From Escherichia phage ManiWeber_Bas99: a DNA stretch of 64,000 nucleotides. The position numbers and the translations under genes are program-made. The stretch lies in sequence record PQ850618.1; one strand, 5' to 3'. This document shows, piece after piece, positions 1 to 64,000 of the stretch. Positions within the stretch are counted from its first letter, which is position 1; each line of letters begins with the position of its first letter. Below the pieces are notes generated by a model, which had not been told where the DNA came from, ran no database searches, and saw nothing but the letters and a program-made list of their open reading frames with translations.

Positions 1-267
1 GGTCCAAATCTGAAGTCGCCGAAAGTCTTTATCGTGAACCAAAACGATAACTACTCTGGCGAGTTTGATGAACACAAGTGTATGCTTGGATTCGATTCAG
101 CAGAAGAAGCGAAAGAAGCTTATCAAGCATCATTTGGTAACGGTTGGAACGGATTCGACTCAATCCACGAATTAGATGTGAACTCATTCAAGGAGTGGTT
201 GAAGGGTGATTGCTCTCAAGCATACGGAGCACTCAATAATCCTACTAATTCACCGAAGCAAGGTTGA
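1..267 (+). CDS. 3' end of a gene continuing upstream of the window (possibly portal, by position only)
   Basis: Frame is open from base 1 to the stop at 265-267; sits directly upstream of the head morphogenesis gene. Confidence 0.35.
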   Translation, partial: GPNLKSPKVFIVNQNDNYSGEFDEHKCMLGFDSAEEAKEAYQASFGNGWNGFDSIHELDVNSFKEWLKGDCSQAYGALNNPTNSPKQG

Positions 268-268
268 T

Positions 269-1120
269 ATGGCTTTTAAAGCTTCGAAAAAACGTGAACG
301 CCGCTCACCCGATAGAGTCGGGCGCGGCAGTCCGATAATCCCATCCAACGCTATTGCGATGGCCTATCGTCGTGAGATGAAAGGTCTTTGCTATGCGATG
401 ATTGACGACTATCAAGCAGGAATTGCTGAGTGGCTTGAAAAGAAGCAGGTTAAAAAGTTCTTTGCGCAAGACTCTGCTGATTCAACTTTTCAGACCTTGA
501 TGAAGCGACTGCAACTGAAATGGGCAAAAGCTTTCGCCCGTGTCGGGTCAAAGATTGCCGCAGATTTCATCAAGTCAGTTGAAAAGGGTGCCACTTCTGC
601 TACATTTGCAAGTCTTAAATCTGCAGGAATAGAAGCGCCAAAAGCCACATATAATAAATTCGTTGAGAACACTCTTAAAACAAGCGAGACGTTCAACACG
701 ACTTTAGTGACTAAGGTTGGCGAAGATATTCACAACAGGGTGTACGAAGCGGTGATGCTTTCGCTGACTTCGCCAGACCCAGCGCAACAAGGCACGTCAG
801 GCATTCAGGCGGCATTAAGAAATGTAAAACACTTCTCTGCAAAACGCGTAGACCTTATCGCTAAAGACCAAACGAGCAAACTTTATTGCGTATTAAGTGA
901 TGAAAGGATGCGACAGAATGGCGTTGAGGAATTTGAGTGGGCGCATTCAGGAGCAGGCAAAGAGCCGCGAATATCGCATGAGCATGTCGATGGAATGAGA
1001 TTCAAGCTTGATGACAAACGCTTATGGGAAGTAGGTGGAGAACTTAAGTTCAAAAAGGGTGACATCGGTCCTCCTGGATGGGCGATACACTGCAAGTGCA
1101 GAAAAATACCAATTATCTGA
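269..1120 (+). CDS. Head morphogenesis protein (Mu gpF / SPP1 gp7-like)
   Basis: ATG at 269 follows AAGG; about 284 aa; C-terminal W..G..HCKCR motif resembles the Mu F-like family; sits in the head module. Confidence 0.55.
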   Translation: MAFKASKKRERRSPDRVGRGSPIIPSNAIAMAYRREMKGLCYAMIDDYQAGIAEWLEKKQVKKFFAQDSADSTFQTLMKRLQLKWAKAFARVGSKIAADFIKSVEKGATSATFASLKSAGIEAPKATYNKFVENTLKTSETFNTTLVTKVGEDIHNRVYEAVMLSLTSPDPAQQGTSGIQAALRNVKHFSAKRVDLIAKDQTSKLYCVLSDERMRQNGVEEFEWAHSGAGKEPRISHEHVDGMRFKLDDKRLWEVGGELKFKKGDIGPPGWAIHCKCRKIPII

Positions 1121-1127
1121 GGTCATT

Positions 1128-2048
1128 ATGACGATACCAATCAACACATTCCCTCTATCTGGACAAACTCCAGTCTTGCCTGCGGTGTATGCTAATGGCT
1201 TGGCGATTGTCTCAGAATTCACTTCTGATAAAAACTTGATTGTTCCACTGAGCCCGCCGCTTGCATCGGGGTACAACTCAGTAGGTCAATTCTTTATGAT
1301 TGGCAATGATGGCGATTCGACCAGCAAGCCTAATCTGACATTGTCTGTACCTAAGATGAACATCACCGACGTTCAAACTGGCTTGACTGCATCAACAATC
1401 ACCATTGCTTTTGGAGAAGCAGTGATTATAGGAATGGAGTCTGGAGGGTCCAAGAATGCTGTCGCCGTTAAGGTAGTCAAATCCAGCGACAACCAATACA
1501 CTTTACCAGCTGCGACGGCTTCCGTTCTCGGCGGCGTCAAAATAGGAAGCGGAATAAGCGTCGCAGGTGACGGTACAATTAGCGTCACTCAATACTCATT
1601 GCCGATTGCGTCAGCATCTACTTTAGGCGGCGTAAAGGTCGGTACAACTCTATCAATTGATGGTTCCGGTGTGCTTAACGCAGCGGCAAGCACCGTCCAG
1701 AATGCCACGAACAGTGTTAGCAATCCTCCAACCACTTTGGTTAATCTGGCAACATTAAACCTTCCTGCAGGCAAGTGGCTGGTCACGGCAAGCCAATTGA
1801 CCGTTGCAACAGCAGGCGTTCAAGCGAATACCGGAATTACAGTCAAATTGTCAACAAGCAATTCAGATATTACGGATGATGCATTTACCATGTCAGCTGG
1901 CATTCGGGCTGCAGGTCGTTTCGGCGGCAACATCCCAACAAAAGTAATTACTCTTGCCGCGCCTGGTAATGTGTATTTAAACTATCAGTGCACCGACGCG
2001 TTGACATCTACCGTTTACGGACAGATCACCGCAATTAAGCTGAACTAA
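1128..2048 (+). CDS. Fibre-like repeat protein (virion-associated)
   Basis: Internal ATG after GAGG; repeated LGGVK(I/V)G..(I/L)S(V/I).G.G motifs as in phage fibre repeat domains. Confidence 0.4.
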   Translation: MTIPINTFPLSGQTPVLPAVYANGLAIVSEFTSDKNLIVPLSPPLASGYNSVGQFFMIGNDGDSTSKPNLTLSVPKMNITDVQTGLTASTITIAFGEAVIIGMESGGSKNAVAVKVVKSSDNQYTLPAATASVLGGVKIGSGISVAGDGTISVTQYSLPIASASTLGGVKVGTTLSIDGSGVLNAAASTVQNATNSVSNPPTTLVNLATLNLPAGKWLVTASQLTVATAGVQANTGITVKLSTSNSDITDDAFTMSAGIRAAGRFGGNIPTKVITLAAPGNVYLNYQCTDALTSTVYGQITAIKLN

Positions 2049-2222
2049 AGAGGAAGTTATGCAAAAGATTATTCAGTCACGTTATGTTAAAGTGCGAAAT
2101 ATTAATTGCAACTCTTTGCTTTCTTGGAAATGGGCTGTTTATGACTCGATGTTGATTGGCGTTTTAGTGGCAGGAGTGCTATTTAATATTCACTGAATTC
2201 ATCGGCAAAGGATTGCCGAGAG

Positions 2223-2505
2223 TTTTATACGTATAATGACGTATCATCCGTATCAAGTAAGTTGTTGTTTTCAAAAGAATCTTACGGATGATACGGATGA
2301 TACGCGTTGCCGCCGTACTATATAGGAATTCAAATAAATTAATTTAAAATTATATATCTAATTTAATTTTATTTTTTTATAAACTCTTATATGTGAAAAG
2401 TATCCGTATCATCCGTATCATCCGTATCACACCAGTGATAGCGCGGCTTATACACCGATACGGATAAAAATACGCCTCATTTTATCCGTATCATCCGTAT
2501 CACAC
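2223..2505. repeat. Iteron module A: inverted arrays of the 9-mer TCCGTATCA flanking an AT-rich core
   Basis: GTATCATCCGTATCA about 2241-2255; reverse copies about 2282-2304; about 70 bp of more than 85% AT at about 2325-2395; three tandem copies at about 2401-2430 and two at about 2482-2503. Confidence 0.7.
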
Positions 2506-2611
2506 TAATAAAGGCGCGGCTATATCGGTTGTTATACATATTCAAACCATAATTATTGTTTGCCTAAGTTTTTTTCATTAGATATAATACACAATACTTA
2601 TTTGAGGGTGG

Positions 2612-4030
2612 ATGCGAATGCAAACGGCACGCGAAATTGACAAAAATGGATTCTTGACGATTATGGGTTGTCCGATTTCGTCATTTGGCATTTTTGATTA
2701 TTCTGCTGGTCAAGTTGGTCTTGATGGTGATCCGAATCGCATCGTAAAAGTCTATCGCCCTGAGTCAGCGGTGAAAGACCCCGAAGCGATAGATTCATTC
2801 AAAAATATCCCTTTCATCGACAATCACGAAATGCTTTCTGGATTTGAAGGTGATGAGGATAACACAGCACCCGAAGAGTATGGCGTTGATGGCGTTCTAA
2901 CTGGCAATGTTTATTATGACAAGCCATGGATGCGCGGCGACCTTAAAGTGTTTAGCCGTCGTCTGAAGAAGGCCATTGATTCTGGAAAGGTTGACTTGTC
3001 TTTGGGCTATGACTGTGAATTCATCATACAGTCTGGAGAGTTTGACGGGCAGCCGTATGAAGTGGTACAGACAACTCTTCGCGGCAACCACATTGCTCTC
3101 GTGGACGTTGGTCGAGTACCAGGTGCACGGGTGCTGGATGGTCGTTGCTTTGACCATCTTTGTTTGACGACTGTAACACCATCCAACGAGGATTTAGACA
3201 TGCCAAAACCGTTAAAAGGTAAAGCGCGTGATAATGCTGTTGAACAGCTGAAATCACTGATCCCTGCGCTCGAACAATTTCTGAATGAAGAGAGCACCGA
3301 AGCGGCTCATCAGGACGAAGTTGAAGTGAAAGCAGAAGAGAAGGATTCAACCGAAGAACGTGAAGAAGTGATGGTTGATCCAGAAGTTAAAGCAGAAGCT
3401 GAAGAAACTCCAGAAGGTGAAGAGAAGTTTGAAGTTGAAACTGAATCTCACGCTGGCGGCGAGCTTCCGCAACTGATCAGCCAAATCGAAGCACTTATTG
3501 CAAAACTGAAAGGTGGCGCGGTAGGTGATGAAGAAGAAGTTGAAGCCGAAGTCAAAGACGAAGAAGTTGAAGTCAAGGCTGAAGATGTATCACCTTGCGA
3601 CAAAGCTGAAGATGTGGTTAGCGGCCTGCAAAACAGCAACGTAAAGGGGGCTTCGGTCGAAAAAGATGACAAACCGACAAAAGCGGCGAAAGCGTCGCCA
3701 GGTCCAGCAAAAGGGGAACACTCAATGGCATCTGATTCAGCAGTTGCTGCTTTCTACGCTGATTCTGCTCGTAAGAATAGCCTCTACCAGCGCCTGTCTA
3801 AAGTTGTTGGTGCCTTTGATCATGCAACTATGGACTCCAAGTCCGTAGCGAAATATGGCGCTAAAAAGTTAGGCTTGAAGTGCGTTGATGGTGCTGAGTT
3901 TGACGTGGTGGATAATTATCTGCGCGGCGTTGAACACGGTCAAAAACAGCGTGTAGTCGCAAAACAAAAGGCCGCTGCGGATTCTGCAGCGACTGACGAA
4001 GCATTTGAAGCTTGGTTGAAAGGGGAATAA
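2612..4030 (+). CDS. Putative prohead protease / scaffolding protein
   Basis: 472 aa; highly acidic E/V/K-rich central region typical of scaffolds; sits between morphogenesis and capsid genes; RBS GAGGG. Confidence 0.4.
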   Translation: MRMQTAREIDKNGFLTIMGCPISSFGIFDYSAGQVGLDGDPNRIVKVYRPESAVKDPEAIDSFKNIPFIDNHEMLSGFEGDEDNTAPEEYGVDGVLTGNVYYDKPWMRGDLKVFSRRLKKAIDSGKVDLSLGYDCEFIIQSGEFDGQPYEVVQTTLRGNHIALVDVGRVPGARVLDGRCFDHLCLTTVTPSNEDLDMPKPLKGKARDNAVEQLKSLIPALEQFLNEESTEAAHQDEVEVKAEEKDSTEEREEVMVDPEVKAEAEETPEGEEKFEVETESHAGGELPQLISQIEALIAKLKGGAVGDEEEVEAEVKDEEVEVKAEDVSPCDKAEDVVSGLQNSNVKGASVEKDDKPTKAAKASPGPAKGEHSMASDSAVAAFYADSARKNSLYQRLSKVVGAFDHATMDSKSVAKYGAKKLGLKCVDGAEFDVVDNYLRGVEHGQKQRVVAKQKAAADSAATDEAFEAWLKGE

Positions 4031-4032
4031 AC

Positions 4033-4650
4033 ATGACTTTCCAAACTAGTGTAGGCCGTCAATATACAACTGGCTTTCCTGGCGACATCGTTCGCGACGG
4101 CCCACAGCGTGGGAAGCCAGGCCGAATTGCCAACGCTAACGAAGGCGCAAACGTAAACGCCATCAGCCGTGTGTTCGGTTTTAAGACTGACGTATCCTTA
4201 ATGGGTACTGGTCAAACCAAAACTTTGGGCGCGCAGGACTTTGAAGTTGAGCTGGGCGGCACTAACTACTACGGCATCCTCGGCAATAGCAAGCGTTACG
4301 CGCTGTATGGCAACTCTACTGGTCCTTTGGGTGCCAGCATGGTCCTGCCTCAATATAGCGAAGGCGAGTTCTATGATATGTGCACGGGCCTCGTAGTTGA
4401 AGTATTCAACCCAAGCACCAGTCCGCAGACGCTTAACTATGGCGACCTGCTTGCTTATGTACCTAAAGGCATTTCCAGCGGTAACAACCCGAACAACTTG
4501 CCTATTGGTGCAATTATCGCCTATACTGGCTCATTGCCAACTGGCATGGTTGCCATCCCAGGCGGTATTGTGATTGACCCGACGACTATTGCCCTTTCCG
4601 GCCCAAGCGTCCAGTCTTCCACTTATACCATTGTACAATTGACTCGTTAA
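4033..4650 (+). CDS. Putative head decoration / structural protein
   Basis: Internal ATG after AAAGGGG; about 205 aa; Gly/Thr/Ser-rich; immediately upstream of the capsid gene. Confidence 0.3.
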   Translation: MTFQTSVGRQYTTGFPGDIVRDGPQRGKPGRIANANEGANVNAISRVFGFKTDVSLMGTGQTKTLGAQDFEVELGGTNYYGILGNSKRYALYGNSTGPLGASMVLPQYSEGEFYDMCTGLVVEVFNPSTSPQTLNYGDLLAYVPKGISSGNNPNNLPIGAIIAYTGSLPTGMVAIPGGIVIDPTTIALSGPSVQSSTYTIVQLTR

Positions 4651-4664
4651 TAGGCAGGTGAATA

Positions 4665-5804
4665 ATGACTCGCATTAGCCAAACACACTCTCGCCTCCCA
4701 GCGAGCAAGGTGCGCCCTTTTGATATGCAATCCGTGACCGACGCGGCTGTTTCCCAGCTTGCGCGTATCGGTATTGTGTTTGATTCCGCGATTGTGCGTG
4801 ATCAGATTGAGCACTTAAACCGTGCAGGCGCTTTCCGCGTAGGTGACGCCGCATTTACTGCGCCGCAGACCACGCCATCAATCCCGACCCCGCTGCAGTT
4901 CCTGCAACAGTGGCTGCCTGGCTTCGTCAAAATCATGACCGCTGCCCGTAAAATTGACGAGCTGGTTGGTATTGACACCGTTGGTCAGTGGGAAGATGCA
5001 GAAATCGTTCAGGGCATCGTTGAACCAGCTGGCACCGCAGTTGAATATGGTGATTTCACCTCTATTCCTCTGGCAAGCTGGAACGTGAACTTTGAACGCC
5101 GTTCCATCGTTCGCGGTGAAATGGGCATGGCAGTCGGCATGCTGGAAGAAGGCCGCGCGTCTGCGATGCGTCTGAACTCTGCAGAGACCAAGCGCCAGCA
5201 GGCTGCTGTATCTCTGGAAATCATGCGTAACGCAATCGGCTTCTATGGTTGGTATAACGGGAACAACCGCACGTTCGGCTTCCTGAATGATCCAAACCTG
5301 CCAGCGGCAATGACTTCAAACACCACTTCCGGCTGGGCTACTGCGACCTTCCAACAGGTGACTGCAGACATCCGTTTGATGGTTCGTCAAATCCGTGTCA
5401 ACTCTCAGGATCAGATTGATCCAGAGAAGGTTGATATGACTCTGGCGCTGCCGACCAACTCTATTGATTGGCTGTCAAACACCACCGACTTCGGTATTTC
5501 TGTACGTGACTGGATCACCCAGACTTATCCGAAGATGAAGATCAAATCCGCACCGGAACTCAACGGCGCACTTGGCAGTGACCCGACTTTCCTGAATGTG
5601 GCATATCTGTACGCTGATCACATCGATTCCTCAATTGATGGCTCAAGCGATGATGGTTCCGTATTCAGTCAGCTGGTCCAGACTAAGTTTATGACTCTGG
5701 GCGTTGAGAAACGCGCTAAGAGCTACGTTGAAGACTACGCAAACGCAACAGCAGGCGTTCTGCTCAAGCGTCCTTTCGCAGTCGTCCGTATGACTGGTAT
5801 CTAA
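4665..5804 (+). CDS. Major capsid protein (candidate)
   Basis: 379 aa ORF after the scaffold-like gene; RBS AGGTG; followed by a strong hairpin; size and position typical of an HK97-fold capsid protein. Confidence 0.55.
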
Positions 5805-5827
5805 TTGCTGTGATTACACAGTAAAAC

Positions 5828-5862
5828 ACATGGGGCGTGGTCGAAAGGCTTCGCCCCATATC
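5828..5862 (+). other. Strong stem-loop directly after the capsid gene (no clear T-run)
   Basis: ATGGGGCG-(14 nt)-CGCCCCAT, 8-bp GC-rich stem; may attenuate or stabilise the capsid transcript. Confidence 0.4.
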
Positions 5863-5919
5863 AATAGACCTCAAGGGCTGTAGGGGCTTATCTGAGGCTT
5901 ATATAAATAGGACTACAAA

Positions 5920-6384
5920 ATGCCAAAATACATCGTTTCAACTATGTCTATGTCAGTCAACTACACTTTCTATACGGAAGTGAAAGAAAACCCGAATGCA
6001 AAAGCTGGTTCAGGCGCTCTTCCAAATATTCGCAAACAGATTCTGATCAAGGGCGGTGCTGGTCTTACTTCGGCAACTTCCGGCTTTGGTGAAATGGCAA
6101 AAGGCGCTGATGGTGCACCTTTGTGGACTCCTGAAGGAATCGTCACCGTTGTAAGCGATGCTGATTTTGAACATTTAAAAGATCATCACGTATTCAAGCA
6201 GCACCTTGAAAAAGGTCTGGTTAAAGTGGTTAACCACGACATCGTTGGCAATCATAAAGCTGTCGCTAAAGAAGTGCGCGGCATGTCAGATGACCCGTTC
6301 GCGCCTATGACGCGTGAGACGGCTGACAAGCGCATCAAGGTTAAATTGAGCGGCGAACAAGAAGATGATTTGTTCCGCGTTTAA
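5920..6384 (+). CDS. Hypothetical head/neck protein
   Basis: 154 aa ORF in the structural operon; no recognisable motif. Confidence 0.3.
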   Translation: MPKYIVSTMSMSVNYTFYTEVKENPNAKAGSGALPNIRKQILIKGGAGLTSATSGFGEMAKGADGAPLWTPEGIVTVVSDADFEHLKDHHVFKQHLEKGLVKVVNHDIVGNHKAVAKEVRGMSDDPFAPMTRETADKRIKVKLSGEQEDDLFRV

Positions 6385-6398
6385 ATAAGGTGAATGCC

Positions 6399-6854
6399 AT
6401 GTCATTAGATTACGAAAAGTTCAGAATAAAATTTCCACAGTTTGCTGATCAGGTAAAATTCCATGATACAACGCTTCAAGTATTCTATGACATGGCATGT
6501 GAATTTATTGAATCACAAGACAGTCCTTGTCGTGTTTTAAATGGCAGTAAATTGGAGCTGGCATTGGAATATATGACGGCTCATCTTTTATGCATAGCCA
6601 CAGACCAACAGGTGTCTGTGTCTTCTGGTGACGGAGTTGAACAAGGCGGCTTCGTGACTGGCGCAACAATTGGTGACATCACAGTAAACAAAGTCGCGCC
6701 GCCTGCGAGTGATGGCTGGGAATACTGGCTATCAAGCACTCCATATGGAATGGCGCTGTGGGCGCTTCTTCAAGCACTGGCCGTTGGCGGCTTGTCATTC
6801 GGCGGTCTTCCAGAGCGTGAAGGATTCCGTAAAATTGGTGGGGTATTCTGGTGA
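6399..6854 (+). CDS. Hypothetical head-tail joining protein
   Basis: ATG after AAGGTGA; tightly packed with neighbours. Confidence 0.3.
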   Translation: MSLDYEKFRIKFPQFADQVKFHDTTLQVFYDMACEFIESQDSPCRVLNGSKLELALEYMTAHLLCIATDQQVSVSSGDGVEQGGFVTGATIGDITVNKVAPPASDGWEYWLSSTPYGMALWALLQALAVGGLSFGGLPEREGFRKIGGVFW

Positions 6855-7237
6855 GGATTCCTGGCGTAAACTTATATCGAGTGGCGACAAAGGTTATCGG
6901 TCGCCAACCGATTCAATATTACATGTACAAGGGGCGCACCCTTGATAAGATGCGCAACTATGTCACTACATATGAAAAACCAATCACCTTGCTTGCTTCG
7001 GTGCAGGCTGTACTTCGAAACCAATACGTTGAGCTTGGTTTAGAGCTTCAAAAGAACTATGTTAAAATCTGGGTGGACAAAGACGTTGTTGACCTTGACC
7101 GCGACGCTTCCGGCGACTATTTTGTGTTTGGTGGCAAAACGTACAAGATGGAAGATGAAACGACATGGTTTGACCAAGATGGTTGGACGACTTGCCTTGC
7201 CGTGGAAGTAAAACAAAGCTTTCCAGTGTCTACTTGA
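6851..7237 (+). CDS. Hypothetical neck protein
   Basis: 4-nt overlap with the upstream gene (translational coupling). Confidence 0.3.
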   Translation: MRIPGVNLYRVATKVIGRQPIQYYMYKGRTLDKMRNYVTTYEKPITLLASVQAVLRNQYVELGLELQKNYVKIWVDKDVVDLDRDASGDYFVFGGKTYKMEDETTWFDQDGWTTCLAVEVKQSFPVST

Positions 7238-7244
7238 GGTGTAT

Positions 7245-7820
7245 ATGACAGATGTCGACCTGATTGACATGCTGGCAACGCGAATTGAAGAAGGTCTGGC
7301 GACGTATAGTCGTGCAGACCTTTCTGCTGTTCCAGTCCAGAAAAAATACCAACCGACTCAACAGGGCATTCCGACTGGTGATCAGATTTGGTTTAACCTT
7401 TTATTCTCAGTCCCATTCGGTTGGTCAATGAGAAAGAATGAATTTGTCAATGATGAATCTCAATTTGTTAATGGCAAATTTAAAGATATTGAAGATCAGA
7501 TATACGCAACACGTTTTCAAATTAGCGGCTTATTTCCAGAAGTTCCTGGCAATCCAGAAAAGCCTACGGCTAATGACGTTTTGACTTATTTAGCAAGATT
7601 CATAACCCACAAGGCTAATTTGAGGGATTGGTTTAAAAGGCATCAAGCTTCAGTATATAGAGTCGACATGAACAACAATGAAAAGTTCTATGACGACATG
7701 TCTCAGTTTGAATCGTTTCCTTCTTTTGATTTGGTGATCCTTCACAGAAACGCAATTTCAATTGACACGCCTGCTGTTGCAAGAGCTGTTAATAACGATT
7801 TGGGCGATATTCCGGTGTGA
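7245..7820 (+). CDS. Hypothetical neck/tail completion protein
   Basis: ATG after GAGGTG; structural operon context. Confidence 0.3.
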   Translation: MTDVDLIDMLATRIEEGLATYSRADLSAVPVQKKYQPTQQGIPTGDQIWFNLLFSVPFGWSMRKNEFVNDESQFVNGKFKDIEDQIYATRFQISGLFPEVPGNPEKPTANDVLTYLARFITHKANLRDWFKRHQASVYRVDMNNNEKFYDDMSQFESFPSFDLVILHRNAISIDTPAVARAVNNDLGDIPV

Positions 7821-7821
7821 T

Positions 7822-8307
7822 ATGACAAAATCAAAAATGATAGAGAAACAGATAAAGGCGCTTCAATCAATGAAGGGTCTTACTGTTGAGGCAGGATGGT
7901 TTGACTCTACCAGATACCCTTCAGAAACTGGTGGAGAAGGTATTCTGGTGTCAGAAGTTGCGCGGCTTAATGAATTTGGTCACATAGCCGTTTTGAACTT
8001 TGGACAAGGACCAGTCAGGGTAGAAGTGCCACCCAGACCATTCATGAGATACGCCTATGAATTATTCGTTAGTGAGCGCAGTGAAATAGAGAATAAAATT
8101 GCTAAAAAAATTTTTTCCGGTAAAATAGACGCTAGACAGGCATTGGGTCAAATTGGGCTTGCGATGGAAGCAAAGATTGTCGAATCAATTAAAAACGGAC
8201 CGTGGCAGCCAAACGCCAGATATACTGTACGTGTGAAGGGATTCGACAAACCTTTGATTCACACCAGCCTCATGTGGCAATCTGTCAGCAGCCAAGTCAT
8301 TAAATAA
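7822..8307 (+). CDS. Hypothetical neck/tail completion protein
   Basis: ATG at 7822 directly after the upstream stop. Confidence 0.3.
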   Translation: MTKSKMIEKQIKALQSMKGLTVEAGWFDSTRYPSETGGEGILVSEVARLNEFGHIAVLNFGQGPVRVEVPPRPFMRYAYELFVSERSEIENKIAKKIFSGKIDARQALGQIGLAMEAKIVESIKNGPWQPNARYTVRVKGFDKPLIHTSLMWQSVSSQVIK

Positions 8308-8319
8308 GAGGACACCGAC

Positions 8320-9858
8320 GTGATCAGTCAATCTCGTTATATTAAAATTGTATCAGGGGTCGGAGCAGGCGCGGCTGTTGCAGTTCGCAAACTGTCGCTT
8401 CGCGTCATGACTTCTAATACAGTTCTGCCGCCGGGCATTGTAGCAGAATTTTCAACGGCTGATGCTGTTGGATCATATTTCGGTTATTCTTCCGAAGAAT
8501 ATAAGCGCGCAGCATTATATTTTGGATTCATCAGCAAGCAAATCAACTCGCCTGATTCAATCAGCTTCTCGCGTATTGTTTCAACTGCGATTCCAGCAAT
8601 GGTCATCGGTGATACTGAGCCTAAAGTGCTTGCTACGTTTCAAGCATTCACTGGCGCTATTTTAAGCATCACTTATGATGGCACAGACTACCTGACTGAC
8701 GCAATTAACCTTTCAGCGGCAACAAGTCTGGCGAATGTGGCTGAACTTCTGGAAACGGCAATCAATACTAAATTTGCAGCAGAAGGTGGCACGTCGGTGC
8801 CTGCACTTGCTGATGCAGAAGTGTATTGGAACGCTAATACTCAGCAGTTCACGCTGGAAGCAGCGCCGTCGACCGCTGGCGCAGGCAACCTGTCTATCAA
8901 CGTCACAGGCCAACCGACCGACCCGTCTCAAGCATTGGGTTGGACCACCACTGGCACCGTAACCGTTGCAGGCCAGGGCGTTTCAAGTCCGGTAGAAGCA
9001 ATCGCAGCATCTGTGGAAATCTCCAACAACTTCGGCTCATTCCTTTTTGCTGGGGCTGACCGAACTCTGGAAGAAATTACCGCTGTGGCAGCGTGGAATC
9101 ATTCGCAGAATAATATGTACATGTATTTATTCTCGACTTCGTTCGCTAATATCGGGTCATACTACACCGCTCTGAAAGGGTACTCAGGCGTTGGCATGAT
9201 GATTCGCGCCACTAACCTTGCAAACGATTACATCGACCAAGCGCCTGCTGAAATCCTCGCGGCGACGAACTATAATACTGTGAATGCGACTCAAAACTAC
9301 ATGTATTATCAGTTTGATACTCGCAACGTGACTGTTTCAACTGACTCTCGCGCAGATACTGCTGATCAAAACCGTGCTAACTACATCGGTGCAACTCAGC
9401 AGGCCGGACAAACCTTGGCATTCTTCCAGCGCGGCGTATTGATGGGCGGGTCTACCGCAGCAGTTGACATGAATACTTATGCCAACGAGATGTGGCTTAA
9501 ATCTGCTATCACTTCTCAGCTGTTCAGCATGTTCTTGAATCTTGGTCGCGTGCCTGCAAACGAAGAAGGTAAAGCTACTGTACAAGCCATGATTCAAGTT
9601 GCTGTTGACAATGCGAAGGTTAACGGCACCATCTCTGTTGGCAAGGCGCTGACTGAGATTCAGAAACAATACATCACGCAAACTTCCGGTGACAACACTG
9701 CTTGGCGGCAGGTTGAAACTATCGGTTACTGGCTGACTGTAGATTTTGATACTGAAACCACTTCCGATGGGCGCACCGAATACTATGCAACATACACGCT
9801 AATCTACTCTAAAGATGATGCTGTGCGTCGCGTTGAAGGTCGTGACGTCCTTATCTAA
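8320..9858 (+). CDS. Tail sheath protein (candidate)
   Basis: 512 aa; GTG start after AAGAGGA; immediately precedes the tube-like gene; baseplate J-like gene downstream. Confidence 0.5.
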   Translation: MISQSRYIKIVSGVGAGAAVAVRKLSLRVMTSNTVLPPGIVAEFSTADAVGSYFGYSSEEYKRAALYFGFISKQINSPDSISFSRIVSTAIPAMVIGDTEPKVLATFQAFTGAILSITYDGTDYLTDAINLSAATSLANVAELLETAINTKFAAEGGTSVPALADAEVYWNANTQQFTLEAAPSTAGAGNLSINVTGQPTDPSQALGWTTTGTVTVAGQGVSSPVEAIAASVEISNNFGSFLFAGADRTLEEITAVAAWNHSQNNMYMYLFSTSFANIGSYYTALKGYSGVGMMIRATNLANDYIDQAPAEILAATNYNTVNATQNYMYYQFDTRNVTVSTDSRADTADQNRANYIGATQQAGQTLAFFQRGVLMGGSTAAVDMNTYANEMWLKSAITSQLFSMFLNLGRVPANEEGKATVQAMIQVAVDNAKVNGTISVGKALTEIQKQYITQTSGDNTAWRQVETIGYWLTVDFDTETTSDGRTEYYATYTLIYSKDDAVRRVEGRDVLI

Positions 9859-9905
9859 ATAATTGCCGCCGTAACTGGCGGCCATCTCTCTGAGAGGAAT
9901 CTGTA

Positions 9906-10373
9906 ATGATTAACGTTTCCGGTTTTGGCGCTTCGATTCGTTTAGTGGCATCAAACACTTTTCCAAATGGTGTAACTCTTTCTGATTTCGCAGATGATGC
10001 TGATCCGATTGACGCGCCTGATCTTCAAATCTCTGAAGCGGCAATGGGATTGAACGGTGACTTGGTAGTCTGGAACCGTGCCAACCCTCTTGAAGTAGGC
10101 GTCAACATCATCCCTACTTCTGAAAGCGATGTAAACTTAGATGTTCTGGCAGCGGCTAACCGTGTAGGCAAGCGCAAGAACTCTGCGAAAGACGTGATCA
10201 CCCTTATTCTGACCTACCCTTCTGGCATGGTCATCACACTGAATAAGGGAACTTTGACGACTGGTTCAGTGATTCCTGGCATCCAGTCTCAGGGTCGTGT
10301 AAAAACACGTCAATATCGCTTTAAGTTTGAGAACGTAGTCAAAACTGGCGTGAGCAACCAAGAGATTTTATAA
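9906..10373 (+). CDS. Tail tube protein (candidate), paralog 1
   Basis: 155 aa; RBS GAGAGGAA; clear paralog of 11324-11821 (M(I/V)N(V/I)SGFG(A/T)SIR(L/I)VA...F(A/S)DD). Confidence 0.5.
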   Translation: MINVSGFGASIRLVASNTFPNGVTLSDFADDADPIDAPDLQISEAAMGLNGDLVVWNRANPLEVGVNIIPTSESDVNLDVLAAANRVGKRKNSAKDVITLILTYPSGMVITLNKGTLTTGSVIPGIQSQGRVKTRQYRFKFENVVKTGVSNQEIL

Positions 10374-10702
10374 TGTATCAAATACCACTTGACAGCGTAC
10401 CTAACCAGAATATCAGCTTTAACGTTGACGGTGCTTATTGGCAGCTGCACATATTCGCCGCAATTGAGCACATGTGCGCAGATGTTTACCGCAATGGCGA
10501 ATTGTTGATTCAGGGGGTACGTTGTTTTGGTGGTATACCAATGGTGCCTTATAAATATCTCATGATTGGGTACGGCAACTTTATTTTTGACAGCGTACCC
10601 GATTATGAGCATTTTAACTCTGGCGGCTGTAATTTATATTACATGTCAGAATCTGAGTTGGCTGAATTCCAGAAAACTGCTGAAGCGGAGTTTGCAATTT
10701 GA
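10373..10702 (+). CDS. Hypothetical tail protein
   Basis: 109 aa ORF coupled to the upstream gene. Confidence 0.3.
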   Translation: MYQIPLDSVPNQNISFNVDGAYWQLHIFAAIEHMCADVYRNGELLIQGVRCFGGIPMVPYKYLMIGYGNFIFDSVPDYEHFNSGGCNLYYMSESELAEFQKTAEAEFAI

Positions 10703-11055
10703 CAACTCTAACGATTGAAGTTAATGATAACAATGACCTGTTTCTGCCTGATGGAAGAAATTTGAATATTCTGTCAGGAGAAAAGGCCATGGTACAAGTT
10801 ATCAAGGCGGCGCATCAAATGCGACTTGGTGAAGACTTGTACGATGTTGAAAACGGAGTCGATTATTTAGGCACTGTTTTCAAATCGCCCGTTGATGAAG
10901 ACGGTGCGAGAAAGTCGATTGCAGATGCTATTCTGAAGAAAGCAGACGTTGCCGGAATCGACTCATTGACTGTCACCATCCAAAACGGTATTCTTGGATT
11001 CACCGCTGAAGTGGTGACTATTTATGGCGAACGTATAAAGGTGAGTAATCAATAA
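10699..11055 (+). CDS. Hypothetical tail protein
   Basis: 118 aa ORF with 4-nt overlap upstream. Confidence 0.3.
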   Translation: MTTLTIEVNDNNDLFLPDGRNLNILSGEKAMVQVIKAAHQMRLGEDLYDVENGVDYLGTVFKSPVDEDGARKSIADAILKKADVAGIDSLTVTIQNGILGFTAEVVTIYGERIKVSNQ

Positions 11056-11321
11056 TGGCACAAGTAATTCATTTTGCTAATGGCGTCATGAAATTTGGCG
11101 AAAAATTTGAAGACGCATCGGAATTATTCAAAAAGACTTCAAACCCTGTTGCGGAGAAGAAAGAACAGGTTGAAGAGAAGGCAGTAGAATCGAAAGTTGA
11201 TTTCGATTCAATGAGCGTCTCTGAATTGAAGGCTTATGCAAAGGAACATGAGATTGACATCAAGGGTCTTTCTTATAAGGATGAAATTCTTGCTGCAGTT
11301 AAATCTGCATCTGCGGAGTAA
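11055..11321 (+). CDS. Hypothetical protein with Rho-N/SAP-like C-terminal motif
   Basis: 88 aa; C-terminal ...SVSELKAYAKEHEIDIKGLSYKDEILAAV resembles Rho N-terminal / SAP helix-extended motifs. Confidence 0.3.
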   Translation: MAQVIHFANGVMKFGEKFEDASELFKKTSNPVAEKKEQVEEKAVESKVDFDSMSVSELKAYAKEHEIDIKGLSYKDEILAAVKSASAE

Positions 11322-11323
11322 AC

Positions 11324-11821
11324 ATGGTCAATATTAGTGGATTTGGCACAAGCATTAGAATTGTCGCTCTTCAATCTTTTCCTGTTGGGCTGAATATCAG
11401 TTCTTTTTCTGATGACCAGGATTCGCTAATTATTGAGGAAGTTGAATCAGTAGGTTATCAACTTACTTACGACGGCAGCATTTGCATATACGACAAAGCC
11501 GCCGTCGTTCGCGTATCCATTGCGGTCATTCCAAACACTGAAGATGACATAAATCTTAAGCTTTTATTATCTGCCCGTAAAGGTGGATTCAAGTGGTTGC
11601 CAATTCAGGATGTGACATCAATGCTTATTACATATCCTGACGGTGGAAGGGTGGCATTCTCTAACGGAACAATAATCAGCGGTCCGCTTGGTGACTCCAT
11701 AGAGCAATCAGGCCGTCGCAAGACAAACCGATACACATTTGTGTTTGCCAGCTACGGCGGCGCGCAGAGCACGTCTCAAATTGCCAAGGGCGTGGTGCAG
11801 AGCATATTGGGGTCCATTTAA
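11324..11821 (+). CDS. Tail tube protein paralog 2
   Basis: 165 aa; N-terminal and overall similarity to 9906-10373. Confidence 0.5.
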   Translation: MVNISGFGTSIRIVALQSFPVGLNISSFSDDQDSLIIEEVESVGYQLTYDGSICIYDKAAVVRVSIAVIPNTEDDINLKLLLSARKGGFKWLPIQDVTSMLITYPDGGRVAFSNGTIISGPLGDSIEQSGRRKTNRYTFVFASYGGAQSTSQIAKGVVQSILGSI

Positions 11822-12354
11822 TGGCTATCGATTTACTGTCATATAGTCTATCAAACAGAAGCTTCACGATAAAGAGCTTCAACCTTGGAGAAGTATCCAC
11901 GCTTGGATGGGCCATAGTCAACGTCAAAATAAGACTCCAAGCGAAGATATTCAAAAACCAAAGGGAAGACGGCAGCTATATTGTCGATGGCAGAGTAAAG
12001 ATGCCGCGAATACTCACTGTCACCGTGATAGCGCAAACGAAAAGTGCATCAGATGCAATAGCTAAAATGCTGCAAAACAGGTCGACTATATACACAATTA
12101 ATTCCCGTGGTCTAATATTCGAACGTATGGTGCTGCAAAATAACAACTTCAGCCAGGACGCTGACAATATAACGTCTCAGCCCATACAATTGGTCTTCCA
12201 TGAGATATTAACACAGCAGGATGTGTCTATTCAAACAGCGCAGGCAGGCGACTCAACAGTAATAGAGCGCGGCATTGCATACATAAAAGAAACTTCTGCC
12301 AGCGTCACTGGCGTCGCTACAAAGGTGATGAATGGTATCAAGGGGATGTTCTGA
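11821..12354 (+). CDS. Hypothetical tail protein
   Basis: 177 aa ORF in the tail operon. Confidence 0.3.
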   Translation: MAIDLLSYSLSNRSFTIKSFNLGEVSTLGWAIVNVKIRLQAKIFKNQREDGSYIVDGRVKMPRILTVTVIAQTKSASDAIAKMLQNRSTIYTINSRGLIFERMVLQNNNFSQDADNITSQPIQLVFHEILTQQDVSIQTAQAGDSTVIERGIAYIKETSASVTGVATKVMNGIKGMF

Positions 12355-12914
12355 TGGACTTCGTTTCGATTCTGCTTTCTGGTCAATCTTTGACCATAAC
12401 GAATGAGTCAACAGGTCTTCCTGTCTGGACAAGGCTTTCACCTGTTTCTGCAGAAATAACATCCCCAGCAGAAACAACTCAATTCCCTCTTGCTGGTACA
12501 GCCATGCAGGTTGTCGAAGTATCAAGCACGTCATCAGTAAGCAATTTACAGGCGGCAAAGGTTGTAATGCCAGCCCATATGGCGTTAAACGTAATTTGCA
12601 ATGACCAGTCTACAATTGAAAATATCATAAATTCATTTGATGATGACGAAGTCACATTTTCAATAACTTCACGAAGCATCATTGCCAGTAAAATGTCGAT
12701 GTCCGACGTTGAAATAACCCAGTCAGAAGAAAACTTGAATGGAGTCTCAATAGTAATAACCTTCGAGCAAACGTCATTTAGCATTCAAGGAAGCTTCGAC
12801 CCTAAACAATCTGCAGACGAATCATCAAATGGTGTTGCTATTAAAGAACCAGTCAGTTTGACTACAACTGTGAGTTCGTTATATAATAAAATAAAATCAA
12901 CAGTAGGAATATAA
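12354..12914 (+). CDS. Hypothetical tail protein
   Basis: 186 aa ORF in the tail operon. Confidence 0.3.
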   Translation: MDFVSILLSGQSLTITNESTGLPVWTRLSPVSAEITSPAETTQFPLAGTAMQVVEVSSTSSVSNLQAAKVVMPAHMALNVICNDQSTIENIINSFDDDEVTFSITSRSIIASKMSMSDVEITQSEENLNGVSIVITFEQTSFSIQGSFDPKQSADESSNGVAIKEPVSLTTTVSSLYNKIKSTVGI

Positions 12915-12915
12915 A

Positions 12916-13332
12916 ATGAAGATCACCAACAAACAAACTGGTCGTACAGTAGAAATTAAAATCAGCAAAATGACTGCGATGGAAGGCTGGAATATTCAGC
13001 GTCGCTTTGTCGAATTTGCAATGTCGAAAGACCCTGCTTTTCGTTCAGAGTATACGATGGAAGTGTTGAGCTTCGCAAAAGTCGAGCTTGATGTGGGCCA
13101 AGAAATCCCATTAAGTACTGGTGCACTAATTGACAACCATCTTGGTGACTGGGAAAACCTTAAAGAAGTCTTCGAAGCAGTCCTCATGGAGAACGGTATA
13201 AACCCAGATACTCACGCCGAGCGTGAAGGCTACTGGGAACAAGCTGGCGGCGAAATGGCTGCAGCATTCATCGGCGAATCGATGCGATTAATCGCGCCAT
13301 TCCTCAGCGGCGAGACTCCAAACAAGGGGTAA
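12916..13332 (+). CDS. Putative tail assembly chaperone
   Basis: 138 aa acidic protein immediately upstream of the tape measure gene; call is by position only. Confidence 0.35.
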   Translation: MKITNKQTGRTVEIKISKMTAMEGWNIQRRFVEFAMSKDPAFRSEYTMEVLSFAKVELDVGQEIPLSTGALIDNHLGDWENLKEVFEAVLMENGINPDTHAEREGYWEQAGGEMAAAFIGESMRLIAPFLSGETPNKG

Positions 13333-13335
13333 ACT

Positions 13336-15516
13336 GTGTCTGACTCATTAGAAAAATTTGTGCTTCAATATACGGTGGACTTGAAAGAGTCCATCAATCG
13401 TCTTGAGCAATTGCAAGATAAAGTTGATCAGACAAACAAAAAGGCGAAATCCGCTGGCAAAGATTTCTCTGGAGCATTCAAAGATGTTTTTGGCGAGCTA
13501 AAGCCGCTTACTGGTGAGCTAGGGTCAATTGACGGAATACTTGCGCGGCTGACATATCGTTTTGCCGCGCTCGTTCCTGTTGTCGCAGGATTGGCAGTCG
13601 TCGTCAAATCCATCGTTGATGTTCGAAAAGAATACGAAGCGCAAAGAAAGCTTGGTTTTGAAGCCGGACTCTCTCCAATGGGTGTCGAACAACTACAACG
13701 ACAGTTGAATGAAAGTTCAGGTGGCATCCTTGGCGCACAGGGGTCGCGAGACTTAATCAGCAAAGCTTCTAATCTGGCATTCAATGCATACACCAACCCC
13801 GATGTGATGAACAAGGACAACTTGTTGTTGAACAAGATGGGGACAAGTCCTTTCAACAGTAACGGCGGCATCAAAGACACGAATCAGCTGCTTGATGAAA
13901 TTGGAACAAAGCTGAGAAGTGTTAATGAGCAAACCGCTCGTGCCATTGGTGCTCTGGCAGGTTTTACCGCCGATGAAGTCCGCGCCCTTCGCGAGCGCAA
14001 CCAGTCTGTGAAAGAAAGCACACGCATAAGCGATGAGGAAACGGCAAAGCTGCAGCGCCAACAAGCTGCTCTTGAGACTATACGAAATAGTATGGGGCAA
14101 ATTCAAGAAGATTGGCGACGTATTGAATTGGTCATCGGTGAAAACGTTATGCCTGCATTCTCGACGCTTGTCAGCAAAACCGCCGATACAGTCGAAGGAT
14201 TCCAGATGATGTTCCAAAGAATGTCTGACGGATGGAGCGAATTTGTCGACAATTTCATTGCTGACTTGAAACACCCGTTTGATAAACAGGCGGCTGTTAA
14301 CGAGCGTCACGAGCGTGCCGTTGATAGATGGATCACGCAGATGGCCGAAGGCGATGTGAAACGCCAGAGGAACCAGGAGCAAAACGCAGCTGAACAACGT
14401 TCTGCGCAAGCACTTTTCACTCGCGATATAAACCTGTTTTCAAGCGCCGTTTCAACATTTGCTGGCGTCATTGATGAGCGACAAGCATGGGCTGCATGGG
14501 CTGGTGAAATAGGACGAAGCGCAGGTCAATCTGCCATGCCTGGAACACCAGCACTAAGTACTGGCGCGACCGTAGGCAACAACTTGGGATCAGGCAATCC
14601 GACCGCTTACGACTCAATCTATGAGGAAGCATCCAAGCGTTATGGAATCCCTGTTGCGATGATGAAGGCCGTAACAGAAGTCGAATCTGGATTCAACCCC
14701 AATGCCGTAAGCGGAGCAGGTGCGACCGGACTGATGCAAATCATGCCTTCCAACTTCAAGGGTCTTGGTATCACAGACGGCAACGACCCTAGACAAAACA
14801 TTATGGGCGGCGCTCAACTGTTGAAAGAGTATTTAAACGCTGCCAACGGCGATTGGAATCTTGCGCTGACGATGTATCACGGTGGCTACGACCGCAGCGG
14901 CTGGGGCAAGAATACACGCGCTTATCCTGGAAAGGTCATGGCCGCTCTCGACCGACAATCCAATGGTGAGTATGCCACGGCAGCGCCGCAAGGTGCACCA
15001 GTTACTCCAGTGCTTAGCGGTAGCGGAGCGGAAGCACCAAAGGGCAGCTATGCACCAGTACAAGGCCAATCGCGCCAAACGGTGCAATACAGGCAATTGC
15101 AAGAAGCCATTGCAGGATACCTGAACGTACCAGTTGAGCAGTTGATGCAGGGACAAGTCAACAAAGGCGATATTGACTTTGCTCAAACTTACCTTAAGCT
15201 TGGAACGCAAAGGGATTATATTAAAAACATGCAACTGGCTTCAACTCCAGGTGTAAGACCGAACATTCAAGCCGAAGCGATGAAAAACGCTCGTCTTGCT
15301 GCATTCCAACTTGAAGCATTCCAGAAATACGGCGGCGACCTTTCCGCGAATAGTCGACCTGGTGGGCGTGATATTACTATGGGTCAGAAAAACGTTGTCA
15401 TCAACGTCAACGGCGCTCAAGACCCACGCAGCACGGCATTCGAAACGAAACGAGTGCTTGAACAAGATGATATCAACGACATAAACAACCTTACTGCTAC
15501 ACCTTTGAAGTGGTGA
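13336..15516 (+). CDS. Tail tape measure protein with lytic transglycosylase (SLT) domain
   Basis: 726 aa; GTG start after AAGGGG; coiled-coil-like N-terminal half; SLT motif ...AMMKAVTEVESGFNPNAVSGAGATGLMQIMPSNF. Confidence 0.7.
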   Translation: MSDSLEKFVLQYTVDLKESINRLEQLQDKVDQTNKKAKSAGKDFSGAFKDVFGELKPLTGELGSIDGILARLTYRFAALVPVVAGLAVVVKSIVDVRKEYEAQRKLGFEAGLSPMGVEQLQRQLNESSGGILGAQGSRDLISKASNLAFNAYTNPDVMNKDNLLLNKMGTSPFNSNGGIKDTNQLLDEIGTKLRSVNEQTARAIGALAGFTADEVRALRERNQSVKESTRISDEETAKLQRQQAALETIRNSMGQIQEDWRRIELVIGENVMPAFSTLVSKTADTVEGFQMMFQRMSDGWSEFVDNFIADLKHPFDKQAAVNERHERAVDRWITQMAEGDVKRQRNQEQNAAEQRSAQALFTRDINLFSSAVSTFAGVIDERQAWAAWAGEIGRSAGQSAMPGTPALSTGATVGNNLGSGNPTAYDSIYEEASKRYGIPVAMMKAVTEVESGFNPNAVSGAGATGLMQIMPSNFKGLGITDGNDPRQNIMGGAQLLKEYLNAANGDWNLALTMYHGGYDRSGWGKNTRAYPGKVMAALDRQSNGEYATAAPQGAPVTPVLSGSGAEAPKGSYAPVQGQSRQTVQYRQLQEAIAGYLNVPVEQLMQGQVNKGDIDFAQTYLKLGTQRDYIKNMQLASTPGVRPNIQAEAMKNARLAAFQLEAFQKYGGDLSANSRPGGRDITMGQKNVVINVNGAQDPRSTAFETKRVLEQDDINDINNLTATPLKW

Positions 15517-15520
15517 TAAT

Positions 15521-16393
15521 TTGAAAAAGAGAATCCTTAAAGTCACCTTATCTATGCCGGATGGCACAAGCCAAGTGCTTGATGAAGGATTGATGCTTAG
15601 ATGCCGAATCAAAAAGGCAGCACTTTCCGTGCAAAATAAGGCCACAATCGAAGTCGCAGGATTGACAGGGTACTTGAGAGAGTACCTGCTTTCCAACTTC
15701 ACCGCATTCAACAAACGTCTGCGTGATCAAGGCCAATTGGCGGCGAATTACGTCAACGTAACAATTGAAGCTGGATATAGAGAAGGCAACGTTGTTAGCA
15801 GCAACTTGGTATACAAGGGACAGGTGACGACTGTCGAGATAACAGCGCCGCCGCCGAACATCGTCATACGCATCACTTGCTACACCAACCAGATAAACAG
15901 GACTAAGTTTATCACTCAAGCTGCACCGTCAAACCCAACCTTCAAAGAGTTTGTGGAGTGGTCAGCAAAGCAAATGGATATTGATACTGTTATATGCGAT
16001 ACGTCGATTAACAATCAGCGCCTTGTTAACCCAGGCCGCACAACATATGTTGCAGCAGCCTTGCTGCTTGAGATTCAGAACTATCAAAGGAACTCTATTG
16101 CGGCATATATCGATGATGATACGCTCATCGTCAAGGATAAAGACAAAATTCTGAATCCAGAACAGATAACGGTGATTGAGGAATTTGTCGGAATACCGAT
16201 GTGGAACGAGTGGGGCGCTGACTTCACTTGCATGTATAACGCGGATTTGAAGCTTGCCCAAGGTGTGAAATTCAAATCAGTCTTAAACCCAAGCTTGAAC
16301 GACACCACATTCGTCATCATGCAACTTGAATATGATTTAGCAAGTCGTGATGACATATTTACGGTGACGGGCGGCGTTGCACCATCGGCCTAA
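15521..16393 (+). CDS. Tail/baseplate protein
   Basis: 290 aa ORF directly after the tape measure gene; TTG start. Confidence 0.35.
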   Translation: MKKRILKVTLSMPDGTSQVLDEGLMLRCRIKKAALSVQNKATIEVAGLTGYLREYLLSNFTAFNKRLRDQGQLAANYVNVTIEAGYREGNVVSSNLVYKGQVTTVEITAPPPNIVIRITCYTNQINRTKFITQAAPSNPTFKEFVEWSAKQMDIDTVICDTSINNQRLVNPGRTTYVAAALLLEIQNYQRNSIAAYIDDDTLIVKDKDKILNPEQITVIEEFVGIPMWNEWGADFTCMYNADLKLAQGVKFKSVLNPSLNDTTFVIMQLEYDLASRDDIFTVTGGVAPSA

Positions 16394-16395
16394 AT

Positions 16396-16917
16396 ATGAG
16401 AAAGAATAAAGTAATTGAGTTGTTTGGAGTTACTTATGAAATACATCAATTCAGCGCAATAGATGCGTTTGAAATGGTTGATGCGATAAGCATATTAACT
16501 CCACTTGAATTATTAAGTGAATGTCATGTTATTAAATATGACGGAACTAAAGTCAGGTTGAATTCTGAGAAGGCCATCAGTGAAGAAGTGAAAAGTGTGC
16601 CAAATCACTTGCCGCCCAACCTTGTATTGAAAGTTCTAATGGAAGCGGTAAAGAAGCACAATTTTGGATTCCTCAGTGATTGGAAAGGCACTAAGATTCC
16701 AAATAGATTCTTGGCTGACGTTCCGACCGTGGAGCCTAATTATCTTGAGCCGATGGTTGCAAGCCTAATAAACAATGGTCTTGCTTCGTTAAAAGAATTG
16801 GAAGAATATTATTCATTGCGTGATGCATTCGCCATGTTTGATGGACTAATAGCAAAATCACTTAATGAAGCCTACTCAAACGAAGCTGCCATTAAAGAAT
16901 CAAAGTCAAATCGCTAA
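16396..16917 (+). CDS. Hypothetical baseplate-associated protein
   Basis: 173 aa ORF. Confidence 0.3.
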   Translation: MRKNKVIELFGVTYEIHQFSAIDAFEMVDAISILTPLELLSECHVIKYDGTKVRLNSEKAISEEVKSVPNHLPPNLVLKVLMEAVKKHNFGFLSDWKGTKIPNRFLADVPTVEPNYLEPMVASLINNGLASLKELEEYYSLRDAFAMFDGLIAKSLNEAYSNEAAIKESKSNR

Positions 16918-16974
16918 AATATTGCTTATAGACTCCTTATAGATTATAATTTGTTGATCAGATATAAGGAGTCT

Positions 16975-17703
16975 ATGATGGCAGAAAAGTTAACCCAACT
17001 TACAAGCCCCAACCAAACTGACAAATCAAGTATGTTTGCCGCGCTGCAGGGAATGCTGGACCGTGGCAAGTATACCACTGACGGCATGATTCCTGCACAA
17101 GTAATATCTTATGACCGCAAACAGAATTTAGCAGTCATAAAGCCTGTTATTCATTTCGTAAGTCTTGATGATAGACCAGTGGAGCGTCAACCACTGGTGT
17201 CAATTCCTGTATTGGCAATCGGCGGCGGCGGCTTCGTAATCAACTTTCCTCTGAAAGAGGGTGATTTGGGCTGGATATTCGCTGGCGACCGCGAGTTGTC
17301 GACATTCCTTGAAGAATTGAAGCCGACCGCGCCTACCAATGGCCGCGCGAAAACTTTCGCTGATGGACTGTTCATACCGGATGTATTTAGAAAATACACC
17401 ATAAGCGGAGAGGATGCAGGCTCAATGGTAATCCAGTCACTCAGCGGCGCTGTCCGCATTGCATTAAGTGATGACTCGATAAACATAACTGCATCGGCTG
17501 GAGTAAATGTGAAAACACCAATAACCACTATCGACCAACAATTGATAGTTAATGGAAAGGCAACGTTCAATGGTGGTATAGAAGGGAAAGAAGGAACGAC
17601 GGCAACGCTTCCGACTGGCACAACAATCGGCGGCACAAATGTATCCACTCACGGTCACATAGGTAACGGACCTGGAAACAGAACTGGGGATATGATAGAA
17701 TGA
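16975..17703 (+). CDS. Baseplate central spike (gpV-like) candidate
   Basis: ATG after AAGGAG; Gly-rich C-terminal region with THGH motif; immediately upstream of the J-like gene. Confidence 0.4.
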   Translation: MMAEKLTQLTSPNQTDKSSMFAALQGMLDRGKYTTDGMIPAQVISYDRKQNLAVIKPVIHFVSLDDRPVERQPLVSIPVLAIGGGGFVINFPLKEGDLGWIFAGDRELSTFLEELKPTAPTNGRAKTFADGLFIPDVFRKYTISGEDAGSMVIQSLSGAVRIALSDDSINITASAGVNVKTPITTIDQQLIVNGKATFNGGIEGKEGTTATLPTGTTIGGTNVSTHGHIGNGPGNRTGDMIE

Positions 17704-18971
17704 GTGCACAATATTCTTACATAGTAAGCACTGGTGTAATAACCATCGACACAGCCGATTTGCTGGCTGACGTTCAAAGTGAATGGATTGAGTCATTAGG
17801 GGTCGGGCTTGACGTTGATGCCTCGACACCGCAAGGCACCCTAATCGCGACAGAGACTTTGGCAAGAACTTCAGTCATGAAGAACAATGCCGAGCTGGGA
17901 AGTCTCATCAACCCTAATTATTCATATGGCGTATACCTTGATGCCATCGCGGCGTTGCTTGGTATTGAGCGAACGAAAAACATCAGCACGATGTTGAAAG
18001 GAATTACCGCAGAAGGAACGCCGCTGTTGGAAATTCCTGCTGGAAGTTTGCTGACGGATTCAAACGGTACATACTGGTATGTTCTTGAAGACGTTCAAAT
18101 CACTTCGACTGGCAAGACAGGCAATATGACTCTTGCATCAAAAGAGTATGGCTCATTTACTGTTGCGCCTGATGAAGAGTTTACCGTGGTGCAAGGATAT
18201 GACGTCATCGGATGGTCAAGAACGTATTCAACATCAGCAACGACGACCGTACCAGGTACGCAATACATGGGCGACGGAGCGTTAAAGGCCGCTCGCGTTA
18301 AGCGCCTTTACCAGCAGGGAATTGCATCGCTTGGTGCTATTCGCGCTCGCGCCATGTCGGTCGACGGCGTGGAATCGGTGATGGTCGTGGAGAACGACAC
18401 GGGATTGCCTGGAACGGTGCGCGGCATCACCTTTTCAACGCCTAACGGTGTCTGGGTGTGCGCAAGCGGAACGTTCGATAAGCAAGTTTTTGCTGAGACT
18501 ATTTTCAAGGCAAAGATGGGTGGCCAGCCGTGGGACTTTGGTGCTACCAACCAGGGTGATCCAGTCAACTCGCCTGATGGAATAGAAGTTGTCGACGAAG
18601 AATCGCAACTGTCTTATTTCGTAAAGTTCAACACTGCTGTCATATATGACTTGTATGTCGACATTACTGTTGTAAGAGGCACCGCAACCGCCGATGCCGA
18701 ATCTATTATTGCCGCTGTGTTGAATTACGGTAATGGAAATTTTAACGGCGAGCAAGGATATGCAGTGGGCCAATCTCAATCTTCTTTTGAGATTGCTTCA
18801 GCAGTGTCTTGCGAGTATCCAGGTCTGTACATTAAAGATTGCAAAATTGCAGCAGTAAAAAGCGGACAGGCAGCGCCAAATTATCCATCCGATTACGGCA
18901 GCGAGTGGATTGCCAATCCTTGGGATAAGGCTAATACTATGCGCGGCTTCATCAACGTTAAATTTGTGTGA
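17700..18971 (+). CDS. Baseplate J-like protein
   Basis: 423 aa; 4-nt overlap with the upstream gene; position and size typical of the gpJ/gp47 family. Confidence 0.45.
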   Translation: MSAQYSYIVSTGVITIDTADLLADVQSEWIESLGVGLDVDASTPQGTLIATETLARTSVMKNNAELGSLINPNYSYGVYLDAIAALLGIERTKNISTMLKGITAEGTPLLEIPAGSLLTDSNGTYWYVLEDVQITSTGKTGNMTLASKEYGSFTVAPDEEFTVVQGYDVIGWSRTYSTSATTTVPGTQYMGDGALKAARVKRLYQQGIASLGAIRARAMSVDGVESVMVVENDTGLPGTVRGITFSTPNGVWVCASGTFDKQVFAETIFKAKMGGQPWDFGATNQGDPVNSPDGIEVVDEESQLSYFVKFNTAVIYDLYVDITVVRGTATADAESIIAAVLNYGNGNFNGEQGYAVGQSQSSFEIASAVSCEYPGLYIKDCKIAAVKSGQAAPNYPSDYGSEWIANPWDKANTMRGFINVKFV

Positions 18972-18977
18972 GGAACT

Positions 18978-21716
18978 ATGCAAAAGTTTGACACAAACCT
19001 GTTGCAAAACCTTAAGTGGATGCAGAACAATGCGCCAAACATCACATCTTTGGTGCAAAAGAAAAGTGACTGGTATGAAAGATACCAAGATCAGTTTTGG
19101 ACTGACTGGTACAATAACATTTTTAACATTGACACTTGTGATGCAATGGGCATTTATATTTGGTGCGACATTCTTTGCATACCAAGAGACTTTGTGGACT
19201 TAAGCAATTATGAGCACAACTGGGCGTTTGGACCGACGCGCGACAACTTTGAAGGTGCGGACAACATCGGCGGCAACTTCTTTGGTGCTGGCGGGAAGGT
19301 TGTAAAGAATATCGAAGAAGCGCGCATACTTCTTAAGCTTCGTTATCTGACGCTTACAAGTGATGGCCGCATCGAAAGTATCAACCGCATGCTTAAGTGG
19401 ATTTTTAACCGTGGAGAGGCTTGGGATTACTCTTCATCACGCTACGCATATGTGACCGACAATACTCAAGGTGCGGTGTCTTCATCTGAATCAACAAATG
19501 GCTCATTCCTTCTGTACGACTGGCAAGGGTCAACTGAGATTCAGCATGATTATAAGCAGATACTTTTAAGCCATGGCAACAACGCCGGGCTGACCATCAG
19601 CGGAGTGTCAGGCACCGTGTCACGGATGGCGCACCCAGATTGGTACTCATGGGGAAATGGTTCCGGCACAGGGATTGTCGGCGGCGACACCAGACAGTAT
19701 GGTGGGCCTGATTACTATGGGCAGTTGTGTGGTGATTACCCAGGCGAGGCCATAGAGAATTTTGCCAACGCAGTAAGGGTCATCAAGACGGCTTCAAGCG
19801 GTGAGCCTGTGTATTCTTTGGCCAATAAACCAAGTGCCAAATCAATTTCGCTTCCTTCGCAGGCTGGCGTCAACGTTTGCTATAGCTTCTACATAAAGGT
19901 GCTTTCTGAAAATGTCGCTTCTGTTTCTGTTACAGAGAATAGTGATGCATCGAGTAATGGAAAGCTGTTTGACCCCGTCACTGGCCAGTTCAACTTGGAC
20001 CCGTCATTGAGCTATTTCATCAAAGGTAAATTCGATGGAGTAAGAAGGGAATCAAACCGTGGTGGCATAAAAGCAATTGGCGGCGATTGGTATCGAATCT
20101 GGATTGTAGAGCAGACGGCAACCGCTGCTTCTGGAGTAAGTACCAGCTTTTCAATAGAGTTGAAGGCGACTGCCGCTGGATCAACTCAAACTCGTGAATT
20201 GCCTGAAGGGTCTGATGCTCTTTTGTTTGGATACTCGATTTGCGTCTGCGACCCTGTTCAGAATCCAAATGGACCTGAGCCTTATTTTTATGGAACGCAA
20301 AACCCTCCTTCTGACGGAACAGCAATCCTGTCTGTAACGGCGGGAACGCTCAATAACATCTCCTGTGCAAACGGACCGCTGACGACAAGAAACGGTGTAG
20401 TTGGCGAGTCATTCATGCAACCTGGCTCATCACTTGCATACTCTGGCTCAATCGGCGGCTACCCGTACCCAGGGAACGCCACGCTGATTGCAGAGACTGA
20501 TGGAATCAGACGCTCATGGAACGTTAGCAGGCTGGATGGAGTACCGCCGCCGCCGACCGCCGACTATTACATGGAATACGTCATCGGACCTTATTTCGCC
20601 AACAACCTGTCTGACAACTTTAAGACGCTAGTTGGCGACAGGAATGAAGGATTCTTGCCAGCAAATGCCGGAATACGCTGGCAGCTTTACCAAGAAGTCG
20701 CAGACTTATCTGATATCGATTTGACTGTCAGCGACATAACAGACACGCGCGTAGGATTTGAAACGGAAGGTGTTGCGTGGATTAACACTGACGGTATCAT
20801 CAGAGTTGGCGGCATTAACGAGTGGCCACTGAACAACTTCAACGGTGTGATACGCCAGCTTGAATCTTTGAAAGGTGTAAACCAGGTCGTCGACGGCGCG
20901 CTTGTCAACGACTATTCAATCTCAAAAGCATCAAGAGATGACTTTGGTCGTGAAATACCACGCGCGGCAATCACTAACTATTGGCGCTACACACAGCCAA
21001 ATGACGGTACATCTTTTGGCAATATCATTGAGGATGGCGCAAACACTGTCACAGCGACGCCAATCAGCGGTGCGCCCAACCAGTTCCCATCATTCAAGCT
21101 TTCCGCTACAATAGGGACTGTGCCAGCATCCGGTTATGCACGCGCTGTACTTGCTACTAAATACACTGGCACCCTGACCGGCCCTTTGTCATTTATCGCG
21201 ATAGTCAAAAACAACACGGTTAACGGTCAAAAACTTTTTGTAACTGTACCGGACGGGATGGGCGACTATATCCCTAAATTCTACAACATAGGCGCAGGTG
21301 ATTTGCAACGTATCGAAATTGACCTTGCCGCTGAGATTGTTGAAGGCGCTACCTGGGATGGATCAACAGGTGGCATCAGCATCGGTTTGATATCAGGGAA
21401 AGACTTGCCGACCGAAGTTGGTACGACTCTTGAACTTGATATTTTAAGCTTGATGCTTGTGTCTGGTAATACGATGAATGCGCTTGCAATTTCAACAAGC
21501 GAAGATTTCGCAAAGAAAACTGCGACTTCTATATACATCAAAAACCCAGGATCACTTGCCACTGGAGTTCAATTGATTGCTTCTAATGGTGATGTTGTAG
21601 CAACAGTAAACTTTCCGAGAAGTGCTGCTGGTGGTTATGTTTCAAGCATGAACATAACTGACTTAACTGGTGATTGGGCATCAACCCTTTTATCAAAAAT
21701 TAAATACATCGTGTAG
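18978..21716 (+). CDS. Baseplate wedge / tail fibre protein
   Basis: 912 aa; Trp/Tyr-rich N-terminus followed by a long Gly/Ser/Thr-rich fibre-like region. Confidence 0.45.
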   Translation: MQKFDTNLLQNLKWMQNNAPNITSLVQKKSDWYERYQDQFWTDWYNNIFNIDTCDAMGIYIWCDILCIPRDFVDLSNYEHNWAFGPTRDNFEGADNIGGNFFGAGGKVVKNIEEARILLKLRYLTLTSDGRIESINRMLKWIFNRGEAWDYSSSRYAYVTDNTQGAVSSSESTNGSFLLYDWQGSTEIQHDYKQILLSHGNNAGLTISGVSGTVSRMAHPDWYSWGNGSGTGIVGGDTRQYGGPDYYGQLCGDYPGEAIENFANAVRVIKTASSGEPVYSLANKPSAKSISLPSQAGVNVCYSFYIKVLSENVASVSVTENSDASSNGKLFDPVTGQFNLDPSLSYFIKGKFDGVRRESNRGGIKAIGGDWYRIWIVEQTATAASGVSTSFSIELKATAAGSTQTRELPEGSDALLFGYSICVCDPVQNPNGPEPYFYGTQNPPSDGTAILSVTAGTLNNISCANGPLTTRNGVVGESFMQPGSSLAYSGSIGGYPYPGNATLIAETDGIRRSWNVSRLDGVPPPPTADYYMEYVIGPYFANNLSDNFKTLVGDRNEGFLPANAGIRWQLYQEVADLSDIDLTVSDITDTRVGFETEGVAWINTDGIIRVGGINEWPLNNFNGVIRQLESLKGVNQVVDGALVNDYSISKASRDDFGREIPRAAITNYWRYTQPNDGTSFGNIIEDGANTVTATPISGAPNQFPSFKLSATIGTVPASGYARAVLATKYTGTLTGPLSFIAIVKNNTVNGQKLFVTVPDGMGDYIPKFYNIGAGDLQRIEIDLAAEIVEGATWDGSTGGISIGLISGKDLPTEVGTTLELDILSLMLVSGNTMNALAISTSEDFAKKTATSIYIKNPGSLATGVQLIASNGDVVATVNFPRSAAGGYVSSMNITDLTGDWASTLLSKIKYIV

Positions 21717-21726
21717 AGGAACGGCA

Positions 21727-23511
21727 ATGCCAACACTTATTAACAGACCTTTCGCGCAAAGCGGTGATGTATCCGTGGTGCCGGATGCAAGTCCAAGCGG
21801 TTATGTGAACTTCCAGCGCGGCTACACCCCTGACTATGCACTTGCCCTGGAAGCCGGAAACGTCGCCGCGAAAGCGGTTGAACGTGAGTCGATGAACTGG
21901 TTGCTGAATCTGATCACCGACAACCTTATGTTCATCCAGGACCACGGCGCTCAACAGTATTTCTCGTCTGACTTGAAGCCAGATGGATACCCGAAAAATG
22001 CCATCGTTGTCAGCAACTCTGGCACCCCTTCAGCGCCTGAATGGCGCATTTTCCAGAGTGTGGTAGACGGCAACACCAGCGCAGTCCCAGCTAACGGCGA
22101 AACGGAATCTTGGCAGGAATTGACGCTGCCTAGCGAAGCGAGAAAATATATTCCTATGCCTGCTGGCGGCGATGCGCAAAACCCGTATTTTGTTCGCGGA
22201 CTGATTTCAAACTTTGTGGACTTTGATAATATCACGACTTCCACAACTATTGTCATCCAATCTGACGCCGTTGCCGCTCTCTGCTCTAACATCCCGAACG
22301 CGGTTGGTGCGACGAAGGTTGCAGGTCGTCTCCAGGTTTGCGCTTGGCAGGTTGATGCGCAAACTTTTGCCCTGCAGCAATACACATCAATGAACGGATA
22401 TGTTTTCACCCGCTCTTATACTTCTGGTGCTTGGAGTGCCTGGATTCAAAATGCTACTGTTCAAGACGTGCAAATTGGAACGCCGAATCTTGCATCAGGT
22501 AAAGGCGCACAAGATATAATCCTTACCGTTCCAGCAGGTTATTCATGGCCTCCGTCAGCAGGTAGTCGCCTGACAATCGTCAATGATGTGACGACTACCG
22601 GACCTGTCACCGTGACCATTGGTGTAAACAAAGTTGCCGTTCTTGGATTCGACGGCAGCGAGTTGCCAGCTGGCGCTATCGTAGGCCTGTTGCCATTCAC
22701 CATCATCTATGACGGCACTGTTTGGCGTCTTCTTCAGGCATTCGGCGCGGCGCAAATCGGCGTTGATGCTACGGAGCCGCAGCAGTTTGTTACCAAAAGG
22801 CAACTTGACGCGCTTGCCGCGAAGTTGATTACCATGGGCGACGTATTCGAAGTTGGTGAGACTCGATTCCTTACCAACGGGACCAACCCAAATACTAAAC
22901 TGGGCGCTTACGGTCAGGTATGGACAAGGTTGCCTGATAACATGGTGATTCGCACGTCTGGAACGGCGCGAAACGGTCTTGATACAGGCGGTGCAGACTC
23001 TGTTACTCTTACCGCCGCAATGCTTCCACTCCACAATCACAGTGTGAACATTACCACGCGACAAAGTGGTCCATGGTCCAATACCACTGGAGACGCAGGC
23101 AACCATAGCCACACAGGCGATACAAGCCAAAACGGTGCTCACTCTCACGGTATGGATGCAGCTGGTAACCACCATCACGACAGCGGATGGGGCGAGGCGT
23201 ATGCCGACCAAGCTCGATACGGAGTTTATGATGGAACAAACAACAACATTGGAAGCAGAAAGACGGATTATGATAACTACAAGTTCAACACTTCAACTAA
23301 CGGCAACCATGTCCACAATATTCAATCTTCTGGTTCACACACCCATGGCTTGAATATTCAATTTTCCGGCAATCACAGCCACGGCTATACACTTCCCGCT
23401 CACACTCACGATGTGGTCGGTAACACTGGCGATGCAGGGCAGTCGGTGCCAACGGCTGTTTCAACTCTGCCGCGATACGTTGTTTTGAATGGCTGGTACA
23501 GAAGCGCATAA
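21727..23511 (+). CDS. Tail fibre distal / receptor-binding protein with His-rich tip
   Basis: ATG after AGAGGAACGG; C-terminus carries seven HxH-type motifs (NHSH, AHSH, NHHH, NHVH, SHTH, NHSH, AHTH) like the metal-binding needle domains of T4 gp37/gp12-type fibres. Confidence 0.6.
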   Translation: MPTLINRPFAQSGDVSVVPDASPSGYVNFQRGYTPDYALALEAGNVAAKAVERESMNWLLNLITDNLMFIQDHGAQQYFSSDLKPDGYPKNAIVVSNSGTPSAPEWRIFQSVVDGNTSAVPANGETESWQELTLPSEARKYIPMPAGGDAQNPYFVRGLISNFVDFDNITTSTTIVIQSDAVAALCSNIPNAVGATKVAGRLQVCAWQVDAQTFALQQYTSMNGYVFTRSYTSGAWSAWIQNATVQDVQIGTPNLASGKGAQDIILTVPAGYSWPPSAGSRLTIVNDVTTTGPVTVTIGVNKVAVLGFDGSELPAGAIVGLLPFTIIYDGTVWRLLQAFGAAQIGVDATEPQQFVTKRQLDALAAKLITMGDVFEVGETRFLTNGTNPNTKLGAYGQVWTRLPDNMVIRTSGTARNGLDTGGADSVTLTAAMLPLHNHSVNITTRQSGPWSNTTGDAGNHSHTGDTSQNGAHSHGMDAAGNHHHDSGWGEAYADQARYGVYDGTNNNIGSRKTDYDNYKFNTSTNGNHVHNIQSSGSHTHGLNIQFSGNHSHGYTLPAHTHDVVGNTGDAGQSVPTAVSTLPRYVVLNGWYRSA

Positions 23512-23519
23512 GGTGATTT

Positions 23520-24164
23520 ATGATTAATGCAAACGTAATATCTAAAGGGACCGGATGCAGCATGGATGTTGCTGAAAAATGGGTCGACCCCTTCAAGCAG
23601 GCTTGTGAGCACTACGGAATCAAAAGCAAGAATGCCATCGCGGCGCTGCTTGCAAACGTAGGAGTGGAAACAGGCAGTCTGAAGACCTTTGTGGAAAACC
23701 TGAATTATTCCGCTCAAGGTCTTGCTAATACGTGGCCTAGCCGTTACAGCGCCAGCGGTCGTTTCGGTGGCGCACCAAACTCCTTGGCATTGTCGATTGC
23801 CCGTAAACCAATGGAAATCGCCAATAATACATATGCAAACCGAATGGGAAATGATTCGGTAGCATCTGGCGACGGTTGGAAGTACCGTGGCCGTGGTGCC
23901 ATTCAGCTGACTGGAAAGGCTAACTATGCAGAGTATTCAAAACAATCAGGGTATGACGCATTGAATAACCCTGACATTTTGACTGAGCCGAAATACATCG
24001 CTGACAGCGCGGCGTGGTTCTTCAAGAACAGCGGTTGCATTCCACTTGCCGATGCGGGTGCATTTGATTCGACCGTGAAGCGGATTAACGGGGCCGCGCC
24101 GAATACGGCCAACCACGGGGATTTGCGACGGAAGCGTTACAAGGATGCACTAGCAGTTATGTAA
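23520..24164 (+). CDS. Endolysin, glycoside hydrolase family 19 (chitinase-like)
   Basis: 214 aa; motifs ...VGVETGSL... and ...YRGRGAIQLTGKANY... match GH19 lysozyme-like endolysins. Confidence 0.6.
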   Translation: MINANVISKGTGCSMDVAEKWVDPFKQACEHYGIKSKNAIAALLANVGVETGSLKTFVENLNYSAQGLANTWPSRYSASGRFGGAPNSLALSIARKPMEIANNTYANRMGNDSVASGDGWKYRGRGAIQLTGKANYAEYSKQSGYDALNNPDILTEPKYIADSAAWFFKNSGCIPLADAGAFDSTVKRINGAAPNTANHGDLRRKRYKDALAVM

Positions 24165-24167
24165 GAA

Positions 24168-24192
24168 AAAGGCCCATATGGGCCTTTGTTTA
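24168..24192. terminator. Bidirectional rho-independent terminator
   Basis: AAAAAGGCCCATATGGGCCTTTGTTTATTTT: palindromic GC stem with A-run upstream and T-run downstream, between convergent genes. Confidence 0.6.
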
Positions 24193-24420
24193 TTTTACGG
24201 CTTCAACCTGGACGGGTGGCGCGGAACTTGTATCAATGTCTGGCAAGTCGAAGTAATACCCCGCCATGCCAATCACGCCAACAATCGCGGCCCGTGCCAC
24301 CTTGTTGCTAATTGACTCCCCAATAAGCTTTACCAACAGGGACAAGATTTGAGACGTCAAAGCCTTTTTCAGCCTTTTGTTTTCTTCCAAATCTTTCTGC
24401 ATAACTACCACCCATGTCAA
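24190..24420 (-). CDS. Small membrane protein (weak holin candidate)
   Basis: 76 aa; TTG start; one hydrophobic segment AAIVGVIGMAGYYF; convergent with the endolysin gene. Confidence 0.3.
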   Translation of the reverse strand: MTWVVVMQKDLEENKRLKKALTSQILSLLVKLIGESISNKVARAAIVGVIGMAGYYFDLPDIDTSSAPPVQVEAVK

Positions 24421-24959
24421 CGCACATCCTGTGTCTTAACATTACCTGAAGCATCTCTTAAGGGCAGTGGATAGTAGGCCATTTGGTAGTCTGATACGCC
24501 TTCAACATGATAAAACACGATTACGTCTTTGCTGTTGATGAGCATGTTAACGACATCTGATTTATCTTCTGGAGTGAGTATGAGTGCGCCGCCTGTCCTG
24601 CTGTCTACTGCAACAGGGTATGTCTTGTCGACAAGGCCGCTGTCCAATGTATTATACCTGACAACGATTTCAGCGGCATCAACTTTTGCAATTGACATTC
24701 CGAACACAAACGAAACGACTTGGCGACCGCGATCATTCATTACGCACATCTTTTCCTTATCAAACCTTTCCTTTATCACATCATATTTGTTCCAGCAAAA
24801 TTCGAACGATTGGCCGTTGTTAAAATATCTCGTTAACACTTTGGCATTACTATTTGGTGGCGTAAACATACTTTCAGCCGCTGCACTTTTGGTGAAGAAC
24901 AAGACTGTCAGCATAGCCATGATGGTGATCAAAACAATCTTTAAAGTTTTCGATTTCAT
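24417..24959 (-). CDS. Secreted/periplasmic protein
   Basis: 180 aa; N-terminal signal peptide MKSKTLKIVLITIMAMLTVLFFTKSAAA. Confidence 0.4.
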   Translation of the reverse strand: MKSKTLKIVLITIMAMLTVLFFTKSAAAESMFTPPNSNAKVLTRYFNNGQSFEFCWNKYDVIKERFDKEKMCVMNDRGRQVVSFVFGMSIAKVDAAEIVVRYNTLDSGLVDKTYPVAVDSRTGGALILTPEDKSDVVNMLINSKDVIVFYHVEGVSDYQMAYYPLPLRDASGNVKTQDVR

Positions 24960-25039
24960 TATAATTCACCTTTTGATTACGAATATTAATAGTATAGGCC
25001 GAAGGTTTTGAAAGTAAATAAGGCGAAAGGTAAATAAAA

Positions 25040-25064
25040 GAAAAGCCGGAGATTTCCGGCTTTA
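25040..25064 (-). terminator. Rho-independent terminator (likely bidirectional)
   Basis: AAAAGCCGGAGATTTCCGGCTTTAT hairpin with flanking A/T runs, downstream of the ligase gene. Confidence 0.55.
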
Positions 25065-25135
25065 TGTATACACTGTATATTAAATTCTATAAAACGACGA
25101 GATAGATTATCCGCACCAATTATTTATCTAGTGTC

Positions 25136-26098
25136 TTAAAAATACTCCATATCGGTAATATCACGGAAGCATTTATACAAAGCAGAGCGCGGCACGTCGA
25201 CGATGCCAAAGTTAAAGAATTTATACGTTAGGTATTTATCGCGATAGTTCTCGCGATTCTCCCAAAGCATTTTACGCTCTGCCATAGGCATTGAACCAGC
25301 GGAGACGCGGAAAGGAATCATTTCACCTTTCTCATCCACATATTTTGGATTGACGACTACGAATGAGCCAAGGCATCCTTTCGCAACTAAACCTTCAGCC
25401 TCTTTTGAACGTTTGGTGCGACCCAATTCGTCAATGAATGCTTCGTTGTTGTTCTCCATCATCTCAACGAAGTCTATGATCAACCCTTCTTCATCGGTCC
25501 ACGGCTTGTCCTTCCACACATCACGTGACTTCGGCGTCGCGCGCCCATGCTTATATTTGCCCGTCCAAGACTTGCCATACAAGCCTTCATATCCAAGCTG
25601 GTCTGCTTCGATTTGCATCGCCGCGTACTGTTCCATATTTTCGATGTTTCGATATTCGAGAGCGCGAAGGAATGGGCGTCGACCATGGTTGATGAGATGT
25701 TGATTAACTTCAGCAACTCTAGCTCGATAGTTTGCATAACGCTTTTCAAAAGGCAGATCAGGGTCGCTGAAGTCATCAAACACCCACCATGTAAAGTTAG
25801 TGATTGCATCAGTATTCATGCATGCAGTATAGGCCTGTTGCATGACGTTCTTATCATTTGGATTGCCGTCGATTAGCTCTCCATCAAGTCCGTGAATTAG
25901 TTCACCCAAAAAGAGGAACTCTTTTTTGATTTGAACGTTGCGCAACGGCATGCCGGAAGTGCCCATTGGCAAGTTGTCATACGCCATTGCACGTATGCCA
26001 TCGACCTTGAATGACAGTCCGCAAGGCAGCGGCACGTCCTCGCCGCGCTCGATAATCTGCTTACGTTGGCAACCCTTCATTGGTTTTAATGCTGTCAT
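25136..26098 (-). CDS. ATP-dependent DNA ligase
   Basis: 320 aa; nucleotidyltransferase motif I KVDGIR, motif III LDGELI, motif IV-like EGLYGK. Confidence 0.7.
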   Translation of the reverse strand: MTALKPMKGCQRKQIIERGEDVPLPCGLSFKVDGIRAMAYDNLPMGTSGMPLRNVQIKKEFLFLGELIHGLDGELIDGNPNDKNVMQQAYTACMNTDAITNFTWWVFDDFSDPDLPFEKRYANYRARVAEVNQHLINHGRRPFLRALEYRNIENMEQYAAMQIEADQLGYEGLYGKSWTGKYKHGRATPKSRDVWKDKPWTDEEGLIIDFVEMMENNNEAFIDELGRTKRSKEAEGLVAKGCLGSFVVVNPKYVDEKGEMIPFRVSAGSMPMAERKMLWENRENYRDKYLTYKFFNFGIVDVPRSALYKCFRDITDMEYF

Positions 26099-26100
26099 AA

Positions 26101-26724
26101 TTATTGTCCTGTAACTTCTCTGATCACACGGTCTTCAAGTTCCAGCTTCTTTACCATTTTGCAGGAGTGCTCATAAGCCTGATCAGTCGATTTGATGAAT
26201 GTGCCGTTGTACATGACACCTTTTCGGTCTTTAATGTCTTCGTAGGCAGCTTGCGCACAGTCGGATAAGCGAAGGCCATAATCATGAGCTACGCCGGAAA
26301 GGTAATCGACTGCGGCCATGATGGTCACGTCAATATCCATGGTCTGATTCTTAGCGATTGCATCACCAAGTCGTCCAAGGGTCTTTGCCAGGCGAAGGAT
26401 AAATGAATGAGGGTGAGCACCTTTATCAGCGCAACCGCCGCCATTAATGTTTTCGATTTCAGTACCGTTTTGCGCTGCCAGGATGGTCAACACAACAAGG
26501 CAATCGCCGATGTCATCCTTAATTGCGGCCTGCAAGTCACAGATGGCCTGCTCTGTATATCCAATTTCAGGGTCAAAGAACACAAGGTCATGTAATTGAT
26601 CAACGTGGTCTGTCAACTCCCCAAACTCGCTAATAAGCTTCGGGTATTGGTCCTTAAGGTCGCAGCCTTGGATGATGTTACGGTCAGAAGCCCACTGGCG
26701 AATGTTTGCATAAATCTGGTTCAT
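26101..26724 (-). CDS. MazG-like nucleoside triphosphate pyrophosphohydrolase
   Basis: 207 aa; EFGELTDH and DIGDCLVVLTILA motifs typical of all-alpha MazG-family NTP-PPases. Confidence 0.5.
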   Translation of the reverse strand: MNQIYANIRQWASDRNIIQGCDLKDQYPKLISEFGELTDHVDQLHDLVFFDPEIGYTEQAICDLQAAIKDDIGDCLVVLTILAAQNGTEIENINGGGCADKGAHPHSFILRLAKTLGRLGDAIAKNQTMDIDVTIMAAVDYLSGVAHDYGLRLSDCAQAAYEDIKDRKGVMYNGTFIKSTDQAYEHSCKMVKKLELEDRVIREVTGQ

Positions 26725-27239
26725 TTATTTTCCTTTGATGCATTGAATTGATCGATTTTAATTTTAGCCTGATTATAAGTATCAATCAAGCTATTAACTT
26801 TCTCTTTTAATCGATTTGTTTCTGCGGCGAACTGAACAAGAAATCTGACATCCTCTTCTGATAGTCCACAGTTTCCTTCTGGGATAGAGAGGCGTCCAGT
26901 GGTCGCAGAGTCGGGCACACTCCTGAGTAACTCACGGGAGCAGCTGAGTTGCTCGCGCAACTTGACATTCCCAGACTTGTAACGAGCAATAGTGCCATCA
27001 GCAACCAGTTGCGCTTCCTGGCGACCCTTCTCATATGCCGATGCCGATTCAACCTGTAAAGTTGCAATTTGCTCTTCGAGTGCATTTATCTTGTCCTTAC
27101 GCTCATTAAGCGATGTCAGATATTGATTATACTTGGCCAGTGATGCGTTGGTTTGCTGCAGGTCTTCAACGTATGATCCAGCGGCAAACGCGCCAACAAG
27201 GGCCAGAATCTTCAGGAGCGGTACAATTCTTTCTATCAT
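26721..27239 (-). CDS. i-spanin (Rz-like)
   Basis: 172 aa; N-terminal transmembrane helix, central coiled coil, Rz-like C-terminal region; contains an embedded out-of-frame ORF. Confidence 0.55.
   Translation of the reverse strand: MIERIVPLLKILALVGAFAAGSYVEDLQQTNASLAKYNQYLTSLNERKDKINALEEQIATLQVESASAYEKGRQEAQLVADGTIARYKSGNVKLREQLSCSRELLRSVPDSATTGRLSIPEGNCGLSEEDVRFLVQFAAETNRLKEKVNSLIDTYNQAKIKIDQFNASKENK
26807..27034 (-). CDS. o-spanin (Rz1-like) embedded in the i-spanin gene
   Basis: Alternate frame wholly inside 26721-27239; from an internal Met: MRRVARKRNWLLMALLLVTSLGMSSC..., a signal-like helix with Cys (imperfect lipobox), Pro-containing mature part. Confidence 0.4.
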   Translation of the reverse strand: MRRVARKRNWLLMALLLVTSLGMSSCASNSAAPVSYSGVCPTLRPLDASLSQKETVDYQKRMSDFLFSSPQKQID

Positions 27240-27254
27240 GATGCACCAGATAAA

Positions 27255-27283
27255 TAAAAGGCCGCCAATCGGCAGCCTTGTTG
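27255..27283 (-). terminator. Rho-independent terminator (minus strand)
   Basis: Minus-strand reading AAGGCTGCCGATTGGCGGCCTTTTATTT: hairpin plus T-run after the SSB-like gene. Confidence 0.5.
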
Positions 27284-27296
27284 ATTTGATTGTCGA

Positions 27297-28157
27297 TTAA
27301 AACTCTTCTGCGTCGGTCGGAGTTTCATTGACAGGACCAGCGGCACCGCTTGCTTCTTCCTGCTTGCTGCGGTCAATGTTAACATTGCCGCCAACTACGT
27401 CGTTGTGGAATGCCTTGGCGACTTCGTACAGGCCTTTGTCCTGCACCAGACCTTCCAGCTCAAACTTCAGAACAGACCAGGTGTTGCCGTCTTTGGACTG
27501 GGATGCAGTGCCCATGCGAACGATGTTCATAAAGGTCGGCGGCGTTTTCAGACCCTGCGGAGTCTGAACTTTCTTCTGCTGCAGAGCGGTCATCAGCATG
27601 CGAGACGGCTTGATCATGGAAGAAGTCAGAGACAGCATTGCGCTACCAAATTCACCAGTTTCTTCGTTCAACAGAATTACGAAGTGGTTGCGTGTATCTG
27701 CGTAGTAAGGAGATTTCTTCTCGTGCACCTTGCCGTTTTCGTCCGGCACGAATACCTTACCGTTGATCTCAACAGCGCGGCCTGCTGCGACTTCTGCATC
27801 AACGTGCTCTTTGGTGAATTCACCTTTAAAGCCTTTATCGTCGGACTCGCGACCGCCCCAAAGAATGAAGGTGCGTTTGAATGCGCAAGGGATGATCTGC
27901 ACGCCTTTCTTGCCGTCATACAACTCACCAGTAACGGTGTTGTAAAGCATGCCAGCTTTTGCGCCAGGAACGTGTTTCGGATCATCTTCGTCGACCATAG
28001 GAGACATCTTCTGCAGTACGACGATAAAAGGAATGGCATACGCATCGGCATCGGCACCTTCAAAACCAGCGCCAAAATCGGTCATGTCGACAAAATCAGC
28101 CATAGCGGACATCTGGGTGTTTTTCACTGCAACTTCGGTGGTTTCTTTCTTAGACAT
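27297..28157 (-). CDS. ssDNA-binding protein (gp2.5-like) candidate
   Basis: 286 aa; acidic C-terminal tail ending ...TDAEEF, a hallmark of phage/bacterial SSB C-termini; sits in the replication operon. Confidence 0.4.
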   Translation of the reverse strand: MSKKETTEVAVKNTQMSAMADFVDMTDFGAGFEGADADAYAIPFIVVLQKMSPMVDEDDPKHVPGAKAGMLYNTVTGELYDGKKGVQIIPCAFKRTFILWGGRESDDKGFKGEFTKEHVDAEVAAGRAVEINGKVFVPDENGKVHEKKSPYYADTRNHFVILLNEETGEFGSAMLSLTSSMIKPSRMLMTALQQKKVQTPQGLKTPPTFMNIVRMGTASQSKDGNTWSVLKFELEGLVQDKGLYEVAKAFHNDVVGGNVNIDRSKQEEASGAAGPVNETPTDAEEF

Positions 28158-28216
28158 TTGATATTTTCCTATAGTATCAAGTTTCGTGGCAACCTGATTT
28201 CAAGATAAAGGTTAAA

Positions 28217-28774
28217 TTACTTTTTGCTTTTAGGCAAGGTTATTTTAGCTTCTTTGTATTCAAAAACGCTAATATCTTCACTAACTGGATTGCCCGCTTC
28301 CAGCTGTTCTTTTACAAACGACTTCAGTGTAGCAGAATGAACGCCTTGTTTCAACGTGGCTTCAACACCATCTTCACGCAGCGCGGCAACAATCTCTTGC
28401 GCCTGTTCGATTTCTTCGCGACCGAACTCAGCCGTGACGCTGGACTTGATCAAGCCGCCGTAACCGTTGTTGACAAGCCAATCGAAAACTTTTAATTCGT
28501 TTTCTTTCTTGATTGAAGCGTTCACCTTGGACTCGACCTTGATTTTGGTCTTGTCCTCAAGCTTGATTTCGGACACGCCAAGCTCATCCATAACGCCAGG
28601 AAGCAGAACAGTTTTGATTTCACTGATTCGCTGCTTTTGCATATCAGCTTCATCTTCAAGCTCTGTCAAAGCTTCTTGGCGTTCTGCCAGTTCAGATACT
28701 AAGCGCGCAAGGCGCTCTTGAATGCTCTCAGGAGCGACCTGCGGCAAATCATCTTCCCAATTAATATTGCTCAT
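28217..28774 (-). CDS. Hypothetical replication/recombination-associated protein
   Basis: 185 aa, coiled-coil-rich; coupled to neighbours. Confidence 0.3.
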   Translation of the reverse strand: MSNINWEDDLPQVAPESIQERLARLVSELAERQEALTELEDEADMQKQRISEIKTVLLPGVMDELGVSEIKLEDKTKIKVESKVNASIKKENELKVFDWLVNNGYGGLIKSSVTAEFGREEIEQAQEIVAALREDGVEATLKQGVHSATLKSFVKEQLEAGNPVSEDISVFEYKEAKITLPKSKK

Positions 28775-29091
28775 ATTTTACCTTCTTGCATTAGCCCTTC
28801 AACACGGGTCATTTGATAACGTTCAGGTTTCCAAGCCGCCAAAGCCTTCTCAGCGCCTTTCAATGTTTTATATGCCTTGATGCCAGGCATAATAACGGTA
28901 TTCACCCCAGCACCGTTGCCATAATCAAACTCTTTAACAACGCGGAACATCCCGTCAATTTCTTTGACCAAAAGACGTTTGAAAGCGATTGCACCAGTAG
29001 CTTCATTTTTTGTAACGTTCAAGGATGCGTACCATTTTGTATTCCTCTGTTTCGTTTCGATGAAGTAATTATGACTCATCTTCCGTGACAA
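28771..29091 (-). CDS. Hypothetical protein
   Basis: 106 aa ORF with 4-nt overlap. Confidence 0.3.
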   Translation of the reverse strand: MSRKMSHNYFIETKQRNTKWYASLNVTKNEATGAIAFKRLLVKEIDGMFRVVKEFDYGNGAGVNTVIMPGIKAYKTLKGAEKALAAWKPERYQMTRVEGLMQEGKI

Positions 29092-29109
29092 GTCAAATTA
29101 TTTTTGATA

Positions 29110-30633
29110 TTAATTCATCTTTTTGCCGTCGAGGATGTGATCAGCAAGCATAGACTTCATACTTAATGAACGCTGAATTTCTTCGTCGATGGTATCAACA
29201 CCAATAAAATCAACATACAACACGCTTGATTTTGTGCCGATTCGGTGATTTCGGTCTTCAGATTGCTTGCGCAACTCGTTGTCATAGTTGCAAGAATAAT
29301 AGATTGCCAAGTCGGCGGCGGTAAGCGTGATACCGATTCCTGCCGCTGCAGCGTGACAAACAAGCACTTGCGTCCCACCGTTCTCGACTGTGTTCTTCTG
29401 GAAGTCATCAATCAAGAACTCGCGCTGCTCTTTTGACGTCTCACCGTTATATACACCAGTGACCACTCCTTCAGACTCAAGCCAATCCTTAATCTGGTTC
29501 ATCTCTTCCTTAAAGATGGCCCAAACAATGAATTTGCGCTCTGGGTCGTCTTCCAGCACCCCTTCCACATAGTCCTTAAAGGCCGTGAATCGTGGGTTGT
29601 CTTCCATGTAGACCATCTCATCATACACCTTAACAAAGCCTGATGTAACCTGCTTCATCTTAGTGCGAGATGCGATCATCTCAAACTTAACGTTTTCTTC
29701 TTCGCCCTTGTATTCCATCAAATAGTTGTACTCATTCTTGAGTTCATCGTAGACATCGCGTTGTTTAGGCGACAGCTCGAAGTCGATAAACTTATACACC
29801 TTCTCTGGAAGGTCAGGCAAGTATTCCGCTTTTGTCGCACGAAAATAGTGCGGTTCCATCAGCCGGATAAGCTTGTCAAGGTTTTTGTACATCGGTCGGC
29901 CAAACTGGTCTTTGCGCGGCACTTGCGGAATCCCATAGCCATTGCCGCCGATTTTCTTGAGGATGGCTTGCATTTCTGGGTCGTGCGCTTCAAGTAGCAC
30001 AGTGAATTCAGAGTTGAAGGCGCGGAAAGATTTGGTGCCGAGCAAGCCTGCTTCAAGGAAGTGATATTGCATGTAAATATCCGCAGGCGAGCGCGGCAGC
30101 GGCGTGCCAGAAAGGATTCGACGGGCCTTTGCCAGCCGACCCAATTCCACGACCTTGATGGAGCGTTTTGCTGTGTTATTTTTGATGCGAGTCGATTCAT
30201 CAATGATCATCAGGCAGCGGTATTTCTTCAAGACCGACTCGATGTGTTGATAACCTACTGGTGTGTTGACGGTATCGATGTTGAATGAGAAGATGCGCGC
30301 AGGCACTTCGCCTTCAGGGTAGTGATCAGCAAACATCTTCTCCCAAAGCGCCTTGCCCTTTTTAGTCTTCATCTTGTCGTTGCCGCGCCAGTAGTGCCCA
30401 ATCCACTTGATGGAAAGGTGTTCTGGTGCTTCACGACGAATCCAGTTGGAGTGGACACCGTTTGGAGCGATGACGACCATGGCATCGAACGCGCCAGCAG
30501 TGAAGTGCTTTTCAAACTCTGCCAAAGCGGTCCAAGTTTTACCAAGACCCTGTTCCATGAAATAGGCAAAGTATTTTCTGCGGCCTGCTTTATCAAGCGC
30601 CAGAAGCTGGTGGCGCATCCCTTGTGTTTTCAT
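29110..30633 (-). CDS. SNF2-family DNA helicase/ATPase
   Basis: 507 aa; Walker A GLGKT, SNF2-type DESTRIKN box, C-terminal helicase domain. Confidence 0.75.
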   Translation of the reverse strand: MKTQGMRHQLLALDKAGRRKYFAYFMEQGLGKTWTALAEFEKHFTAGAFDAMVVIAPNGVHSNWIRREAPEHLSIKWIGHYWRGNDKMKTKKGKALWEKMFADHYPEGEVPARIFSFNIDTVNTPVGYQHIESVLKKYRCLMIIDESTRIKNNTAKRSIKVVELGRLAKARRILSGTPLPRSPADIYMQYHFLEAGLLGTKSFRAFNSEFTVLLEAHDPEMQAILKKIGGNGYGIPQVPRKDQFGRPMYKNLDKLIRLMEPHYFRATKAEYLPDLPEKVYKFIDFELSPKQRDVYDELKNEYNYLMEYKGEEENVKFEMIASRTKMKQVTSGFVKVYDEMVYMEDNPRFTAFKDYVEGVLEDDPERKFIVWAIFKEEMNQIKDWLESEGVVTGVYNGETSKEQREFLIDDFQKNTVENGGTQVLVCHAAAAGIGITLTAADLAIYYSCNYDNELRKQSEDRNHRIGTKSSVLYVDFIGVDTIDEEIQRSLSMKSMLADHILDGKKMN

Positions 30634-31052
30634 GACAATTCCTCTAAATACTTGATGATGTGATGGATGGACCCGCTCGCGGCGACCATAGCCAGAATCT
30701 CATGCTTAGTATATTCTTTTAATCGCAATGAAGGGTGAACTAAATAATAAGCCTTTTCAGAGTCCACCTTCAGCAACACGAATGACGAGAATTTCCAATC
30801 ACTCCAAGAAGTCAAAAAGCTTTGTTGACCTTTCTCAAATGCGCTCTTGAAAGGAAGAGTGGTGGCCCTTGCAGGCCACGATTCAAAGAACTTCATTTCA
30901 AGCCAAAAGCCGCGCCCTTTCCGGTTGGTGCCGATTACGTCCGGCACACCATCACCCGTCATTGATTCGATTCTTTGAAGCTTCAAGATTGATTCTGAAT
31001 GCTTCTTCAAAGGCACGAATATGTATTTCTGTTCACGGTTATTTGTTGCCAT
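30630..31052 (-). CDS. PD-(D/E)xK nuclease (VRR-NUC-like)
   Basis: Internal start MATNN...; motif GVPDVIG...GRGFWLEMK fits PD...ExK. Confidence 0.5.
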   Translation of the reverse strand: MATNNREQKYIFVPLKKHSESILKLQRIESMTGDGVPDVIGTNRKGRGFWLEMKFFESWPARATTLPFKSAFEKGQQSFLTSWSDWKFSSFVLLKVDSEKAYYLVHPSLRLKEYTKHEILAMVAASGSIHHIIKYLEELS

Positions 31053-33936
31053 CTGGATACACCTGTTTGATAACGTCGACGATGAACATGTCAATGCCTT
31101 CAAGTTTGCGGCCTTTCATCAGGAAGAATGCGCCGTTCCCGACGTTCTCTGCAATGTATTTCCCGTATTTCTGGAACTTCTCTGGACGAATCCTGAAGCG
31201 CATTGGCGAGTCGGTCGAATCGTCCTTGCACATAAGGTCAATGAACTGAGTCTCAAGCTTGTTTCCATACTGGTCAAACTCTGCGTAGCGGCCATCAGCT
31301 TGAAGACCCTTTTTAAGTTTGCCGTGCTTTGTATAAATGCCGCGCTCAAGACGTTTACGGATGCGTGTCGCTTCGTTCTCGTCAGCCAGCACTTTCTTGG
31401 TCAACTTGCCGATCACTATTGCACGCTCGTCATCGCCGACTTCCTTCATCTGGCGTATTGAAGCACCGGAAGTAACGCCAATCAGATAGGGGTCATTATA
31501 TGCCCATCCGAACTTTGTGTGCATCTCTGTAAGGTCGCCGTATTTGACTTCAGCATTGGCCAATGCATCCTTTTGCTTTTGCGTTAAGGTTCCGGCTTCA
31601 CGTGCTTCGATATACTTCATTGCCTTCACCATGCCATATCCTTTTGCGTTCATGATGCCGCCGATTAGCTTTCCGTTAGCGATGGTCCAGTTCATTGAAG
31701 AGTGGTCAGGGTCGATTGGCACATAATCCACGCCTTCCTTCGCAAGTTCACGTAATATCGCAATCGTCTGGTCTTCGTCCTTAGCAGCGCGTAAGCAGGC
31801 AGCGGCAAATTCCAACGGGTAGTGTCGCTTAAGCCACAAGGTCCAGTAGGTCACGACCGCGTATGATACGGAGTGTGACTTGTTAAAGCCCCATGACCCG
31901 AACGTCGCCATCGCTTGCCAAAGCTTTCTTGCATCCGCTTCCGGTACGCCGTTATTTATTGCTCCTGCAACGAAGTCTTCGCCAAGCTTGTTAAAGTATT
32001 CCTCACCCTTACGACCTGACATCGCCTTACGTACAGCGGATGTTTTCGCCCAGTCAAATGAACCAATCTCTTTAACCACGGCCATGATTTGCTCTTGGTA
32101 AAGAAACACGCCGTAAGTCTCTTTTAAGTACGGCTCAAGCTGCGGCACGTCGTACTCAATCGGCGCACGTCCTGCCGCGCGTTCAATGTATTTCTGGGCC
32201 ATACCGGACGACAACGGGCCAGGTCGGCCAAGTGCTGTCAGGTTATCGATTTTGTTAAAGTTATCAACGTGCACAAAGTTGGTTACTGAGCGTACAGCGT
32301 CGCCTTCAAACTGGAAGATGCCTGACATCTTGTTTTCGTTAAGGATGTCAAGGACGCTTTGGTCATCAAGCTTGATTCCGTACAGCGTTTCAGCATCTAT
32401 CACGCCAGTATCAGAAATGATTCCGAGAGTACGAAGGCCCAGCGCATCAAGCTTCAAAAGGTTTAGGTATTCGCTGTCAGGCTTATCGATTTGCGCAATA
32501 CCTTCTGCAGTTACAGTACAGTAATCAGAGATTGGGTCATTACACACAATGATTCCCGCTGCGTGAACACCTGTGTGAGACGGGTGAATCTCAAGGTCAC
32601 CCATGCAACGCGCGGCGTCAGGATATTTCGCCACAAACTCTTGGCCCGTGGTCGTTGTTGCAAAGGTATCCTCCAGGCCGTGACCATAACGGGCGTCACC
32701 GGATGAGTATTCAAGCAGTGCGTTTTTAATGTTGGCCGTTTCGTGGTATCCAATGTTGAACTTCTTACCAACCTGCGCCATTACTGAGTTGGCCTTAAGC
32801 GTGTTGATGTTGCCAAGCTTTGCAACGTTCATTTCGCCATATTTCTCTTTAAGATAATCAAACACCATGTAGCGTTTGGTATCTTCAAAGTCGATGTCGA
32901 TGTCAGGAAGGTCGGCGCGGCTTACGTCGATGAATCGGGCAAACAGCAGCTTATACGGGATTGGGTCCACTTCCGTGATGCCGAGGCAATAGCAAACAAG
33001 TGAACCAGCCGATGAGCCGCGCGCAGGACCGACGAGCATTTTTGTTTTTGCGAATCGCACAAGGTCCGCTACCACCAGAAAGTATGAGTCGAAATCTTTC
33101 AGCTGAATCTGGTGAATCTCTTCGTTGAAGCGGTCCTCATATTCCTGAGTCCATTCTTTGATGTGACCTGCTTTTAGACGGTACTCCATCCCCTCACGAG
33201 CAAGCTTTACCATGTCACCAGCAAGGTGAATAATCGGTGCCTTACGCAATTTCAAGTCAAGTCCGACTATGCCGTTTGCTATGTCAACAGCATTGGCCGT
33301 TGCCTGATCAAGTTCATCTTCAGTCAAGATGCCTTTAAGCTGTTTGCGCAAATCTTCCACGTCAACGATGCAATGCGGCTTGACCGTGTCGCGCACTTCC
33401 CAAGCATAAGCAAAGTCAACGTGCTCAGGTGAAGGCATGTGGTTGTATCCGGTTAAAACCAGCGGCCTTCCACCGCTACGATGAGCCAATGCCTGGCGCT
33501 TTGCCAAAAGGAACGATGATGGGTTGACGTCTATATAGTCGTAGTCCTCTGGCCGCAGCAACTCCACGGCACCGCCACAGAATTTAACGACGCCATCGAG
33601 CGCACCGAACTCTGCACGGGTAAGCCCACCGCGCTGCGTTGAAAGTGTTGTAGCGTTGTAAAAAGATTTTAAGTCAAGGGCCAATATCCAAGCCTTCGGT
33701 TTGAATCCCTTTTTCGGGTCCGCATCAGGGTCGATGATTGGAATCTCCATCCCAAACATAGGCTTAATATCATTTTTCTGGCATTCCTTTTCCCAGCGAA
33801 CGTGACCCCATGTGTTGTTATCAACTAATGCCGCGACTTCGCAGCCCAACTCTTTGAGCCGTGCTATAATTTCAGGATGCCGTCCATAAACTTCTTTGAA
33901 CGTGTAACCGCTGCGAACTCTCAATTGTGGAAACAT
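31039..33936 (-). CDS. dnaE: DNA polymerase III alpha-subunit homolog (DnaE-type)
   Basis: 965 aa; NKSHSVSYAVVTYWTLWLKRHYPLEFAAACL matches the conserved DnaE palm motif; N-terminal PHP region lacks the usual His pair. Confidence 0.85.
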   Translation of the reverse strand: MFPQLRVRSGYTFKEVYGRHPEIIARLKELGCEVAALVDNNTWGHVRWEKECQKNDIKPMFGMEIPIIDPDADPKKGFKPKAWILALDLKSFYNATTLSTQRGGLTRAEFGALDGVVKFCGGAVELLRPEDYDYIDVNPSSFLLAKRQALAHRSGGRPLVLTGYNHMPSPEHVDFAYAWEVRDTVKPHCIVDVEDLRKQLKGILTEDELDQATANAVDIANGIVGLDLKLRKAPIIHLAGDMVKLAREGMEYRLKAGHIKEWTQEYEDRFNEEIHQIQLKDFDSYFLVVADLVRFAKTKMLVGPARGSSAGSLVCYCLGITEVDPIPYKLLFARFIDVSRADLPDIDIDFEDTKRYMVFDYLKEKYGEMNVAKLGNINTLKANSVMAQVGKKFNIGYHETANIKNALLEYSSGDARYGHGLEDTFATTTTGQEFVAKYPDAARCMGDLEIHPSHTGVHAAGIIVCNDPISDYCTVTAEGIAQIDKPDSEYLNLLKLDALGLRTLGIISDTGVIDAETLYGIKLDDQSVLDILNENKMSGIFQFEGDAVRSVTNFVHVDNFNKIDNLTALGRPGPLSSGMAQKYIERAAGRAPIEYDVPQLEPYLKETYGVFLYQEQIMAVVKEIGSFDWAKTSAVRKAMSGRKGEEYFNKLGEDFVAGAINNGVPEADARKLWQAMATFGSWGFNKSHSVSYAVVTYWTLWLKRHYPLEFAAACLRAAKDEDQTIAILRELAKEGVDYVPIDPDHSSMNWTIANGKLIGGIMNAKGYGMVKAMKYIEAREAGTLTQKQKDALANAEVKYGDLTEMHTKFGWAYNDPYLIGVTSGASIRQMKEVGDDERAIVIGKLTKKVLADENEATRIRKRLERGIYTKHGKLKKGLQADGRYAEFDQYGNKLETQFIDLMCKDDSTDSPMRFRIRPEKFQKYGKYIAENVGNGAFFLMKGRKLEGIDMFIVDVIKQVYPDGNK

Positions 33937-34478
33937 TATTTACTCCAGATGTCATATACGCCAATTTGTTGGCAGACTTTGTGCAGTAATATTACGTCGT
34001 CTAATGCACGGTGTTTCTGTTCATATTTTCCGAAATATAATTCATACAGCTCTTGAAGCTTAACTCTTCGGCCAAAAATAGGCAAGGTTTGCTCAACTGT
34101 ACAAATGTTTATTTCTGGAAAATTAACATCATCAAGCGTAAGTCCTTCGCGCTGTAGTGCATAATCAAGAATGTTTTTATCGAACGCATGGTTGTGCGCG
34201 ATAGTGGCATCCGTCTTCTTGAAGATTTCTTTTAGCTGCGGGACAAAATTGATGAATGGTGGATTGCACTCAAGGTCTTCATTTGTTAATCCGGTAATCT
34301 TTGTGATAATTTCTTCAATCACGATTTCAGGATTAATTATGAATTCAAACGTTTCAAGAATCTCTTTGCCGTCTGTCAACAGACCTGCAAATTCAATAGG
34401 GCGCGGCTGCATCCCAAGCGGCGCTTTCGGGTGCACGGTCAATCCGGTTGTTTCGAAGTCATAAGGGAGAAATAACAC
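33936..34478 (-). CDS. DEDDh 3'-5' exonuclease (DnaQ/epsilon-like proofreading subunit)
   Basis: 180 aa; Exo I YDFETTG, Exo II HNHAFDKNIL, Exo III HRALDDV; 1-nt overlap with the polymerase gene. Confidence 0.8.
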   Translation of the reverse strand: MLFLPYDFETTGLTVHPKAPLGMQPRPIEFAGLLTDGKEILETFEFIINPEIVIEEIITKITGLTNEDLECNPPFINFVPQLKEIFKKTDATIAHNHAFDKNILDYALQREGLTLDDVNFPEINICTVEQTLPIFGRRVKLQELYELYFGKYEQKHRALDDVILLHKVCQQIGVYDIWSK

Positions 34479-34491
34479 ATTAGCCTCCTAC

Positions 34492-34522
34492 AAAAAGGCC
34501 GCCCATTAGGACGGCCACAGAT
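34492..34522 (-). terminator. Hairpin with T-run between the VOC gene and the exonuclease gene (minus strand)
   Basis: Minus-strand reading GGCCGTCCTAATGGGCGGCCTTTTTGTAGGAGG: stem GGCCG/CGGCC then T5, followed by AGGAGG RBS. Confidence 0.4.
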
Positions 34523-34532
34523 TCACGATTTG

Positions 34533-35084
34533 TTATACAGTGTACGGAGTACCGTCTTGATTCAACCGCACGATGAATTTAAGGTCGACACCGATGATTT
34601 CACGAGTATCAAAGATTACATAGTTGTAACGACGCTGACCAGCAATGTTTGGGTTGGTGTGAGAGTCGGTCACAACTTCCTGCGCAACCTGAATGCCTTC
34701 TTCTTTAAAGAACTTGCGCCATTCAGCAAGTTCAGCGGCAGTCACGTGCATACCAAGATGGCTAACCTGATTGTCGTGCGCATCGATGTATTCGATGTTT
34801 TCGTGAATCCAGTTGCAACCTTTTGTATAGTCAAGAATTTCAAGCTCAAGAGGCTTACCAGCGCCGCCATCGGTGCCGTTGCCAGCCTGATAGTTGAAGC
34901 GCAAGTCAGCTTCGTTGGTGCAATCGCCGCGCTGACCCTTAAAGACATCAGCTTCAAATACGCGACCAGTAGCAACAACGTGATCATGGAACCATTCTGT
35001 CAGGCCGATTTTAGCCAGGAAATTCTGTGCGCGCTGAGCACCTGGAATTGACAGGGCGATTTGTTCAATTTTAAAATGTGGCAT
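34533..35084 (-). CDS. VOC (glyoxalase/bleomycin-resistance/dioxygenase) family protein
   Basis: 183 aa; N-terminal MPHFKIEQIALSIPG...F.AKIGL... and ...HLGMHV... resemble VOC beta-alpha-beta-beta-beta modules. Confidence 0.4.
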   Translation of the reverse strand: MPHFKIEQIALSIPGAQRAQNFLAKIGLTEWFHDHVVATGRVFEADVFKGQRGDCTNEADLRFNYQAGNGTDGGAGKPLELEILDYTKGCNWIHENIEYIDAHDNQVSHLGMHVTAAELAEWRKFFKEEGIQVAQEVVTDSHTNPNIAGQRRYNYVIFDTREIIGVDLKFIVRLNQDGTPYTV

Positions 35085-35104
35085 TTTGTTTCCTTAATTA
35101 AATA

Positions 35105-35275
35105 TTATTGATTAATTACTGTGTTGCCTTCGATGGAATAAGTCTCAATGGAACCGACGCGCTCGTGGTTAATCTTTGCGTTTTCGATTCTTATTACTTC
35201 AAATCCAACACCTTCTTGATCAATCTTCACTTCTGCTACGTCGCCAATCACTTCTACAACAACTTTGATAGTCAT
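35105..35275 (-). CDS. Small ORF (about 56 aa) not in the ORF track
   Basis: ATG three bases after the SDR stop (TAA-ATC-ATG); translation MTIKVVVEVIGDVAEVKIDQEGVGFEVIRIENAKINHERVGSIETYSIEGNTVINQ. Confidence 0.3.
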   Translation of the reverse strand: MTIKVVVEVIGDVAEVKIDQEGVGFEVIRIENAKINHERVGSIETYSIEGNTVINQ

Positions 35276-35278
35276 GAT

Positions 35279-35962
35279 TTATTTCCCAAATGGAATATCA
35301 GTACCAGACATAAAGCGCCATGCGCCCGTAATTAAGATATGGCGAATGAAGTCAGCAATTACTTGCGGCTCAGTCTCCAATCCATTCATCAGCGCCTTTT
35401 TCTGGTATTCAGCAGCATACTCAGGAGTCCAGCCGCGAGTCGCGCAAACAGCATCTTCAATCTGTTTGGACATGCCAGTACCACGTAGCTTATTAGGACT
35501 AATAGAAAATACCGTGATCCCGTATTTAGGCGTAAGCTCGTGAGCCATCTGCTTGCTAATCATGAGCGCAGCAGCCTTGGAAGCATTATAACACAAGCTG
35601 GATGTCATAGGAATATGCGCAGCGTTGGAAACGATATTGATCACAAAACCTTTGTTGTCGATAAGACTTTTCAGCGCGGCTTGAGTCGTGTTGACGAAAG
35701 AGAAGGCGTTGGTGTGCATAACGCGATTGAACTCTTCGTAGTTAACATCTTCAAACCAGTTGTTGGAGTTGACGCCAGCACAGTTGATCAAGCCTTCTAC
35801 ATCATATGGGCTTAAAATTTCTTTCATCTGTTTCGCGTCGCGGACGTCATATCCGTATGCTGAATCGATTCCAAGCACGTTATGACCGTAAGCGCCAAGG
35901 GTGTCAAAAATAGATTTACCAAGACCGGAATTGGAACCTGTTACAACAATTACTTTTTTCAT
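35279..35962 (-). CDS. Short-chain dehydrogenase/reductase (SDR)
   Basis: 227 aa; cofactor motif VTGSNSGLGKS, catalytic YNASK. Confidence 0.75.
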   Translation of the reverse strand: MKKVIVVTGSNSGLGKSIFDTLGAYGHNVLGIDSAYGYDVRDAKQMKEILSPYDVEGLINCAGVNSNNWFEDVNYEEFNRVMHTNAFSFVNTTQAALKSLIDNKGFVINIVSNAAHIPMTSSLCYNASKAAALMISKQMAHELTPKYGITVFSISPNKLRGTGMSKQIEDAVCATRGWTPEYAAEYQKKALMNGLETEPQVIADFIRHILITGAWRFMSGTDIPFGK

Positions 35963-36027
35963 TTATTTATCCTTTTTGGACTTCGTTTCAATGAGATAAA
36001 TATAACTCATCGAAACGCACAAGTAAA

Positions 36028-36900
36028 CTATTTATTGAAATTAATATTGTGGGTGTTGACGAGACGTTCACACATGGCGCTGTAAACACCATCGTCGTGT
36101 ATAGAGTCTTCGTGCTTCAGGCCGCTGATTGCAAAGCGTGTAAGCTTGACAATCTTAAGCTCGAACAGATGCCACATGTGGTAGTCTTCCGGCGTTTTCA
36201 ACGTTACGCCATTAGGGAAAAGCACCTGCATAACCTGGCCAACCATCACGGCATTATCGCCATAGACAGCGTTGCGCTCACGGAAGGTTGCTGCCATTGC
36301 ATCAAGAATATCGGCGGCAGTTGCCGGAGATTGTTCAACTTCCACAGCCTTAGTCTCTTCTTGCCCTGTTGCGCTTGGATCAATTGCTAATTGTTGCACC
36401 ACTTCACCTGCCTTGCAAAGATTAAATGTAAAAGCGATTTTATTTTGAGCAACGGAATTATAATACAATGCTTCATCTTGCATCCGCGCGAGCACGTCTT
36501 GTCGGTCGTCGAATACATTGATGATTCGATAATCGCCGTGCCGCAATGCGTGCGATAGCCATGCAGATTTCATAATAGTTGATGGACGTTTGTCGCCATA
36601 GTCTCTCATCTTGATTGTAAATTCATCAAAAGGAAAAACATTGTCCAGACGTTCAAAAGTCACTTGTCTGTATTTTTCTGGCCTTGCAGTCCAATATTCA
36701 ACCGCCTCACCGCGAAGAGATGCCGACTCTACTGCTGATGCAATGTGAGGATAGAACTGATCATAACCAATACCGCTGTGATAGTCATCATAGTCTGACA
36801 ACGGACCTGCCACCTTGATGCGGTCTAAGCGCCAACGGTCATCAAACAGCGTTCCGTCAAGGTCGAATACGTTTAATATTTGGTTATTTTTAATACTCAT
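36028..36900 (-). CDS. HAD-superfamily phosphatase-like protein with C-terminal all-alpha domain
   Basis: 290 aa; HAD motif I FDLDGTL near the N-terminus, later VFDDRQDV; C-terminal half helical, possibly MazG-like. Confidence 0.45.
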   Translation of the reverse strand: MSIKNNQILNVFDLDGTLFDDRWRLDRIKVAGPLSDYDDYHSGIGYDQFYPHIASAVESASLRGEAVEYWTARPEKYRQVTFERLDNVFPFDEFTIKMRDYGDKRPSTIMKSAWLSHALRHGDYRIINVFDDRQDVLARMQDEALYYNSVAQNKIAFTFNLCKAGEVVQQLAIDPSATGQEETKAVEVEQSPATAADILDAMAATFRERNAVYGDNAVMVGQVMQVLFPNGVTLKTPEDYHMWHLFELKIVKLTRFAISGLKHEDSIHDDGVYSAMCERLVNTHNINFNK

Positions 36901-37706
36901 CCCTTTGACACTCCATCTTTAGCAACTGGATTGTTTGTGATTGGCGCGGCATCCCAAAACTGGATGCGCAACTCTTCTTGCTGTGCCGTGGTATCCATCC
37001 AATCACGATACCACGGGCAATGGGCTTTGCCATGACGAGGAAACGCGCATTTACCCATACCGATGCATTGCGGCTGTAGTAAAGGATTAGCCCATGGGTG
37101 CACCTTGAGGACTTCCGCAACCATTGCGCGAAATACTTCTTGATACTCACCTTGTGTGCGCGTGCACAAGCGGTTTGACGCCATCTGCTGCAGCGTGCGC
37201 AAGTTGAACTTTGCCATGATATGCGTTTGCATATTAGAAGGCAACACGGCACGTGCATCCTGAATCTCTGCGCCAGCCGCGCGAAGTTCTTGATACAAAG
37301 CATCGATAGTCGCCATTGCATCATCCCATTTCTCTGCCAATGAGTGATGTCTTATGTGCACATCATCAAATGCATTTTCATCATTGCAGTCAGAAGGGTG
37401 CTCGAATGCCTTCGGACGAATCGCATCAAATGCAGAAGATTCCTGAGCGCGGCTGGTGCGTTCTTGGTATGCACCTGTGCGTGTGCGTACCATCTGATGA
37501 GTCATATTCTTTGATACAGCGGTGATGTCAAAGATATAGTCCACAAAGTCAAAAGGCGACTTGATGGTGTCAAGCATGTAGCGCCAATGCTCTTGCTTCT
37601 CTGATTCCGTCATCTCAGAGACAGGCTTACCAGTCATGCGCGTGTTCTTTGTTTCCAGCAAAAGGTCAAGTGCATCTTGGGTGTATCGAATTAATTCAAC
37701 TTTCAT
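36897..37706 (-). CDS. ThyX-like (flavin-dependent thymidylate synthase homolog), divergent
   Basis: 269 aa; ...SPFDFVDYIFDITAVSKNMTHQMVRTRTGAYQERTSRAQ... aligns with the ThyX RHR...S.RY block but reads RTR; ...AVLPSNMQTHIMAKFNLRTLQQM... matches the second ThyX block. Confidence 0.55.
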   Translation of the reverse strand: MKVELIRYTQDALDLLLETKNTRMTGKPVSEMTESEKQEHWRYMLDTIKSPFDFVDYIFDITAVSKNMTHQMVRTRTGAYQERTSRAQESSAFDAIRPKAFEHPSDCNDENAFDDVHIRHHSLAEKWDDAMATIDALYQELRAAGAEIQDARAVLPSNMQTHIMAKFNLRTLQQMASNRLCTRTQGEYQEVFRAMVAEVLKVHPWANPLLQPQCIGMGKCAFPRHGKAHCPWYRDWMDTTAQQEELRIQFWDAAPITNNPVAKDGVSKG

Positions 37707-37719
37707 TTTAATTATCCTA

Positions 37720-38166
37720 TTAACGGTAATTTACTAGTTGCTGATCACCAGAGAAGGTGCAATGATAAACGAATTGTGCGTTATAAAGCAACTGAAAACT
37801 TTTCTTTGGTTCATTATTAGAACTCATTGATGTAAAGATTTCTGCACCAGAACGATTTTCACCAATCAGGTTGATAAAGCCGCCAGTTGAACGAGGCTGA
37901 ACGAAAGTGAAACGTTGCATCCACGGAGTGCGGTTGGCACCTTTCCCTGTGAATCCTTGAATCTGAATATTCAGGCCTTCTTGCTCGTTCACACCGATGT
38001 AAGTGGTAATTGTTGCGCCAGTCGTTGCTGCGGTCTTGCCGTCCATCGCTTCGCAATCGTAAACAGCGATTGAATCTGAAGTACGGACAGCGGCTTCAGT
38101 CGCTTCCATATACATGGTTCCGAGAATAGCAGTTGCGGCAAGCGCGATTCCAGTGATTCGTTTCAT
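37720..38166 (-). CDS. Secreted protein
   Basis: 148 aa; signal peptide MKRITGIALAATAILGTMYMEATEAA. Confidence 0.4.
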   Translation of the reverse strand: MKRITGIALAATAILGTMYMEATEAAVRTSDSIAVYDCEAMDGKTAATTGATITTYIGVNEQEGLNIQIQGFTGKGANRTPWMQRFTFVQPRSTGGFINLIGENRSGAEIFTSMSSNNEPKKSFQLLYNAQFVYHCTFSGDQQLVNYR

Positions 38167-38231
38167 TTTCGTTTCCTCTATGAGTTCTGCTTCAATGATT
38201 AAAGTATACGCCCATTGAAGCAGAAAGCAAA

Positions 38232-39227
38232 TTATTTATTAGCAATATAAGCAAATTTTTGATAGTTATTTGCTTTGATGAGTTTTTCAACTTCAACAAG
38301 GTCATGAGCAACGTCATCAAGCAAAATGTTTCGCCAAGTAGCGAATCGACCGACACTAAATACGTTCAAATCCATGGTCAGCTGTAGGAGTAGAGCGTGT
38401 CGCAAGTCTTTCGGAATGTCGACAATCTTGCCATACTTCTGGTCGACCTTTTCAACTTCTTCGAGAGCGATGTCACTCCATGAGAGGCCAAAGGCCGTCA
38501 ACACTTCGTCGACTTCTGCGCGCAGCTTGATGTCACGGTAACGAGTAATGCCGCCAGCGGCTTCAACTGCGGCTTCACTTACGCTAACCAAAGGAATTGT
38601 TTCAATGATCAGCGTGTCACCAGTGATTGATGCGCGGTAAGTTCTGACGGAGTAGTCAGGAAAGTAAATGGTTTGATACAGTTCACACTTGCGTTTAATC
38701 TTAAAGCGGTAAACACGAATGTTTGCCTTGTCGAATGAGAAATCAATCTTTTGATCAATCCCAGCAAGCTTCATTATGACTGGCAGCGGCGATGTGTTGA
38801 TGATTGGCGTCTCGCTATAGCCGCAAAGAGTATCAACAGGAGTATTAAAGAATATGCGGTCACCCAGTTTGTCGACAAGCTGATCATAAAAGTCATCAGG
38901 CGCAATATAACGCGTTGCAGTTTTAAGCTTCATGATTGAACGGCTGCCAAACTGATTGGTGACCTTCATGGAATACATATTGGCAAGGTTGATTGGGCAA
39001 TGGTCGTGGTAGTAGTTGCCGCGAAAATACACAGCCTTGTCAACTGTCACGGCTTTAAAAGGGATTCCGGTAATACGGCTTACTTCTTCGCTGCGAAAGC
39101 GTAGCAATGCCTTGTGCTGTGGCGCTCGCTCCCCTGCTTCGTACACAATAGAGTTCGGGAAGTGACACGCGGTAATAAGTCCTGCCAAACCGCCGCCGAT
39201 AATCATTACAGGTTGTTTCATGTTCAT
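38232..39227 (-). CDS. FAD/NAD(P)-binding oxidoreductase (possibly Glf-like)
   Basis: 331 aa; N-terminal Rossmann motif VMIIGGGLAGL; C-terminal ...GRFATWRNILLDDV... resembles UDP-galactopyranose mutase-type flavoenzymes. Confidence 0.5.
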   Translation of the reverse strand: MNMKQPVMIIGGGLAGLITACHFPNSIVYEAGERAPQHKALLRFRSEEVSRITGIPFKAVTVDKAVYFRGNYYHDHCPINLANMYSMKVTNQFGSRSIMKLKTATRYIAPDDFYDQLVDKLGDRIFFNTPVDTLCGYSETPIINTSPLPVIMKLAGIDQKIDFSFDKANIRVYRFKIKRKCELYQTIYFPDYSVRTYRASITGDTLIIETIPLVSVSEAAVEAAGGITRYRDIKLRAEVDEVLTAFGLSWSDIALEEVEKVDQKYGKIVDIPKDLRHALLLQLTMDLNVFSVGRFATWRNILLDDVAHDLVEVEKLIKANNYQKFAYIANK

Positions 39228-39311
39228 TTGTCCTTTGTGGGTGATATGAGAAGTATAATAGCTAAATTATTTTACAGCAACAAGTCATTTCTATTTAGTA
39301 CAGACGAAAAA

Positions 39312-39338
39312 AAGACCCACAACAAGTGTGGGTCAATT
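39312..39338 (-). terminator. Rho-independent terminator (minus strand)
   Basis: Minus-strand reading GACCCACACTTGTTGTGGGTCTTTTTTTC: 8-bp stem plus T7. Confidence 0.6.
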
Positions 39339-39362
39339 ACCGCTATATAACCGTCCTACAGG

Positions 39363-40208
39363 TTATTCCGCTTGATCACCGTCTTCAGCATCGTCGTTGG
39401 ATTCAACATCGACAAACTCGATGTGACCCATCTCTTCCAGCTTGCTCAGGTAGGAGCGAACGGAAGCGCCAAACAGTTGATCTTTAACTTTTTCGCCCAG
39501 CTCATCGATAGACTGTGCCACACCAACTTCGCCTTCTTTGATCGCCGCCAGAACGCGTCCACGGGTGGAATGCTCTTGCGGCTGGCTCAGGCCGTTGCCA
39601 GTGTAGATGAAGTGAGTGGCTTTTGCACGACGCTGACCGTTTGCCTTTTTAGCAGCCTTACGTTCTGCGATGGCTTTGCGACGTTCTTCAGCTTCTTTCT
39701 TACGCTGTTCTTTCTGCTGTTCTGCAGCTTCTTTAGCCGCAATCTTAGCAGCTTCACGCTCTGCCTTGCGTTTCGCTTTAGCTTCTTCTTTGGCCTTTTC
39801 TTTTTCGGCCTTCGCTGCAGCACGGGCTTGATCACGCTCTGCTTTCTTGGCCGCAGCCTGCTCAGCTTTCAGGCGCTTGGCTTCTTCTTTAGCCTTTGCC
39901 TTTTCGATTTCTTTTGCTGCTTTAGCGGCTTCACGCTCTGCTTTCTTAGCAGCAGCCTTTTCTGCACGCTCTTTAGCTTTCTTAGCTGCTTCTTCAGCAC
40001 GCTTCTGAGCCTTCTCATCAGCAGCCTGCTTGCGTTTCAACGCAGCTTCTTCACGCTTGGCTTGTTTTTCCTGCTCACGCTTCTGGCGTTTTTCTTCGGC
40101 TTCTTTCTTTTTAGCCAGGCGTTTTTCTTCAGCCACGCGACGACGTTCTGCTGCGGCTGCTTGTTTTTCTTCTTTAGATAATACTTTGATTGCTTCGGCC
40201 ATATTCAC
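39363..40208 (-). CDS. K/E/A-rich charged helical protein with small C-terminal globular domain
   Basis: 281 aa; about 190 aa of (A/E/K/R)-only repeats consistent with a single long alpha helix or TolA/histone-H1-like tail. Confidence 0.5.
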   Translation of the reverse strand: MNMAEAIKVLSKEEKQAAAAERRRVAEEKRLAKKKEAEEKRQKREQEKQAKREEAALKRKQAADEKAQKRAEEAAKKAKERAEKAAAKKAEREAAKAAKEIEKAKAKEEAKRLKAEQAAAKKAERDQARAAAKAEKEKAKEEAKAKRKAEREAAKIAAKEAAEQQKEQRKKEAEERRKAIAERKAAKKANGQRRAKATHFIYTGNGLSQPQEHSTRGRVLAAIKEGEVGVAQSIDELGEKVKDQLFGASVRSYLSKLEEMGHIEFVDVESNDDAEDGDQAE

Positions 40209-40269
40209 AGTCCTTAAATAAATTAGTTTATTTTATATTCCCCGTTTGGGATAACTTAATTATGCCTTC

Positions 40270-40308
40270 AGTTGCCGCCAGTAGCAACTAAAAACTATGG
40301 CGGCAATG
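40270..40308. promoter_or_regulatory. Inverted repeat TTGCCGCCA-(17)-TGGCGGCAA (operator or terminator candidate)
   Basis: Perfect 9-bp inverted repeat between the helicase gene and the K/E-rich gene. Confidence 0.3.
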
Positions 40309-40361
40309 CCACTTTAATTAAACTGATTTTCAGTTTTATTTTTCGTAAATTTACGTCAACA

Positions 40362-41546
40362 TTAACGCGCTTTCAAATCACGGTACACGGTCAGATTCTT
40401 CTTAGCACGGGTGATAGCGGTGTACATCATCTTGGAGTACGGAACGCCGCGCAAGATTTCTTCCAGCACGCACACATTGTCCCACTCGCTGCCTTGCGAT
40501 TTGTGCACCGTGATGACATAGCCGTAGTCCATCCCGCCAACAGCACGTTGCGCTTCTTTGCGCACTTCCTGATCAGTAGAGAAGGAAAGAGGATTAATCT
40601 TTACCTTTATATCTTTACCATCAGTCAATGAACGCAAGTTGACATACATTATTTCATTCGACTCATCTTCATCCCTTTCAAAGTCCGGCACTGGCTCATA
40701 GCTAATAACAATCCCTTGCTCGCCATTACAGAATCCTGGCCCGTGCTGGTTGAAGGTGCAAATAACTTTCTCGCCGATTCCTGGCATTGGCGTTATACGT
40801 CCGCTCACTTGCCGTAATAATGAATTCCATTTATCTTTGGTGCTATTATAGGAGCAAATAATTTGATCATCTTCGCCCATGAATTTCTTCAATGCAGTAA
40901 CGCGCGGCGATTCTGCCAATACTTTGACGTCATCGTATTCACGCGGAGGAAGGCGGTTGCCTTGGCGCACGAAGAAGGAGGCGCGGATTATATTGGACTC
41001 TTTCCCTTGCCGCATGATTTCTGTTAACAGTACGTCAACGGCATCTTCAGTAAAGTAGGCGGCGGCTTTTACCGGAGGGACTTGTCCAATGTCGCCTAAT
41101 GCCAGGACAGGGATGCGGTGATCAAGAAGGCGCTCTGTGTCCCACTCGCCAACCATCGACGCTTCATCGAGTACAACAAGGTGCGGCCTTTCATCCAGCT
41201 TTGACTTTCTCGAAAAGATTGGCTCATTGTCGTCATTTACGCCGCGCACGTTATAGATGAACTGGTGAAGGGTCTTAGCGCCACGACAGCCTTTTTGCTT
41301 TAATCGGCTTGCAGCCTTTCCGGTCGGCGCAATATAGATAGCTCCATACTCACCGACACAACGGCGCACAATCTCGCGAGCAATAGAGGTTTTACCAGTT
41401 CCTGCATAGCCAGCGATGAAAAACACGCGCTTCGTCGTTTTACCGTCCTGCAATCGCTTGTACCATGCAACGGCTTTCTCGATGGCGTCGATTTGTTGCG
41501 CGTTAAACTGAATCACTGGCTCATCATTAAATTCTGGAATGTTCAT
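40362..41546 (-). CDS. Dda/RecD-like SF1 DNA helicase
   Basis: 394 aa; Walker A GYAGTGKTS, Walker B VVLDEASMV, C-terminal VITVHKSQGSEWD motif. Confidence 0.75.
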   Translation of the reverse strand: MNIPEFNDEPVIQFNAQQIDAIEKAVAWYKRLQDGKTTKRVFFIAGYAGTGKTSIAREIVRRCVGEYGAIYIAPTGKAASRLKQKGCRGAKTLHQFIYNVRGVNDDNEPIFSRKSKLDERPHLVVLDEASMVGEWDTERLLDHRIPVLALGDIGQVPPVKAAAYFTEDAVDVLLTEIMRQGKESNIIRASFFVRQGNRLPPREYDDVKVLAESPRVTALKKFMGEDDQIICSYNSTKDKWNSLLRQVSGRITPMPGIGEKVICTFNQHGPGFCNGEQGIVISYEPVPDFERDEDESNEIMYVNLRSLTDGKDIKVKINPLSFSTDQEVRKEAQRAVGGMDYGYVITVHKSQGSEWDNVCVLEEILRGVPYSKMMYTAITRAKKNLTVYRDLKAR

Positions 41547-41872
41547 TATAACTCCACTACGCTTTCAAGGTCCAGATATACTGGAATAAAATGGCAATCT
41601 TCTTTTCGTTCAAACATCTCACCATCAACATGGCTGAAGAAAACAGTCGTGTTTGGTATCTTCCATCCTTTCTCGTCGCGCACTAAGTACGCCATGGATT
41701 CAACAGGGATGTACAGCGATACCGGATTTGCGGCAAAAATAAATTTGATTCTGTCTGGCTGACCCAGGAATCGCATGATTGTTAGGCTTGAGTTCATTCG
41801 GGTATTAAGGAAGGACTCAACGATGCCGACGTGTGTTGCACGTTCGCGTTGCTTCGTATCTTTTTCGTTCAT
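41546..41872 (-). CDS. Hypothetical protein
   Basis: 108 aa; coupled to the helicase gene. Confidence 0.3.
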   Translation of the reverse strand: MNEKDTKQRERATHVGIVESFLNTRMNSSLTIMRFLGQPDRIKFIFAANPVSLYIPVESMAYLVRDEKGWKIPNTTVFFSHVDGEMFERKEDCHFIPVYLDLESVVEL

Positions 41873-41973
41873 TTCAGGCGACCTTTGTTAGTGCGGAAAT
41901 ATTTTCTGATAGTATAATTGCAGATATAGTATAAAGCAAAGTAAATCGAAATTGTGAACTAAATGGTAAATAT

Positions 41974-42006
41974 TGTTGACTTTGTATCACTCAATATTAT
42001 ACTGCA
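41974..42006 (+). promoter_or_regulatory. Sigma70-like promoter for the primase operon
   Basis: TTGACT-(16)-TATACT in the divergent intergenic region upstream of 42033. Confidence 0.45.
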
Positions 42007-42032
42007 GGTATTGATCACCGAAGGAAAGAAAG

Positions 42033-43115
42033 ATGGCTAGTTTAAGAGAAGAAGCAAAAATAATCGAAGAGTTTTTAACAGAACTCCAAAGAGGCATTCC
42101 AGAAGATGAGCGCGTCATGACGGTGTTTGCGCCTGAAGCAACGGTGCAGACTGACGAGCGCGGCAAGAAGATTAACAGCAGCTTCTGGCCTAAGCCTTGG
42201 AAGTTGGGCAAGCCGCTCATGCAGCACCAAAACGGCTATGCCTGCATCAGTTCAATGCGTAAGTCTCCCAACCCGAAGACGGGTGAGATGCGATACTGGC
42301 GTACAGAGTCAGCCTTTGGTCACGGTATGGCGATGATGGTCGACGACATCGGTCACGGTAAAGGGTCCAAAGGCGATTTAGATTTGGAATTCTTTTTCGA
42401 GCGACTGAAGCCGACTGTCATTGTCGAGACGTCACCGAACAACCACCAGCTGTGGTACTTCTTTAAAGAACCAATTGACCATCTTATTCAGTTCAAAGCA
42501 TTCCTTGGGTCTTTCGTAAACATGGTACTCAAGAAGGGCGGCGACAACACGATTAAAGACGTAACGCGCGTGGGCCGTGTTCCTGGGTGCATCAACAACA
42601 AGCGCGTGACTCACGACGGCCCCTATAAATATGTCGATGAGAACGGCGACCCGTTCCGCTGCCGACTTGTCCATGCAGATTACTCCTTGCGCTACACCAT
42701 CGAAGACATTTGTCAGGCATTCGGCTTTCACGTTGTAATGCCGCAAAAGCGTGAGATTCAAATTGACGTCGATGAATACAAATACGATGCTGTTTGGTAT
42801 AAGATAGCCCAGCAGATTCTAGCGCGCAACAAGATGGGTGAAGGGTCTGATGGCGACGTTATCGAGAATATGTCAGGTAAGTGTCGCATAATCTGTCCTT
42901 GGGGTGAAGAGCACACCAACGGCGACCCGTATGGCGCTTACTTTCGCGGCCCTATCCCTGGTGCAGAACATGAATTTGTGTTCGGTTGCGCCCACGACTG
43001 TCACCGGAAAGGGGAAGGCAAGAAAGGTTGGACCGCTTTTGTTGAAGCAATCGTCATGCCTTATATTGAGAATCAACTTGACATGATAAATCGTCGTGCA
43101 GGTGGCATAAAATAG
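42033..43115 (+). CDS. Primase, archaeo-eukaryotic (AEP/PrimPol-like) type
   Basis: 360 aa; acidic MMVDDIGHG motif, ETSPNNHQLWYFF motif, C-terminal Cys/His cluster CPWGEEH...CAHDCH. Confidence 0.5.
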   Translation: MASLREEAKIIEEFLTELQRGIPEDERVMTVFAPEATVQTDERGKKINSSFWPKPWKLGKPLMQHQNGYACISSMRKSPNPKTGEMRYWRTESAFGHGMAMMVDDIGHGKGSKGDLDLEFFFERLKPTVIVETSPNNHQLWYFFKEPIDHLIQFKAFLGSFVNMVLKKGGDNTIKDVTRVGRVPGCINNKRVTHDGPYKYVDENGDPFRCRLVHADYSLRYTIEDICQAFGFHVVMPQKREIQIDVDEYKYDAVWYKIAQQILARNKMGEGSDGDVIENMSGKCRIICPWGEEHTNGDPYGAYFRGPIPGAEHEFVFGCAHDCHRKGEGKKGWTAFVEAIVMPYIENQLDMINRRAGGIK

Positions 43116-43173
43116 TTTGCTTTTATTTTTATAGCAACTATAATCATTTTATGAACTGAAGCAGAGGTGGTTT

Positions 43174-43320
43174 ATGCAAAGCGAAGAATTGAACATCGAG
43201 GTTGAAGGTCTGTTAAAGGCGTTAGAACCTAAACCAGTAGAGCTTCCGACCCTTCAAGGCGTCATGGCTCACCATCAAGCGGCTGCGGCCCAATACTACT
43301 CTGAATTTGTTAAGGAATAA
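43174..43320 (+). CDS. Small ORF (about 48 aa) not in the ORF track
   Basis: ATG after AGAGGTGG; fills the gap before 43324; coordinates approximate. Confidence 0.25.
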   Translation: MQSEELNIEVEGLLKALEPKPVELPTLQGVMAHHQAAAAQYYSEFVKE

Positions 43321-43323
43321 AAG

Positions 43324-43614
43324 ATGAACGAACCAAAAATGATGACTGTTGAAGAAGCGCAAAAGCTTCGTGTTGAAAACGAGCTTAAGCTTGTCAACCA
43401 GATTCTTCCCTTGTTTGCAGGCTACGCAGTGGAAGAAGTTGTTGGTGCAATCCTTAACGTATCCACGCATGTAGCTATGAATCTCCAGGCCGAACGATTC
43501 AACACGCTGCTGACTATTAAAAACCTTACGGTCAGTGCAACATTCACCGTTGAGCCAGTCAATTTTGACGAAGCTTCAGCCGCGATTCAACAGCAAAGAG
43601 ATCAAGAGGTGTAG
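43324..43614 (+). CDS. Hypothetical protein
   Basis: 96 aa ORF. Confidence 0.3.
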   Translation: MNEPKMMTVEEAQKLRVENELKLVNQILPLFAGYAVEEVVGAILNVSTHVAMNLQAERFNTLLTIKNLTVSATFTVEPVNFDEASAAIQQQRDQEV

Positions 43615-43615
43615 C

Positions 43616-43879
43616 ATGGGCGCTTTCCGTAACGAGTTCATCTGGAACGTTACCAGCAATCTCTCGACTTGTCCTAACTGTGCGAGCGATGTTATCAAGG
43701 TGCGGCAGCATCGCAACGCGGAGGAAGGTGCCTGGGAAGATGGCGACCTTGTAGAGTGCCAGTGCTGCTCTCATGAAGGTGTTGTTGAGCTTCAAGCTGG
43801 TGAAGGTTGCCCACCAGCAGAACGCACGGCACGCGTTGAATGGGATGCGACAGACTCCATTGGTGATCCTCAACAGTAA
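43616..43879 (+). CDS. Zinc-ribbon protein
   Basis: ATG after AGAGGTG; CPNC...CQCC Cys pairs. Confidence 0.35.
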   Translation: MGAFRNEFIWNVTSNLSTCPNCASDVIKVRQHRNAEEGAWEDGDLVECQCCSHEGVVELQAGEGCPPAERTARVEWDATDSIGDPQQ

Positions 43880-43998
43880 ATTTAGGTATAGATACTTATG
43901 AAAGCCGTAAAGAAATACACATTAATCATTTCCCTTGTCATCATCCTGGGGCTATTATATGTATTGGATATGGCATATTATTTGGCAGGGGTGAGTGG

Positions 43999-44289
43999 AT
44001 GAATATTGTAATTCTTTATGGTGAAAATATCAGCGATGACGACATCGAAGTTGCCGTTGATGTTTACGGTATCGATGAGGTGAAACGTGTTGAAGAAATT
44101 AGTGGCGCAAATCTCAATGAGATTGTCAAAGAAACTGGCTGCCCTTCGGAAGAGATTCTGGTGGTTACTAACGATGACCTGTCTTCTATGGATCATTTGC
44201 GCCGCATCTTCACCGATTGCCAATACCTTCATGCTGTTCAATCAGTAAACAAATTGAGAAAGGCATACGCCAACCAATTTCCTTGCTGA
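43999..44289 (+). CDS. Hypothetical protein
   Basis: 96 aa ORF. Confidence 0.3.
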   Translation: MNIVILYGENISDDDIEVAVDVYGIDEVKRVEEISGANLNEIVKETGCPSEEILVVTNDDLSSMDHLRRIFTDCQYLHAVQSVNKLRKAYANQFPC

Positions 44290-44425
44290 TAGTTCACCAG
44301 TTATATTGCTTTAAATTGAGTTTTACTATATTAATATACAACGCCAGATTTCTGGCGTTTATTTACCGCACCCTGAAAGGATATATCCATGCAACAATAT
44401 AACAAAGCCGTATCAGGAGGATTAA

Positions 44426-46096
44426 ATGTCAATTAATAATGACAATCTTCCAGAGGATACAGGTGATGAATTTGGTGCAATCTTTGACGAAATTCAAGAT
44501 GCAGGCGTTTCGGAAGAAATGCAGGCAGCAGAGCAGCAAGGCACCAGAGCTAAAATCAGCCTTCAACATAAAGCCGTTGAAAAAGATTCAGAGCGCATGG
44601 AATGCTACGGTGAAGAAGACTTGGTTGAAAGAGCACGCTTGCTCGCCTCACTTCAGGTAATCAAGTTCCCTCACTACAAGCCTACCAAAGATGACTTCGT
44701 TCTACAGGCAGACCGGACGAGTGACATGAACCGTTATGCGGTTTTCGACGCGTTGTTTGATAAGGGAAGTGGCATTGTTCCATTCCCTCACAAAGATACT
44801 TTTCGTGGGCGCTTAGTCGACCATCGCGGCGAAACATTCACTGACCGTACCTTGGAAGTCACAGAGATAGTTGCCGCTGTCGACGCAGCAGGGCTGTCCA
44901 ACCCAAACTCACGTCAGGTCGCTCAATCCTATAAGGAATGGGCCATGCGTTATCAGCGCGACGACCTGATGGACTTCTTCTACAAGAAGCTGCCTGAATG
45001 GGACGGTACTGCGCGCATCGAGAAATACCTTATCGAGCTATTCCGACCGTTCGATACAGAGTTAAACCGACGAATCGGTGTGTATTTTTGGCTATCGCTC
45101 TATAACCGCCTGACCAACCCTGGCTGTCAAGCGCCAATCTCCATCGCGCTCATCGGCGGCCAGAACGCAGGGAAGAGTTATTTTAGCAAGCTGCTTTGCG
45201 AAGCTATTATGAACGACCGCCACGCAACACCGATTCCGTTGAACTTAGCCGCGCAAAACTTCAACCCGTTCTTGCGCGCCATCACGGGTCGCTCCATTAT
45301 CGCGAACGTTGGCGAGATGACAGGCTTTAAAAAGGCTGACATCGAAAACATGAAAGCATTCCTGACTAAGACGGAAGACGACCTGGACTTCAAATTTGAA
45401 GATACACAGGTTAAACCACGCCAGTGGATTGCTATTATGGACGGCAACGAATACGCAGGCATGCAGCGTGATGACACGGGCAACCGTCGTGTGTATCCTA
45501 TCTTTGTTGGCCAACTTGCCGACAAGGACGGGCAGCCGAACTGGTCGAAAGACTTCCAAGCTGACCTTTCCACTTTGAAAGAAGACGTTTGGCAGTTGAT
45601 GGCTGAGTGCGCTGCGTGGATGGAGAAGCACGGCGAAGCAGGCTATAACGCGTTTGTTGGTGAAACATCTCGCATGCTTACTGAGTTCAGTAAAAACGAA
45701 ATGGAACGCGCTCGCGGCGTTATCCGTGATGAGATGGTTGACAACGACCTTGTTGAAGTCGTCATCACCGCGCCTTATGACCGACATCACAGCGGACGCT
45801 GGCACATCACCAGTGGTGCTATTGCTATGGGATTCAGAGCGAAGTGTGGCAAGTCGCCTTTCTCTCGTACCCTTGCGCCACACATGTCGAAGCTTGGTTT
45901 TGAGCCTGCAACCTATCGCAACCAGCGCGGTTACTTTACGCCGCTGATTAAGAATGAAGCAGGAGAATACATTTCTGATTTGATGACCATCTTAGCGTAT
46001 CTTATTCGCGATGAGTCTGACCCTGAAGATATTGAATTCTTGAAGAAGGTTATCGAGCGTAAACGTTCTTTGGGAAGAGATAAGGATGAATTCTGA
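44426..46096 (+). CDS. VirE-like / primase-associated P-loop NTPase
   Basis: 556 aa; Walker A LIGGQNAGKS; size and architecture resemble VirE/D5-type helicases. Confidence 0.5.
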   Translation: MSINNDNLPEDTGDEFGAIFDEIQDAGVSEEMQAAEQQGTRAKISLQHKAVEKDSERMECYGEEDLVERARLLASLQVIKFPHYKPTKDDFVLQADRTSDMNRYAVFDALFDKGSGIVPFPHKDTFRGRLVDHRGETFTDRTLEVTEIVAAVDAAGLSNPNSRQVAQSYKEWAMRYQRDDLMDFFYKKLPEWDGTARIEKYLIELFRPFDTELNRRIGVYFWLSLYNRLTNPGCQAPISIALIGGQNAGKSYFSKLLCEAIMNDRHATPIPLNLAAQNFNPFLRAITGRSIIANVGEMTGFKKADIENMKAFLTKTEDDLDFKFEDTQVKPRQWIAIMDGNEYAGMQRDDTGNRRVYPIFVGQLADKDGQPNWSKDFQADLSTLKEDVWQLMAECAAWMEKHGEAGYNAFVGETSRMLTEFSKNEMERARGVIRDEMVDNDLVEVVITAPYDRHHSGRWHITSGAIAMGFRAKCGKSPFSRTLAPHMSKLGFEPATYRNQRGYFTPLIKNEAGEYISDLMTILAYLIRDESDPEDIEFLKKVIERKRSLGRDKDEF

Positions 46097-46743
46097 TGAA
46101 TAAAGCAATCAACATCGCTAAATTCTTTCAACATCTTGGTGAACTGAACAAAGAAAGTGATGTTCATGGCGAAGAAATGAACCGGATGATTTCAACCGTG
46201 TTGCGTGGCTTTGGTTATGATAAGGACTCAATCACTTGCAAGCGCACAAAGCTTGTCGATGAGTCTTATCTTTACTACGTAGAGTTGCGCATCGGGAAAG
46301 ATGTGATGATCATTGACCCTAAACTGGAAGGGGCGCACTGTTTTGGCGCTCACCCTCGTGCGAGTGAATTCAAGGGTCGCGGTCGCAACCGAATCCAAAA
46401 GCTTGATGATGCAGGCGACTTGAACATTGCTATGTTCCTTAAAGAGTTCCTTGCGCTACCGAAGGTTGCATCATCCACTGGTCGTGATGACCCTTGCAAG
46501 ATTGGATTCCGAACTAAAGATTTGCGCAATGCGCTACGCAAGAAGGGATTTGTGCCTTCTTATGACAATGTCGCCGCGCTGATGGCTTCAATGGAGGAAG
46601 CTGAAGCGATGGACAAGGTGCGCGGCTATTTCCTGAATACAGGCTTCACCATGTATGAATGGCACACGAAGGGATTGACTGTCGCCGACTTCATCTATTC
46701 ATTAGAGCAGAAGTATGTACGCAATATGCAGGCCACAGGATAA
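46096..46743 (+). CDS. Hypothetical protein
   Basis: 215 aa ORF coupled to the upstream gene. Confidence 0.3.
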   Translation: MNKAINIAKFFQHLGELNKESDVHGEEMNRMISTVLRGFGYDKDSITCKRTKLVDESYLYYVELRIGKDVMIIDPKLEGAHCFGAHPRASEFKGRGRNRIQKLDDAGDLNIAMFLKEFLALPKVASSTGRDDPCKIGFRTKDLRNALRKKGFVPSYDNVAALMASMEEAEAMDKVRGYFLNTGFTMYEWHTKGLTVADFIYSLEQKYVRNMQATG

Positions 46744-46782
46744 TTATCATCAAAATATTTGCTTTTCTGACGAGGTGATATT

Positions 46783-47007
46783 ATGATTAATTTAGACAGG
46801 ATTGAGTTAGCACTTAGTACCTTAATCAAATATTACCAGTTTGCTTTTAAGGCTAGTTTGTTTGGCTTGTTCAATCCTCATCAAGCAGCAAAGGCGCGAA
46901 GCAATGCCAACCGCCTGCGCTGCACTGGTATAGTCATCCATGACCGGATATTGACAGAGGGTAGATTCAGCCATGAATACACAGGGGAGAATAACAAATC
47001 AACGTAG
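46783..47007 (+). CDS. Hypothetical small protein
   Basis: 74 aa ORF; overlaps the next ORF by 35 nt in another frame. Confidence 0.25.
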   Translation: MINLDRIELALSTLIKYYQFAFKASLFGLFNPHQAAKARSNANRLRCTGIVIHDRILTEGRFSHEYTGENNKST

Positions 47008-47182
47008 GGCTTTACAAGTCCTCATCCACTACCTGTCACGCCTTTATCCAACGGCGCACGAGCAGAATCCAGAAACTGGTCATCTGTTTAAGCGCCGTAA
47101 CCTTTCGCTAAAAACATTCGCTTTAATCCAATATGACCGCTACCTGGACGGGCGCTACTGCGGCCCGAAGGATTCTCTATGA
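46973..47182 (+). CDS. Hypothetical small protein
   Basis: 69 aa ORF; RBS-like GAGGG upstream. Confidence 0.25.
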   Translation: MNTQGRITNQRRALQVLIHYLSRLYPTAHEQNPETGHLFKRRNLSLKTFALIQYDRYLDGRYCGPKDSL

Positions 47183-47457
47183 TTACTACATACAAAGTAT
47201 TCTTTGTCAAGTGCACATCATCTATTGATGACCAATTTACTGCTGGCAAGAATTATCCCGTGATTTCTGAGTCAAAGCTAGATATAATCTTGAACGATCA
47301 TGAAATCTATGAGCCGATGCCAGCGACTGCGTTTGATGTTATCGGTCACGTTCGGATTAAGACTAATGTTGATACGATGCATGATCCGTTGTTCAAGAAG
47401 CAAATCAAGAATGCCATGCAAGACTTTTGCGCGGCCATGTTTAAATATTATAAGTGA
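47179..47457 (+). CDS. Hypothetical early protein
   Basis: 92 aa ORF. Confidence 0.3.
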   Translation: MITTYKVFFVKCTSSIDDQFTAGKNYPVISESKLDIILNDHEIYEPMPATAFDVIGHVRIKTNVDTMHDPLFKKQIKNAMQDFCAAMFKYYK

Positions 47458-47464
47458 GTTGAAG

Positions 47465-47686
47465 ATGAGCAAGAAAACCCTTAAGGCTGGCGACCGTATC
47501 CGTTGGGTGTCAGGACAGCACATGCGTGCCGGCACCATCCTTGAGCTGGATGAATACCTTACCGATTCTCGCGGTCGCAATCATTACCGTGTAAGAATCG
47601 ATACAGTAAAAGAAGATGACAAATCAATGGTTGGTGAAGTGGTCATCGTTACTCCACGTCAAATTAAGGCGGCTTGTGAAGCATGA
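47465..47686 (+). CDS. Hypothetical early protein
   Basis: Internal ATG of track ORF 47300-47686; about 73 aa. Confidence 0.35.
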   Translation: MSKKTLKAGDRIRWVSGQHMRAGTILELDEYLTDSRGRNHYRVRIDTVKEDDKSMVGEVVIVTPRQIKAACEA

Positions 47687-47835
47687 ATAAATATCAATTT
47701 AGCGATAATAAAATCAGTAAGGCAGATGCAATCAAGCAGCTTCGCCGCGTACTTGAAGCCAGCGGACATACGAAAGAGCGTGCACGCGTCCTGGCCAAAG
47801 AGCATTATAAACGTTTTGTGTCACAAATCAGAGGT
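47683..47835 (+). CDS. Small ORF (about 50 aa) not in the ORF track
   Basis: ATGA overlap with the upstream stop; ends just before the 47841 start. Confidence 0.3.
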
Positions 47836-47840
47836 TAATT

Positions 47841-48332
47841 ATGATCATTCATCGCCCTTTAATGTTAAACAAAGAAGAGTGTGAAGAAATTTTACACGCA
47901 TTGAGACGTGCAGAGGCAGATGTCAACATTCGTGTAAAGGTAAGAAACTTTATCATGAATGAGTTTAAAAGTTTTGATGTTGACTATGCCATCGATGAAT
48001 TACTGAAGCGAAACGTCAAGGGTGCAACAAGACCTATTCACCATCAATCACGTTGCGTAAGAGTTCCTATTAAAACTTATGTTGATAAAAAGCCGCGCCT
48101 TAAGCCAATTGACATATTTGACATAAAGAACGGCGACTCAATCATAAGCAAGGACGCGGAAGAGGGTGCAATTCCTGTCAATGGCCGAGTGATTCACGTG
48201 TCGCACGATGCTGATCAGACTTTAATTCAATGGGTAAGGTTTGATAACACTGGCGGCGGCAAATATCGCTACTATGGCGACGAGCGATTCACCACTAAAT
48301 TCTATAAGGTACTCGACCATGGCTCATGTTAA
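47841..48332 (+). CDS. Hypothetical early protein
   Basis: 163 aa; RBS GAGG. Confidence 0.3.
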   Translation: MIIHRPLMLNKEECEEILHALRRAEADVNIRVKVRNFIMNEFKSFDVDYAIDELLKRNVKGATRPIHHQSRCVRVPIKTYVDKKPRLKPIDIFDIKNGDSIISKDAEEGAIPVNGRVIHVSHDADQTLIQWVRFDNTGGGKYRYYGDERFTTKFYKVLDHGSC

Positions 48333-48666
48333 AGACGAAGTGTTGTTTGGCGCAGAGATTAAGAAACGTGTCAGAGAAATGGCAGGAGAAGAAAGAATGA
48401 AGTTGCTGCGAAAAGGTTTTGATCACATCAATGGCGTATCCGGCACGAAGGAGATGGGCGTGTTGGTAAAAGACATTCGCATTGGCGATGTCATGGTCAT
48501 CGACCGACAAGCGCGCGTCGTTATCCAGGTACAGCCGAACGATGATGAAGGTTGTGTCCTATTGAAGTTGAAGAAGCTTTCATCAAGCCCAGCGAAGGCC
48601 GTCATCAAGAAGGTATGGCCCGAAGGATTGCGCAAACTCATTCGTCGACCAGTGGAGAATGTATAA
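48322..48666 (+). CDS. Hypothetical early protein
   Basis: Internal ATG overlapping the upstream stop. Confidence 0.3.
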   Translation, partial: AHVKDEVLFGAEIKKRVREMAGEERMKLLRKGFDHINGVSGTKEMGVLVKDIRIGDVMVIDRQARVVIQVQPNDDEGCVLLKLKKLSSSPAKAVIKKVWPEGLRKLIRRPVENV

Positions 48667-48902
48667 TGGAAGATTATATCAACGCTATGTATATGGCATT
48701 CTATGTCGTGCAACTTCCGAATGGCGCGGTATTCTATGGCGAGTATACCTTTGACGTTCAATATGACGTTTCAGAGCGTACAGTGTTAACAAGGGAGTTG
48801 ATTGCGGACCTTAAGGACGACATCAAACGCGTCGCGCGGCAGCAGTTCAATTTGGATGACACGGTCATCGTTCGAATTACCGGAATAACAGAGGTGCAGT
48901 GA
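48666..48902 (+). CDS. Hypothetical early protein
   Basis: Internal ATG of track ORF 48552-48902. Confidence 0.3.
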   Translation: MEDYINAMYMAFYVVQLPNGAVFYGEYTFDVQYDVSERTVLTRELIADLKDDIKRVARQQFNLDDTVIVRITGITEVQ

Positions 48903-49231
48903 TGACCCGTGATCAGATACTCGCCGCGCATGAGCGTGAAAAGGTGAAAGAAATCTGGAAAAGACACAACGCCTTTGCCGAGTCCTATTACTTCTTAAAG
49001 AGGTGCATAAAAGAGAATGTGAGGATGGGCGATACCGTTTTGACATTTAACATTTTGTCTTATGGTAATAAGCTTAATGCAATATATGCTTGTCGACTAG
49101 CCAACATGAAGTTCGATAGAGGAGGTGACGGAGAGTTGACCATCTATCGATTCTCTCACCGGACGGGTGATACAAAGATAACAAGGACACGTGACCAGAT
49201 AGAGATTGACCTACTCCACTATGTAAAATGA
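48899..49231 (+). CDS. Hypothetical early protein
   Basis: 110 aa ORF. Confidence 0.3.
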   Translation: MMTRDQILAAHEREKVKEIWKRHNAFAESYYFLKRCIKENVRMGDTVLTFNILSYGNKLNAIYACRLANMKFDRGGDGELTIYRFSHRTGDTKITRTRDQIEIDLLHYVK

Positions 49232-49236
49232 ATATC

Positions 49237-49290
49237 AAAAAAGGTGAGCTAAATGCTTGCCTTTTCTTTTATCAATACTTATACTCTTTT
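49237..49290 (+). promoter_or_regulatory. Early promoter copy 1 (conserved upstream block, -35 TTGCCT, -10 TATACT)
   Basis: AAAAAGGTGAGCTAAATGCTTGCC then 17-bp spacer and TATACT, followed by TCATCAAG and an RBS; near-identical block at 50487-50540. Confidence 0.5.
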
Positions 49291-49316
49291 CATCAAGATG
49301 AAAAGCGAGGTGAATT

Positions 49317-49634
49317 ATGATTTACTTAGGAATGGACGAAGATGCGCACAAAGACCTTTCAAGGGTGCCAAACGTTAAGTTAGACACAGCTGTACACATC
49401 AAGCCTTGGCCAATCGCCCACCCTGACGTAGTTGTACCAGTCGCGCCTGGCACGCGTTACGTGGCCATTGATGACGACGGAGTGATTCACTGTTATTCGG
49501 AAAAACCAAAGTATATAAAGCAATATCACGGTTGGTTTTTGGACGAGCGTGCAATGGCGCGTTACTGCGGCGAAGTCGGACTGGAAGGCTGGAGCTTCGA
49601 GGCTAGTGAATCGTGTGTCGAGGTGCAATTATGA
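49317..49634 (+). CDS. Hypothetical early protein
   Basis: 105 aa; first gene after promoter copy 1. Confidence 0.35.
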   Translation: MIYLGMDEDAHKDLSRVPNVKLDTAVHIKPWPIAHPDVVVPVAPGTRYVAIDDDGVIHCYSEKPKYIKQYHGWFLDERAMARYCGEVGLEGWSFEASESCVEVQL

Positions 49635-49849
49635 ATGCCGCGCTGGGTAAGTTGTCTTTCAATAAACGCAACGAGTTGCGCATGGTGTCGGCTTTTCAGC
49701 GCACCCTTAATGCCATGTCAAGCGTTGCCATCACGATGCTTCGCGCTGATTGCCCTGCTGAAAAGCGTGAGACTTTATTCGAACGTCACCAACAATTACA
49801 AAAGGCGGCATTTAAGCTGCAGCAATATGCCATGGAGTATGCAAAATGA
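49631..49849 (+). CDS. Hypothetical early protein
   Basis: ATG after GAGGTG. Confidence 0.3.
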   Translation: MNAALGKLSFNKRNELRMVSAFQRTLNAMSSVAITMLRADCPAEKRETLFERHQQLQKAAFKLQQYAMEYAK

Positions 49850-50229
49850 GAATGAAGCGTTGCCCTTACTGCCACGATGTAATGCACCTTCCACACGAAG
49901 AGTTTGTGCAGCACATGACTAACTGTGATAAGAATCCTAATAGCGAAAGCCAACTTGAAGAAAGAATGTTCTTGGTGTCATTCAAAGCTTCTGCTTATGA
50001 AGTGCAACGTTCTTACGGCGCACCAAGTACGATTTACTGTCCAACAACATTGAGAAGCGACATCGACTCAATTCAGCTTGCGGCCTGGATTAACGTTAAG
50101 GAAGGAATCACGCCGCACTTTATTGCGCGCATCCAATCTCAGATTCTACAAATCAAGCGCGAATACAACCGTGACATCACTGAAGTGAAGGTGTTGTCTA
50201 TCACGCCTATGAATAAGGAGTTGCCGTGA
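49846..50229 (+). CDS. Hypothetical Cys/His-containing protein
   Basis: 127 aa; N-terminal CPYCHD...H...H...C. Confidence 0.3.
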   Translation: MRMKRCPYCHDVMHLPHEEFVQHMTNCDKNPNSESQLEERMFLVSFKASAYEVQRSYGAPSTIYCPTTLRSDIDSIQLAAWINVKEGITPHFIARIQSQILQIKREYNRDITEVKVLSITPMNKELP

Positions 50230-50486
50230 ACAAGGGTCCGATGACTAAGTTAGCCGTTGCCGCGCGGAAGCTTCGACAAGCCGTTAATGGGTCACGGCCC
50301 GTGGTGTTAACACTCGACGACGCAAAGGAACTGGTAGAGCTACTCGACGAGCACAACCGACGCAAGAATAGAGAGCGCACATTAAAGTACCGCGTCACGC
50401 CAGCCGGACGCGAGTGTGAAAAGAAAGCTTACTTGCGGCGGAAGTTAAGGTCGGTCGGTCTACACGAAGAAGCCGATCAGATTTAA
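50226..50486 (+). CDS. Hypothetical basic protein
   Basis: 86 aa, Arg/Lys-rich. Confidence 0.3.
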   Translation: MNKGPMTKLAVAARKLRQAVNGSRPVVLTLDDAKELVELLDEHNRRKNRERTLKYRVTPAGRECEKKAYLRRKLRSVGLHEEADQI

Positions 50487-50540
50487 TTCAAAAAGGTGAG
50501 CTAAGTGCTTGCCTTTTTATTTGTCTGTATTATACTTAAT
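50487..50540 (+). promoter_or_regulatory. Early promoter copy 2
   Basis: AAAAAGGTGAGCTAAGTGCTTGCC then 16-bp spacer and TATACT, followed by TCATCAAG and RBS AAAGGAGAGG. Confidence 0.5.
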
Positions 50541-50564
50541 TCATCAAGCAAAGGAGAGGTTATT

Positions 50565-50870
50565 ATGAGTACCGAAGCGATGAAGAGCAAGTTGTTGAAG
50601 GTTATGCAAGCCGCTGTCGAGTGCGGTGCTATTCAGGAGTTCAAAGAGACGCAAGAAGGCGGTGAGCCAGTATTCTTCTTTAAGAACAAGAAAGGTGCGG
50701 CAGCTGCTGTTATGCTCTTGAAGAACAGCGACATGACCTTTATTCTTTGCGCAGGCGGTTATGACCTTGTTGCCGATGACGCTTACATCACCTGCGCGAC
50801 GGGCCTTAATCCTATGTTAACGTTTGAGCGTCGCGGTATTCGTGTTGCGACATTTGGAGGCGTTTTATGA
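50565..50870 (+). CDS. Hypothetical early protein
   Basis: Internal ATG after AAAGGAGAGG; shares an LKVMQAAVECGAIQEF-like motif with the N-terminus of 51562-52062. Confidence 0.35.
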   Translation: MSTEAMKSKLLKVMQAAVECGAIQEFKETQEGGEPVFFFKNKKGAAAAVMLLKNSDMTFILCAGGYDLVADDAYITCATGLNPMLTFERRGIRVATFGGVL

Positions 50871-51052
50871 GTACCGAAGTCCACAACGCATCAGCACTGG
50901 TAAGCTTTTACCGCAACAAAGGCGTGTCTCTCGTTAAAACGTCGCAAGGCATGCTGTTCTTTGGCACGCGATTCCTTAAAGCTTCGGAGCGTGAAACGCT
51001 GTCCAAGTTTGATCAGAAAACATTACAAGCAGTTTGGAGACGACAACAATGA
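50867..51052 (+). CDS. Hypothetical early protein
   Basis: 61 aa ORF. Confidence 0.3.
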   Translation: MSTEVHNASALVSFYRNKGVSLVKTSQGMLFFGTRFLKASERETLSKFDQKTLQAVWRRQQ

Positions 51053-51345
51053 AACTAAGTTTAGCACAAGTCCAAACATTATACCGTATGGAAGACGGGA
51101 CGCGATATATGTTGCGTGGCGATTGCAAGAAGGCTCATGAGAAGCGCCCATCGCTGTTTCATGACGTCAATGCACCATCAATCCCTGTTTTGTTTCGCCT
51201 TGGGCTTGTTGATTGGGCGGTTCAAGGAGAAAAAGACCCAAGGCTATATTCATTTGTGGTGATGACAAAGAAGGGTCGCGAGGCATTACAAGGAATTAAA
51301 GAGAATATGAGAGGAGGAAAATACTATTATGACATCCAATCTTAA
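51049..51345 (+). CDS. Hypothetical early protein
   Basis: Internal ATG of track ORF 51034-51345. Confidence 0.3.
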   Translation: MKLSLAQVQTLYRMEDGTRYMLRGDCKKAHEKRPSLFHDVNAPSIPVLFRLGLVDWAVQGEKDPRLYSFVVMTKKGREALQGIKENMRGGKYYYDIQS

Positions 51346-51565
51346 AGCCCGTTTATTATTCATCAAGCCGCATGTGCCGTATAAGATTAGTAAGCGCACC
51401 TGGCTTAACATTTACAACCGCAGCGGCGACCGTTGTTTGTACAAGGCAAAGCGGCGCAAGAAGGTATATTTAAAGGCGGTGATGTCCCAGCCCGTCGATG
51501 CATTCAACATCGGCGAAAATGAATTGTCAATCGGCTATCAAATTGAACTAGGAGCAAAGAAATGA
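51329..51565 (+). CDS. Hypothetical early protein
   Basis: 78 aa; RBS GAGGAGG. Confidence 0.3.
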   Translation: MTSNLKARLLFIKPHVPYKISKRTWLNIYNRSGDRCLYKAKRRKKVYLKAVMSQPVDAFNIGENELSIGYQIELGAKK

Positions 51566-52062
51566 AAATCGAACAACTCGAAGCAGTATTGGAAATGGCT
51601 GTAAAGGCAGGCGCAATCAGAAGCTATAGCCGCGAGAAGTCGGATGATGCTGCGCACTTTTGTCGCAACTTCTATATTGTCGGCAACCTTAACGACCACT
51701 ACACCATCGAGTGGTATACTAATATGATGACGCTTAAGTCGCGCACCATGGAGCTTTGGTGCAATGACATTTGCTTATCCAACACTCATCCATCCTACGA
51801 CGTGGCATTGGCATTCTATTACGGAAGTCATCAACCAGTAGCCCACATTGGTGAGAAGCATGAGCACTTGAAGAAGCCAGAAGAATCTCATGAAGGTTGG
51901 ATTGAATGGTCTGGCGGCAAGAATCCGGTGCCTGGTAAAAAGGTCATGTTGATGTGGAGGAATGAAGAGAAGTCTTCTTATTCATCCAATTCAGAAGGAT
52001 GGCTATGGCAGCACAACGGAAGCATTTATGACATTATCGCTTATCGCGTCGTGGAGGAATAA
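51562..52062 (+). CDS. Hypothetical two-domain early protein
   Basis: 166 aa; C-terminal W.EW.GG.NPVPGK.V module shared with 52944-53369. Confidence 0.35.
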   Translation: MKIEQLEAVLEMAVKAGAIRSYSREKSDDAAHFCRNFYIVGNLNDHYTIEWYTNMMTLKSRTMELWCNDICLSNTHPSYDVALAFYYGSHQPVAHIGEKHEHLKKPEESHEGWIEWSGGKNPVPGKKVMLMWRNEEKSSYSSNSEGWLWQHNGSIYDIIAYRVVEE

Positions 52063-52403
52063 TGGAAGAGCAAGAAGGCCGTGAGCTAACGTTCGACGAG
52101 CAAATGCAAGAGCTTCAGCGCACATCGCCGCTGCGCGGTAAGGTTGTTGACATCGAGGCGAGCGAATCCAATCTCACCCAGTGGCGGCTTAAGTGCACCA
52201 GCACAAGCAAGGATATGTTAAGCTTCAAGGTCGGTCAGACCTATTTGCTTTATGAGGCAAAAGGACTTATTATTGATGGAAGGCAAATTGTCTTCACGGT
52301 AGTCAGCGGAATGCGTTGGTTTGTGAAGCGTGATGTCGAGGGCCGTGACATGTTTGTCGCAGGCTTTCCAGAAACAAGATTCCAATTGGAGAAGGTTAAA
52401 TGA
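52062..52403 (+). CDS. Hypothetical early protein
   Basis: 113 aa ORF. Confidence 0.3.
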   Translation: MEEQEGRELTFDEQMQELQRTSPLRGKVVDIEASESNLTQWRLKCTSTSKDMLSFKVGQTYLLYEAKGLIIDGRQIVFTVVSGMRWFVKRDVEGRDMFVAGFPETRFQLEKVK

Positions 52404-52732
52404 AATTGAAATGGTATGTGGACCCTGAGCCGACAGGCTCATACAGGTCATTCCAACGTCGCGGCTGGCCGATTTGTTACAGCGGCAATCCCGATAAAGA
52501 AGACTGCGAGGTGCTTGCCGCGATAGTAAGTCTTAATCATGACGGCTATGAAGGCCACTACGCGAGAGCAACCAACCTTCGTCTCAAGGTGCGCATCCAT
52601 TTCAAGGTCGCAGGCGAGGACCGCACCGGACTCTCCAAGGAAGAGTTCAGCAGCATTGCCGAAGCAAAGGCATGGCTCAAGGCGTTCTACAAGAACAATC
52701 CTAAATTTTATCCAACTAAGGGTGCATTATGA
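52400..52732 (+). CDS. Hypothetical early protein
   Basis: 110 aa ORF. Confidence 0.3.
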   Translation: MKLKWYVDPEPTGSYRSFQRRGWPICYSGNPDKEDCEVLAAIVSLNHDGYEGHYARATNLRLKVRIHFKVAGEDRTGLSKEEFSSIAEAKAWLKAFYKNNPKFYPTKGAL

Positions 52733-52947
52733 CCGATAATCAATACGCAGTCGGGCAACGTGACATCGAGCAACTCGACGAGGGCGGCTATTATACGCGC
52801 CACATCTATGCCATGACTCATGAAGGACTTTACAGCAAGTCGGACATCGCCGCTGAACTGGCCCATCGTGACTTGCAAATTGACCTTCTCAAGATAGAAA
52901 TTCAAAACTTACGCAACACCCTGTTAAACACCTGGAGCTTAAAATGA
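52729..52947 (+). CDS. Hypothetical early protein
   Basis: 72 aa ORF. Confidence 0.3.
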   Translation: MTDNQYAVGQRDIEQLDEGGYYTRHIYAMTHEGLYSKSDIAAELAHRDLQIDLLKIEIQNLRNTLLNTWSLK

Positions 52948-53369
52948 TACAGCGTTACGACCTGACATATGACGTGGCATCAGACGATTTCGCCGTCACT
53001 CCCGTTCCAGAAAGTCATGAAGGACGTTTTGTTGCATATGAGGACTATGAATCACTACTCAAGCTTAATGAGTCGCTAACAAAAGAGATTGAGCAATACC
53101 GCGAGCGCATCAAAGCCGCTGAAGATGTTATCAAGCTTTTTAGCGAGGCTGTTGAGAAATACAAGGAGCGAAACGTACCGATTAAGGAGGAAGCGTGGAC
53201 CGTGTGGTTTGGTGGCGTGAATCCGGTGCCTGGGAAGATGGTTGAGTTTGAATTACTCAACGGTTATAAGTCAAAAGGTGCTGTTCCTTCGGATAGTTTG
53301 ACATGGGATAAAGTCACAAGCCCGACTGGTGCAAAGATTGTTGCTTATCGGGTCGTTAAGGAGGGGTGA
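52944..53369 (+). CDS. Hypothetical two-domain early protein
   Basis: 141 aa; C-terminal WTVWFGGVNPVPGKMV...IVAYRVVKEG module shared with 51562-52062. Confidence 0.35.
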   Translation: MIQRYDLTYDVASDDFAVTPVPESHEGRFVAYEDYESLLKLNESLTKEIEQYRERIKAAEDVIKLFSEAVEKYKERNVPIKEEAWTVWFGGVNPVPGKMVEFELLNGYKSKGAVPSDSLTWDKVTSPTGAKIVAYRVVKEG

Positions 53370-53818
53370 TGGGTAACAAGCTTATCGCCGCTGGTTGGGC
53401 CATACCGAAGTGGGCTCATCGTGCGCACTACTTTGATGAAGGAGAAGTGCAAAGCCTTTGCGGTCGCGCAACGTATTTCGGTGATGAGCGCGTCAGCGGC
53501 GATTACATTGACTCGCTTTTAGGTAAAGGTGATTGCAAGAAATGTCAGGATATATTAAGAGATATTCTGACGCAAAAAGGATTGCTTGAGCTTGATGAGT
53601 CGGAGGAAGTAATAGAGCTTAAGCTTGAAGCCAATCACCTTATTAATATGTTCAAGAATTATTACTTAACGAATATGCGCTCAAAGATGCGTGAGGAAGT
53701 AATAAAAGAGGTGCTCACTTACAATCCGTTAAGGATGAATAAAACTAAACTGAAGAAGTTTAATGCAATGGTAAGAAAGGAATTTAGACGGCTTGGAGTG
53801 AAGAATTTTATATTTTAA
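53366..53818 (+). CDS. Hypothetical early protein
   Basis: 150 aa; last gene of the + early operon. Confidence 0.3.
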   Translation: MMGNKLIAAGWAIPKWAHRAHYFDEGEVQSLCGRATYFGDERVSGDYIDSLLGKGDCKKCQDILRDILTQKGLLELDESEEVIELKLEANHLINMFKNYYLTNMRSKMREEVIKEVLTYNPLRMNKTKLKKFNAMVRKEFRRLGVKNFIF

Positions 53819-53833
53819 TTATGATTAATGTTA

Positions 53834-53860
53834 AGAGGGCCAATCGGCCCTTTTTATTTG
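53834..53860 (+). terminator. Rho-independent terminator ending the early operon
   Basis: AGGGCCAATCGGCCCTTTTTATTTG: 6-bp stem, 4-nt loop, T-run. Confidence 0.6.
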
Positions 53861-54349
53861 CCTGTGTAATGGGAGGCTTTTGTGGTTATTTACGATTCAA
53901 GGCTGTAATTTAAGAGAGCGAAAATATTATAATAATTTATCAAGATTATTGCATATTGTGGCAATCAACGTTTATACGTATTTATGACAGTTTAATCCAC
54001 TAAATAATACGGATAGAACAGTGAGGAAAATACAGCGGTGTATTTTAGTGTAAATATTGAATCAAAAATAAATAATTATGGTGCTATTATATACGCAGAT
54101 TGTTTGTAATTTATAGGATATTTTATCGTGGAGTATTGGCTAACGGTGCGTTAGCCGTGGGTCTTGGTGCTTGTGGTGTTGATGCTCAGAATTTTAATAA
54201 TGTTTTTAGTTTTAGTAATCGTAGTCAATGATGATACGTATAAGAAAATGAGAGTCACCCCTTCACAGGATATTGTACCGTGGCCCTGTGGCGCGCCGCG
54301 CCTGGGATTGCTGGTATACACTGGTGCTATTTTGCCGCGAAGGCAGTCA

Positions 54350-54685
54350 TTCATACGTATCATGACGTATCATTGGGCTATTGATTTATAAGGAAAAATA
54401 CGCTGATACGGATGATACGGATGCAAACATAATATATATAGAATTCCAGAAAATTAATTAACTCCATTTTGAATTAATTTAAATTAATTTTTTTCTACAT
54501 CCTCATACTTATACTAAACTTATATTTATACGTATTATCCGTAAGATATAAGTAAAAACAAAGACTTGCGGCAATACGGATGATACGTCATGATACGCTT
54601 CAACCAGCCAGCAGCGGCTAAGTCATTGATTTGCATAGCAAGCGGCGAAAGGGATGGATTTCTTTTATACGTATCAAACAGTACA
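54350..54685. repeat. Iteron module B: same repeat family and architecture as module A
   Basis: ACGTATCATGACGTATCAT about 54354-54373; reverse copies about 54404-54423 and 54574-54597; AT-rich core about 54424-54530; TTTTATACGTAT shared with module A. Confidence 0.7.
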
Positions 54686-54826
54686 CCACGCACCACGGTC
54701 CGTTATCCATTCAGCAATATGATTTGTGTACGTTTATAGCCATAATGAACATCAATCTGCACTTGAATATAATGTTCATCCATTGTATAATTCACACTAT
54801 TAATTTGCACTATGGGATTTTGCACT

Positions 54827-55300
54827 ATGAGTCAAGATTATGTAGCGATGCCTGAAGACTTTGAAGACCCGCGATTTGCAGAGCACAATCAGGCTTTATT
54901 CGATGAGTTCATTGACCTTGTTATTCAGGGCCATGACATGCGCGCAGCTTTTGCACTAGTATTTGGAATGGAAGTTGCAACGGATAACTACACTGGCCAG
55001 CGAATCCTTTGCACGCAACGCAATCCATACTACAAGATGCGCTTCAAAAAGCGTATGGAAGAGATGCCACTCAAGGATTTGTGGAGCGTAAAAGGTGCAA
55101 TTCACAATTTGGTTAAGCTTGTGCGTGATCCAGAAGTCGCAGCGTCAGCCAAGCTTAATGCTATTCGTGAACTGAATATCATCTACGGCATCACGATGAT
55201 TGATGAAAACGGCAATAGTAAAATGGGCCGTTCCATGGACGATTTCTACAAGGATTTTGGAGAGGCGGCCAAAGAAGGTGAGCAATTCTCCCGCCACTAG
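54827..55300 (+). CDS. Putative DNA-binding protein (possible terminase small subunit)
   Basis: ATG overlapping an 11-mer copy; about 157 aa; helix-turn-helix-like N-terminus; adjacent to iteron module B; assignment tentative. Confidence 0.3.
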   Translation: MSQDYVAMPEDFEDPRFAEHNQALFDEFIDLVIQGHDMRAAFALVFGMEVATDNYTGQRILCTQRNPYYKMRFKKRMEEMPLKDLWSVKGAIHNLVKLVRDPEVAASAKLNAIRELNIIYGITMIDENGNSKMGRSMDDFYKDFGEAAKEGEQFSRH

Positions 55301-55317
55301 CCAATTTGCACTATAAA

Positions 55318-55355
55318 ACGGCCCTAGAACACATCTTCTCCACTTCTAGGGCCAT
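55318..55355. other. Strong hairpin GGCCCTAGAA-(14)-TTCTAGGGCC
   Basis: Perfect 10-bp stem directly downstream of 54827-55300; weak T-tract on the minus strand. Confidence 0.4.
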
Positions 55356-55728
55356 CGGTAATACGACGGGGAAGGTTACAACCATAAACGCGTTAGAAAG
55401 TGTATTATTATAAGTCATCTTTTAGTCACTTTACGTAACAATTTACGACCTTCAGCCGTCCAATCGAACGACTCCACCAGCAGATTCGCACTATAACCTA
55501 AGATGATGCGCCCTTTCTCGTTATCGACCCGCCAACAAGTCTCGAATAGCATTCGATTTGCACTATTAACTATCGCCGCAACGCGCGTAGGGTAAACGCA
55601 ATTTGCACTATGGTCATAAAGGGATAAGGTGCGACCACTTCCGATGGACAACGTAGCGATGAGAATGAGCGTATTCATAAGCCACCAATTTGCACTATGA
55701 AAAGCGACCCCGAAGGGCCGCCATTCGA

Positions 55729-56355
55729 TTAGATAATCTGGAAGGTGTAGGACTTGTTGCCGAACTCGAAGTTCAAGCGCCCAGCTTCCTTAAGCTTCAT
55801 GCGGAAGCGAATGTGCTTGCTATCCGGTAATCCCAGCGCGGCGAACGCTACGCGGACCGATTTGAACTCGCCTACACCCTCGACCATGACACCGTTACGG
55901 GTAAGACGCTTTTGCGCCACTTCCTTATTATCCCAGCTTTTTGCAATACCTTCGCTATTCGAACGGCGATGGGAAGGAGTTCCATTTTGCACTACGCAAT
56001 TTGCACTATCGTTTAAACCGCTCTTAACGAAGGCTTCATATTCTTCGTCGGTCATCGCGTCGAGTTCTTCCTGGGTCGGCTCAGCCTTTTTAACGACCGC
56101 ACGCGCCTTATGCGTTTTTACATCGCTGGACACTTCCTCGCGCGACTTCGCGTCTGGGATGGGCGATTCGTTGGACGGCTCATCTAGCGCGTTTAAGGAC
56201 TCGATTAACGCGATGACGCGAGTCTCAGCGGTCCGGCGGTCCGAAAATTTCTTAATCGGCTTCGAACCGGAATTTGCATTATAAAATGCAACGAGGTCGG
56301 CGGTCTTAGTTGCGATAACGTCGCCGCTAGTCGAGAAACGATTTAAGCTAACCAT
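55729..56355 (-). CDS. Hypothetical protein in the CG-rich island
   Basis: 208 aa; strong RBS TAGGAG; codon and dinucleotide usage differ from the rest of the window; contains 11-mer copies. Confidence 0.4.
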   Translation of the reverse strand: MVSLNRFSTSGDVIATKTADLVAFYNANSGSKPIKKFSDRRTAETRVIALIESLNALDEPSNESPIPDAKSREEVSSDVKTHKARAVVKKAEPTQEELDAMTDEEYEAFVKSGLNDSANCVVQNGTPSHRRSNSEGIAKSWDNKEVAQKRLTRNGVMVEGVGEFKSVRVAFAALGLPDSKHIRFRMKLKEAGRLNFEFGNKSYTFQII

Positions 56356-56435
56356 AATAAACTCCTATTTGTTAGGGCGCTAGGCGCGAAAGAATTTTAT
56401 TAAAGCGCCGCGCACGACGCTCTAAAAATCCTCTC

Positions 56436-56720
56436 TTACGCTTCGACGAGGGAGAAGGTCTCAAATTCTTCTTCGCCCATAACGAGTAAGATATTACCGA
56501 TTTCGACCGCTTCGAAGAAATATCCGTTAACGTTTACTTCGAAGGCTTCGCGGTCCGATTCCGGTAGCGCCGCGTAAAGTTTAAAAGCCTCGGCGACCGT
56601 TACCCCACCCGCCTCGATAGTTTGGCCTACGTTCGCGGCGTAGACTTCGGATAAAATTTGTTTTACGCCGTAGTTCTCGACGATAGCGTTACGAATAGAA
56701 GAAACGTTAAGAATAGCCAT
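56436..56720 (-). CDS. Small acidic protein, island paralog A
   Basis: 94 aa; RBS AGGAG; paralog of 57355-57645 (NVNGYFFEAVEIGNILLV vs TINGFVYTITEIGGEYLAV). Confidence 0.45.
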   Translation of the reverse strand: MAILNVSSIRNAIVENYGVKQILSEVYAANVGQTIEAGGVTVAEAFKLYAALPESDREAFEVNVNGYFFEAVEIGNILLVMGEEEFETFSLVEA

Positions 56721-56744
56721 TTTAAACTCCTAGTTGGGAGAGGC

Positions 56745-56818
56745 GTTAACGACCTATTCGTTAACTCATCCCGTCCCGATATGAGTACATTATAATATAG
56801 TGTAGAAAAAAGTAAAGC
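56745..56818 (-). promoter_or_regulatory. Promoter and structured leader of paralog A (minus strand)
   Basis: Minus-strand -35 TTTACT (plus about 56811-56816), -10 TATAAT (plus about 56789-56794); leader hairpin TTAACGA-ATAGG-TCGTTAA (plus about 56746-56764). Confidence 0.5.
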
Positions 56819-56858
56819 ACTTTTTCGATAAAAATGCGATAAATTATTTTATCTTTTT

Positions 56859-56890
56859 TCTTTACTTCTTCGTACACTCGCGTATACTTG
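56859..56890 (+). promoter_or_regulatory. Promoter of paralog B
   Basis: CTTTACTTCTTCGTACACT block: -35 TTTACT, 16-bp spacer, -10 TATACT; back to back with the paralog A promoter. Confidence 0.45.
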
Positions 56891-56944
56891 TTTATATCGA
56901 GACGGGCGATGGCCCTTTCTTCTACTAGCATCGGGAGCTTTATT

Positions 56945-57247
56945 ATGACTACTTTAATCTCTTCCATCCTTACTTACGACGAAGACCGCTTAACCGTTCG
57001 CTCTCTTATCGCCGCCGTTAACGCGGAACTAGAATCTAGCGCCATTAAGGTCCGCGCGGTCGCCTTCATCGGCCTTTCCTTCGACGATATGAAGTATGCC
57101 GAACGTAGCGCCATCCGCTTCGCGAAGACCGACGACGAAGCCGTTACCCTTATCGAGACGGTTACGCCGCGCGGCGAAGCGTTAATTATCGTCGAGTATA
57201 TCGACGTAGAAGGCGATAAATCTTATAAACATTTTATCGCAGAATAA
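56945..57247 (+). CDS. Small acidic protein, island paralog B (distant)
   Basis: Internal ATG after GGGAG; about 100 aa; weaker similarity to A and C. Confidence 0.4.
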   Translation: MTTLISSILTYDEDRLTVRSLIAAVNAELESSAIKVRAVAFIGLSFDDMKYAERSAIRFAKTDDEAVTLIETVTPRGEALIIVEYIDVEGDKSYKHFIAE

Positions 57248-57256
57248 CGAAAAAGT

Positions 57257-57331
57257 GCTTTACTTCTTCGTACACTAAGACTATAATGTTTTATATCGAG
57301 AGGGGATGAGGTAGCGAATAGGTCGCTGCCC
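57257..57331 (+). promoter_or_regulatory. Promoter and structured leader of paralog C
   Basis: -35 TTTACT (about 57259-57264), 17-bp spacer, -10 TATAAT (about 57282-57287); leader hairpin GTAGCGA-ATAGG-TCGCTGC (about 57311-57329); about 80% identical to the paralog A leader. Confidence 0.5.
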
Positions 57332-57354
57332 TCCCGACCAACTAGGAGATTATT

Positions 57355-57645
57355 ATGATTACTTTAGCCGCTATCCGTTCCGCTCGCGTCGAGACTTCCG
57401 AAAACTCTAACGTATTTGGCGAAACCTTAGAGAGCGTTTATCTCTCTAACGTAGACGCAACTATCGAATCCATTTATGAGCCGATCAACTTCCTCGACCT
57501 TTACAAGTATCGCGATGAGGACATCGTGTCTTGCCGCGTAACGATCAACGGCTTCGTCTATACGATTACCGAAATCGGCGGCGAATATCTCGCGGTCCCG
57601 CAACTCGGCGGCGAAGTAACTTATTTTAAAATCGTCTCCTTATAA
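57355..57645 (+). CDS. Small acidic protein, island paralog C
   Basis: 96 aa; RBS AGGAG; paralog of 56436-56720. Confidence 0.45.
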   Translation: MITLAAIRSARVETSENSNVFGETLESVYLSNVDATIESIYEPINFLDLYKYRDEDIVSCRVTINGFVYTITEIGGEYLAVPQLGGEVTYFKIVSL

Positions 57646-57663
57646 TACCCTTCCGTTACTAAT

Positions 57664-57692
57664 AGGCCGCGCTTAGTCGCGGCTTTTCTTCG
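57664..57692 (+). terminator. Rho-independent terminator after paralog C
   Basis: GGCCGCGCTTAGTCGCGGCTTTTCTT: GC stem plus T-run. Confidence 0.55.
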
Positions 57693-57810
57693 CCCCTATC
57701 TCGGTGCGCTCCTACGCGAAAACTCCTTTATCCTTACCTTCGTCGTCGCATAATCTTCGTCGAGATGCTCCTTAGTTCGCATAACAGGTATTACGTTAAA
57801 TGGAGAACAT

Positions 57811-58095
57811 CGCGTAAGTCGTTGTTTTATATAGACACCTATATCGGACCGTTAGCGAGGGTCGCGTAAGTCGTTGTTTTATAAAGGCGCAAAACTTTCC
57901 CTTCGTTCCGAACTAAAACGAGGAATATGCCGACCCTTCGCCCGAAAATAGTACGCATGCGATATTACCGACATCTAGAATAATCCCTCCCGATATTATT
58001 ACGCGCTCAATCATTAGCTTTCGAATCATTATGCTGCATACTATTATGCGCCAAATCATTAGCCTTCGAATTGTAACGCTGGAAACTGTAACGTC
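57811..58095. repeat. Noncoding stretch dense in direct repeats
   Basis: 21-bp CGCGTAAGTCGTTGTTTTATA twice (about 57811-57831 and 57863-57883, 52 bp apart); AATCATTAGC(T/C)TTCGAAT twice (about 58008-58026 and 58053-58071); TGTAACG twice; no convincing ORF. Confidence 0.6.
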
Positions 58096-58351
58096 GATTG
58101 ATTATTGCGTTCGTGTGGTTTTTAGGACATGGGTCTTTTGGTGCGTTTTGCTACTTGATGGAATTTGCAGTACACTAATCAAAATACGACACATTTGGTC
58201 CACTAACTTTTCAAAGAAAAAGTCCTAGACAGTACCGTACTATTTTGTACCCACAGGAAATTTGCCGTACACTCCTGCGCGGCAGGCAAAAATAAAGGGC
58301 CGCACTAAGCGACCCACAACCCACGATTCACGGTTAAATCAGCAACACCCA

Positions 58352-58798
58352 CTATTCACTCTTATGGGCATCACCAAAGCCATCAGCAATCTGGCTGATC
58401 AACGACTCAATGGACACGGTTTTACCAATTGATCGAGCGGTAATAGCAAGCATATTATCAATCAAACCACGATTGACTTCACATGTTCCAGGCTTTGACT
58501 CATCTTTAGGACCACCAAAAAGCTGGTCGCGCAGACTTTCAAGAGAACGCTCAATATTTTCCAACTTCTCTTCTAAATCGGATTGGCGACGTAAAACCCA
58601 CGTCAAGTCACGGTTGCCAACTTCCAATCCATCAGAATAGCAAGGTGGAGCGTCAATTTTGATGCTGGAACCAAAAGCAATGCCGCTGCCTTTAGTATAT
58701 GTGTGGCTAATAGAATCATTTTTATTTGACATATCATTACCTTTAATATTTGGGTGATTAACAATAACTATAATAAAGCCGCATAGCGCGGCATTCAA
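58352..58798 (-). CDS. Hypothetical protein
   Basis: 148 aa ORF (possibly starting at internal MSNKND...); coiled-coil-like middle. Confidence 0.3.
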   Translation of the reverse strand: MNAALCGFIIVIVNHPNIKGNDMSNKNDSISHTYTKGSGIAFGSSIKIDAPPCYSDGLEVGNRDLTWVLRRQSDLEEKLENIERSLESLRDQLFGGPKDESKPGTCEVNRGLIDNMLAITARSIGKTVSIESLISQIADGFGDAHKSE

Positions 58799-58911
58799 AT
58801 CGGTTTGTTAATTGTAACGATTGAATTTACTTATCCAACCAATCAATAAGCGCAATCATGGCTACAACAAATACTGCACTTATTGCTAATATGATCAAAA
58901 ACATCACGAAA

Positions 58912-59148
58912 TCAACGTTCATCAATCGATACCAATTGTGCAGGGTCGCCGGATACAGTTGCGCCGATGATACCCATCTGAGAGAAAAATTCTGAATAAA
59001 CTTCCTTCCAGTACTTGCGCGCAGCTTTCTGGGCTTGACCTTTTCGCTTGTAGCTTTTACCTTGAAAGATGAAACGGTCGCTTGTCGCGCGATACTCCAC
59101 CACGCCTTCCAGCCATTGCAAGAATGCTGCTGATTCATTTTTATTCAT
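58912..59148 (-). CDS. Hypothetical protein
   Basis: 78 aa ORF. Confidence 0.3.
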   Translation of the reverse strand: MNKNESAAFLQWLEGVVEYRATSDRFIFQGKSYKRKGQAQKAARKYWKEVYSEFFSQMGIIGATVSGDPAQLVSIDER

Positions 59149-59155
59149 GTTAACC

Positions 59156-59551
59156 TCAATATTTTAATAAGAAAGCACCCAACCAACTTTCCTCAATCTC
59201 GCGGCCAGTAGCCACACGGTCGGTCTTGGCTATGGGTCTGGATTCGCCGCAGGGCAATCCGTATTGTAGTTGTGTACTATTGCCAATTCTCACCATGACC
59301 TTTCCATCAGGGTCGATATAAGCGCGACAACCCATGATTTCGAGTCGTTGTAGACACTGGCGAATCGTTTTCAGCCTTTCACCGGACCGGATTGAGCGCG
59401 GTCGCGACCGCTGACCGTTCTTGTTCACTGTCCGCTTAACGACCGGAATATCATTGCTGCGCTGCGACTTGGGTCGATAATAGGCTTCTTCGCCAGGAGT
59501 CGCACCTGGCGTCAATTCGCGCTTAAGCGCCTTTTCAATATCGATGATCAT
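59156..59551 (-). CDS. Hypothetical basic protein
   Basis: 131 aa ORF. Confidence 0.3.
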   Translation of the reverse strand: MIIDIEKALKRELTPGATPGEEAYYRPKSQRSNDIPVVKRTVNKNGQRSRPRSIRSGERLKTIRQCLQRLEIMGCRAYIDPDGKVMVRIGNSTQLQYGLPCGESRPIAKTDRVATGREIEESWLGAFLLKY

Positions 59552-59645
59552 GATTCATGCCGCTGCAGCGTAAACAATTGCATAAGCAATTCCAAACAGC
59601 GCGGCAATACATACCGTGCCCCAAAATGCAAAGCGTCGTGACTCT

Positions 59646-59855
59646 TTATCCATTGTCCACCGCCCCAATATCCTTCAAGAACTTGTGCAAGTCGCCTTTC
59701 TTATTAAGCTTTTGCATAGTTTTGATATCATCAAGTGATATGCCTTGATCGCTTTGTTGTTTGTCAATGCAGACAATGCCGCCTTTCTTAGCCTTGATTG
59801 TCATGCCTTTGGCTTCAATACTTTTTACGAAATCAGACAATAATTTAATTTCCAT
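59646..59855 (-). CDS. Hypothetical protein
   Basis: 69 aa ORF. Confidence 0.3.
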   Translation of the reverse strand: MEIKLLSDFVKSIEAKGMTIKAKKGGIVCIDKQQSDQGISLDDIKTMQKLNKKGDLHKFLKDIGAVDNG

Positions 59856-60145
59856 TAGAATCTTCTCCCATATCCATAAAAATTAAACACTAATTTTGCC
59901 ATGTCATCTTGTGAAACGACACTGTAGTGTTTAGGTAAATTGCTTTCTGACAATACCTTCTGGGCTTCTTCTGCTGTCTCAAACAAAGGGATGCACCAAT
60001 TAGCTGCGTCGCCAGATTCATTGCTATCAACTTGCTTTAAGAAAACCAAGCGGTTATCTTCAGGGTCAATACCACAGATGACATATTTAGGCAGCGCCTT
60101 TGCTTTTTGGGCCTTATCAATGTCTTCAAATTTCATTTCATTCAC
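59855..60145 (-). CDS. Hypothetical protein
   Basis: 96 aa ORF. Confidence 0.3.
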   Translation of the reverse strand: MNEMKFEDIDKAQKAKALPKYVICGIDPEDNRLVFLKQVDSNESGDAANWCIPLFETAEEAQKVLSESNLPKHYSVVSQDDMAKLVFNFYGYGRRF

Positions 60146-60219
60146 CTCACTTGTTAACGTATAATGAGTATAACTTAATAGTGCATAAAGTAAAGGCGCT
60201 TTTCAGCGCCTTGAGTGAA

Positions 60220-62553
60220 TTATTTCGCTGCTTTTAGCGCGGCTATCTCTGCCTCTAGTGACTCGACCTTCTTCATCAACTCCTGCACCACGTGCATCGT
60301 ATCCAAAAGCATAGGTGTTGTGTCAAGTTCTTTTTGTTCAACAATTTCTCCTGGATTGCTGCCAATATACTTACGCGTCTTAACATATAAAGGCTCAACG
60401 ACCTCTGCTTGCTGTGCAATAATGCCATGCCGAACTCGATTTTGTTCGTCATTGTCATAAATGAACTCTACAAATTCCAGTCCTTTAATATTAGAGTATG
60501 ATTTATCAACTCCAACAGGGGCGATGCCGTGTTTTACACGTGAGTCAGAAGTGCCATTTTTTGTATAACTGAAGTTACCGTAATCGGTTGAACCATATAT
60601 TTGACCATCAATGTCAAAAAAGTAACGGCAAAATTTTCCGTTATCTCCACCGATTACCACGCAAGCTATGCCGAATGCATCATTACCTGGTAAATACATA
60701 TGGTATCCAACCTTGGTTGGGTATCCATTAGGTTTGGTGGCACCGATAGAATAGCCGCGCACCAGCGTATCTGATCCACTCGCGATTGCCACCCTGTCCA
60801 TTCCGTTAGTGGTCAAGTTAGATACAGCGGCATCCGTTATTCCATTCCATGTGCCTAAAGGCGTATACATGCGGAATGGGTTGGTCTTCCCTGACTGTCG
60901 AAAGTCAACGGTGCCATCTTCATAGAATTTATAAGCGTGCTTGGAAGAACCCTCCGCCTCTACGACGGCAAAACTAGAAGAACCCCATGAAGAACTTGAG
61001 TACAGACGTGCAAACTGTGATGAACTAGGATTGCTATATTTTGACTCTACTTTGCCGCCGACAACCAATGTGCCTGCCACTGGTGCGCTTGAGTCTGCAT
61101 TTATTACGCTCCAAGACGTATTCGCAGCAACAAATCCACCCGATGCACGAATCACCCAAACGCCAACGAAGTTACGCGGAACAATTTCCGCTGCTGAACG
61201 GCCATAAACAGGACTGCAGCGAGAGGCGTCAAAGTTTGTTTGTATGAATCTTGACCCAGAGCCTGCTGCCGCAGGAGAGTCACCCGAAGTTATTGACTGA
61301 AAAGCACCATTAGTTGCCACTTGGCTTGGCAAAGAAGCCAATGTCACCATTGTGTGCGGCGCTGTGTAAGTTATATTTGGAGCGCCTGATTCAGACACAA
61401 CCCCGTTGGATGATGAATTCCCACCGTCACCCCTGCCGAATAAGGCCTGTATGGAACCAGTCTGCACCCCGTTGCGGTCTGGCACACGGAATGTCGTTGT
61501 TCCGTTACCCAGAGAATACTTGCCGCGTTTTGCTGGGTTGGCAAGCCAGTCAGCATCGGCAATAGGGGAAAGCATTTGCGCATAAGCCCACAGTTCAGGC
61601 CAGTCCGCACGGTTGAGTAACTGTCCGTCGGAGACAACTTCATACGGCTGAATGTATGCGCGACTGTCGCGCAGGTGAAAATCACCAACGCCATAGTTCA
61701 TAACACCGTTCATGCTTGGGCCAACGGTGCCTGTGTTAACTAAGTTTTCGACCCAACGCTTAGTTGCAGCATCGTAATCATTCACAGGGTCGCCAGCCAG
61801 CGGAGTTGACCCTTGTGGACGAATATTTAGCCAAGCTTGAGCATTGTCTGCTGAGCCAGTACCGCCCATGGAAGTCGGGACAATGTTTTGATCAGCGACT
61901 GCGCCAAATCCAAAAGCGGACTTCATACCCTGAATGGTAGTTTGCCCTGTGCCGCCGTTGGCGACTGGAATTATATCGCCACTCGTGAAAAACTTGCGCC
62001 ATTCTGTCCATCCACTTACAGAATCATATGTCCTGGTATAGTGAAATGGGAGGTTGTACGCTCTGTATATTTGCACGCAACCTTCTATCGAGTTAGCCTT
62101 TGTTTGCTGGACTTCCAACACGCCTGCACTATCAACAGGATAATTCAGGGCCGTGCTTGCCGCTGAGCTTATCGGTTGGGAATACTGTCCAAACCATGAA
62201 CCAGTCAAGGCATTAAGGTTGATGCCTGAAGGAATCTCTCCAAAATTTCGCACAGTATTGGTCAAGGATGCGGCAGTAGTTCGAATGGAAAGCATGTCAC
62301 CAGCCGCCCATGCACGCGCTGCAGTCCCTTCCTGTGCACGCTGAACGGTCAGGACATCACCAACGACAGCTGTTACTGTGACGATTTCGAATTGGAGGCC
62401 TGTTGCAGCGTCGACGATTGTCGCCACTACACGCTCGTTTGCGCCCAAGGTCGGAAAGCCTGACCCTGAGCGAATTGTGATTGTGGTGTCTGAAGTCGTC
62501 GTTGGTTGAGCCAGCGCGACCTCAAAGTTGTTTTTGAATATTAGCCTTGGCAT
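60220..62553 (-). CDS. Tail fibre/spike with C-terminal intramolecular chaperone (S74-like) domain
   Basis: 777 aa; fibre-like N-terminus; C-terminal ...GTSDSRVKHGIAPV... resembles the autoproteolytic Ser-Asp-x-Arg-x-Lys site of S74 chaperone domains, then a coiled-coil tail. Confidence 0.6.
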   Translation of the reverse strand: MPRLIFKNNFEVALAQPTTTSDTTITIRSGSGFPTLGANERVVATIVDAATGLQFEIVTVTAVVGDVLTVQRAQEGTAARAWAAGDMLSIRTTAASLTNTVRNFGEIPSGINLNALTGSWFGQYSQPISSAASTALNYPVDSAGVLEVQQTKANSIEGCVQIYRAYNLPFHYTRTYDSVSGWTEWRKFFTSGDIIPVANGGTGQTTIQGMKSAFGFGAVADQNIVPTSMGGTGSADNAQAWLNIRPQGSTPLAGDPVNDYDAATKRWVENLVNTGTVGPSMNGVMNYGVGDFHLRDSRAYIQPYEVVSDGQLLNRADWPELWAYAQMLSPIADADWLANPAKRGKYSLGNGTTTFRVPDRNGVQTGSIQALFGRGDGGNSSSNGVVSESGAPNITYTAPHTMVTLASLPSQVATNGAFQSITSGDSPAAAGSGSRFIQTNFDASRCSPVYGRSAAEIVPRNFVGVWVIRASGGFVAANTSWSVINADSSAPVAGTLVVGGKVESKYSNPSSSQFARLYSSSSWGSSSFAVVEAEGSSKHAYKFYEDGTVDFRQSGKTNPFRMYTPLGTWNGITDAAVSNLTTNGMDRVAIASGSDTLVRGYSIGATKPNGYPTKVGYHMYLPGNDAFGIACVVIGGDNGKFCRYFFDIDGQIYGSTDYGNFSYTKNGTSDSRVKHGIAPVGVDKSYSNIKGLEFVEFIYDNDEQNRVRHGIIAQQAEVVEPLYVKTRKYIGSNPGEIVEQKELDTTPMLLDTMHVVQELMKKVESLEAEIAALKAAK

Positions 62554-62591
62554 TTTACGGTCCTCGTTTTGTCGACAACCGTATTATAGCC

Positions 62592-63140
62592 TTAATTTCT
62601 TTTGAGAGGAATATGACGGTTGCTGTCATTATTTGGTTTAATAATGAGCATAAAAACGATTAGAAAGATGATGGCTGATATACTTAATTCAATCAGCGCG
62701 CCTTGAGATATAGATTGATCTTCATGATATTGCTTTTGCATTTCCGCTTTCTTCTGAGCGCAAACTTCAGGCGATATATAATCGCCTTTTGAGTTGCCAT
62801 AATAAATCTCGCCATTCTCAGAAATCAGCCTGCCGCAAATATCCGTTTCAGCCTTTGCACTTGACATCATAATAACGGTGCCGATGATAGCGGCGATAGT
62901 CCAGATTAACAGTTGTGATAAAGTGTTGTTCATGATAACCTCTTTAAATTCCCTTCCCATTTCGGGAAGGGTGATAATTATTTTACGCGAAAGAATAGGC
63001 GCGTGCCACACAGCGAGTCCCAACGGCCTTCGCCATCCCATACCGACCCAATGCCAGCGGTGATGACACCAGCAGAATTGGCGGCATTGGCCCAGGCGAG
63101 TCGTTTCAGCTTCCAACTGCACCAACGATTCACAGTTCAT
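62592..63140 (-). CDS. Membrane-anchored/secreted small protein (start probably internal)
   Basis: Internal MNNTLSQLLIWTIAAIIGTVIMMSSAKA signal/anchor sequence. Confidence 0.3.
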   Translation of the reverse strand: MNCESLVQLEAETTRLGQCRQFCWCHHRWHWVGMGWRRPLGLAVWHAPILSRKIIITLPEMGREFKEVIMNNTLSQLLIWTIAAIIGTVIMMSSAKAETDICGRLISENGEIYYGNSKGDYISPEVCAQKKAEMQKQYHEDQSISQGALIELSISAIIFLIVFMLIIKPNNDSNRHIPLKRN

Positions 63141-63393
63141 CTCCAGACTTCAAAATTAATCCCGCATAGATTATTGCCAAAGCTAAAGGCGCACCGCCGC
63201 CAGCCTCTCTATTCTCTTTGATTTGAAGAGTATCTTTTAGGAATTGAAGCTGAACGTTGAATTCATTTTCAATTCCAAGCACTCCGGCTAATTCTTTTAC
63301 AGAATCTGCATATGCCTTGTCTAGCACTTCTTTTGGCACCGTTAAGGTTAATTCATTTGCCATTTTCTTTCCACTCCACAAATGTGCTGTCAC
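63130..63393 (-). CDS. Hypothetical protein
   Basis: 87 aa ORF. Confidence 0.3.
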   Translation of the reverse strand: MTAHLWSGKKMANELTLTVPKEVLDKAYADSVKELAGVLGIENEFNVQLQFLKDTLQIKENREAGGGAPLALAIIYAGLILKSGDEL

Positions 63394-63574
63394 TTGTTTC
63401 TCTATTTAGCAGGTATCTGCCGCGCATTCCACGAAGGCTGAACTCAACCGTCGATGGATTAGATTTTGAAAGCCACATCACTTGACCGTCGAACGGTCCG
63501 CCAACGCATGTGTATTTGGCCTTTGGCTCACTCCTTTTGGGCCGTTTTGGCCGCTCTTTGATTGATAGTCTCAT
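63353..63574 (-). CDS. Hypothetical basic protein
   Basis: 73 aa ORF. Confidence 0.25.
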   Translation of the reverse strand: MRLSIKERPKRPKRSEPKAKYTCVGGPFDGQVMWLSKSNPSTVEFSLRGMRGRYLLNRETSDSTFVEWKENGK

Positions 63575-63789
63575 CAGTCTTCACCTTGAGATTCCAGACA
63601 AGTAAGGACAAGCCAAGTCATCGGAAGAATCAAAACCAGAGAAATGAGGGACCAGATAGACCAACACAAGATGACAGACTTGAATGTGTGAACGTCGCCA
63701 AACGCAGCAGCGAAACAAAATCCCATTACGAAAGCAATCGCTGTGGAGTGATTATCAATGGCTTTGATGGCGCGGTCGATGAGTTTCAT
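63574..63789 (-). CDS. Small two-transmembrane protein (holin-like)
   Basis: 71 aa; two hydrophobic segments (TAIAFVMGFCFAAAF; ILCWSIWSLISLVLILPMTWLVL) and a charged C-terminus. Confidence 0.3.
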   Translation of the reverse strand: MKLIDRAIKAIDNHSTAIAFVMGFCFAAAFGDVHTFKSVILCWSIWSLISLVLILPMTWLVLTCLESQGED

Positions 63790-64000
63790 ATTACCTCCGG
63801 TTTTGAGTTAATATGATTATAATGCAGAATTTCAGAAAGGCAAACTTTTTGTGAATTTAAATTAAAAAAATGGCCAGAAATAATCTGGCCAAAAAGATCA
63901 CCCTTTATCCACTAATAAGCTGGAATCACAATTTTACTTGATATAGCTGTCTCAAGCAAACTATAATATGAATAAAATATTAACACATAATTGGAAAGTC

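What the first reader, a model, noticed from the sequence alone, without database searches (positions are those of the whole stretch)
26721..27239. Embedded two-component spanin pair located away from the endolysin
The Rz-like gene contains a complete alternate-frame ORF with a signal-like helix and cysteines, the classic Rz/Rz1 embedded arrangement. The pair is about 2.5 kb from the endolysin, on the opposite strand, inside the ligase/MazG operon. No canonical holin lies next to the endolysin. Lysis functions therefore seem dispersed; candidate holins are 24190-24420 and 63574-63789.
Basis: partly seen in the sequence, partly recalled or inferred. Interest (0 to 1): 0.4.

Follow-up and report, generated by a model that had tools for sequence, protein, structure and literature searches.

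The report
Known embedded spanin pair in coliphage
The flagged gene and the small gene nested inside it are a genuine two-part "spanin" that breaks the bacterial outer membrane at the end of infection, but it is already annotated in sister phages and catalogued in the literature, so it is ordinary.

Summary
The window is a Wifcevirus, a PB1-like E. coli myophage, 98% identical in DNA to vB_EcoM_WFC.

**What is there**
- ORF 26721-27239 (-) encodes a 172-aa Rz-like i-spanin: an N-terminal membrane helix followed by helix, linker, helix.
- Its +1 frame holds ORF 26807-27085 (-), a lipoprotein precursor with lipobox G-M-S-S-C. The mature product is 50 aa.

**Is the nested ORF real?**
- Openness alone is not significant (P about 0.1).
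- A lipoprotein-like +1 ORF arose in only 15 of 2000 synonymous permutations.
- The nested frame matches the nested ORFs of distant spanin genes (PY54, LIET2, Alexa, P744, MQ-4) at z = 11-17.
- In relatives of 61-65% identity, i-frame third positions diverge about half as much inside the overlap as outside.

**Context**
- The pair lies 2.56 kb from the GH19 endolysin, on the opposite strand.
- Its stop overlaps the mazG start (ATGA), and the ligase gene follows.

**Novelty:** none. Mansfield and the BASEL phages Bas98/100/101 annotate both genes. Kongari et al. 2018 list ECML-117 as an embedded pair.

**Side points**
- The slot upstream of mazG holds different membrane proteins in related genera.
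- No holin is identifiable. The two proposed candidates stay unproven, and the first is weak.

The parts
26721..27239 (-). i-spanin gene (172 aa, Rz-like): N-terminal TMD, long periplasmic helix, linker, second helix; Cys100 and Cys124
   Evidence: ORF. phrog_1327 'Rz-like spanin' E = 4e-27. tblastn to the PY54 Rz-like spanin, E = 9e-13. AF2 model: helix 5-106, linker 107-127, helix 128-171, mean pLDDT 75. Cysteine positions.
27171..27227 (-). Codons for the N-terminal transmembrane helix of the i-spanin (about residues 5-23)
   Evidence: Kyte-Doolittle 19-residue window scores 1.75 at residues 1-19. Residues 11-24 are nearly invariant in relatives of 61-65% identity.
26807..27085 (-). o-spanin gene, fully embedded in the +1 frame of the i-spanin. 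Long precursor 92 aa; a second conserved in-frame ATG at 27034 gives a 75-aa precursor. Mature lipoprotein 50 aa.
   Evidence: Annotated 'o-spanin' at the same position in Mansfield and Bas101. Kongari 2018 supplement gives the 75-aa form for ECML-117. Dual-coding tests. Start-codon analysis.
26957..26968 (-). Lipobox codons M-S-S-C. The Cys becomes residue +1 of the mature lipoprotein. Residue +2 is Ala, not Asp, so outer-membrane sorting by Lol is expected.
   Evidence: Fits {DERK}(6)-[LIVMFWSTAG](2)-[LIVMFYSTAGCQ]-[AGS]-C. S-x-C is invariant in the seven-sequence alignment. The motif is ISSC or ISGC in relatives and MSGC in Acinetobacter phage Alexa. The sorting rule is established knowledge and was not tested here.
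27094..27098 (-). Shine-Dalgarno-like AAGGA, 8 nt upstream of the o-spanin ATG at 27085
   Evidence: Sequence. The same AAGGA-8 nt-ATG occurs in relatives L014-L016. The i-frame codon spanning the ATG varies N/Y/H/D, all NAT codons, so the ATG is preserved. Mansfield annotates an RBS here.
27250..27279 (-). Intrinsic-terminator-like hairpin (9 bp, loop GAUU) plus U-tract, ending about 12 nt before the i-spanin ATG
   Evidence: Scan. RNA fold -15.9 kcal/mol, z = -3.6. An equivalent hairpin occurs in L014, L015 and L016, with changed stem sequence in L014. Annotated as a terminator in Mansfield.
26101..26724 (-). MazG-like pyrophosphatase gene; its ATG overlaps the i-spanin stop (ATGA)
   Evidence: phrog_1992 E = 2e-62; sequence.
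25136..26098 (-). ATP-dependent DNA ligase gene, last gene of the unit; terminator-like site at 25042-25063 (-)
   Evidence: phrog_114 E = 3.5e-42; terminator scan.
23520..24164 (+). Endolysin (GH19 type, no N-terminal SAR or TMD), last gene of the tail-fibre operon. A bidirectional terminator-like hairpin lies at 24168-24187.
   Evidence: phrog_181 E = 4e-68. Pfam Glyco_hydro_19 scores 31.3 bits against a cutoff of 25.5. Terminator scan.
24190..24402 (-). Function unknown.
   Evidence: phrog_5165 E = 2e-8. Homologues in 325 phage records, 289 of them from Pseudomonas phages (PB1-like in every row listed), all listed rows 'hypothetical' or unannotated. Sits beside the endolysin in PaGU11 and in L014-L016. 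No TMD at the Kyte-Doolittle threshold.
63574..63789 (-). Function unknown.
   Evidence: TMDs at residues 15-33 and 39-57. No Pfam, PHROG or NCBIfam family. Found only in Wifcevirus-like phages.

Best explanation
The locus encodes a two-component spanin of the embedded (lambda Rz/Rz1-like) architecture.

**Components.**
- The outer gene makes an i-spanin. This is a type II inner-membrane protein with one N-terminal TMD. Its periplasmic part is a long helix, a flexible linker of about 20 residues, and a second helix.
- The +1 frame of the same DNA makes an o-spanin precursor. Signal peptidase II is expected to cleave it before Cys (G-M-S-S|C). The Cys is lipidated, and because residue +2 is Ala the Lol system should send the 50-aa product to the inner leaflet of the outer membrane.

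**Mechanism, inferred from lambda.** The C-terminal parts of the two proteins bind across the periplasm. Conserved cysteines (i-spanin C100 and C124; mature o-spanin C15) make covalent homodimers. The complex stays caged by peptidoglycan until the GH19 endolysin, released by a holin not yet identified, removes the wall. The complex then collapses and fuses the inner and outer membranes, which completes lysis.

**Expression, inferred from sequence.** The pair is the first cistron of a spanin-mazG-ligase unit, translationally coupled to mazG. It sits directly after a conserved terminator-like hairpin. Early or low-level synthesis is tolerable because spanins do nothing until the wall is gone.

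**Shown versus inferred.** Shown here: gene anatomy, selection on both frames, family relationships and synteny. Inferred: processing, localisation, complex formation, membrane fusion and timing.
For: **Family and architecture.**
- phrog_1327 Rz-like spanin, E = 4e-27.
- AF2 gives a helix-linker-helix architecture.
- N-terminal TMD predicted.

**The nested ORF is a lipoprotein gene.**
- It carries a PROSITE-type lipobox.
- It is the only credible lipoprotein in the 64 kb.
- A lipoprotein-like +1 ORF arose in 15 of 2000 synonymous permutations.

**Conservation of the nested frame.**
- Its similarity to the nested ORFs of PY54, LIET2, Alexa, P744 and MQ-4 gives z = 11-17, with 0 of 400 permutations reaching the observed score for any of them.
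- tblastn identity to the distant phages is 44-52% for the o-frame and 27-47% for the i-frame.
- Invariant in the o-spanin alignment: S-x-C lipobox, Cys-Pro, and D..M..FLF.
- In the i-spanin alignment, GN..L and G..D..FL are invariant. The cysteine aligned with C100 is kept in five of the six sequences, and the one aligned with C124 likewise; Alexa is the exception for both.

**Homologues sit in lysis cassettes.** In PY54 and Alexa the homologous gene is the third gene of a holin-endolysin-Rz cassette.

**Intermediate relatives.** Three metagenomic relatives (61-65% identity) keep the same synteny and an embedded ISGC/ISSC lipoprotein ORF.

**Dual-coding substitution pattern.** I-frame third positions differ at 22-36% inside the overlap and at 53-62% outside it. 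Fisher P = 7e-6, 4e-5 and 1e-3.

**Intactness.** The ORF is intact in all 28 Wifcevirus records.

**Independent annotation.** Mansfield annotates i-spanin and o-spanin, as do the BASEL phages. Kongari 2018 lists ECML-117 as an embedded pair.
Against: - There is no experimental evidence for this phage group. None of the papers I checked describes its lysis genes.
- Pfam and NCBIfam give no spanin hit for either protein.
- The o-spanin matches a PHROG spanin family only weakly (phrog_4306, E = 0.0014-0.008).
- ORF openness alone is not significant (P about 0.1).
- This window has Met at lipobox position -3, which is uncommon, and no dedicated SPII predictor was available.
- If the SD-preceded ATG at 27085 is used, the signal peptide would be an unusually long 42 residues.
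- The mature o-spanin has only 4 prolines in 50 residues. From memory, lambda Rz1 is markedly proline-rich.
- The terminator-like hairpin immediately upstream leaves the source of transcription unclear.
Confidence: 0.9

Rival explanations
1. Only the outer gene is expressed. The nested ORF is an untranslated by-product of a coiled-coil gene whose +1 frame happens to be open.
For: The +1 frame of this gene stays open for at least 92 codons in about 10% of synonymous resamplings. Pfam has no hit for the nested product.
Against: The lipoprotein signal is rare under permutation, 15 of 2000. Cross-genus conservation of the nested frame gives z = 11-17. Invariant lipobox and Cys-Pro. Halved third-position divergence in the overlap. 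The ATG is kept while the overlapping i-frame residue changes N/Y/H/D.
Confidence: 0.02
2. The pair is a real membrane complex, but it serves something other than lysis. It would work with the replication and nucleotide-metabolism genes it is transcribed with, for example as an envelope tether or in superinfection exclusion.
For: It lies in the mazG-ligase unit, not beside the endolysin. In Pbunavirus, Bcepfunavirus and Myosmarvirus the same slot holds a membrane protein of unknown function, phrog_1544.
Against: Homologues in PY54 and Alexa sit in classical holin-endolysin-Rz cassettes. The architecture meets every sequence-level criterion for spanins. T4 also keeps its spanins away from its holin and endolysin (PMC6139136). 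The window has no other spanin candidate, and Pbunavirus gp07 has no homologue here.
Confidence: 0.04
3. The pair is a functional spanin but is dispensable. Another, unrecognised outer-membrane disruptor, such as a disruptin-type cationic peptide, does the work in this phage.
For: Many small ORFs of unknown function remain, including several small membrane proteins at 62592-63789. Disruptin systems exist in phages that lack spanins (bioRxiv 10.1101/515445, abstract listed).
Against: Purifying selection acts on both frames over 61-65% protein divergence. This argues that the pair is in use. No candidate disruptin was identified.
Confidence: 0.05

Closest known systems
Escherichia phage Mansfield CPT_Mansfield_057/058 (i-spanin/o-spanin); ECML-117 embedded spanin pair (Kongari et al. 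2018, PMC6139136); BASEL phages Bas98/100/101 'Rz-like spanin' and 'o-spanin'
   Same: These are the same genes. The i-spanin is 95-99% identical and the o-spanin 92-99% identical, with the same position between the Pam3_Gp34-like gene and mazG and the same embedding.
   Different: Point differences only. This window has lipobox MSSC where Mansfield and Bas101 have ISSC. Annotations disagree on the o-spanin start: 92 aa in Mansfield and BASEL, 75 aa in Kongari.
Yersinia phage PY54 ORF63 Rz-like spanin with embedded o-spanin; related pairs in Acinetobacter phage Alexa, Pantoea phage LIET2, Yersinia phage P744 and Serratia phage MQ-4
   Same: Detectable homology in both frames: i-spanin E = 9e-13 at 28% identity, o-spanin E = 2e-9 at 52% identity. 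All are embedded in the +1 frame. They share the lipobox S-x-C, Cys-Pro and FLF motifs, and i-spanin cysteines that align in most members.
   Different: PY54 and Alexa keep the pair in a holin-endolysin-spanin cassette. Here it sits in a replication-gene unit. Their signal peptides are short (14-19 aa) and their lipobox is ISGC or MSGC. Kongari 2018 lists PY54 and ECML-117 as separate singleton families. The searches here link them.
Lambda Rz/Rz1
   Same: Embedded +1 architecture. Type II i-spanin with helix-linker-helix periplasmic domain. Small lipoprotein o-spanin. Periplasmic cysteines in both subunits. The mechanism (periplasm-spanning complex, membrane fusion after wall removal) is presumed the same.
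   Different: No sequence-family membership: Pfam gives no hit for either protein. The pair is not next to a holin or the endolysin. The mature o-spanin here is 50 aa with 4 prolines. From memory, lambda Rz1 is shorter and markedly proline-rich.
T4 PseT.3/PseT.2 spanins
   Same: The spanin genes lie far from the holin and endolysin, in a large virulent myophage (PMC6139136 Fig. 8 legend).
   Different: The T4 genes are separated, not embedded. I did not test sequence similarity to them.
Pbunavirus (PB1) u-spanin, e.g. PaGU11 gp07
   Same: It is the outer-membrane disruption device of the nearest large phage genus, and it is also dispersed from the endolysin.
   Different: It is a single polypeptide with an AWAC lipobox and a C-terminal TMD. 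It has no homologue in this window or in the Mansfield and Bas101 sequence held here. Wifcevirus uses an unrelated two-component system.

Membership tests
Two-component spanin (functional class, criteria of Summer 2007 / Kongari 2018) | i-spanin: one N-terminal TMD (N-in, C-out) and a mostly alpha-helical or coiled-coil periplasmic domain | tested here: met
   Kyte-Doolittle TMD at the N-terminus. AF2 gives helix 5-106, linker, helix 128-171. Kongari's supplement records one coiled-coil segment for the ECML-117 i-spanin. Topology itself was not measured.
Two-component spanin (functional class) | o-spanin: small protein with an SPII signal and a lipobox Cys; residue +2 compatible with outer-membrane sorting | tested here: met
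   PROSITE-type lipobox pattern matched, with +2 = Ala. The lipobox is invariant across seven homologues. LipoP and SignalP were not available.
Two-component spanin (functional class) | o-spanin gene embedded in, overlapping or adjacent to the i-spanin gene | tested here: met
   Fully embedded in the +1 frame, at nt 154-433 of the 519-nt outer gene.
Two-component spanin (functional class) | Periplasmic cysteines available for intermolecular disulfides | tested here: met
   i-spanin C100 and C124; o-spanin precursor C40, which is mature C15. The o-spanin Cys-Pro is invariant. The cysteine aligned with C100 is present in five of six aligned i-spanins, and the one aligned with C124 likewise. Disulfide formation was not tested.
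Two-component spanin (functional class) | Required for outer-membrane disruption; complements lambda Rz/Rz1 defects | not testable with these tools
   Needs genetics.
Lambda Rz / Rz1 sequence families (Pfam Phage_lysis and Rz1 models) | Significant match to the Pfam models | tested here: not met
   No spanin-related Pfam hit at E <= 0.1 for either protein. NCBIfam also gives none.
PHROG 1327 (Rz-like spanin) / PY54-type spanin family | Significant sequence similarity of the i-spanin, with a homologous embedded o-spanin | tested here: met
   phrog_1327 E = 4e-27. tblastn to PY54 gives E = 9e-13 for the i-spanin and 2e-9 for the o-spanin. Permutation z = 15 for the PY54 nested frame.
Unimolecular spanin (T1 gp11 / PB1 type) | [quoted passage not shown] | tested here: not met
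   No such ORF in the window. No homologue of PaGU11 gp07.

The most novel reading that the evidence does not exclude
The spanin pair itself is known. The most novel reading left open concerns its surroundings.

**A replaceable slot.** The position between the Pam3_Gp34-like gene and mazG may be a replaceable envelope-gene slot across the PB1-like supergroup.
- Wifcevirus: an embedded PY54-type spanin.
- Xanthomonas phage Carpasina: a separated spanin of unrelated sequence.
- Pbunavirus, Bcepfunavirus and Myosmarvirus: phrog_1544.

If so, the uncharacterised phrog_1544 protein would itself be a lysis protein, either a holin or a new outer-membrane disruptor. It has a Gly-rich N-terminus, a coiled coil and two C-terminal TMDs, and it resembles GTA_holin_3TM below threshold.

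**An unrecognised holin.** Wifcevirus, which lacks both phrog_1544 and the Pbunavirus 2-TMD/u-spanin cluster, might time lysis with a holin of no recognised family. One possibility is the phrog_5165 protein that stays beside the endolysin even where the endolysin type has been swapped.
Probability: 0.2. Interest if true: 0.45.

Novelty: already known. Interest (0 to 1): 0.12.

Why it matters
It matters little beyond correct annotation.

- Many Wifcevirus records still call one or both genes 'hypothetical protein': WFC and WFH (GenBank versions), FEC19, vB_Eco4M-7, AV128, EC150, RCIP0319 and others. RefSeq versions name only the outer gene. These phages are used or proposed for E. coli O157 biocontrol, so a complete lysis-gene inventory has some practical value.
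- The comparative side result is a tidy example of spanin modules exchanged at one genomic position. Three unrelated envelope-protein solutions occupy the same slot in related genera. The ECML-117 and PY54 'singleton' families also turn out to be linked.
- The result also shows that the holin of this phage group is still unidentified.

Tried and rejected
**Searches that gave nothing useful**
- Pfam and NCBIfam gave no informative family for the i-spanin, the o-spanin or either holin candidate.
- ORF length as evidence for the nested gene was rejected as non-significant.
- The Mansfield announcement and the vB_Eco4M-7 paper say nothing about holins or spanins.
- No holin is annotated in Mansfield 1-47 kb or Bas101 37-69 kb.

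**Holin leads that failed**
- The Mansfield genes between terminase and portal are soluble proteins. Pbunavirus keeps a 2-TMD protein and its u-spanin at that position.
- tblastn of PaGU11 gp01-gp16, including u-spanin gp07 and 2-TMD gp09, found no homologue in the window, Mansfield or Bas101.
- tblastn of PaGU11 gp50 (phrog_1544) found no homologue in the window.
- A search of the 5.8-billion-protein database with the 71-aa 2-TMD candidate returned only two Wifcevirus-like clusters, both unnamed.

**Ideas tested and rejected**
- That the spanin occupies the position of the Pbunavirus u-spanin. The protein labelled 'u-spanin' in phage JJ01 (ORF85, PMC9583000) sits, by gene order, where PaGU11 has gp52. 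PaGU11 gp52 and its window homologue (28217-28774) are soluble, with no signal or TMD. The real u-spanin is gp07, elsewhere in the genome.
- That Carpasina's spanins in the same slot are homologous to these. BLASTP finds no alignment.
Full report
**Identity of the window.** The 2.2 kb around the finding matches 28 phage records at 92-98% DNA identity. All are Wifcevirus or ECML-117-like E. coli and Shigella myophages, and the best match is vB_EcoM_WFC at 98.0%. These phages are described as PB1-like (PMC6753283).

**The observation.**
- ORF 26721-27239 (-) encodes 172 aa.
- ORF 26807-27085 (-) encodes 92 aa and lies wholly inside it in the +1 frame.
- The outer protein matches phrog_1327 'Rz-like spanin' at E = 4e-27.
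- It has an N-terminal hydrophobic helix.
- An AlphaFold2 model built on five sequences (mean pLDDT 75) has one long helix 5-106, an unstructured linker 107-127 and a second helix 128-171. This is the architecture expected of an i-spanin.
- The nested product reads MHSKSKLQLYRLNRHRHMRRVARKRNWLLMALLLVTSLGMSSC|ASNSAAPVSYSGVCPTLRPLDASLSQKETVDYQKRMSDFLFSSPQKQID. It has a basic n-region, a hydrophobic core and a lipobox that fits the PROSITE-type pattern. Ala sits at +2, and a second Cys lies 14 residues into the mature part.
- The endolysin (GH19; phrog_181 E = 4e-68) is at 23520-24164 (+), 2.56 kb away on the other strand.
- The i-spanin stop overlaps the mazG start (ATGA), and the ligase gene follows.

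**Is the nested ORF more than chance?**

*Length alone says no.* When the codons of the outer gene are resampled synonymously, the +1 frame stays open for at least 92 codons in about 10% of trials. The other tests are decisive.

1. A +1 ORF with a lipoprotein-type signal arises in 15 of 2000 permutations.
2. tblastn with the nested protein finds nested ORFs inside Rz-like genes of five distant phages:
   - Yersinia PY54: 52% identity, E = 2e-9.
   - Pantoea LIET2.
   - Acinetobacter Alexa.
   - Yersinia P744.
   - Serratia MQ-4.

   The outer protein matches the same genes at 27-47% identity.
3. I permuted synonymous codons independently in both members of each pair. The observed +1-frame alignment scores (108-144) exceed every one of 400 permutations, z = 11-17.
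4. In the seven-sequence o-spanin alignment several features are invariant: the lipobox S-x-C, a Cys-Pro, and a C-terminal D-x4-M-x2-F-L-F motif.
5. In the i-spanin alignment GN..L and G..D..FL are invariant. The cysteine aligned with C100 is present in five of six sequences, and the one aligned with C124 likewise; Alexa is the exception for both.
6. A search of the 5.8-billion-protein collection found three metagenomic relatives at 61-65% identity. Their contigs show the same gene order: helicase, DUF7307 protein, Pam3_Gp34-like gene, i-spanin, mazG-like gene, ligase, a 180-aa protein, a 73-90-aa protein, then the endolysin converging. Each carries an embedded ORF with lipobox ISGC or ISSC.
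7. In codon alignments with these relatives, the i-frame third position differs at 53-62% of codons outside the overlap. Inside the overlap it differs at only 22-36%, because there it is the second codon position of the nested frame. Fisher P = 7e-6, 4e-5 and 1e-3. This is the expected mark of two frames under selection.
8. The nested ORF is intact in all 28 Wifcevirus records.

**Start of the o-spanin.** Two in-frame ATGs are conserved.
- *ATG 27085 (92-aa precursor).* It has AAGGA 8 nt upstream in the window and in all three diverged relatives. The i-frame codon that spans it encodes N, Y, H or D in different phages. All four are NAT codons followed by G, so the ATG is kept while the i-spanin residue changes. 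Mansfield and BASEL annotate this start.
- *ATG 27034 (75-aa precursor).* This gives a conventional 25-residue signal. It matches the ORF openings of PY54 and LIET2 and is the form used by Kongari et al. for ECML-117.

Both give the same mature 50-aa lipoprotein. Which one is used cannot be settled from sequence.

**Mechanism.** This part rests on established knowledge of lambda Rz/Rz1 and on Kongari et al. 2018 (PMC6139136). It is not a test done here.
- The i-spanin is anchored in the inner membrane.
- The o-spanin is lipidated and sorted to the outer membrane.
- Their C-terminal regions bind across the periplasm, and disulfide-linked homodimers form.
- After the endolysin removes the peptidoglycan, the complex fuses the two membranes.

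All sequence-level criteria for this class are met. Function, processing and timing remain inferred.

**Family placement.** It is not a member of the lambda Rz or Rz1 sequence families, since Pfam and NCBIfam give nothing. It belongs with the PY54-type pairs. In PY54 and Alexa these are the third gene of a holin-endolysin-spanin cassette, which ties the family to lysis.

**Context and expression.**
- A 9-bp GC-rich hairpin with a U-tract lies at 27250-27279 (-) and ends about 12 nt before the i-spanin ATG.
- The hairpin is present in all three diverged relatives. In L014 the stem sequence differs but the structure is kept. Folding energies are -15.9 to -18.8 kcal/mol with z about -3.2 to -3.6.
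- No sigma-70-like promoter was found between the hairpin and the ATG. The spanin-mazG-ligase unit is therefore probably transcribed by read-through or from a phage-specific signal. This is inference.
- A second terminator-like site at 25042-25063 (-) closes the unit.

**Why here?**

*Synteny with other genera.* PaGU11 (Pbunavirus) has the order gp52, gp51 (Pam3_Gp34-like), gp50, MazG, ligase, gp47, then the endolysin converging. Every one of these except gp50 has a homologue at the corresponding window position. The spanin pair sits exactly where gp50 would be.

*What fills the slot elsewhere.*
- gp50 (phrog_1544) is a 201-aa protein without cysteine. It has a Gly-rich N-terminus, a coiled coil and two C-terminal hydrophobic segments. 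Its match to GTA_holin_3TM is below threshold (E = 0.016 against a 24.8-bit cutoff).
- The same protein type fills the slot in Burkholderia phage BCSR52 and Serratia phage Spe5P4.
- In Xanthomonas phage Carpasina the slot holds two genes. One is a membrane and coiled-coil protein (gp38). The other is a separate lipoprotein with lipobox TVGC (gp37; phrog_11951 'Rz-like spanin', E = 1e-20). Together they form a separated two-component spanin with no detectable similarity to the pair here.

*Lysis genes in Pbunavirus.* Pbunavirus has its u-spanin (PaGU11 gp07: lipobox AWAC, C-terminal TMD) and a 2-TMD protein (gp09) between the terminase and portal genes. Neither has a homologue in the window, Mansfield or Bas101. 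Dispersed lysis genes are therefore the rule in this supergroup. The slot upstream of mazG has been refilled with unrelated envelope proteins more than once.

**Holin question.**
- The endolysin has no N-terminal SAR or TMD, so a holin is expected.
- None is annotated in the relatives examined.

*Candidate 1: 24190-24420 (the Mansfield start corresponds to 24402).*
- It belongs to phrog_5165.
- Its only hydrophobic stretch is about 16 residues long and falls below my Kyte-Doolittle threshold.
- Its position beside the endolysin is conserved in Pbunavirus. It is also conserved in L014 and L015, where the GH19 enzyme has been replaced by a phrog_90-type lysozyme.

*Candidate 2: 63574-63789.*
- It has two clear TMDs.
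- It ends in the acidic sequence ESQGED.
- It lies in a run of small genes upstream of a tail-fibre gene.
- It has no homologues outside Wifcevirus-like phages.

Neither candidate can be confirmed or excluded with these tools.

**Comparison with what is known, and verdict.**
- The same two genes are annotated as i-spanin and o-spanin in phage Mansfield.
- They are annotated as 'Rz-like spanin' and 'o-spanin' in BASEL phages Bas98, Bas100 and Bas101.
- The ECML-117 pair is listed, with coordinates and sequences, among embedded two-component spanins in Kongari et al. 2018.

The finding is real and correctly interpreted, but it is already known.

Small additions from this work:
- The ECML-117 and PY54 'singleton' families of that catalogue are homologous in both frames.
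- The o-spanin has two conserved candidate starts.
- The genomic position is a recurrently refilled slot.

Interest is low.

Noticed in passing
window 26721-27239; compare L010 2563-3168, L011 5408-6010, L012 5438-6043, L013 5442-6369: The slot between the Pam3_Gp34-like gene and mazG holds unrelated envelope proteins in related genera. Wifcevirus has an embedded PY54-type spanin. Xanthomonas phage Carpasina has a separated i-/o-spanin pair. Pbunavirus, Bcepfunavirus and Myosmarvirus have phrog_1544, which has a Gly-rich N-terminus, a coiled coil, two C-terminal TMDs and a sub-threshold match to GTA_holin_3TM.
   Followed up: partly
window 28217-28774 (-); L010 889-1521: By gene order, phage JJ01 ORF85, labelled 'u-spanin' (PMC9583000), sits where PaGU11 has gp52. 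PaGU11 gp52 and its window homologue are soluble coiled-coil proteins with no signal or TMD, so the label looks wrong. The JJ01 sequence itself was not read. The real PB1-type u-spanin in PaGU11 is gp07 (lipobox AWAC, C-terminal TMD; L017 3035-3433).
   Followed up: partly
L014 8065-8520, L015 8078-8530, versus window 23520-24164 and L016 8136-8780: Two metagenomic relatives have a 150-aa phrog_90-type lysozyme where the window and L016 have the GH19 endolysin. The flanking genes are conserved. This is an in-place swap of endolysin type.
   Followed up: partly
window 27250-27279 (-): A terminator-like hairpin with a U-tract ends about 12 nt before the i-spanin start codon. It is conserved in relatives of 61-65% protein identity, and in L014 the stem sequence is changed while the structure is kept. 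How the spanin-mazG-ligase unit is transcribed is therefore unclear.
   Followed up: partly
window 24417-24959 (-): A 180-aa protein with an N-terminal signal peptide (…TKSAAA|ES) and no family match. It lies between the ligase gene and the small phrog_5165 gene. It is present in L014-L016, and a gene of similar size sits at the same place in Spe5P4. PaGU11 lacks it. There is a promoter-like site at 24991-25018 (-).
   Followed up: no
window 62592-63789 (-): A run of small genes lies upstream of the tail-fibre gene (60220-62553), and several encode membrane proteins. 63574-63789 has two TMDs. 63130-63363 has a hydrophobic C-terminal tail. 62592-62933 has an N-terminal signal-like helix, a two-Cys periplasmic part, a C-terminal TMD and a basic tail. 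None has a family match. Any of them could be the missing holin or antiholin.
   Followed up: partly
window 24190-24402 (-): The small phrog_5165 protein has homologues in 325 phage records, 289 of them from Pseudomonas phages (PB1-like in every row listed). It stays beside the endolysin even where the endolysin type differs. Every listed record calls it hypothetical or is unannotated.
   Followed up: partly
window 2059-2196 (+): A 45-aa ORF with a C-terminal hydrophobic helix sits in the head-morphogenesis block. It corresponds in position and length to CPT_Mansfield_027. Function unknown.
   Followed up: no
Kongari et al. 2018 family tables (PMC6139136): ECML-117 and PY54 are listed as separate singleton families for both i- and o-spanins. 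Here they are clearly homologous in both frames (tblastn E = 9e-13 and 2e-9). LIET2, Alexa, P744 and MQ-4 join the same family.
   Followed up: yes

What the first reader, a model, noticed from the sequence alone, without database searches (positions are those of the whole stretch)
31039..46096. Large replication gene set with two helicase classes and an AEP-type primase
The phage encodes a bacterial-type replicative polymerase (DnaE homolog whose PHP region lacks the usual His pair) with a separate DnaQ-like proofreader. It also encodes SNF2 and Dda/RecD-like helicases, a PD-(D/E)xK nuclease, an SSB-like protein, an AEP-type primase and a VirE-like NTPase. A DnaE-type polymerase paired with an AEP-family rather than DnaG-type primase is an uncommon combination.
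Basis: partly seen in the sequence, partly recalled or inferred. Interest (0 to 1): 0.35.

Follow-up and report, generated by a model that had tools for sequence, protein, structure and literature searches.

The report
Known Wifcevirus phage DNA replication module
This stretch is the ordinary, already described DNA-replication gene block of an E. coli phage of the Wifcevirus/PB1-like lineage, and its pairing of a bacterial-type polymerase with an archaeal/eukaryotic-type primase is real but common among phages.

Summary
The window is a Wifcevirus (E. coli myovirus, 96.5% identical to phage Bas98).
- a DnaE-type polymerase with its catalytic Asp triad intact and the PHP histidines lost;
- an adjacent DEDDh DnaQ-like exonuclease;
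- a Dda/RecD-like helicase;
- a RepB'-family AEP primase (Pfam E=4.5e-36; the predicted fold matches RepB' and S-2L PrimPol);
- a VirE/VapE SF3 helicase homologous to SaPI self-loading Rep helicases.

The SNF2 helicase and the PD-(D/E)xK (VRR-NUC-like) nuclease are real but lie left of the stated coordinates. No SSB could be found.

The claim that the combination is uncommon fails. The same syntenic module occurs in about 360 sequenced phages (Pbunavirus, Bcepfunavirus, Carpasinavirus and others). Two of four other DnaE-bearing phage groups sampled also use AEP primases. Published surveys say that mixing bacterial and archaeo-eukaryotic replication parts is the rule in phages. A 2025 Pbunavirus paper already describes this gene set.

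Minor new details:
- The primase carries a conserved Cys/His zinc module, with no Pfam or PDB match, where RepB' has its helix bundle.
- The DnaE lacks the tau-binding domain and the internal beta-clamp-binding segment.
- A duplicated iteron/AT-rich element outside the region is a candidate origin.

The parts
25136..26098 (-). ATP-dependent DNA ligase (probable Okazaki-fragment sealing); outside the finding
   Evidence: Weak Pfam hits: DNA_ligase_OB_2 1.1e-4 and DNA_ligase_A_M 6.7e-3, both below the curated cut-offs. The Bas98 ortholog is annotated as ATP-dependent DNA ligase.
29110..30633 (-). SNF2-family translocase/helicase (outside the stated coordinates)
   Evidence: Pfam SNF2-rel_dom 8.6e-22, Helicase_C 5.8e-11.
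30630..31052 (-). VRR-NUC-like PD-(D/E)xK nuclease, 140 aa, overlapping the ends of both SNF2 and DnaE
   Evidence: Invariant E29, D38, E52-x-K54 and Q76 in 5 orthologs. hhalign against the Vibrio phage VRR-NUC protein: 89.8%, E=1.8e-6. phrog_2165. Pfam VRR_NUC 0.031 in one ortholog; RecU 0.1.
31039..33936 (-). DnaE-type (C-family) DNA polymerase, 965 aa. Degenerate PHP domain; no tau-binding C-terminal domain.
   Evidence: Pfam and PDB Pol III alpha 3e-85. Catalytic D345, D347 and D497 align to E. coli D401, D403 and D555. The PHP histidines are replaced by Q and R. The QADMF segment and the C-terminal ~90 aa of E. coli alpha are absent.
33936..34478 (-). DnaQ-like DEDDh 3'-5' exonuclease; its stop codon overlaps the DnaE start by 1 nt
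   Evidence: RNase_T 9.6e-22. ExoI, ExoII and ExoIII motifs present. PDB 2p1j PolC exonuclease domain 4.2e-6.
34533..35084 (-). 183-aa protein of unknown function (only a weak glyoxalase-like hit)
   Evidence: Pfam Glyoxalase_4 E=0.091 only. Absent from LBL3.
35279..35962 (-). FabG-like short-chain dehydrogenase (accessory, not replisome)
   Evidence: adh_short 2.6e-31. Annotated as a moron (accessory gene) in Bas98.
36028..36900 (-). HAD/PNKP-type phosphatase domain protein
   Evidence: HAD_PNKP 5.3e-8, residues 11-142. The C-terminal ~150 aa is unassigned.
36897..37706 (-). Flavin-dependent thymidylate synthase ThyX
   Evidence: Pfam Thy1 1.2e-29.
38232..39227 (-). Conserved 331-aa Rossmann-motif (flavoprotein-like) protein, function unknown
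   Evidence: N-terminal IIGgGLAGL motif. Conserved in LBL3, FoX6 and PCSE1. Only weak N-terminal PDB hits to amine oxidases, E=0.13. phrog_4828.
39363..40208 (-). K/A/E-rich 281-aa protein with a small C-terminal domain and an acidic tail; not an SSB by any profile
   Evidence: Sequence. phrog_4765, unknown function. No Pfam or NCBIfam family.
40362..41546 (-). Dda/RecD-like SF1B helicase
   Evidence: AAA_30 1.9e-22, AAA_19, UvrD_C_2 6.2e-13, PIF1.
41873..42032 (.). AT-rich divergent intergenic region between the two replication gene blocks
   Evidence: Sigma70-like promoter TTGACT-16-TATACT at 41976-42003(+). No iterons or hairpins above chance. The cumulative GC-skew minimum of the window lies here.
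42033..43115 (+). RepB'-family AEP primase: catalytic domain about residues 40-237, linker helix, C-terminal Cys/His zinc module about residues 280-325, terminal helix
   Evidence: RepB_primase 4.5e-36, and all 36 homologs match. Invariant D104/D105, Q139, D171, D176, R179, R182 and C288/H294/C319/H321. Model pLDDT 87.9. Foldseek: 6zp9 3e-8, RepB' 3h20 1.3e-7.
43616..43879 (+). Small 87-aa protein with two CxxC pairs (zinc ribbon) between primase and helicase
   Evidence: Sequence. Weak A2L_zn_ribbon hit, E=0.0075.
44426..46096 (+). VirE/VapE-type SF3 helicase, candidate self-loading replicative helicase/initiator
   Evidence: VapE-like_dom 2.6e-28. Profile against PDB 7pds (SaPI Rep-type hexameric helicase) 1.6e-19. 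Walker A GGQNAGKS and the GNRR motif are conserved.
2238..2503 (.). Iteron/AT-rich element, copy A (candidate origin or regulatory region; outside the finding)
   Evidence: Opposed arrays of GATACGGAT flanking an AT-rich core. Conserved in 28 of 28 Wifcevirus records.
54353..54597 (.). Iteron/AT-rich element, copy B, collinear with copy A
   Evidence: The core is 24% GC.

Best explanation
This is the conserved replication and nucleotide-metabolism module of a Wifcevirus, an E. coli myovirus distantly related to the Pseudomonas PB1-like Pbunavirus phages.

Two gene blocks diverge from a 160-bp AT-rich promoter region at 41.9 kb.
- The leftward block encodes a Dda/RecD-like SF1B helicase, ThyX, a PNKP-type phosphatase, accessory enzymes, a DEDDh exonuclease translationally coupled to a DnaE-type polymerase, then a VRR-NUC-like nuclease and an SNF2 translocase. 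A ligase lies further left.
- The rightward block encodes a RepB'-family AEP primase and, 1.3 kb further on, a VirE/VapE-type SF3 helicase.

Most likely mechanism:
1. The VirE-type protein, like its SaPI Rep homologs, forms a hexamer that loads itself at an origin and unwinds DNA 3'-5'.
2. The AEP primase makes primers. Its Cys/His zinc module plays the accessory-domain role that the helix bundle plays in RepB'.
3. The DnaE-DnaQ pair extends and proofreads. The inactive PHP domain probably serves as the docking site for the exonuclease, as in E. coli alpha-epsilon.
4. The ligase seals the nicks.
5. SSB, and any sliding clamp, come from the host.

Shown here: the family memberships, the catalytic residues, the predicted fold, the synteny and the distribution. 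Inferred: all activities, the division of labour among the three helicases, and dependence on the host.

The DnaE-plus-AEP pairing is a normal, widespread phage arrangement, not an oddity.
For: - Identity of the phage: 96.5% nucleotide identity to Bas98 and to WFC over the whole region.
- Gene families.
- Primase: RepB_primase 4.5e-36. RepB' aligns at the DD pair and the VVETSPxNYQxW strand. Q139 is invariant, matching the motif II Gln specific to the RepB' family, and the motif IV Arg is present (PMC5862659). AEP fold by Foldseek.
- Helicase: VirE is homologous to 7pds, a self-loading SaPI helicase shown to be a hexamer with 3'-5' polarity and an iteron-binding C-terminal domain (PMC9371898).
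- A fused AEP-Zn module-SF3 helicase in Vibrio phage 1.021.A supports functional coupling of the primase to an SF3 helicase.
- Synteny in LBL3, BcepF1, FoX6 and PCSE1.
- Distribution: 364 records with the primase, 375 with full-length DnaE.
- AEP primases in other DnaE-bearing phages.
- Literature: mixing of replication parts is typical and AEPs go with SF3 helicases (PMC4889955). The same module is described for Pbunavirus Banzai (PMC12390725).
Against: - No biochemical data exist for any protein of this lineage.
- No SSB, clamp or clamp loader was found, so reliance on the host is assumed rather than shown.
- The DnaE lacks the segment carrying E. coli's internal beta-binding motif and the tau-binding domain, so how processivity is achieved is unknown.
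- RSF1010 RepB' is an origin-specific primase that acts at hairpins in leading-strand mode only (PMC8567376), so general lagging-strand priming by this relative is an extrapolation.
- The zinc module has no significant match in PDB (best E=1.8) and none in Pfam.
- The sample of other DnaE-bearing phages is small (four groups).
Confidence: 0.85

Rival explanations
1. One reading: the module is an unusual hybrid replisome, and the DnaE-AEP pairing is a rare combination worth special attention.
For: DnaE is a minority polymerase among phages: 1,373 of 50,697 records. In cells, DnaE always works with DnaG (established knowledge).
Against: The pairing is found in about 360 sequenced phages of this lineage and independently in actinophages. 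Published surveys state that mixing is the rule (PMC4889955). The gene set has already been described (PMC12390725).
Confidence: 0.08
2. The RepB'-like protein acts as RSF1010 RepB' does. It would be an origin-specific initiator primase that starts leading strands at a few defined structured sites, while lagging-strand priming is done by host DnaG or is not needed (strand-displacement or recombination-driven replication using the Dda-like and SNF2 proteins).
For: Family membership and catalytic-motif identity with RepB'. RepB' primes only at the ssiA and ssiB hairpins, in leading-strand mode (PMC8567376). The phage encodes recombination and repair-type helicases and a VRR-NUC nuclease.
Against: The accessory domain differs from that of RepB' (a zinc module instead of a helix bundle). 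No ssi-like hairpins were found next to the gene. The homologous AEP-Zn unit is fused to an SF3 helicase in a Vibrio phage, the typical layout of fork-associated primase-helicases (PMC4889955). A ligase is encoded, which suggests Okazaki-fragment processing.
Confidence: 0.15
3. The replicative helicase is not the VirE-like protein but host DnaB or the Dda/RecD-like SF1B helicase. The VirE-like protein would then act only as an initiator, as a primase accessory factor, or in another NTPase role.
For: Several databases annotate the VirE-like protein as 'DNA primase' rather than as a helicase. Only the ATPase core (residues 190-361) aligns to the solved SaPI helicase. The function of the N-terminal 190 aa and the C-terminal 150 aa is unassigned.
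Against: Homologs of this family are demonstrated self-loading helicases (PMC9371898). VirE-family ATPases are the predicted replicative helicases wherever they accompany AEPs (PMC4889955; PMC5862659). Walker A and the GNRR motif are conserved.
Confidence: 0.15

Closest known systems
Replication module of Pbunavirus (PB1-like) Pseudomonas phages, e.g. LBL3 ORF53-74 and Banzai gp051-077
   Same: Same genes in the same order: SNF2, small nuclease-like ORF, DnaE, DnaQ-like exonuclease, PNKP, ThyX, Rossmann-motif ORF, K/A/E-rich ORF, Dda-like helicase, then the divergent primase and VirE-like helicase. The primase is about 64% and the DnaE about 58.5% identical at the protein level. This module is described in PMC12390725.
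   Different: Wifcevirus adds a FabG-like SDR and a 183-aa ORF between the exonuclease and PNKP. It lacks LBL3 ORF69-71 upstream of the primase. About 8 kb of small ORFs follow the VirE-like gene, where LBL3 has a non-coding gap directly after it.
RSF1010 RepB' primase (PDB 3H20/3H25), prototype of the RepB' AEP family
   Same: Pfam family PF16793. The DD catalytic pair and the VVETSPxNYQxW strand align. Gln replaces the motif II His. The fold matches (Foldseek 1.3e-7). Two-domain logic: a catalytic domain plus an accessory domain joined by a long helix.
   Different: The accessory domain is a Cys/His zinc module, not the PriCT-1 helix bundle. The partner helicase is an SF3 VirE type, not the SF4 RepA. 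The protein is encoded by a 68-kb lytic phage rather than a small plasmid with ssiA and ssiB hairpins, and none was found near the gene.
SaPI Pri/Rep systems (PriRep5, Rep1): AEP primase plus self-loading SF3 helicase with an iteron origin
   Same: The VirE/VapE ATPase core is homologous to 7pds (1.6e-19). A primase gene lies upstream of the helicase gene. The genome carries iteron-like arrays flanking AT-rich cores.
   Different: In SaPIs the origin lies immediately downstream of rep. Here the candidate elements are 8 kb downstream and 42 kb away. No winged-helix domain could be demonstrated in the C-terminus. The phage also brings its own polymerase.
E. coli Pol III core (alpha-epsilon)
   Same: A C-family polymerase with a catalytically degenerate PHP domain working with a separate DEDDh proofreader; the genes here are translationally coupled.
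   Different: The phage alpha is 965 aa against 1160 aa. It lacks the tau-binding domain and the segment carrying the internal clamp-binding motif QADMF. It has lost all the N-terminal PHP histidines. No theta subunit, clamp or clamp-loader genes are present.
Actinophage DnaE modules (Mycobacterium phage SirHarley, Gordonia phage IDyn)
   Same: DnaE combined with an AEP-type primase and an SF3-type helicase. SirHarley also has a FabG-like gene and ThyX beside DnaE.
   Different: The AEP there belongs to the Prim-Pol family (PF09250) and is fused to D5_N/SF3 in one 850-980-aa protein. No separate DnaQ gene is seen next to DnaE in those records.

Membership tests
RepB' family of the AEP superfamily (Pfam PF16793) | Significant match to the family profile above the curated cut-off | tested here: met
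   124.9 bits against a 24.3-bit cut-off, E=4.5e-36, residues 40-237. All 36 aligned homologs match, best 1.2e-59.
RepB' family of the AEP superfamily (Pfam PF16793) | AEP catalytic fold | tested here: met
   AlphaFold model pLDDT 87.9. Foldseek top hits are the S-2L PrimPol AEP domain (3e-8) and RepB' 3h20/3h25 (1.3e-7 and 2e-6). All further meaningful hits are AEPs. This is a predicted structure, not an experimental one.
RepB' family of the AEP superfamily (Pfam PF16793) | Motif I acidic pair (RepB' D77/D78) | tested here: met
   D104 and D105 are invariant in 36 sequences and align to the RepB' DD pair.
RepB' family of the AEP superfamily (Pfam PF16793) | Motif II with conserved Gln in place of His (family-specific, PMC5862659) | tested here: met
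   In SP-x-N-x-Q, Q139 is invariant while residue 138 varies among H, Y and F. RepB' reads SPKNYQ at the aligned position.
RepB' family of the AEP superfamily (Pfam PF16793) | Motif III Asp (RepB' D134) and motif IV Arg | tested here: inconclusive
   Invariant D171, D176, R179 and R182 lie downstream in GGDxTIxDxxRxGRxP. The residue-by-residue equivalence to D134 was not aligned by any tool used here.
RepB' family of the AEP superfamily (Pfam PF16793) | C-terminal helix-bundle (PriCT-1) accessory domain, as in the prototype | tested here: not met
   The C-terminal 120 aa is helix, three short strands, then helix, with invariant C288, H294, C319, H321 and C/H324. No Pfam family. No PDB fold match, best E=1.8.
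RepB' family of the AEP superfamily (Pfam PF16793) | De novo primer synthesis | not testable with these tools
   Needs a biochemical assay.
UL52/PrimPol-type or DnaG-type CHC2 primase zinc finger | C-x(n)-H-x(n)-C-x(n)-C ligand pattern with profile or fold similarity | tested here: inconclusive
   The C-x5-H-x24-C-x4-(C/H) pattern is present and is conserved in a 26%-identical Vibrio phage primase-helicase. There is no Pfam hit, no PDB hit, and only marginal BFVD hits, E>=0.015, to multidomain primase/helicase proteins. The resemblance to UL52 and PrimPol is from memory only.
C-family DNA polymerase (DnaE / Pol III alpha) | Palm and finger domains and the catalytic Asp triad | tested here: met
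   DNA_pol3_alpha 3e-63 and finger 1e-37. D345, D347 and D497 align to E. coli D401, D403 and D555.
C-family DNA polymerase (DnaE / Pol III alpha) | PHP domain with metal-binding histidines | tested here: not met
   QLRVRSG against E. coli HLRVHSD. The replacements are conserved in 5 of 5 lineage members. The PHP profile match is weak: 26.6 bits against a 26.4-bit cut-off.
C-family DNA polymerase (DnaE / Pol III alpha) | Internal beta-clamp-binding motif and C-terminal tau-binding domain (E. coli type) | tested here: not met
   The QADMF segment falls in an alignment gap, and the protein ends after the OB-fold region. A divergent clamp-binding motif elsewhere cannot be excluded.
DnaQ-like DEDDh exonuclease | ExoI, ExoII and ExoIII motifs with His | tested here: met
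   D7/E9 (DFETTG), D100 (AHNHAFD), H156/D161 (HRALDD). RNase_T 9.6e-22.
VirE/VapE SF3 helicases (SaPI Rep-like self-loading helicases) | Family profile match and conserved P-loop and Arg motifs | tested here: met
   VapE-like_dom 2.6e-28. 7pds 1.6e-19. GGQNAGKS and GNRR are invariant.
VirE/VapE SF3 helicases (SaPI Rep-like self-loading helicases) | C-terminal winged-helix domain binding iterons at an adjacent origin | tested here: inconclusive
   The C-terminal 150 aa is unassigned by any profile. Iteron-like arrays exist at 2.2-2.5 kb and 54.35-54.6 kb, not next to the gene. Relatives have their own inverted short repeats right after the gene.
VRR-NUC / PD-(D/E)xK nucleases | E...D...(D/E)xK catalytic signature with profile similarity | tested here: met
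   Invariant E29, D38, E52 and K54. hhalign 89.8%, E=1.8e-6. Pfam support is only marginal.
Single-stranded DNA-binding proteins (SSB, gp32, gp2.5, DUF2815 types) | Profile match to any SSB/OB-fold family | tested here: not met
   No hit in Pfam, PHROGs or NCBIfam for any ORF from 30.6 to 56.4 kb. None is annotated in Bas98. A structure-only relative cannot be excluded.

The most novel reading that the evidence does not exclude
The lineage may run a minimal, clamp-loader-free Pol III-type replisome.
- A self-loading VirE/SaPI-Rep-like SF3 helicase would fire from the duplicated iteron/AT-rich elements (window 2238-2503 and 54353-54597), acting as two origins.
- A RepB'-type AEP would have swapped its helix-bundle accessory domain for a zinc module not yet classified, becoming a general fork primase.
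- It would feed a DnaE-DnaQ core that lacks the tau-binding and canonical beta-binding elements.

If so, this would be a compact and experimentally tractable hybrid replisome in E. coli. It might relate to the very short infection cycle reported for two Wifcevirus isolates in a study cited by PMC11990801.
Probability: 0.25. Interest if true: 0.45.

Novelty: already known. Interest (0 to 1): 0.15.

Why it matters
As a gene inventory it adds little. The module is annotated in RefSeq and GenBank for dozens of Wifcevirus and hundreds of Pbunavirus genomes, and it has been discussed in print.

Its practical value is that Wifcevirus phages now grow on engineered E. coli K-12 (the BASEL collection). 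A DnaE/DnaQ + RepB'-type AEP + VirE-type helicase replisome could therefore be dissected genetically and biochemically in the best model host.

The small details found here give concrete starting points: the zinc module replacing the helix bundle, the loss of the tau- and beta-binding segments, and the duplicated iteron/AT-rich elements.

Tried and rejected
- SSB: searched every ORF from 30.6 to 56.4 kb against Pfam, PHROGs and NCBIfam and found none. The 281-aa acidic-tailed protein is K/A/E-rich low-complexity sequence with no OB-fold signal.
- The 331-aa and 281-aa ORFs as candidates for the PD-(D/E)xK nuclease: rejected. One has a Rossmann motif and the other is low complexity. The nuclease is the 140-aa ORF next to SNF2.
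- Origin features in the 41.9-kb divergent intergenic region: only a promoter-like site, with repeats no better than chance.
- Classifying the primase zinc module: single-sequence and profile searches against PDB, Pfam on 36 members, and Foldseek of a domain-only model against PDB and BFVD gave nothing significant.
- Function of the 331-aa protein: a profile search against PDB gave only the generic dinucleotide-binding motif.
- The supplementary tables of Kazlauskas 2016, which would give a census of polymerase-primase pairs, are not held. A four-lineage sample was used instead.
- A canonical beta-clamp-binding motif in DnaE: the aligned segment is missing. No attempt was made to find a divergent motif.
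Full report
**What the window is.** The 15-kb region is 96.5% identical at the nucleotide level to Escherichia phage HermannAdler_Bas98 and to vB_EcoM_WFC. It matches 27 records over at least 80% of its length, all E. coli or Shigella phages of the genus Wifcevirus. These are 66-72-kb myoviruses distantly related to the Pseudomonas Pbunavirus (PB1-like) phages (PMC11990801).

**Check of the observation.** ORF listing and Pfam scans confirm five genes inside the stated coordinates:
- A 965-aa DnaE-type polymerase at 31039-33936(-): DNA_pol3_alpha 3e-63, finger domain 1e-37, PDB Pol III alpha 3e-85.
- A 180-aa DnaQ-like exonuclease at 33936-34478(-): RNase_T 9.6e-22. It has the full DEDDh set, DFETTG / AHNHAFD / HRALDD, and its stop codon overlaps the DnaE start by one base.
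- A Dda/RecD-like SF1 helicase at 40362-41546(-).
- A RepB_primase-family protein at 42033-43115(+), E=4.5e-36.
- A VapE/VirE-like NTPase at 44426-46096(+), E=2.6e-28.

The remark about the PHP domain is correct. The N-terminus reads QLRVRSGYT where E. coli has HLRVHSDYS. The same replacements occur in the DnaEs of LBL3, BcepF1, FoX6 and PCSE1, while the polymerase Asp triad is intact.

Two listed genes are real but lie left of the stated start. SNF2 is at 29110-30633(-). The PD-(D/E)xK nuclease is a 140-aa ORF at 30630-31052(-). It has invariant E29, D38, E52-x-K54 and Q76 across five orthologs and a profile match to a VRR-NUC protein (89.8%, E=1.8e-6). Pfam alone gives only marginal hits.

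The SSB-like protein could not be found. No ORF from 30.6 to 56.4 kb matches any SSB family in Pfam, PHROGs or NCBIfam. The curated Bas98 genome annotates no SSB, clamp or clamp loader.

The region also holds ThyX, a HAD/PNKP-type phosphatase, a FabG-like dehydrogenase, a conserved Rossmann-motif protein and a K/A/E-rich protein.

**The primase.**
- All 36 aligned homologs (52-100% identity) match RepB_primase.
- Invariant residues include D104/D105, S134, N137, Q139, D171, D176, R179, R182, P184 and N188-R191.
- A profile search against PDB aligns the DD pair and the strand VVETSPxNYQxW to RSF1010 RepB'. There D77, D78 and D134 are the catalytic residues (PMC8567376).
- The invariant Gln at the motif II position is the signature of the RepB' and PolpTN2-like families. 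A conserved Arg follows in motif IV (PMC5862659).
- An AlphaFold model (pLDDT 87.9) matches the cyanophage S-2L PrimPol AEP domain (E=3e-8) and RepB' (1.3e-7). Every further meaningful hit is an AEP.

It differs from the prototype in its accessory domain. RepB' has a PriCT-1 helix bundle that is required for dinucleotide formation (PMC8567376). The phage protein instead has helix, three short strands, then helix, with invariant C288, H294, C319 and H321 and a C/H at position 324. This module has no Pfam family, no significant PDB fold match, and only marginal matches to multidomain phage primase/helicase proteins in BFVD. The same CPWxEEHT...C-HH-x2-C module is kept in a 26%-identical domain of Vibrio phage 1.021.A. 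There it is fused to an SF3 helicase domain in one 864-aa protein. Alternation of PriCT and zinc-binding domains after AEP domains has been noted for related families (PMC5862659), so this is a variant detail, not a new kind of enzyme.

**The helicases.** The VirE-like protein matches the hexameric SaPI helicase structure 7pds (1.6e-19 with a lineage profile). Those proteins are self-loading SF3 helicases with 3'-5' polarity. Their C-terminal winged-helix domain binds iterons on both sides of an AT-rich origin (PMC9371898). VirE-family ATPases are the predicted replicative helicases wherever they accompany AEPs (PMC4889955 and PMC5862659). The Dda-like and SNF2 proteins are more likely accessory.

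**Is the combination uncommon?** No.
- The primase has homologs in 364 phage records, 304 of them at 60-80% identity and mostly Pbunavirus. Full-length DnaE homologs occur in 375 records of the same groups.
- The module is syntenic in LBL3, BcepF1, FoX6 and PCSE1.
- DnaE occurs in 1,373 of 50,697 phage records. Four other groups were sampled. Mycobacterium phage SirHarley and Gordonia phage IDyn carry AEP Prim-Pol/D5_N primase-helicases. Streptomyces phage Lika and Bacillus phage Andromeda carry DnaG-type primases with DnaB.
- Kazlauskas et al. [quoted passage not shown]
- A 2025 paper on Pbunavirus Banzai lists the same set: Pol III alpha and epsilon homologs, a primase, a ligase, a SaPI-Rep-like self-loading helicase, a Dda-like helicase and an SNF2/Ino80-like translocase (PMC12390725).

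**Likely mechanism.** Shown here: family memberships, catalytic residues, predicted fold, synteny. Inferred:
1. The VirE-type hexamer loads itself at an origin and unwinds the DNA.
2. The AEP primase, with its zinc module acting as the initiation and accessory domain, lays down primers.
3. DnaE-DnaQ extends and proofreads, with the inactive PHP domain acting as the docking site for the exonuclease, as in E. coli alpha-epsilon.
4. The ATP-dependent ligase at 25136-26098 seals the nicks.
5. The host supplies SSB and possibly the clamp.

The DnaE ends after the OB-fold region. It lacks the tau-binding domain and the segment that carries E. coli's QADMF clamp-binding motif, so how it achieves processivity is open.

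**Beyond the finding.** Looking for an origin, I found nothing notable in the 41.9-kb divergent intergenic region except a sigma70-like promoter. Two other non-coding loci are more interesting: 2238-2503 and 54353-54597.
- Both carry tandem 9-mers, GATACGGAT, in opposite orientations, flanking a 90-100-bp core of about 24% GC.
- The 15-mer TACGGATGATACGGA occurs 9 times against 0.04 expected. All ten exact 9-mers in the window lie in these two loci.
- The loci are collinear over about 260 nt and are conserved in Bas98.
- The element is 95-99% identical, unannotated and present at several places in all 28 Wifcevirus records.
- FoX6, BcepF1 and LBL3 have their own short inverted repeats directly after their VirE-like gene.

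This layout is what an origin for a SaPI-Rep-like initiator-helicase would look like. Each element also sits just upstream of a promoter-like site, so an operator or upstream-element role is equally open. A second motif, AATTTGCACTAT, occurs 11 times on one strand within 54789-56282 and is unexplained.

**Verdict.** This is a known, widely conserved phage replication module: low interest, already known. The zinc module and the iteron elements are modest leads.

Noticed in passing
window 2238-2503 and 54353-54597: A duplicated ~260-nt non-coding element. Tandem GATACGGAT 9-mers in opposite orientations flank a 90-100-bp core of ~24% GC. The 15-mer occurs 9 times against 0.04 expected. The element is conserved at 95-99% in all 28 Wifcevirus records and is unannotated. 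It is a candidate replication origin for the VirE/SaPI-Rep-like helicase, or an operator region for the promoters just downstream.
   Followed up: partly
window 54789-56282: Eleven copies (5 exact) of AATTTGCACTAT, all on the + strand, within 1.5 kb. They span intergenic DNA and minus-strand ORFs, right next to iteron locus B and at the cumulative GC-skew maximum. Function unknown.
   Followed up: partly
window 42870-43010 (primase residues ~280-325): The RepB'-family primase carries a conserved Cys/His module (C288, H294, C319, H321, C/H324) in place of the PriCT-1 helix bundle. It has no Pfam family and no PDB fold match. The same module occurs fused to an SF3 helicase in Vibrio phage 1.021.A (L006:15854-18448).
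   Followed up: yes
window 31039-31500 (DnaE C-terminus): The phage-lineage DnaEs end after the OB-fold region. They lack the tau-binding domain and the segment holding E. coli's internal clamp-binding motif, and no clamp or clamp-loader genes are annotated in the genome.
   Followed up: partly
window 38232-39227 (-): A 331-aa protein conserved across the whole lineage, with an N-terminal dinucleotide-binding GxGxxG motif and a C-terminal FSvGRFAtWRniLLDD motif. It lies two genes from the flavin-dependent ThyX. There is no family assignment, and only weak amine-oxidase-type N-terminal hits (E=0.13).
   Followed up: partly
window 35279-35962 (-); L004:4951-5646; L009:10130-10840: A FabG-like short-chain dehydrogenase sits next to DnaE and ThyX in Wifcevirus, in Xanthomonas phage FoX6 and in the unrelated Mycobacterium phage SirHarley, but not in Pbunavirus LBL3. 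This is a recurrent neighbourhood with no known rationale.
   Followed up: partly
window 39363-40208 (-): A 281-aa protein with ~190 aa of K/A/E-rich sequence (like a charged single helix), a small C-terminal globular part and an acidic tail (DDAEDGDQAE). It is annotated 'TolA protein' in some records and 'putative structural protein' in LBL3.
   Followed up: partly
window 37720-38166 (-): A 148-aa ORF with a signal-peptide-like N-terminus (MKRITGIALAATAILG...) embedded in the replication gene block; no family match.
   Followed up: no
window 43616-43879 (+): An 87-aa ORF with two CxxC pairs (zinc ribbon; weak A2L_zn_ribbon hit, E=0.0075) between the primase and helicase genes.
   Followed up: no
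window 36028-36900 (-): The 'polynucleotide kinase' ortholog matches only the HAD phosphatase domain (residues 11-142). No kinase domain was detected and the C-terminal ~150 aa is unassigned.
   Followed up: no
L004:19360-19513 (Xanthomonas phage FoX6): A 12-nt tandem array (CAACCCCATCAT, then CAACCCCGGCAA variants; about 10 overlapping copies of a 36-nt reference) inside the annotated small ORF gp79, just beyond the repeat-rich non-coding stretch that follows the VirE-like gene.
   Followed up: no

What the first reader, a model, noticed from the sequence alone, without database searches (positions are those of the whole stretch)
34533..39227. Cluster of nucleotide/redox enzymes inside the replication operon: candidate DNA or nucleotide modification pathway
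Seven consecutive minus-strand genes sit between the proofreading exonuclease and the charged helical protein: a VOC-family protein, a 56-aa ORF, an SDR oxidoreductase, a HAD-type phosphatase with an extra helical domain, a divergent ThyX homolog, a secreted protein and an FAD-binding Glf-like oxidoreductase. This is not a standard phage nucleotide-salvage set. A flavin-dependent thymidylate-synthase homolog combined with a phosphatase and two oxidoreductases, co-transcribed with the polymerase, is the kind of context in which non-canonical or hypermodified DNA bases are made. The specific chemistry cannot be deduced from the sequence.
Basis: inference. Interest (0 to 1): 0.65.

Follow-up and report, generated by a model that had tools for sequence, protein, structure and literature searches.

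The report
Candidate thymidine hypermodification gene module
A block of five enzymes beside the DNA polymerase of this E. coli phage (a Wifcevirus) is the best candidate for the unidentified pathway that decorates thymine in the DNA of this phage family, which includes the Pseudomonas therapy phages, and helps it escape restriction enzymes.

Summary
The seven minus-strand ORFs are at the stated coordinates. The window is a Wifcevirus (Lindbergviridae), 93-97% identical to WFC, FEC19 and Bas98.

Five of the seven form a conserved module: a flavoprotein distantly like UDP-galactopyranose mutase and protoporphyrinogen oxidase, a divergent ThyX, a PNKP-type HAD phosphatase fused to a DUF6378-like helical domain, a classical SDR and a VOC-like protein. 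The 56-aa and 148-aa ORFs are genus-specific fillers.

In 45 of 46 viral contigs with enough sequence the order is flavoprotein, ThyX, HAD/DUF6378, DnaQ, DnaE. SDR and VOC come or go together.

Pbunavirus relatives carry the three-gene core. Their DNA holds sugar-derived hypermodified thymidine at TG, and the genes are unknown. [quoted passage not shown]

No homologue of the M6 modification proteins (5-HMUDK, aGPT-Pplase, ThyA-type hydroxymethylase) was found. All 100 GATC sites abut a TG, against 48% without one in lambda. None of the 19 purged 6-bp palindromes contains TG.

I read this as a new route to thymidine hypermodification. The evidence is circumstantial and the chemistry is inferred.

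The parts
38232..39227 (-). 331-aa flavoprotein of a compact phage family. Its fold is nearest UDP-galactopyranose mutase and protoporphyrinogen oxidase. It is the first gene of the conserved module.
37720..38166 (-). 148-aa ORF with a signal-peptide-like N-terminus. Found only in Wifceviruses by tblastn, so a genus-specific insert rather than part of the conserved module.
   Evidence: No family hit. tblastn matches only Wifcevirus loci. The slot between the flavoprotein gene and thyX ranges from 39 to 2870 nt.
36897..37706 (-). Divergent ThyX with a cysteine-rich C-terminal extension.
   Evidence: Thy1 1.2e-29; TIGR02170 80.3 bits, below the 87.9 cut-off. The motif RHRxxSxxxxSxRY reads RTRTGAYQERTSRA. 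H53 becomes F, S88 becomes T, Y91 becomes A. R78, R80, R90, R147, R174, Q75 and E86 are kept. Four Cys are conserved in the group.
36028..36900 (-). HAD phosphatase of the PNKP 3'-phosphatase type (residues about 1-175) fused to a four-helix DUF6378-like domain (about 195-290). There is no kinase domain.
35279..35962 (-). Classical short-chain dehydrogenase/reductase.
   Evidence: adh_short 2.6e-31. Best PDB sequence hits are FabG-type reductases at 1.6e-12. Read from the sequence: TGxxxGxG and YxxxK are present. Co-occurs with the VOC gene: both present in 35 loci, neither in 10, VOC alone in 1, of 46.
35105..35275 (-). 56-aa ORF in a variable spot. Not part of the conserved module.
   Evidence: No family hit. 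Present in Bas98 and FEC19-like loci, not found in ECML-117 and WFC loci. Bas98 has an extra 71-aa ORF here.
34533..35084 (-). 183-aa VOC-like (glyoxalase/dioxygenase-fold) protein. It is highly conserved: 52-70% identity in other genera of the family, against 41-53% for the flavoprotein.
   Evidence: Glyoxalase_4 E 0.09 for this protein; 15 of 38 homologues match, best 6.7e-6. Invariant E80, E82, H109, H113, H142. No PDB sequence hit.
39314..39334 (-). Terminator-like hairpin followed by U7, upstream of the module between the charged-protein gene and the flavoprotein gene.
   Evidence: -16.6 kcal/mol, z -3.8. The LMA2 record annotates a terminator at the same position.
39266..39293 (-). Promoter-like site (TAGAAA-16-AATAAT) just upstream of the flavoprotein gene.
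   Evidence: It matches 9 of 12 positions and is a consensus match only. The number of such sites in the region is no higher than in shuffles.
34497..34516 (-). Terminator-like hairpin followed by U5, downstream of the module between the VOC gene and dnaQ.
   Evidence: -18.6 kcal/mol, z -3.55.
31039..34478 (-). DnaQ-like exonuclease (33936-34478) and DnaE-like Pol III alpha (31039-33936). The module is physically tied to these replicase genes in nearly all relatives.
   Evidence: RNase_T 9.6e-22. The order flavoprotein, ThyX, HAD, DnaQ, DnaE holds in 45 of 46 IMG/VR loci.
26101..26724 (-). 207-aa protein annotated 'MazG-like pyrophosphatase' in Bas98, on the same strand further downstream. A possible accessory that edits the nucleotide pool.
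   Evidence: The Bas98_0036 annotation. No Pfam hit here. MazG-like genes recur inside the module slot of relatives.

Best explanation
The block 39227-34533 encodes a conserved five-enzyme module that hypermodifies thymine in the phage's own DNA. It most likely acts in a TG context and adds a sugar-derived polyol. It does so by a route that uses none of the known thymidine-hypermodification enzymes.

Proposed working, with all steps inferred unless marked otherwise:
1. The ThyX variant keeps the arginines that bind the dUMP phosphate. It builds the C5 one-carbon unit at the nucleotide level, giving dTMP or a 5-methylene/5-hydroxymethyl derivative.
2. The UGM/PPO-like flavoprotein does the key activation. 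Either it oxidises the thymine methyl to an electrophilic exocyclic methylene, or it carries a sugar as a flavin-N5 adduct. A sugar phosphate becomes joined to the C5 methyl carbon.
3. The capless PNKP-type HAD phosphatase removes the phosphate left on the polynucleotide-bound adduct. The role of its DUF6378 domain is unknown.
4. The SDR reduces a sugar carbonyl and the VOC-fold enzyme isomerises or epimerises it. This tailors the moiety in Wifcevirus, Kylevirus, Myosmarvirus and Carpasinavirus. Pbunavirus lacks both enzymes.

The modified TG then shields overlapping or abutting restriction, Dam or MutH sites.

Shown here: gene content, folds, conservation and co-occurrence, absence of homologues of the M6 modification proteins, and the TG-linked site signature.
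Shown by others: the modification in Pbunavirus and the restriction resistance of Wifcevirus.
Inferred: that these genes make the modification, and every chemical step above.
For: Identity: the window is a Wifcevirus, 93-97% nt identity to WFC, FEC19, ECML-117 and Bas98. The genus sits in Lindbergviridae with Pbunavirus.

Chemistry in relatives: Pbunavirus F8 and 14-1 DNA resists enzymes whose sites contain TG. It holds novel nucleosides of 362 and 390 u that replace about a quarter of T. These are described as a tetrose sugar-alcohol derivative and a cyclised aldopentose derivative. The authors name no genes (PMC12191111). F8 carries the flavoprotein, ThyX and HAD-DUF6378 in the same order.

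Module conservation: of 46 IMG/VR loci with at least 6 kb downstream of the flavoprotein gene, ThyX follows in 46. HAD/DUF6378, DnaQ and DnaE follow in order in 45. SDR and VOC are both present in 35 and both absent in 10. Twenty-four loci lack the Lindbergviridae-type helicase upstream. The trio also lies within 6 kb in a 207-kb Rhizobium phage and in a 40.6-kb Ralstonia phage. A Microbacterium phage has a Rossmann oxidoreductase, a phosphatase, SDR, VOC, a DUF6378 protein and DnaE in series, with a GT2 and a ThyX-like gene nearby. The flavoprotein and the DUF6378 domain have near-identical distributions in phage records, 361 and 363.

Tailoring slot: relatives insert a carbamoyltransferase, a SAM methyltransferase, a second HAD_PNKP, a T4-endoV-like DNA glycosylase, DUF4406 or MazG-like genes. 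This is the combinatorial pattern described for hypermodification clusters (PMC8989533).

No known route: phmmer with M6 aGPT-Pplase2, 5-HMUDK, the ThyA-type hydroxymethylase, the PLP enzyme and the rSAM enzyme finds nothing in 746 six-frame ORFs, even at E<=10.

Sequence signature:
- All 100 GATC sites abut a TG on at least one strand, where 47% would be expected to have none.
- The rule holds in relatives from enterobacterial and Aeromonas hosts (0-3% without TG). It does not hold in relatives from Pseudomonas, Xylella, Ralstonia, Rhizobium or Microbacterium hosts, nor in lambda (48%).
- 19 of 48 TG-free 6-bp palindromes are absent or single, against 0 of 16 TG-containing ones (p 0.0015).
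- 15 of 17 EcoRI sites are TG-flanked (p 0.002). Only 22 of 82 EcoP1I sites are, which is about chance. This matches the resistance pattern.
- EcoRI sites are not depleted (17 against 18 expected), so site avoidance does not explain EcoRI resistance.

Fold hint: the HAD domain is closest to phosphatases that act on polynucleotides.
Against: - No nucleoside analysis of any Wifcevirus exists in the literature I could search.
- No genetic or biochemical link ties any of these genes to the Pbunavirus modification.
- ThyX is common in phages as a plain thymidylate synthase. This one keeps the dUMP-binding arginines, so it may simply make dTMP.
- The collinearity with DnaQ and DnaE could be inherited synteny of a replication module rather than proof of a shared pathway.
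- F8 DNA is cut by EcoRI, whereas Wifceviruses resist EcoRI in vivo, so the two modifications or their contexts cannot be identical. Two EcoRI sites in the window lack a TG flank.
- No glycosyltransferase or kinase is present to explain sugar attachment by known chemistry.
- The TG signature shows a TG-linked selective effect, not its chemical cause.
Confidence: 0.6

Rival explanations
1. This is an ordinary nucleotide-supply and DNA-repair set. ThyX makes dTMP. The HAD domain is a PNKP-like 3'-phosphatase that heals DNA or RNA ends for the phage ligase. The SDR, VOC and flavoprotein are auxiliary redox genes, for example pterin or flavin recycling for ThyX. Restriction resistance and the TG signature come from something else, such as injected anti-restriction proteins.
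For: The ThyX keeps R78, R80, R90, R147 and R174, and matches Thy1 at 1.2e-29. The HAD domain's best structural matches are PNKP phosphatases, and an ATP-dependent ligase lies in the same strand block. The genes sit among replication genes and are annotated this way in GenBank.
Against: - There is no kinase domain, so this is not a PNKP.
- A five-gene set with a VOC enzyme and a private flavoprotein family has no counterpart in known salvage pathways.
- SDR and VOC are gained and lost as a pair, and the slot attracts carbamoyl-, methyl- and glycosyl-type tailoring enzymes.
- ThyX produces tetrahydrofolate and reduces its own flavin with NADPH, so it needs no helper reductase. This rests on established knowledge of ThyX.
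- Relatives with the core trio do have hypermodified T and no other candidate genes.
- This reading does not explain why GATC is tolerated only next to TG.
Confidence: 0.2
2. The module acts wholly on the nucleotide pool, before replication. ThyX and the flavoprotein build a 5-substituted dUMP. The phosphatase, SDR and VOC finish the side chain on the mononucleotide. The co-inherited DnaE/DnaQ replicase incorporates the modified dNTP. Nothing is done on DNA.
For: ThyX keeps its residues for binding a mononucleotide. The module is almost always fused to DnaQ-DnaE. MazG-like and DUF4406 genes, which act on free nucleotides, recur in the slot.
Against: Specificity for a TG context in F8, and the TG signature here, are hard to obtain by incorporation from a pool. 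The HAD domain is of the capless type that acts on polynucleotides. T4-endoV-like DNA glycosylases, which handle bases within DNA, sit inside the module in 8 loci.
Confidence: 0.12
3. The module makes or alters something other than DNA, such as a small molecule, a cofactor, RNA, or a host envelope sugar.
For: UGM-like, SDR, HAD and VOC folds are all common in sugar and secondary metabolism. A signal-peptide-like protein lies inside the block.
Against: The signal-peptide ORF is genus-specific. The module is conserved across phages of Proteobacteria and, in part, an actinobacterial phage, whose envelopes share no common sugar chemistry. It is always linked to ThyX and the replicase. This reading does not explain the TG signature or the Pbunavirus chemistry.
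Confidence: 0.08

Closest known systems
Hypermodified thymidine of Pbunavirus F8 and 14-1 (Yee et al. 2025 preprint, PMC12191111)
   Same: Same virus family (Lindbergviridae). The same flavoprotein, ThyX and HAD-DUF6378 genes lie in the same order beside DnaQ-DnaE. The TG context reported for F8 matches the TG-linked site signature found here.
   Different: Pbunaviruses lack the SDR and VOC genes. F8 DNA is cut by EcoRI, whereas Wifceviruses resist EcoRI in vivo. The GATC-next-to-TG rule is absent in Pbunavirus. The Pbunavirus study named no genes, and Wifcevirus DNA has not been analysed.
5-hmdU-based thymidine hypermodification (M6, ViI, PaMx11, phiW-14, SP10; PMC5889632, PMC8989533)
   Same: Partial replacement of T by a bulky C5-methyl substituent. 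Finishing steps occur on DNA after replication. The gene cluster carries combinatorial tailoring enzymes, including a flavoenzyme that acts on DNA-bound groups. The function is to evade restriction.
   Different: None of the defining enzymes was found: no ThyA-family dUMP hydroxymethylase, no 5-HMUDK P-loop kinase, no aGPT-Pplase. Here the thymidylate-synthase homologue is ThyX, and the appended group in relatives is sugar-derived rather than amino-acid- or polyamine-derived.
Glycosylated 5-hydroxycytosine pathways of RB69, DLP3 and Pootjesviridae (PMC13326640)
   Same: A thymidylate-synthase-superfamily enzyme repurposed with flavin chemistry. A HAD phosphatase trims a sugar phosphate. In RL38J1 a phage UDP-galactopyranose mutase serves DNA glycosylation.
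Flavin-N5-iminium one-carbon transfer enzymes (ThyX, TrmFO/RlmFO, MnmEG) and UGM flavin-sugar adduct chemistry
   Same: A ThyX-fold enzyme and a GR2-type flavoprotein are encoded side by side. Both enzyme classes use reduced flavin N5 as a covalent carrier, so an exocyclic-methylene or flavin-sugar intermediate captured at uracil C5 is chemically plausible (mechanisms summarised in PMC8989533).
   Different: No activity has been measured. The ThyX motif is altered and a four-cysteine extension is added. The flavoprotein matches no Pfam family.
T4 / Clostridium PNKP 3'-phosphatase domain
   Different: There is no polynucleotide kinase domain. It is fused instead to a DUF6378-like four-helix domain. 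The GenBank name 'polynucleotide kinase/phosphorylase' is misleading.

Membership tests
Canonical thymidine hypermodification pathway (5-hmdU route) | ThyA-family dUMP hydroxymethylase | tested here: not met
   phmmer of M6 gp58 against 746 six-frame ORFs of at least 40 aa: no hit at E<=10. The only thymidylate-synthase homologue is ThyX.
Canonical thymidine hypermodification pathway (5-hmdU route) | 5-hmdU DNA kinase (5-HMUDK, P-loop) | tested here: not met
   phmmer of M6 gp54: no hit at E<=10.
Canonical thymidine hypermodification pathway (5-hmdU route) | aGPT-Pplase / amino-acid:DNA transferase | tested here: not met
   phmmer of M6 gp51: no hit at E<=10. Sensitivity is that of a single-sequence search, and the window covers about 94% of a genome of about 68 kb.
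Canonical thymidine hypermodification pathway (5-hmdU route) | Non-canonical thymidine derivative in virion DNA | not testable with these tools
   Shown only for the Pbunavirus relatives F8 and 14-1. For this genus there is only indirect evidence: restriction resistance and the TG site signature.
ThyX, flavin-dependent thymidylate synthase | Thy1 domain above Pfam's gathering score | tested here: met
   103.9 bits against 24.8.
ThyX, flavin-dependent thymidylate synthase | NCBIfam equivalog TIGR02170 cut-off | tested here: not met
   80.3 bits against a cut-off of 87.9.
ThyX, flavin-dependent thymidylate synthase | ThyX motif RHRxxSxxxxSxR(Y) and His53 (T. maritima numbering) | tested here: not met
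   The motif reads RTRTGAYQERTSRA.
ThyX, flavin-dependent thymidylate synthase | Arginines that bind dUMP (R78, R80, R90, R147, R174) | tested here: met
   All are aligned and conserved.
ThyX, flavin-dependent thymidylate synthase | dUMP-to-dTMP activity with CH2-THF and NADPH | not testable with these tools
   Requires an enzyme assay.
UDP-galactopyranose mutase (Glf/UGM) | Sequence-family match (Pfam GLF / NAD_binding_8) | tested here: not met
   No Pfam or NCBIfam hit at E<=0.1. No PDB sequence hit.
UDP-galactopyranose mutase (Glf/UGM) | UGM fold | tested here: inconclusive
UDP-galactopyranose mutase (Glf/UGM) | Dinucleotide-binding GxGxxG with an acidic residue at the end of beta-2 | tested here: met
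   G11, G13 and G16 are invariant and E30 is near-invariant.
UDP-galactopyranose mutase (Glf/UGM) | Active-site residues that bind UDP and the sugar | not tested
   No structure-based residue mapping was possible. From memory, the C-terminal GRFATWRN resembles UGM's GRLxxYxY, with W and N in place of the two tyrosines.
PNKP (polynucleotide kinase-phosphatase) | HAD 3'-phosphatase domain with DxDxT | tested here: met
PNKP (polynucleotide kinase-phosphatase) | P-loop polynucleotide 5'-kinase domain | tested here: not met
   No kinase domain by Pfam. The rest of the protein is a four-helix DUF6378-like domain.
VOC (glyoxalase/bleomycin-resistance/dioxygenase) superfamily | Family match and paired beta-alpha-beta-beta-beta modules with metal ligands | tested here: inconclusive
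   The query scores 13.5 bits against a cut-off of 27. 15 of 38 homologues match Glyoxalase_4, best 6.7e-6. His and Glu residues are conserved. No structure was predicted, and there is no PDB sequence hit.
Classical SDR | adh_short domain, TGxxxGxG, catalytic YxxxK | tested here: met
   109 bits. The motifs were read from the sequence. No NCBIfam model reaches its cut-off, so the substrate is unknown.
MazG-like all-alpha NTP pyrophosphohydrolase (considered for the DUF6378-like domain) | Detectable homology to MazG-family proteins | tested here: not met
   hhalign of the domain profile against two MazG-like phage proteins gave probabilities of 1% and 0.1%. Pfam gives only a weak DUF6378 match.

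The most novel reading that the evidence does not exclude
The flavoprotein, ThyX and HAD-DUF6378 trio is a route to DNA hypermodification that needs no kinase and no glycosyltransferase. Two flavoenzymes, one ThyX-like and one UGM/PPO-like, join a phosphosugar to the C5 methyl carbon of thymine or uracil at TG, through an exocyclic-methylene or flavin-N5-sugar intermediate. A polynucleotide-type phosphatase then trims it. The masses reported for F8 (362 u) and 14-1 (390 u) fit either an ether-linked tetritol or pentose on 5-hmdU, or a C-C-linked 1-deoxypentitol or C-glycosyl hexose on dU. This is my arithmetic. The second reading would be an unprecedented C-glycoside-type DNA base.
Probability: 0.3. 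Interest if true: 0.9.

Novelty: new variant of a known kind. Interest (0 to 1): 0.75.

Why it matters
Pbunaviruses are among the Pseudomonas phages most used in therapy. Their DNA hypermodification was reported only in 2025, and no genes were assigned. [quoted passage not shown]

This module gives both open questions the same short list of candidate genes: three core and two accessory. These can be deleted or expressed directly.

If confirmed, it would matter in four ways.
- It would add a new enzymatic logic for modifying DNA bases, built on ThyX and a private flavoprotein family of about 1000 sequence clusters, without kinase or transferase.
- It would explain host-range limits set by END-type nucleases, which sense modified DNA.
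- It would give a sequence marker for predicting modified genomes in viromes.
- It would offer new tools for making restriction-proof DNA.

The rule that GATC is tolerated only next to TG is a testable, sequence-only predictor of the modified motif.

Tried and rejected
- **Site avoidance as the cause of EcoRI resistance.** Rejected: 17 GAATTC sites against about 18 expected.
- **The known thymidine-hypermodification enzymes.** Not found by phmmer with the M6 proteins.
- **Sequence searches of the PDB.** Uninformative for the flavoprotein, the HAD protein and the VOC-like protein, alone or as profiles.
- **Comparing F8 and 14-1 to find what sets their different adduct masses.** The flavoprotein is 97% identical, ThyX 94%, HAD-DUF6378 80%, and the small ORFs 78-82%. 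No clear determinant emerged.
- **The Microbacterium phage 'oxidoreductase' g55 as a homologue of the flavoprotein.** Only the GxGxxG segment aligns, at hhalign probability 48%, so I treat it as analogous at best.
- **The RHph_Y65 annotation 'phosphoheptose isomerase' for the DUF6378-bearing protein.** Pfam shows a weak HAD match, not a SIS domain.
- **Genomic context for a distant family representative (P0500).** The contigs are too short to be useful.
- **A single-dinucleotide rule for which palindromes are purged.** TG/CA content separates them significantly, but AA/TT and CC/GG content also correlate. The rule is incomplete.
- **Literature searches.** No paper assigns genes to the Pbunavirus or Wifcevirus modification.

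Full report
**1. What is there**

The window is a Wifcevirus, an E. coli/Shigella myovirus. The 4.7-kb region is 93-97% identical at the nucleotide level to WFC, WFH, FEC19, ECML-117 and the BASEL isolates Bas98-101. ICTV places Wifcevirus with Pbunavirus, Kylevirus, Myosmarvirus and Carpasinavirus in the family Lindbergviridae.

They lie between a DnaQ-like exonuclease with a DnaE-like Pol III alpha on one side and a charged 281-aa protein with a Dda-like helicase on the other.

Two strong terminator-like hairpins, each followed by a U-run, bracket the block exactly. One is at 39334-39314 (-16.6 kcal/mol, z -3.8). The other is at 34516-34497 (-18.6 kcal/mol, z -3.55). The Pbunavirus LMA2 record annotates a terminator at the position of the first. 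The block may therefore be its own transcription unit rather than simply co-transcribed with the polymerase.

**2. The proteins**

- **ThyX homologue.** It matches Thy1 (1.2e-29) but falls below NCBIfam's equivalog cut-off. Aligned with the T. maritima and M. tuberculosis enzymes, it keeps the dUMP-binding arginines. It changes the ThyX motif to RTRTGAYQERTSRA, with H53 to F, S88 to T and Y91 to A. It adds a C-terminal extension of about 60 residues with four cysteines conserved across the myovirus relatives.
- **227-aa protein.** A classical SDR.
- **183-aa protein.** VOC-like on modest evidence: 15 of 38 homologues match Glyoxalase_4. It is more strongly conserved than its neighbours.
- **56-aa and 148-aa ORFs.** These were found only within the genus.

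**3. A conserved module**

The order flavoprotein, ThyX, HAD/DUF6378, SDR, VOC, DnaQ, DnaE recurs in:
- Pantoea phage Kyle;
- Serratia phage Hera;
- Xylella phage MATE2;
- Aeromonas phage Gekk3-15.

Pbunaviruses and Salmonella phage PCSE1 have the same order without SDR and VOC.

I scanned IMG/VR with the flavoprotein profile and examined the 46 loci that have at least 6 kb downstream.
- ThyX follows in 46 of 46, with gaps of 39-2870 nt.
- HAD/DUF6378, DnaQ and DnaE follow in that order in 45 of 46.
- SDR and VOC are both present in 35, both absent in 10, and VOC alone in 1.
- 24 loci lack the family-typical helicase upstream.

The core trio also lies within 6 kb in the 207-kb Rhizobium phage RHph_Y65 and in a 40.6-kb Ralstonia phage. 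A Microbacterium siphovirus has a Rossmann oxidoreductase, a phosphatase, SDR, VOC, a DUF6378 protein and DnaE in series, with a GT2 glycosyltransferase and a ThyX-like gene nearby.

In phage records the flavoprotein (361 records) and the DUF6378 domain (363) have almost the same genus profile.

Relatives insert other enzymes into the slot:
- a NodU/TobZ-type carbamoyltransferase;
- a SAM methyltransferase;
- a second HAD_PNKP;
- a T4-endoV-like DNA glycosylase (8 loci);
- DUF4406;
- MazG-like genes.

This combinatorial pattern is what has been described for hypermodification clusters (PMC8989533).

**4. Link to experiments by others**

[quoted passage not shown] The exception is EcoP1_I (PMC11990801).

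A 2025 preprint shows that Pbunavirus F8 DNA resists enzymes whose sites contain TG. F8 and 14-1 DNA contain new nucleosides of 362 and 390 u that replace about a quarter of T. They are read as a tetrose sugar-alcohol derivative and a cyclised aldopentose derivative. The authors stress that these phages lack known modification genes (PMC12191111). F8 and 14-1 carry the core trio.

I found no paper that assigns genes.

In the window, phmmer with the M6 aGPT-Pplase2, 5-HMUDK, ThyA-type hydroxymethylase, PLP enzyme and rSAM enzyme finds nothing, even at E<=10.

**5. A sequence signature pointing to TG**

EcoRI sites are not depleted: 17 against about 18 expected. Palindrome use, however, is extreme.
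- 17 six-bp palindromes are absent and 2 occur once. None of these contains TG/CA. That is 0 of 16 TG-containing palindromes against 19 of 48 TG-free ones (Fisher p 0.0015).
- GATC occurs 100 times against 253 expected. Every copy has a T before it or an A after it, so a TG abuts the site on at least one strand: 50 on both strands, 50 on one, 0 on neither. About 47% would be expected on neither.
- The rule holds in relatives from enterobacterial and Aeromonas hosts: Bas98 1 of 56, Kyle 0 of 28, Hera 2 of 68, Gekk3-15 1 of 32, PCSE1 0 of 27 without TG.
- It does not hold in relatives from Pseudomonas, Xylella, Ralstonia, Rhizobium or Microbacterium hosts, nor in lambda (56 of 116, 48%).
- 15 of 17 EcoRI sites (p 0.002), all 4 EcoRV sites and all 10 GACGTC sites are TG-flanked.
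- Only 22 of 82 EcoP1I sites are TG-flanked, about chance.
- From general knowledge, the EcoKI site AAC(N6)GTGC contains TG.

This pattern matches the reported resistance profile. It argues that something TG-linked shields neighbouring sites.

**6. Most likely working**

I commit to a thymidine hypermodification made by this module. It is finished on DNA in a TG context.
- The ThyX variant supplies the C5 one-carbon unit at the nucleotide level.
- The flavoprotein performs the activating step and joins a phosphosugar to the C5 methyl carbon.
- The polynucleotide-type HAD phosphatase removes the phosphate.
- The SDR and VOC tailor the sugar in the lineages that have them.

I put the pathway assignment at about 0.6. 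Each individual chemical step is inference and much less certain.

By my arithmetic, the masses 362 and 390 u fit two readings equally well. One is an ether-linked tetritol or pentose on 5-hmdU. The other is a C-C-linked 1-deoxypentitol or C-glycosyl hexose on dU.

**7. Rivals and caveats**

The main rival is an ordinary nucleotide-supply and end-healing set (0.2). A purely pre-replicative pool pathway (0.12) and a non-DNA target (0.08) remain possible.

Weak points:
- There is no chemistry on Wifcevirus DNA.
- No genetics links genes to adduct.
- Inherited synteny could inflate the co-occurrence figures, and the 46 loci are not independent.
- F8 is cut by EcoRI, so the contexts must differ between genera.
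- The VOC and DUF6378 assignments are weak.
Their central parts agree with the PDB alignments.

**8. Verdict**

This is a new variant of a known kind of system, thymidine hypermodification, with enzymology that may be new. Interest 0.75.

Noticed in passing
whole window (1-64000): Every one of the 100 GATC sites has a TG abutting it on at least one strand: 50 on both strands, 50 on one, 0 on neither, where 47% would be expected on neither. TGATCA occurs 50 times, while AGATCT, CGATCG and GGATCC occur 0 times. The same rule holds in relatives from enterobacterial and Aeromonas hosts. It does not hold in relatives from hosts outside those groups, nor in lambda.
   Followed up: yes
whole window (1-64000): 17 of the 64 six-bp palindromes are completely absent and 2 occur once (expected 5-20 each). 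None of them contains TG/CA (Fisher p 0.0015). AAGCTT (59 against 18-25), TGATCA (50) and GTCGAC (30) are 2-3 times over-represented with no flanking consensus. CTAG is low (36 against 136).
   Followed up: partly
whole window; EcoP1I sites AGACC/GGTCT: 82 EcoP1I sites, of which only 22 are TG-flanked (about chance). By contrast, 15 of 17 EcoRI sites and 4 of 4 EcoRV sites are TG-flanked. This fits the published phenotype: resistant to EcoRI and EcoRV, sensitive to EcoP1_I.
   Followed up: partly
window 39314-39334 and 34497-34516 (minus strand): Two strong terminator-like hairpins with U-runs bracket the seven-gene block exactly. A promoter-like site lies at 39293-39266. The block may be a separate transcription unit.
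   Followed up: partly
window 36897-37100 (C-terminal part of the ThyX gene): The ThyX of this phage group has a C-terminal extension with four conserved cysteines (RLC; QxxC-x5-C; a fourth 10 residues further on, or about 48 in Pbunavirus). It is absent from T. maritima and M. tuberculosis ThyX and from the Rhizobium phage ThyX. It may be a Zn or Fe-S site.
   Followed up: partly
L012/L013 (ENA metagenome contigs), about 10023-11699 in L012: A 558-aa carbamoyltransferase (Carbam_trans_N and Carbam_trans_C) sits between the flavoprotein gene and thyX in a relative that lacks SDR and VOC.
   Followed up: no
IMG/VR loci L047, L049, L053-L056, L078, L092 (between thyX and the HAD gene): A T4-endonuclease-V-like pyrimidine-dimer DNA glycosylase (Pyr_excise 3.6e-14) is embedded in the module in 8 loci. 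The Microbacterium phage has a weak Pyr_excise match just upstream of its oxidoreductase.
   Followed up: partly
L008 (Microbacterium phage RikSengupta) 6779-10094: An actinobacterial siphovirus has a Rossmann oxidoreductase, a phosphatase, SDR, VOC, a DUF6378 protein and DnaE in series, plus a GT2 and a ThyX-like gene. This is a distant version of the same module.
   Followed up: partly
window 26101-26724 (minus strand): A 207-aa protein annotated 'MazG-like pyrophosphatase' in Bas98 lies in the same strand block near the ligase gene. Pfam finds nothing, but the sequence has EExGE and DxxGD-type motifs.
   Followed up: no
window 36028-36900; public records of relatives: GenBank and PHROG call this protein 'polynucleotide kinase/phosphorylase'. 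It has a PNKP-type phosphatase domain but no kinase domain. In RHph_Y65 the homologue is annotated 'phosphoheptose isomerase', while Pfam shows only a weak HAD match there.
   Followed up: yes
window 35084-35279; L001 12573-12958: The spot between the VOC and SDR genes varies within the genus. The 56-aa ORF was not found in ECML-117 and WFC-type genomes, and Bas98 carries an additional 71-aa ORF.
   Followed up: no
window 39363-40208 (minus strand): The charged Lys/Glu/Ala-rich 281-aa protein has a conserved C-terminal domain of about 90 residues. It always precedes the flavoprotein gene in Lindbergviridae, and records call it 'structural' or 'TolA-like'. Its role was not examined.
   Followed up: no
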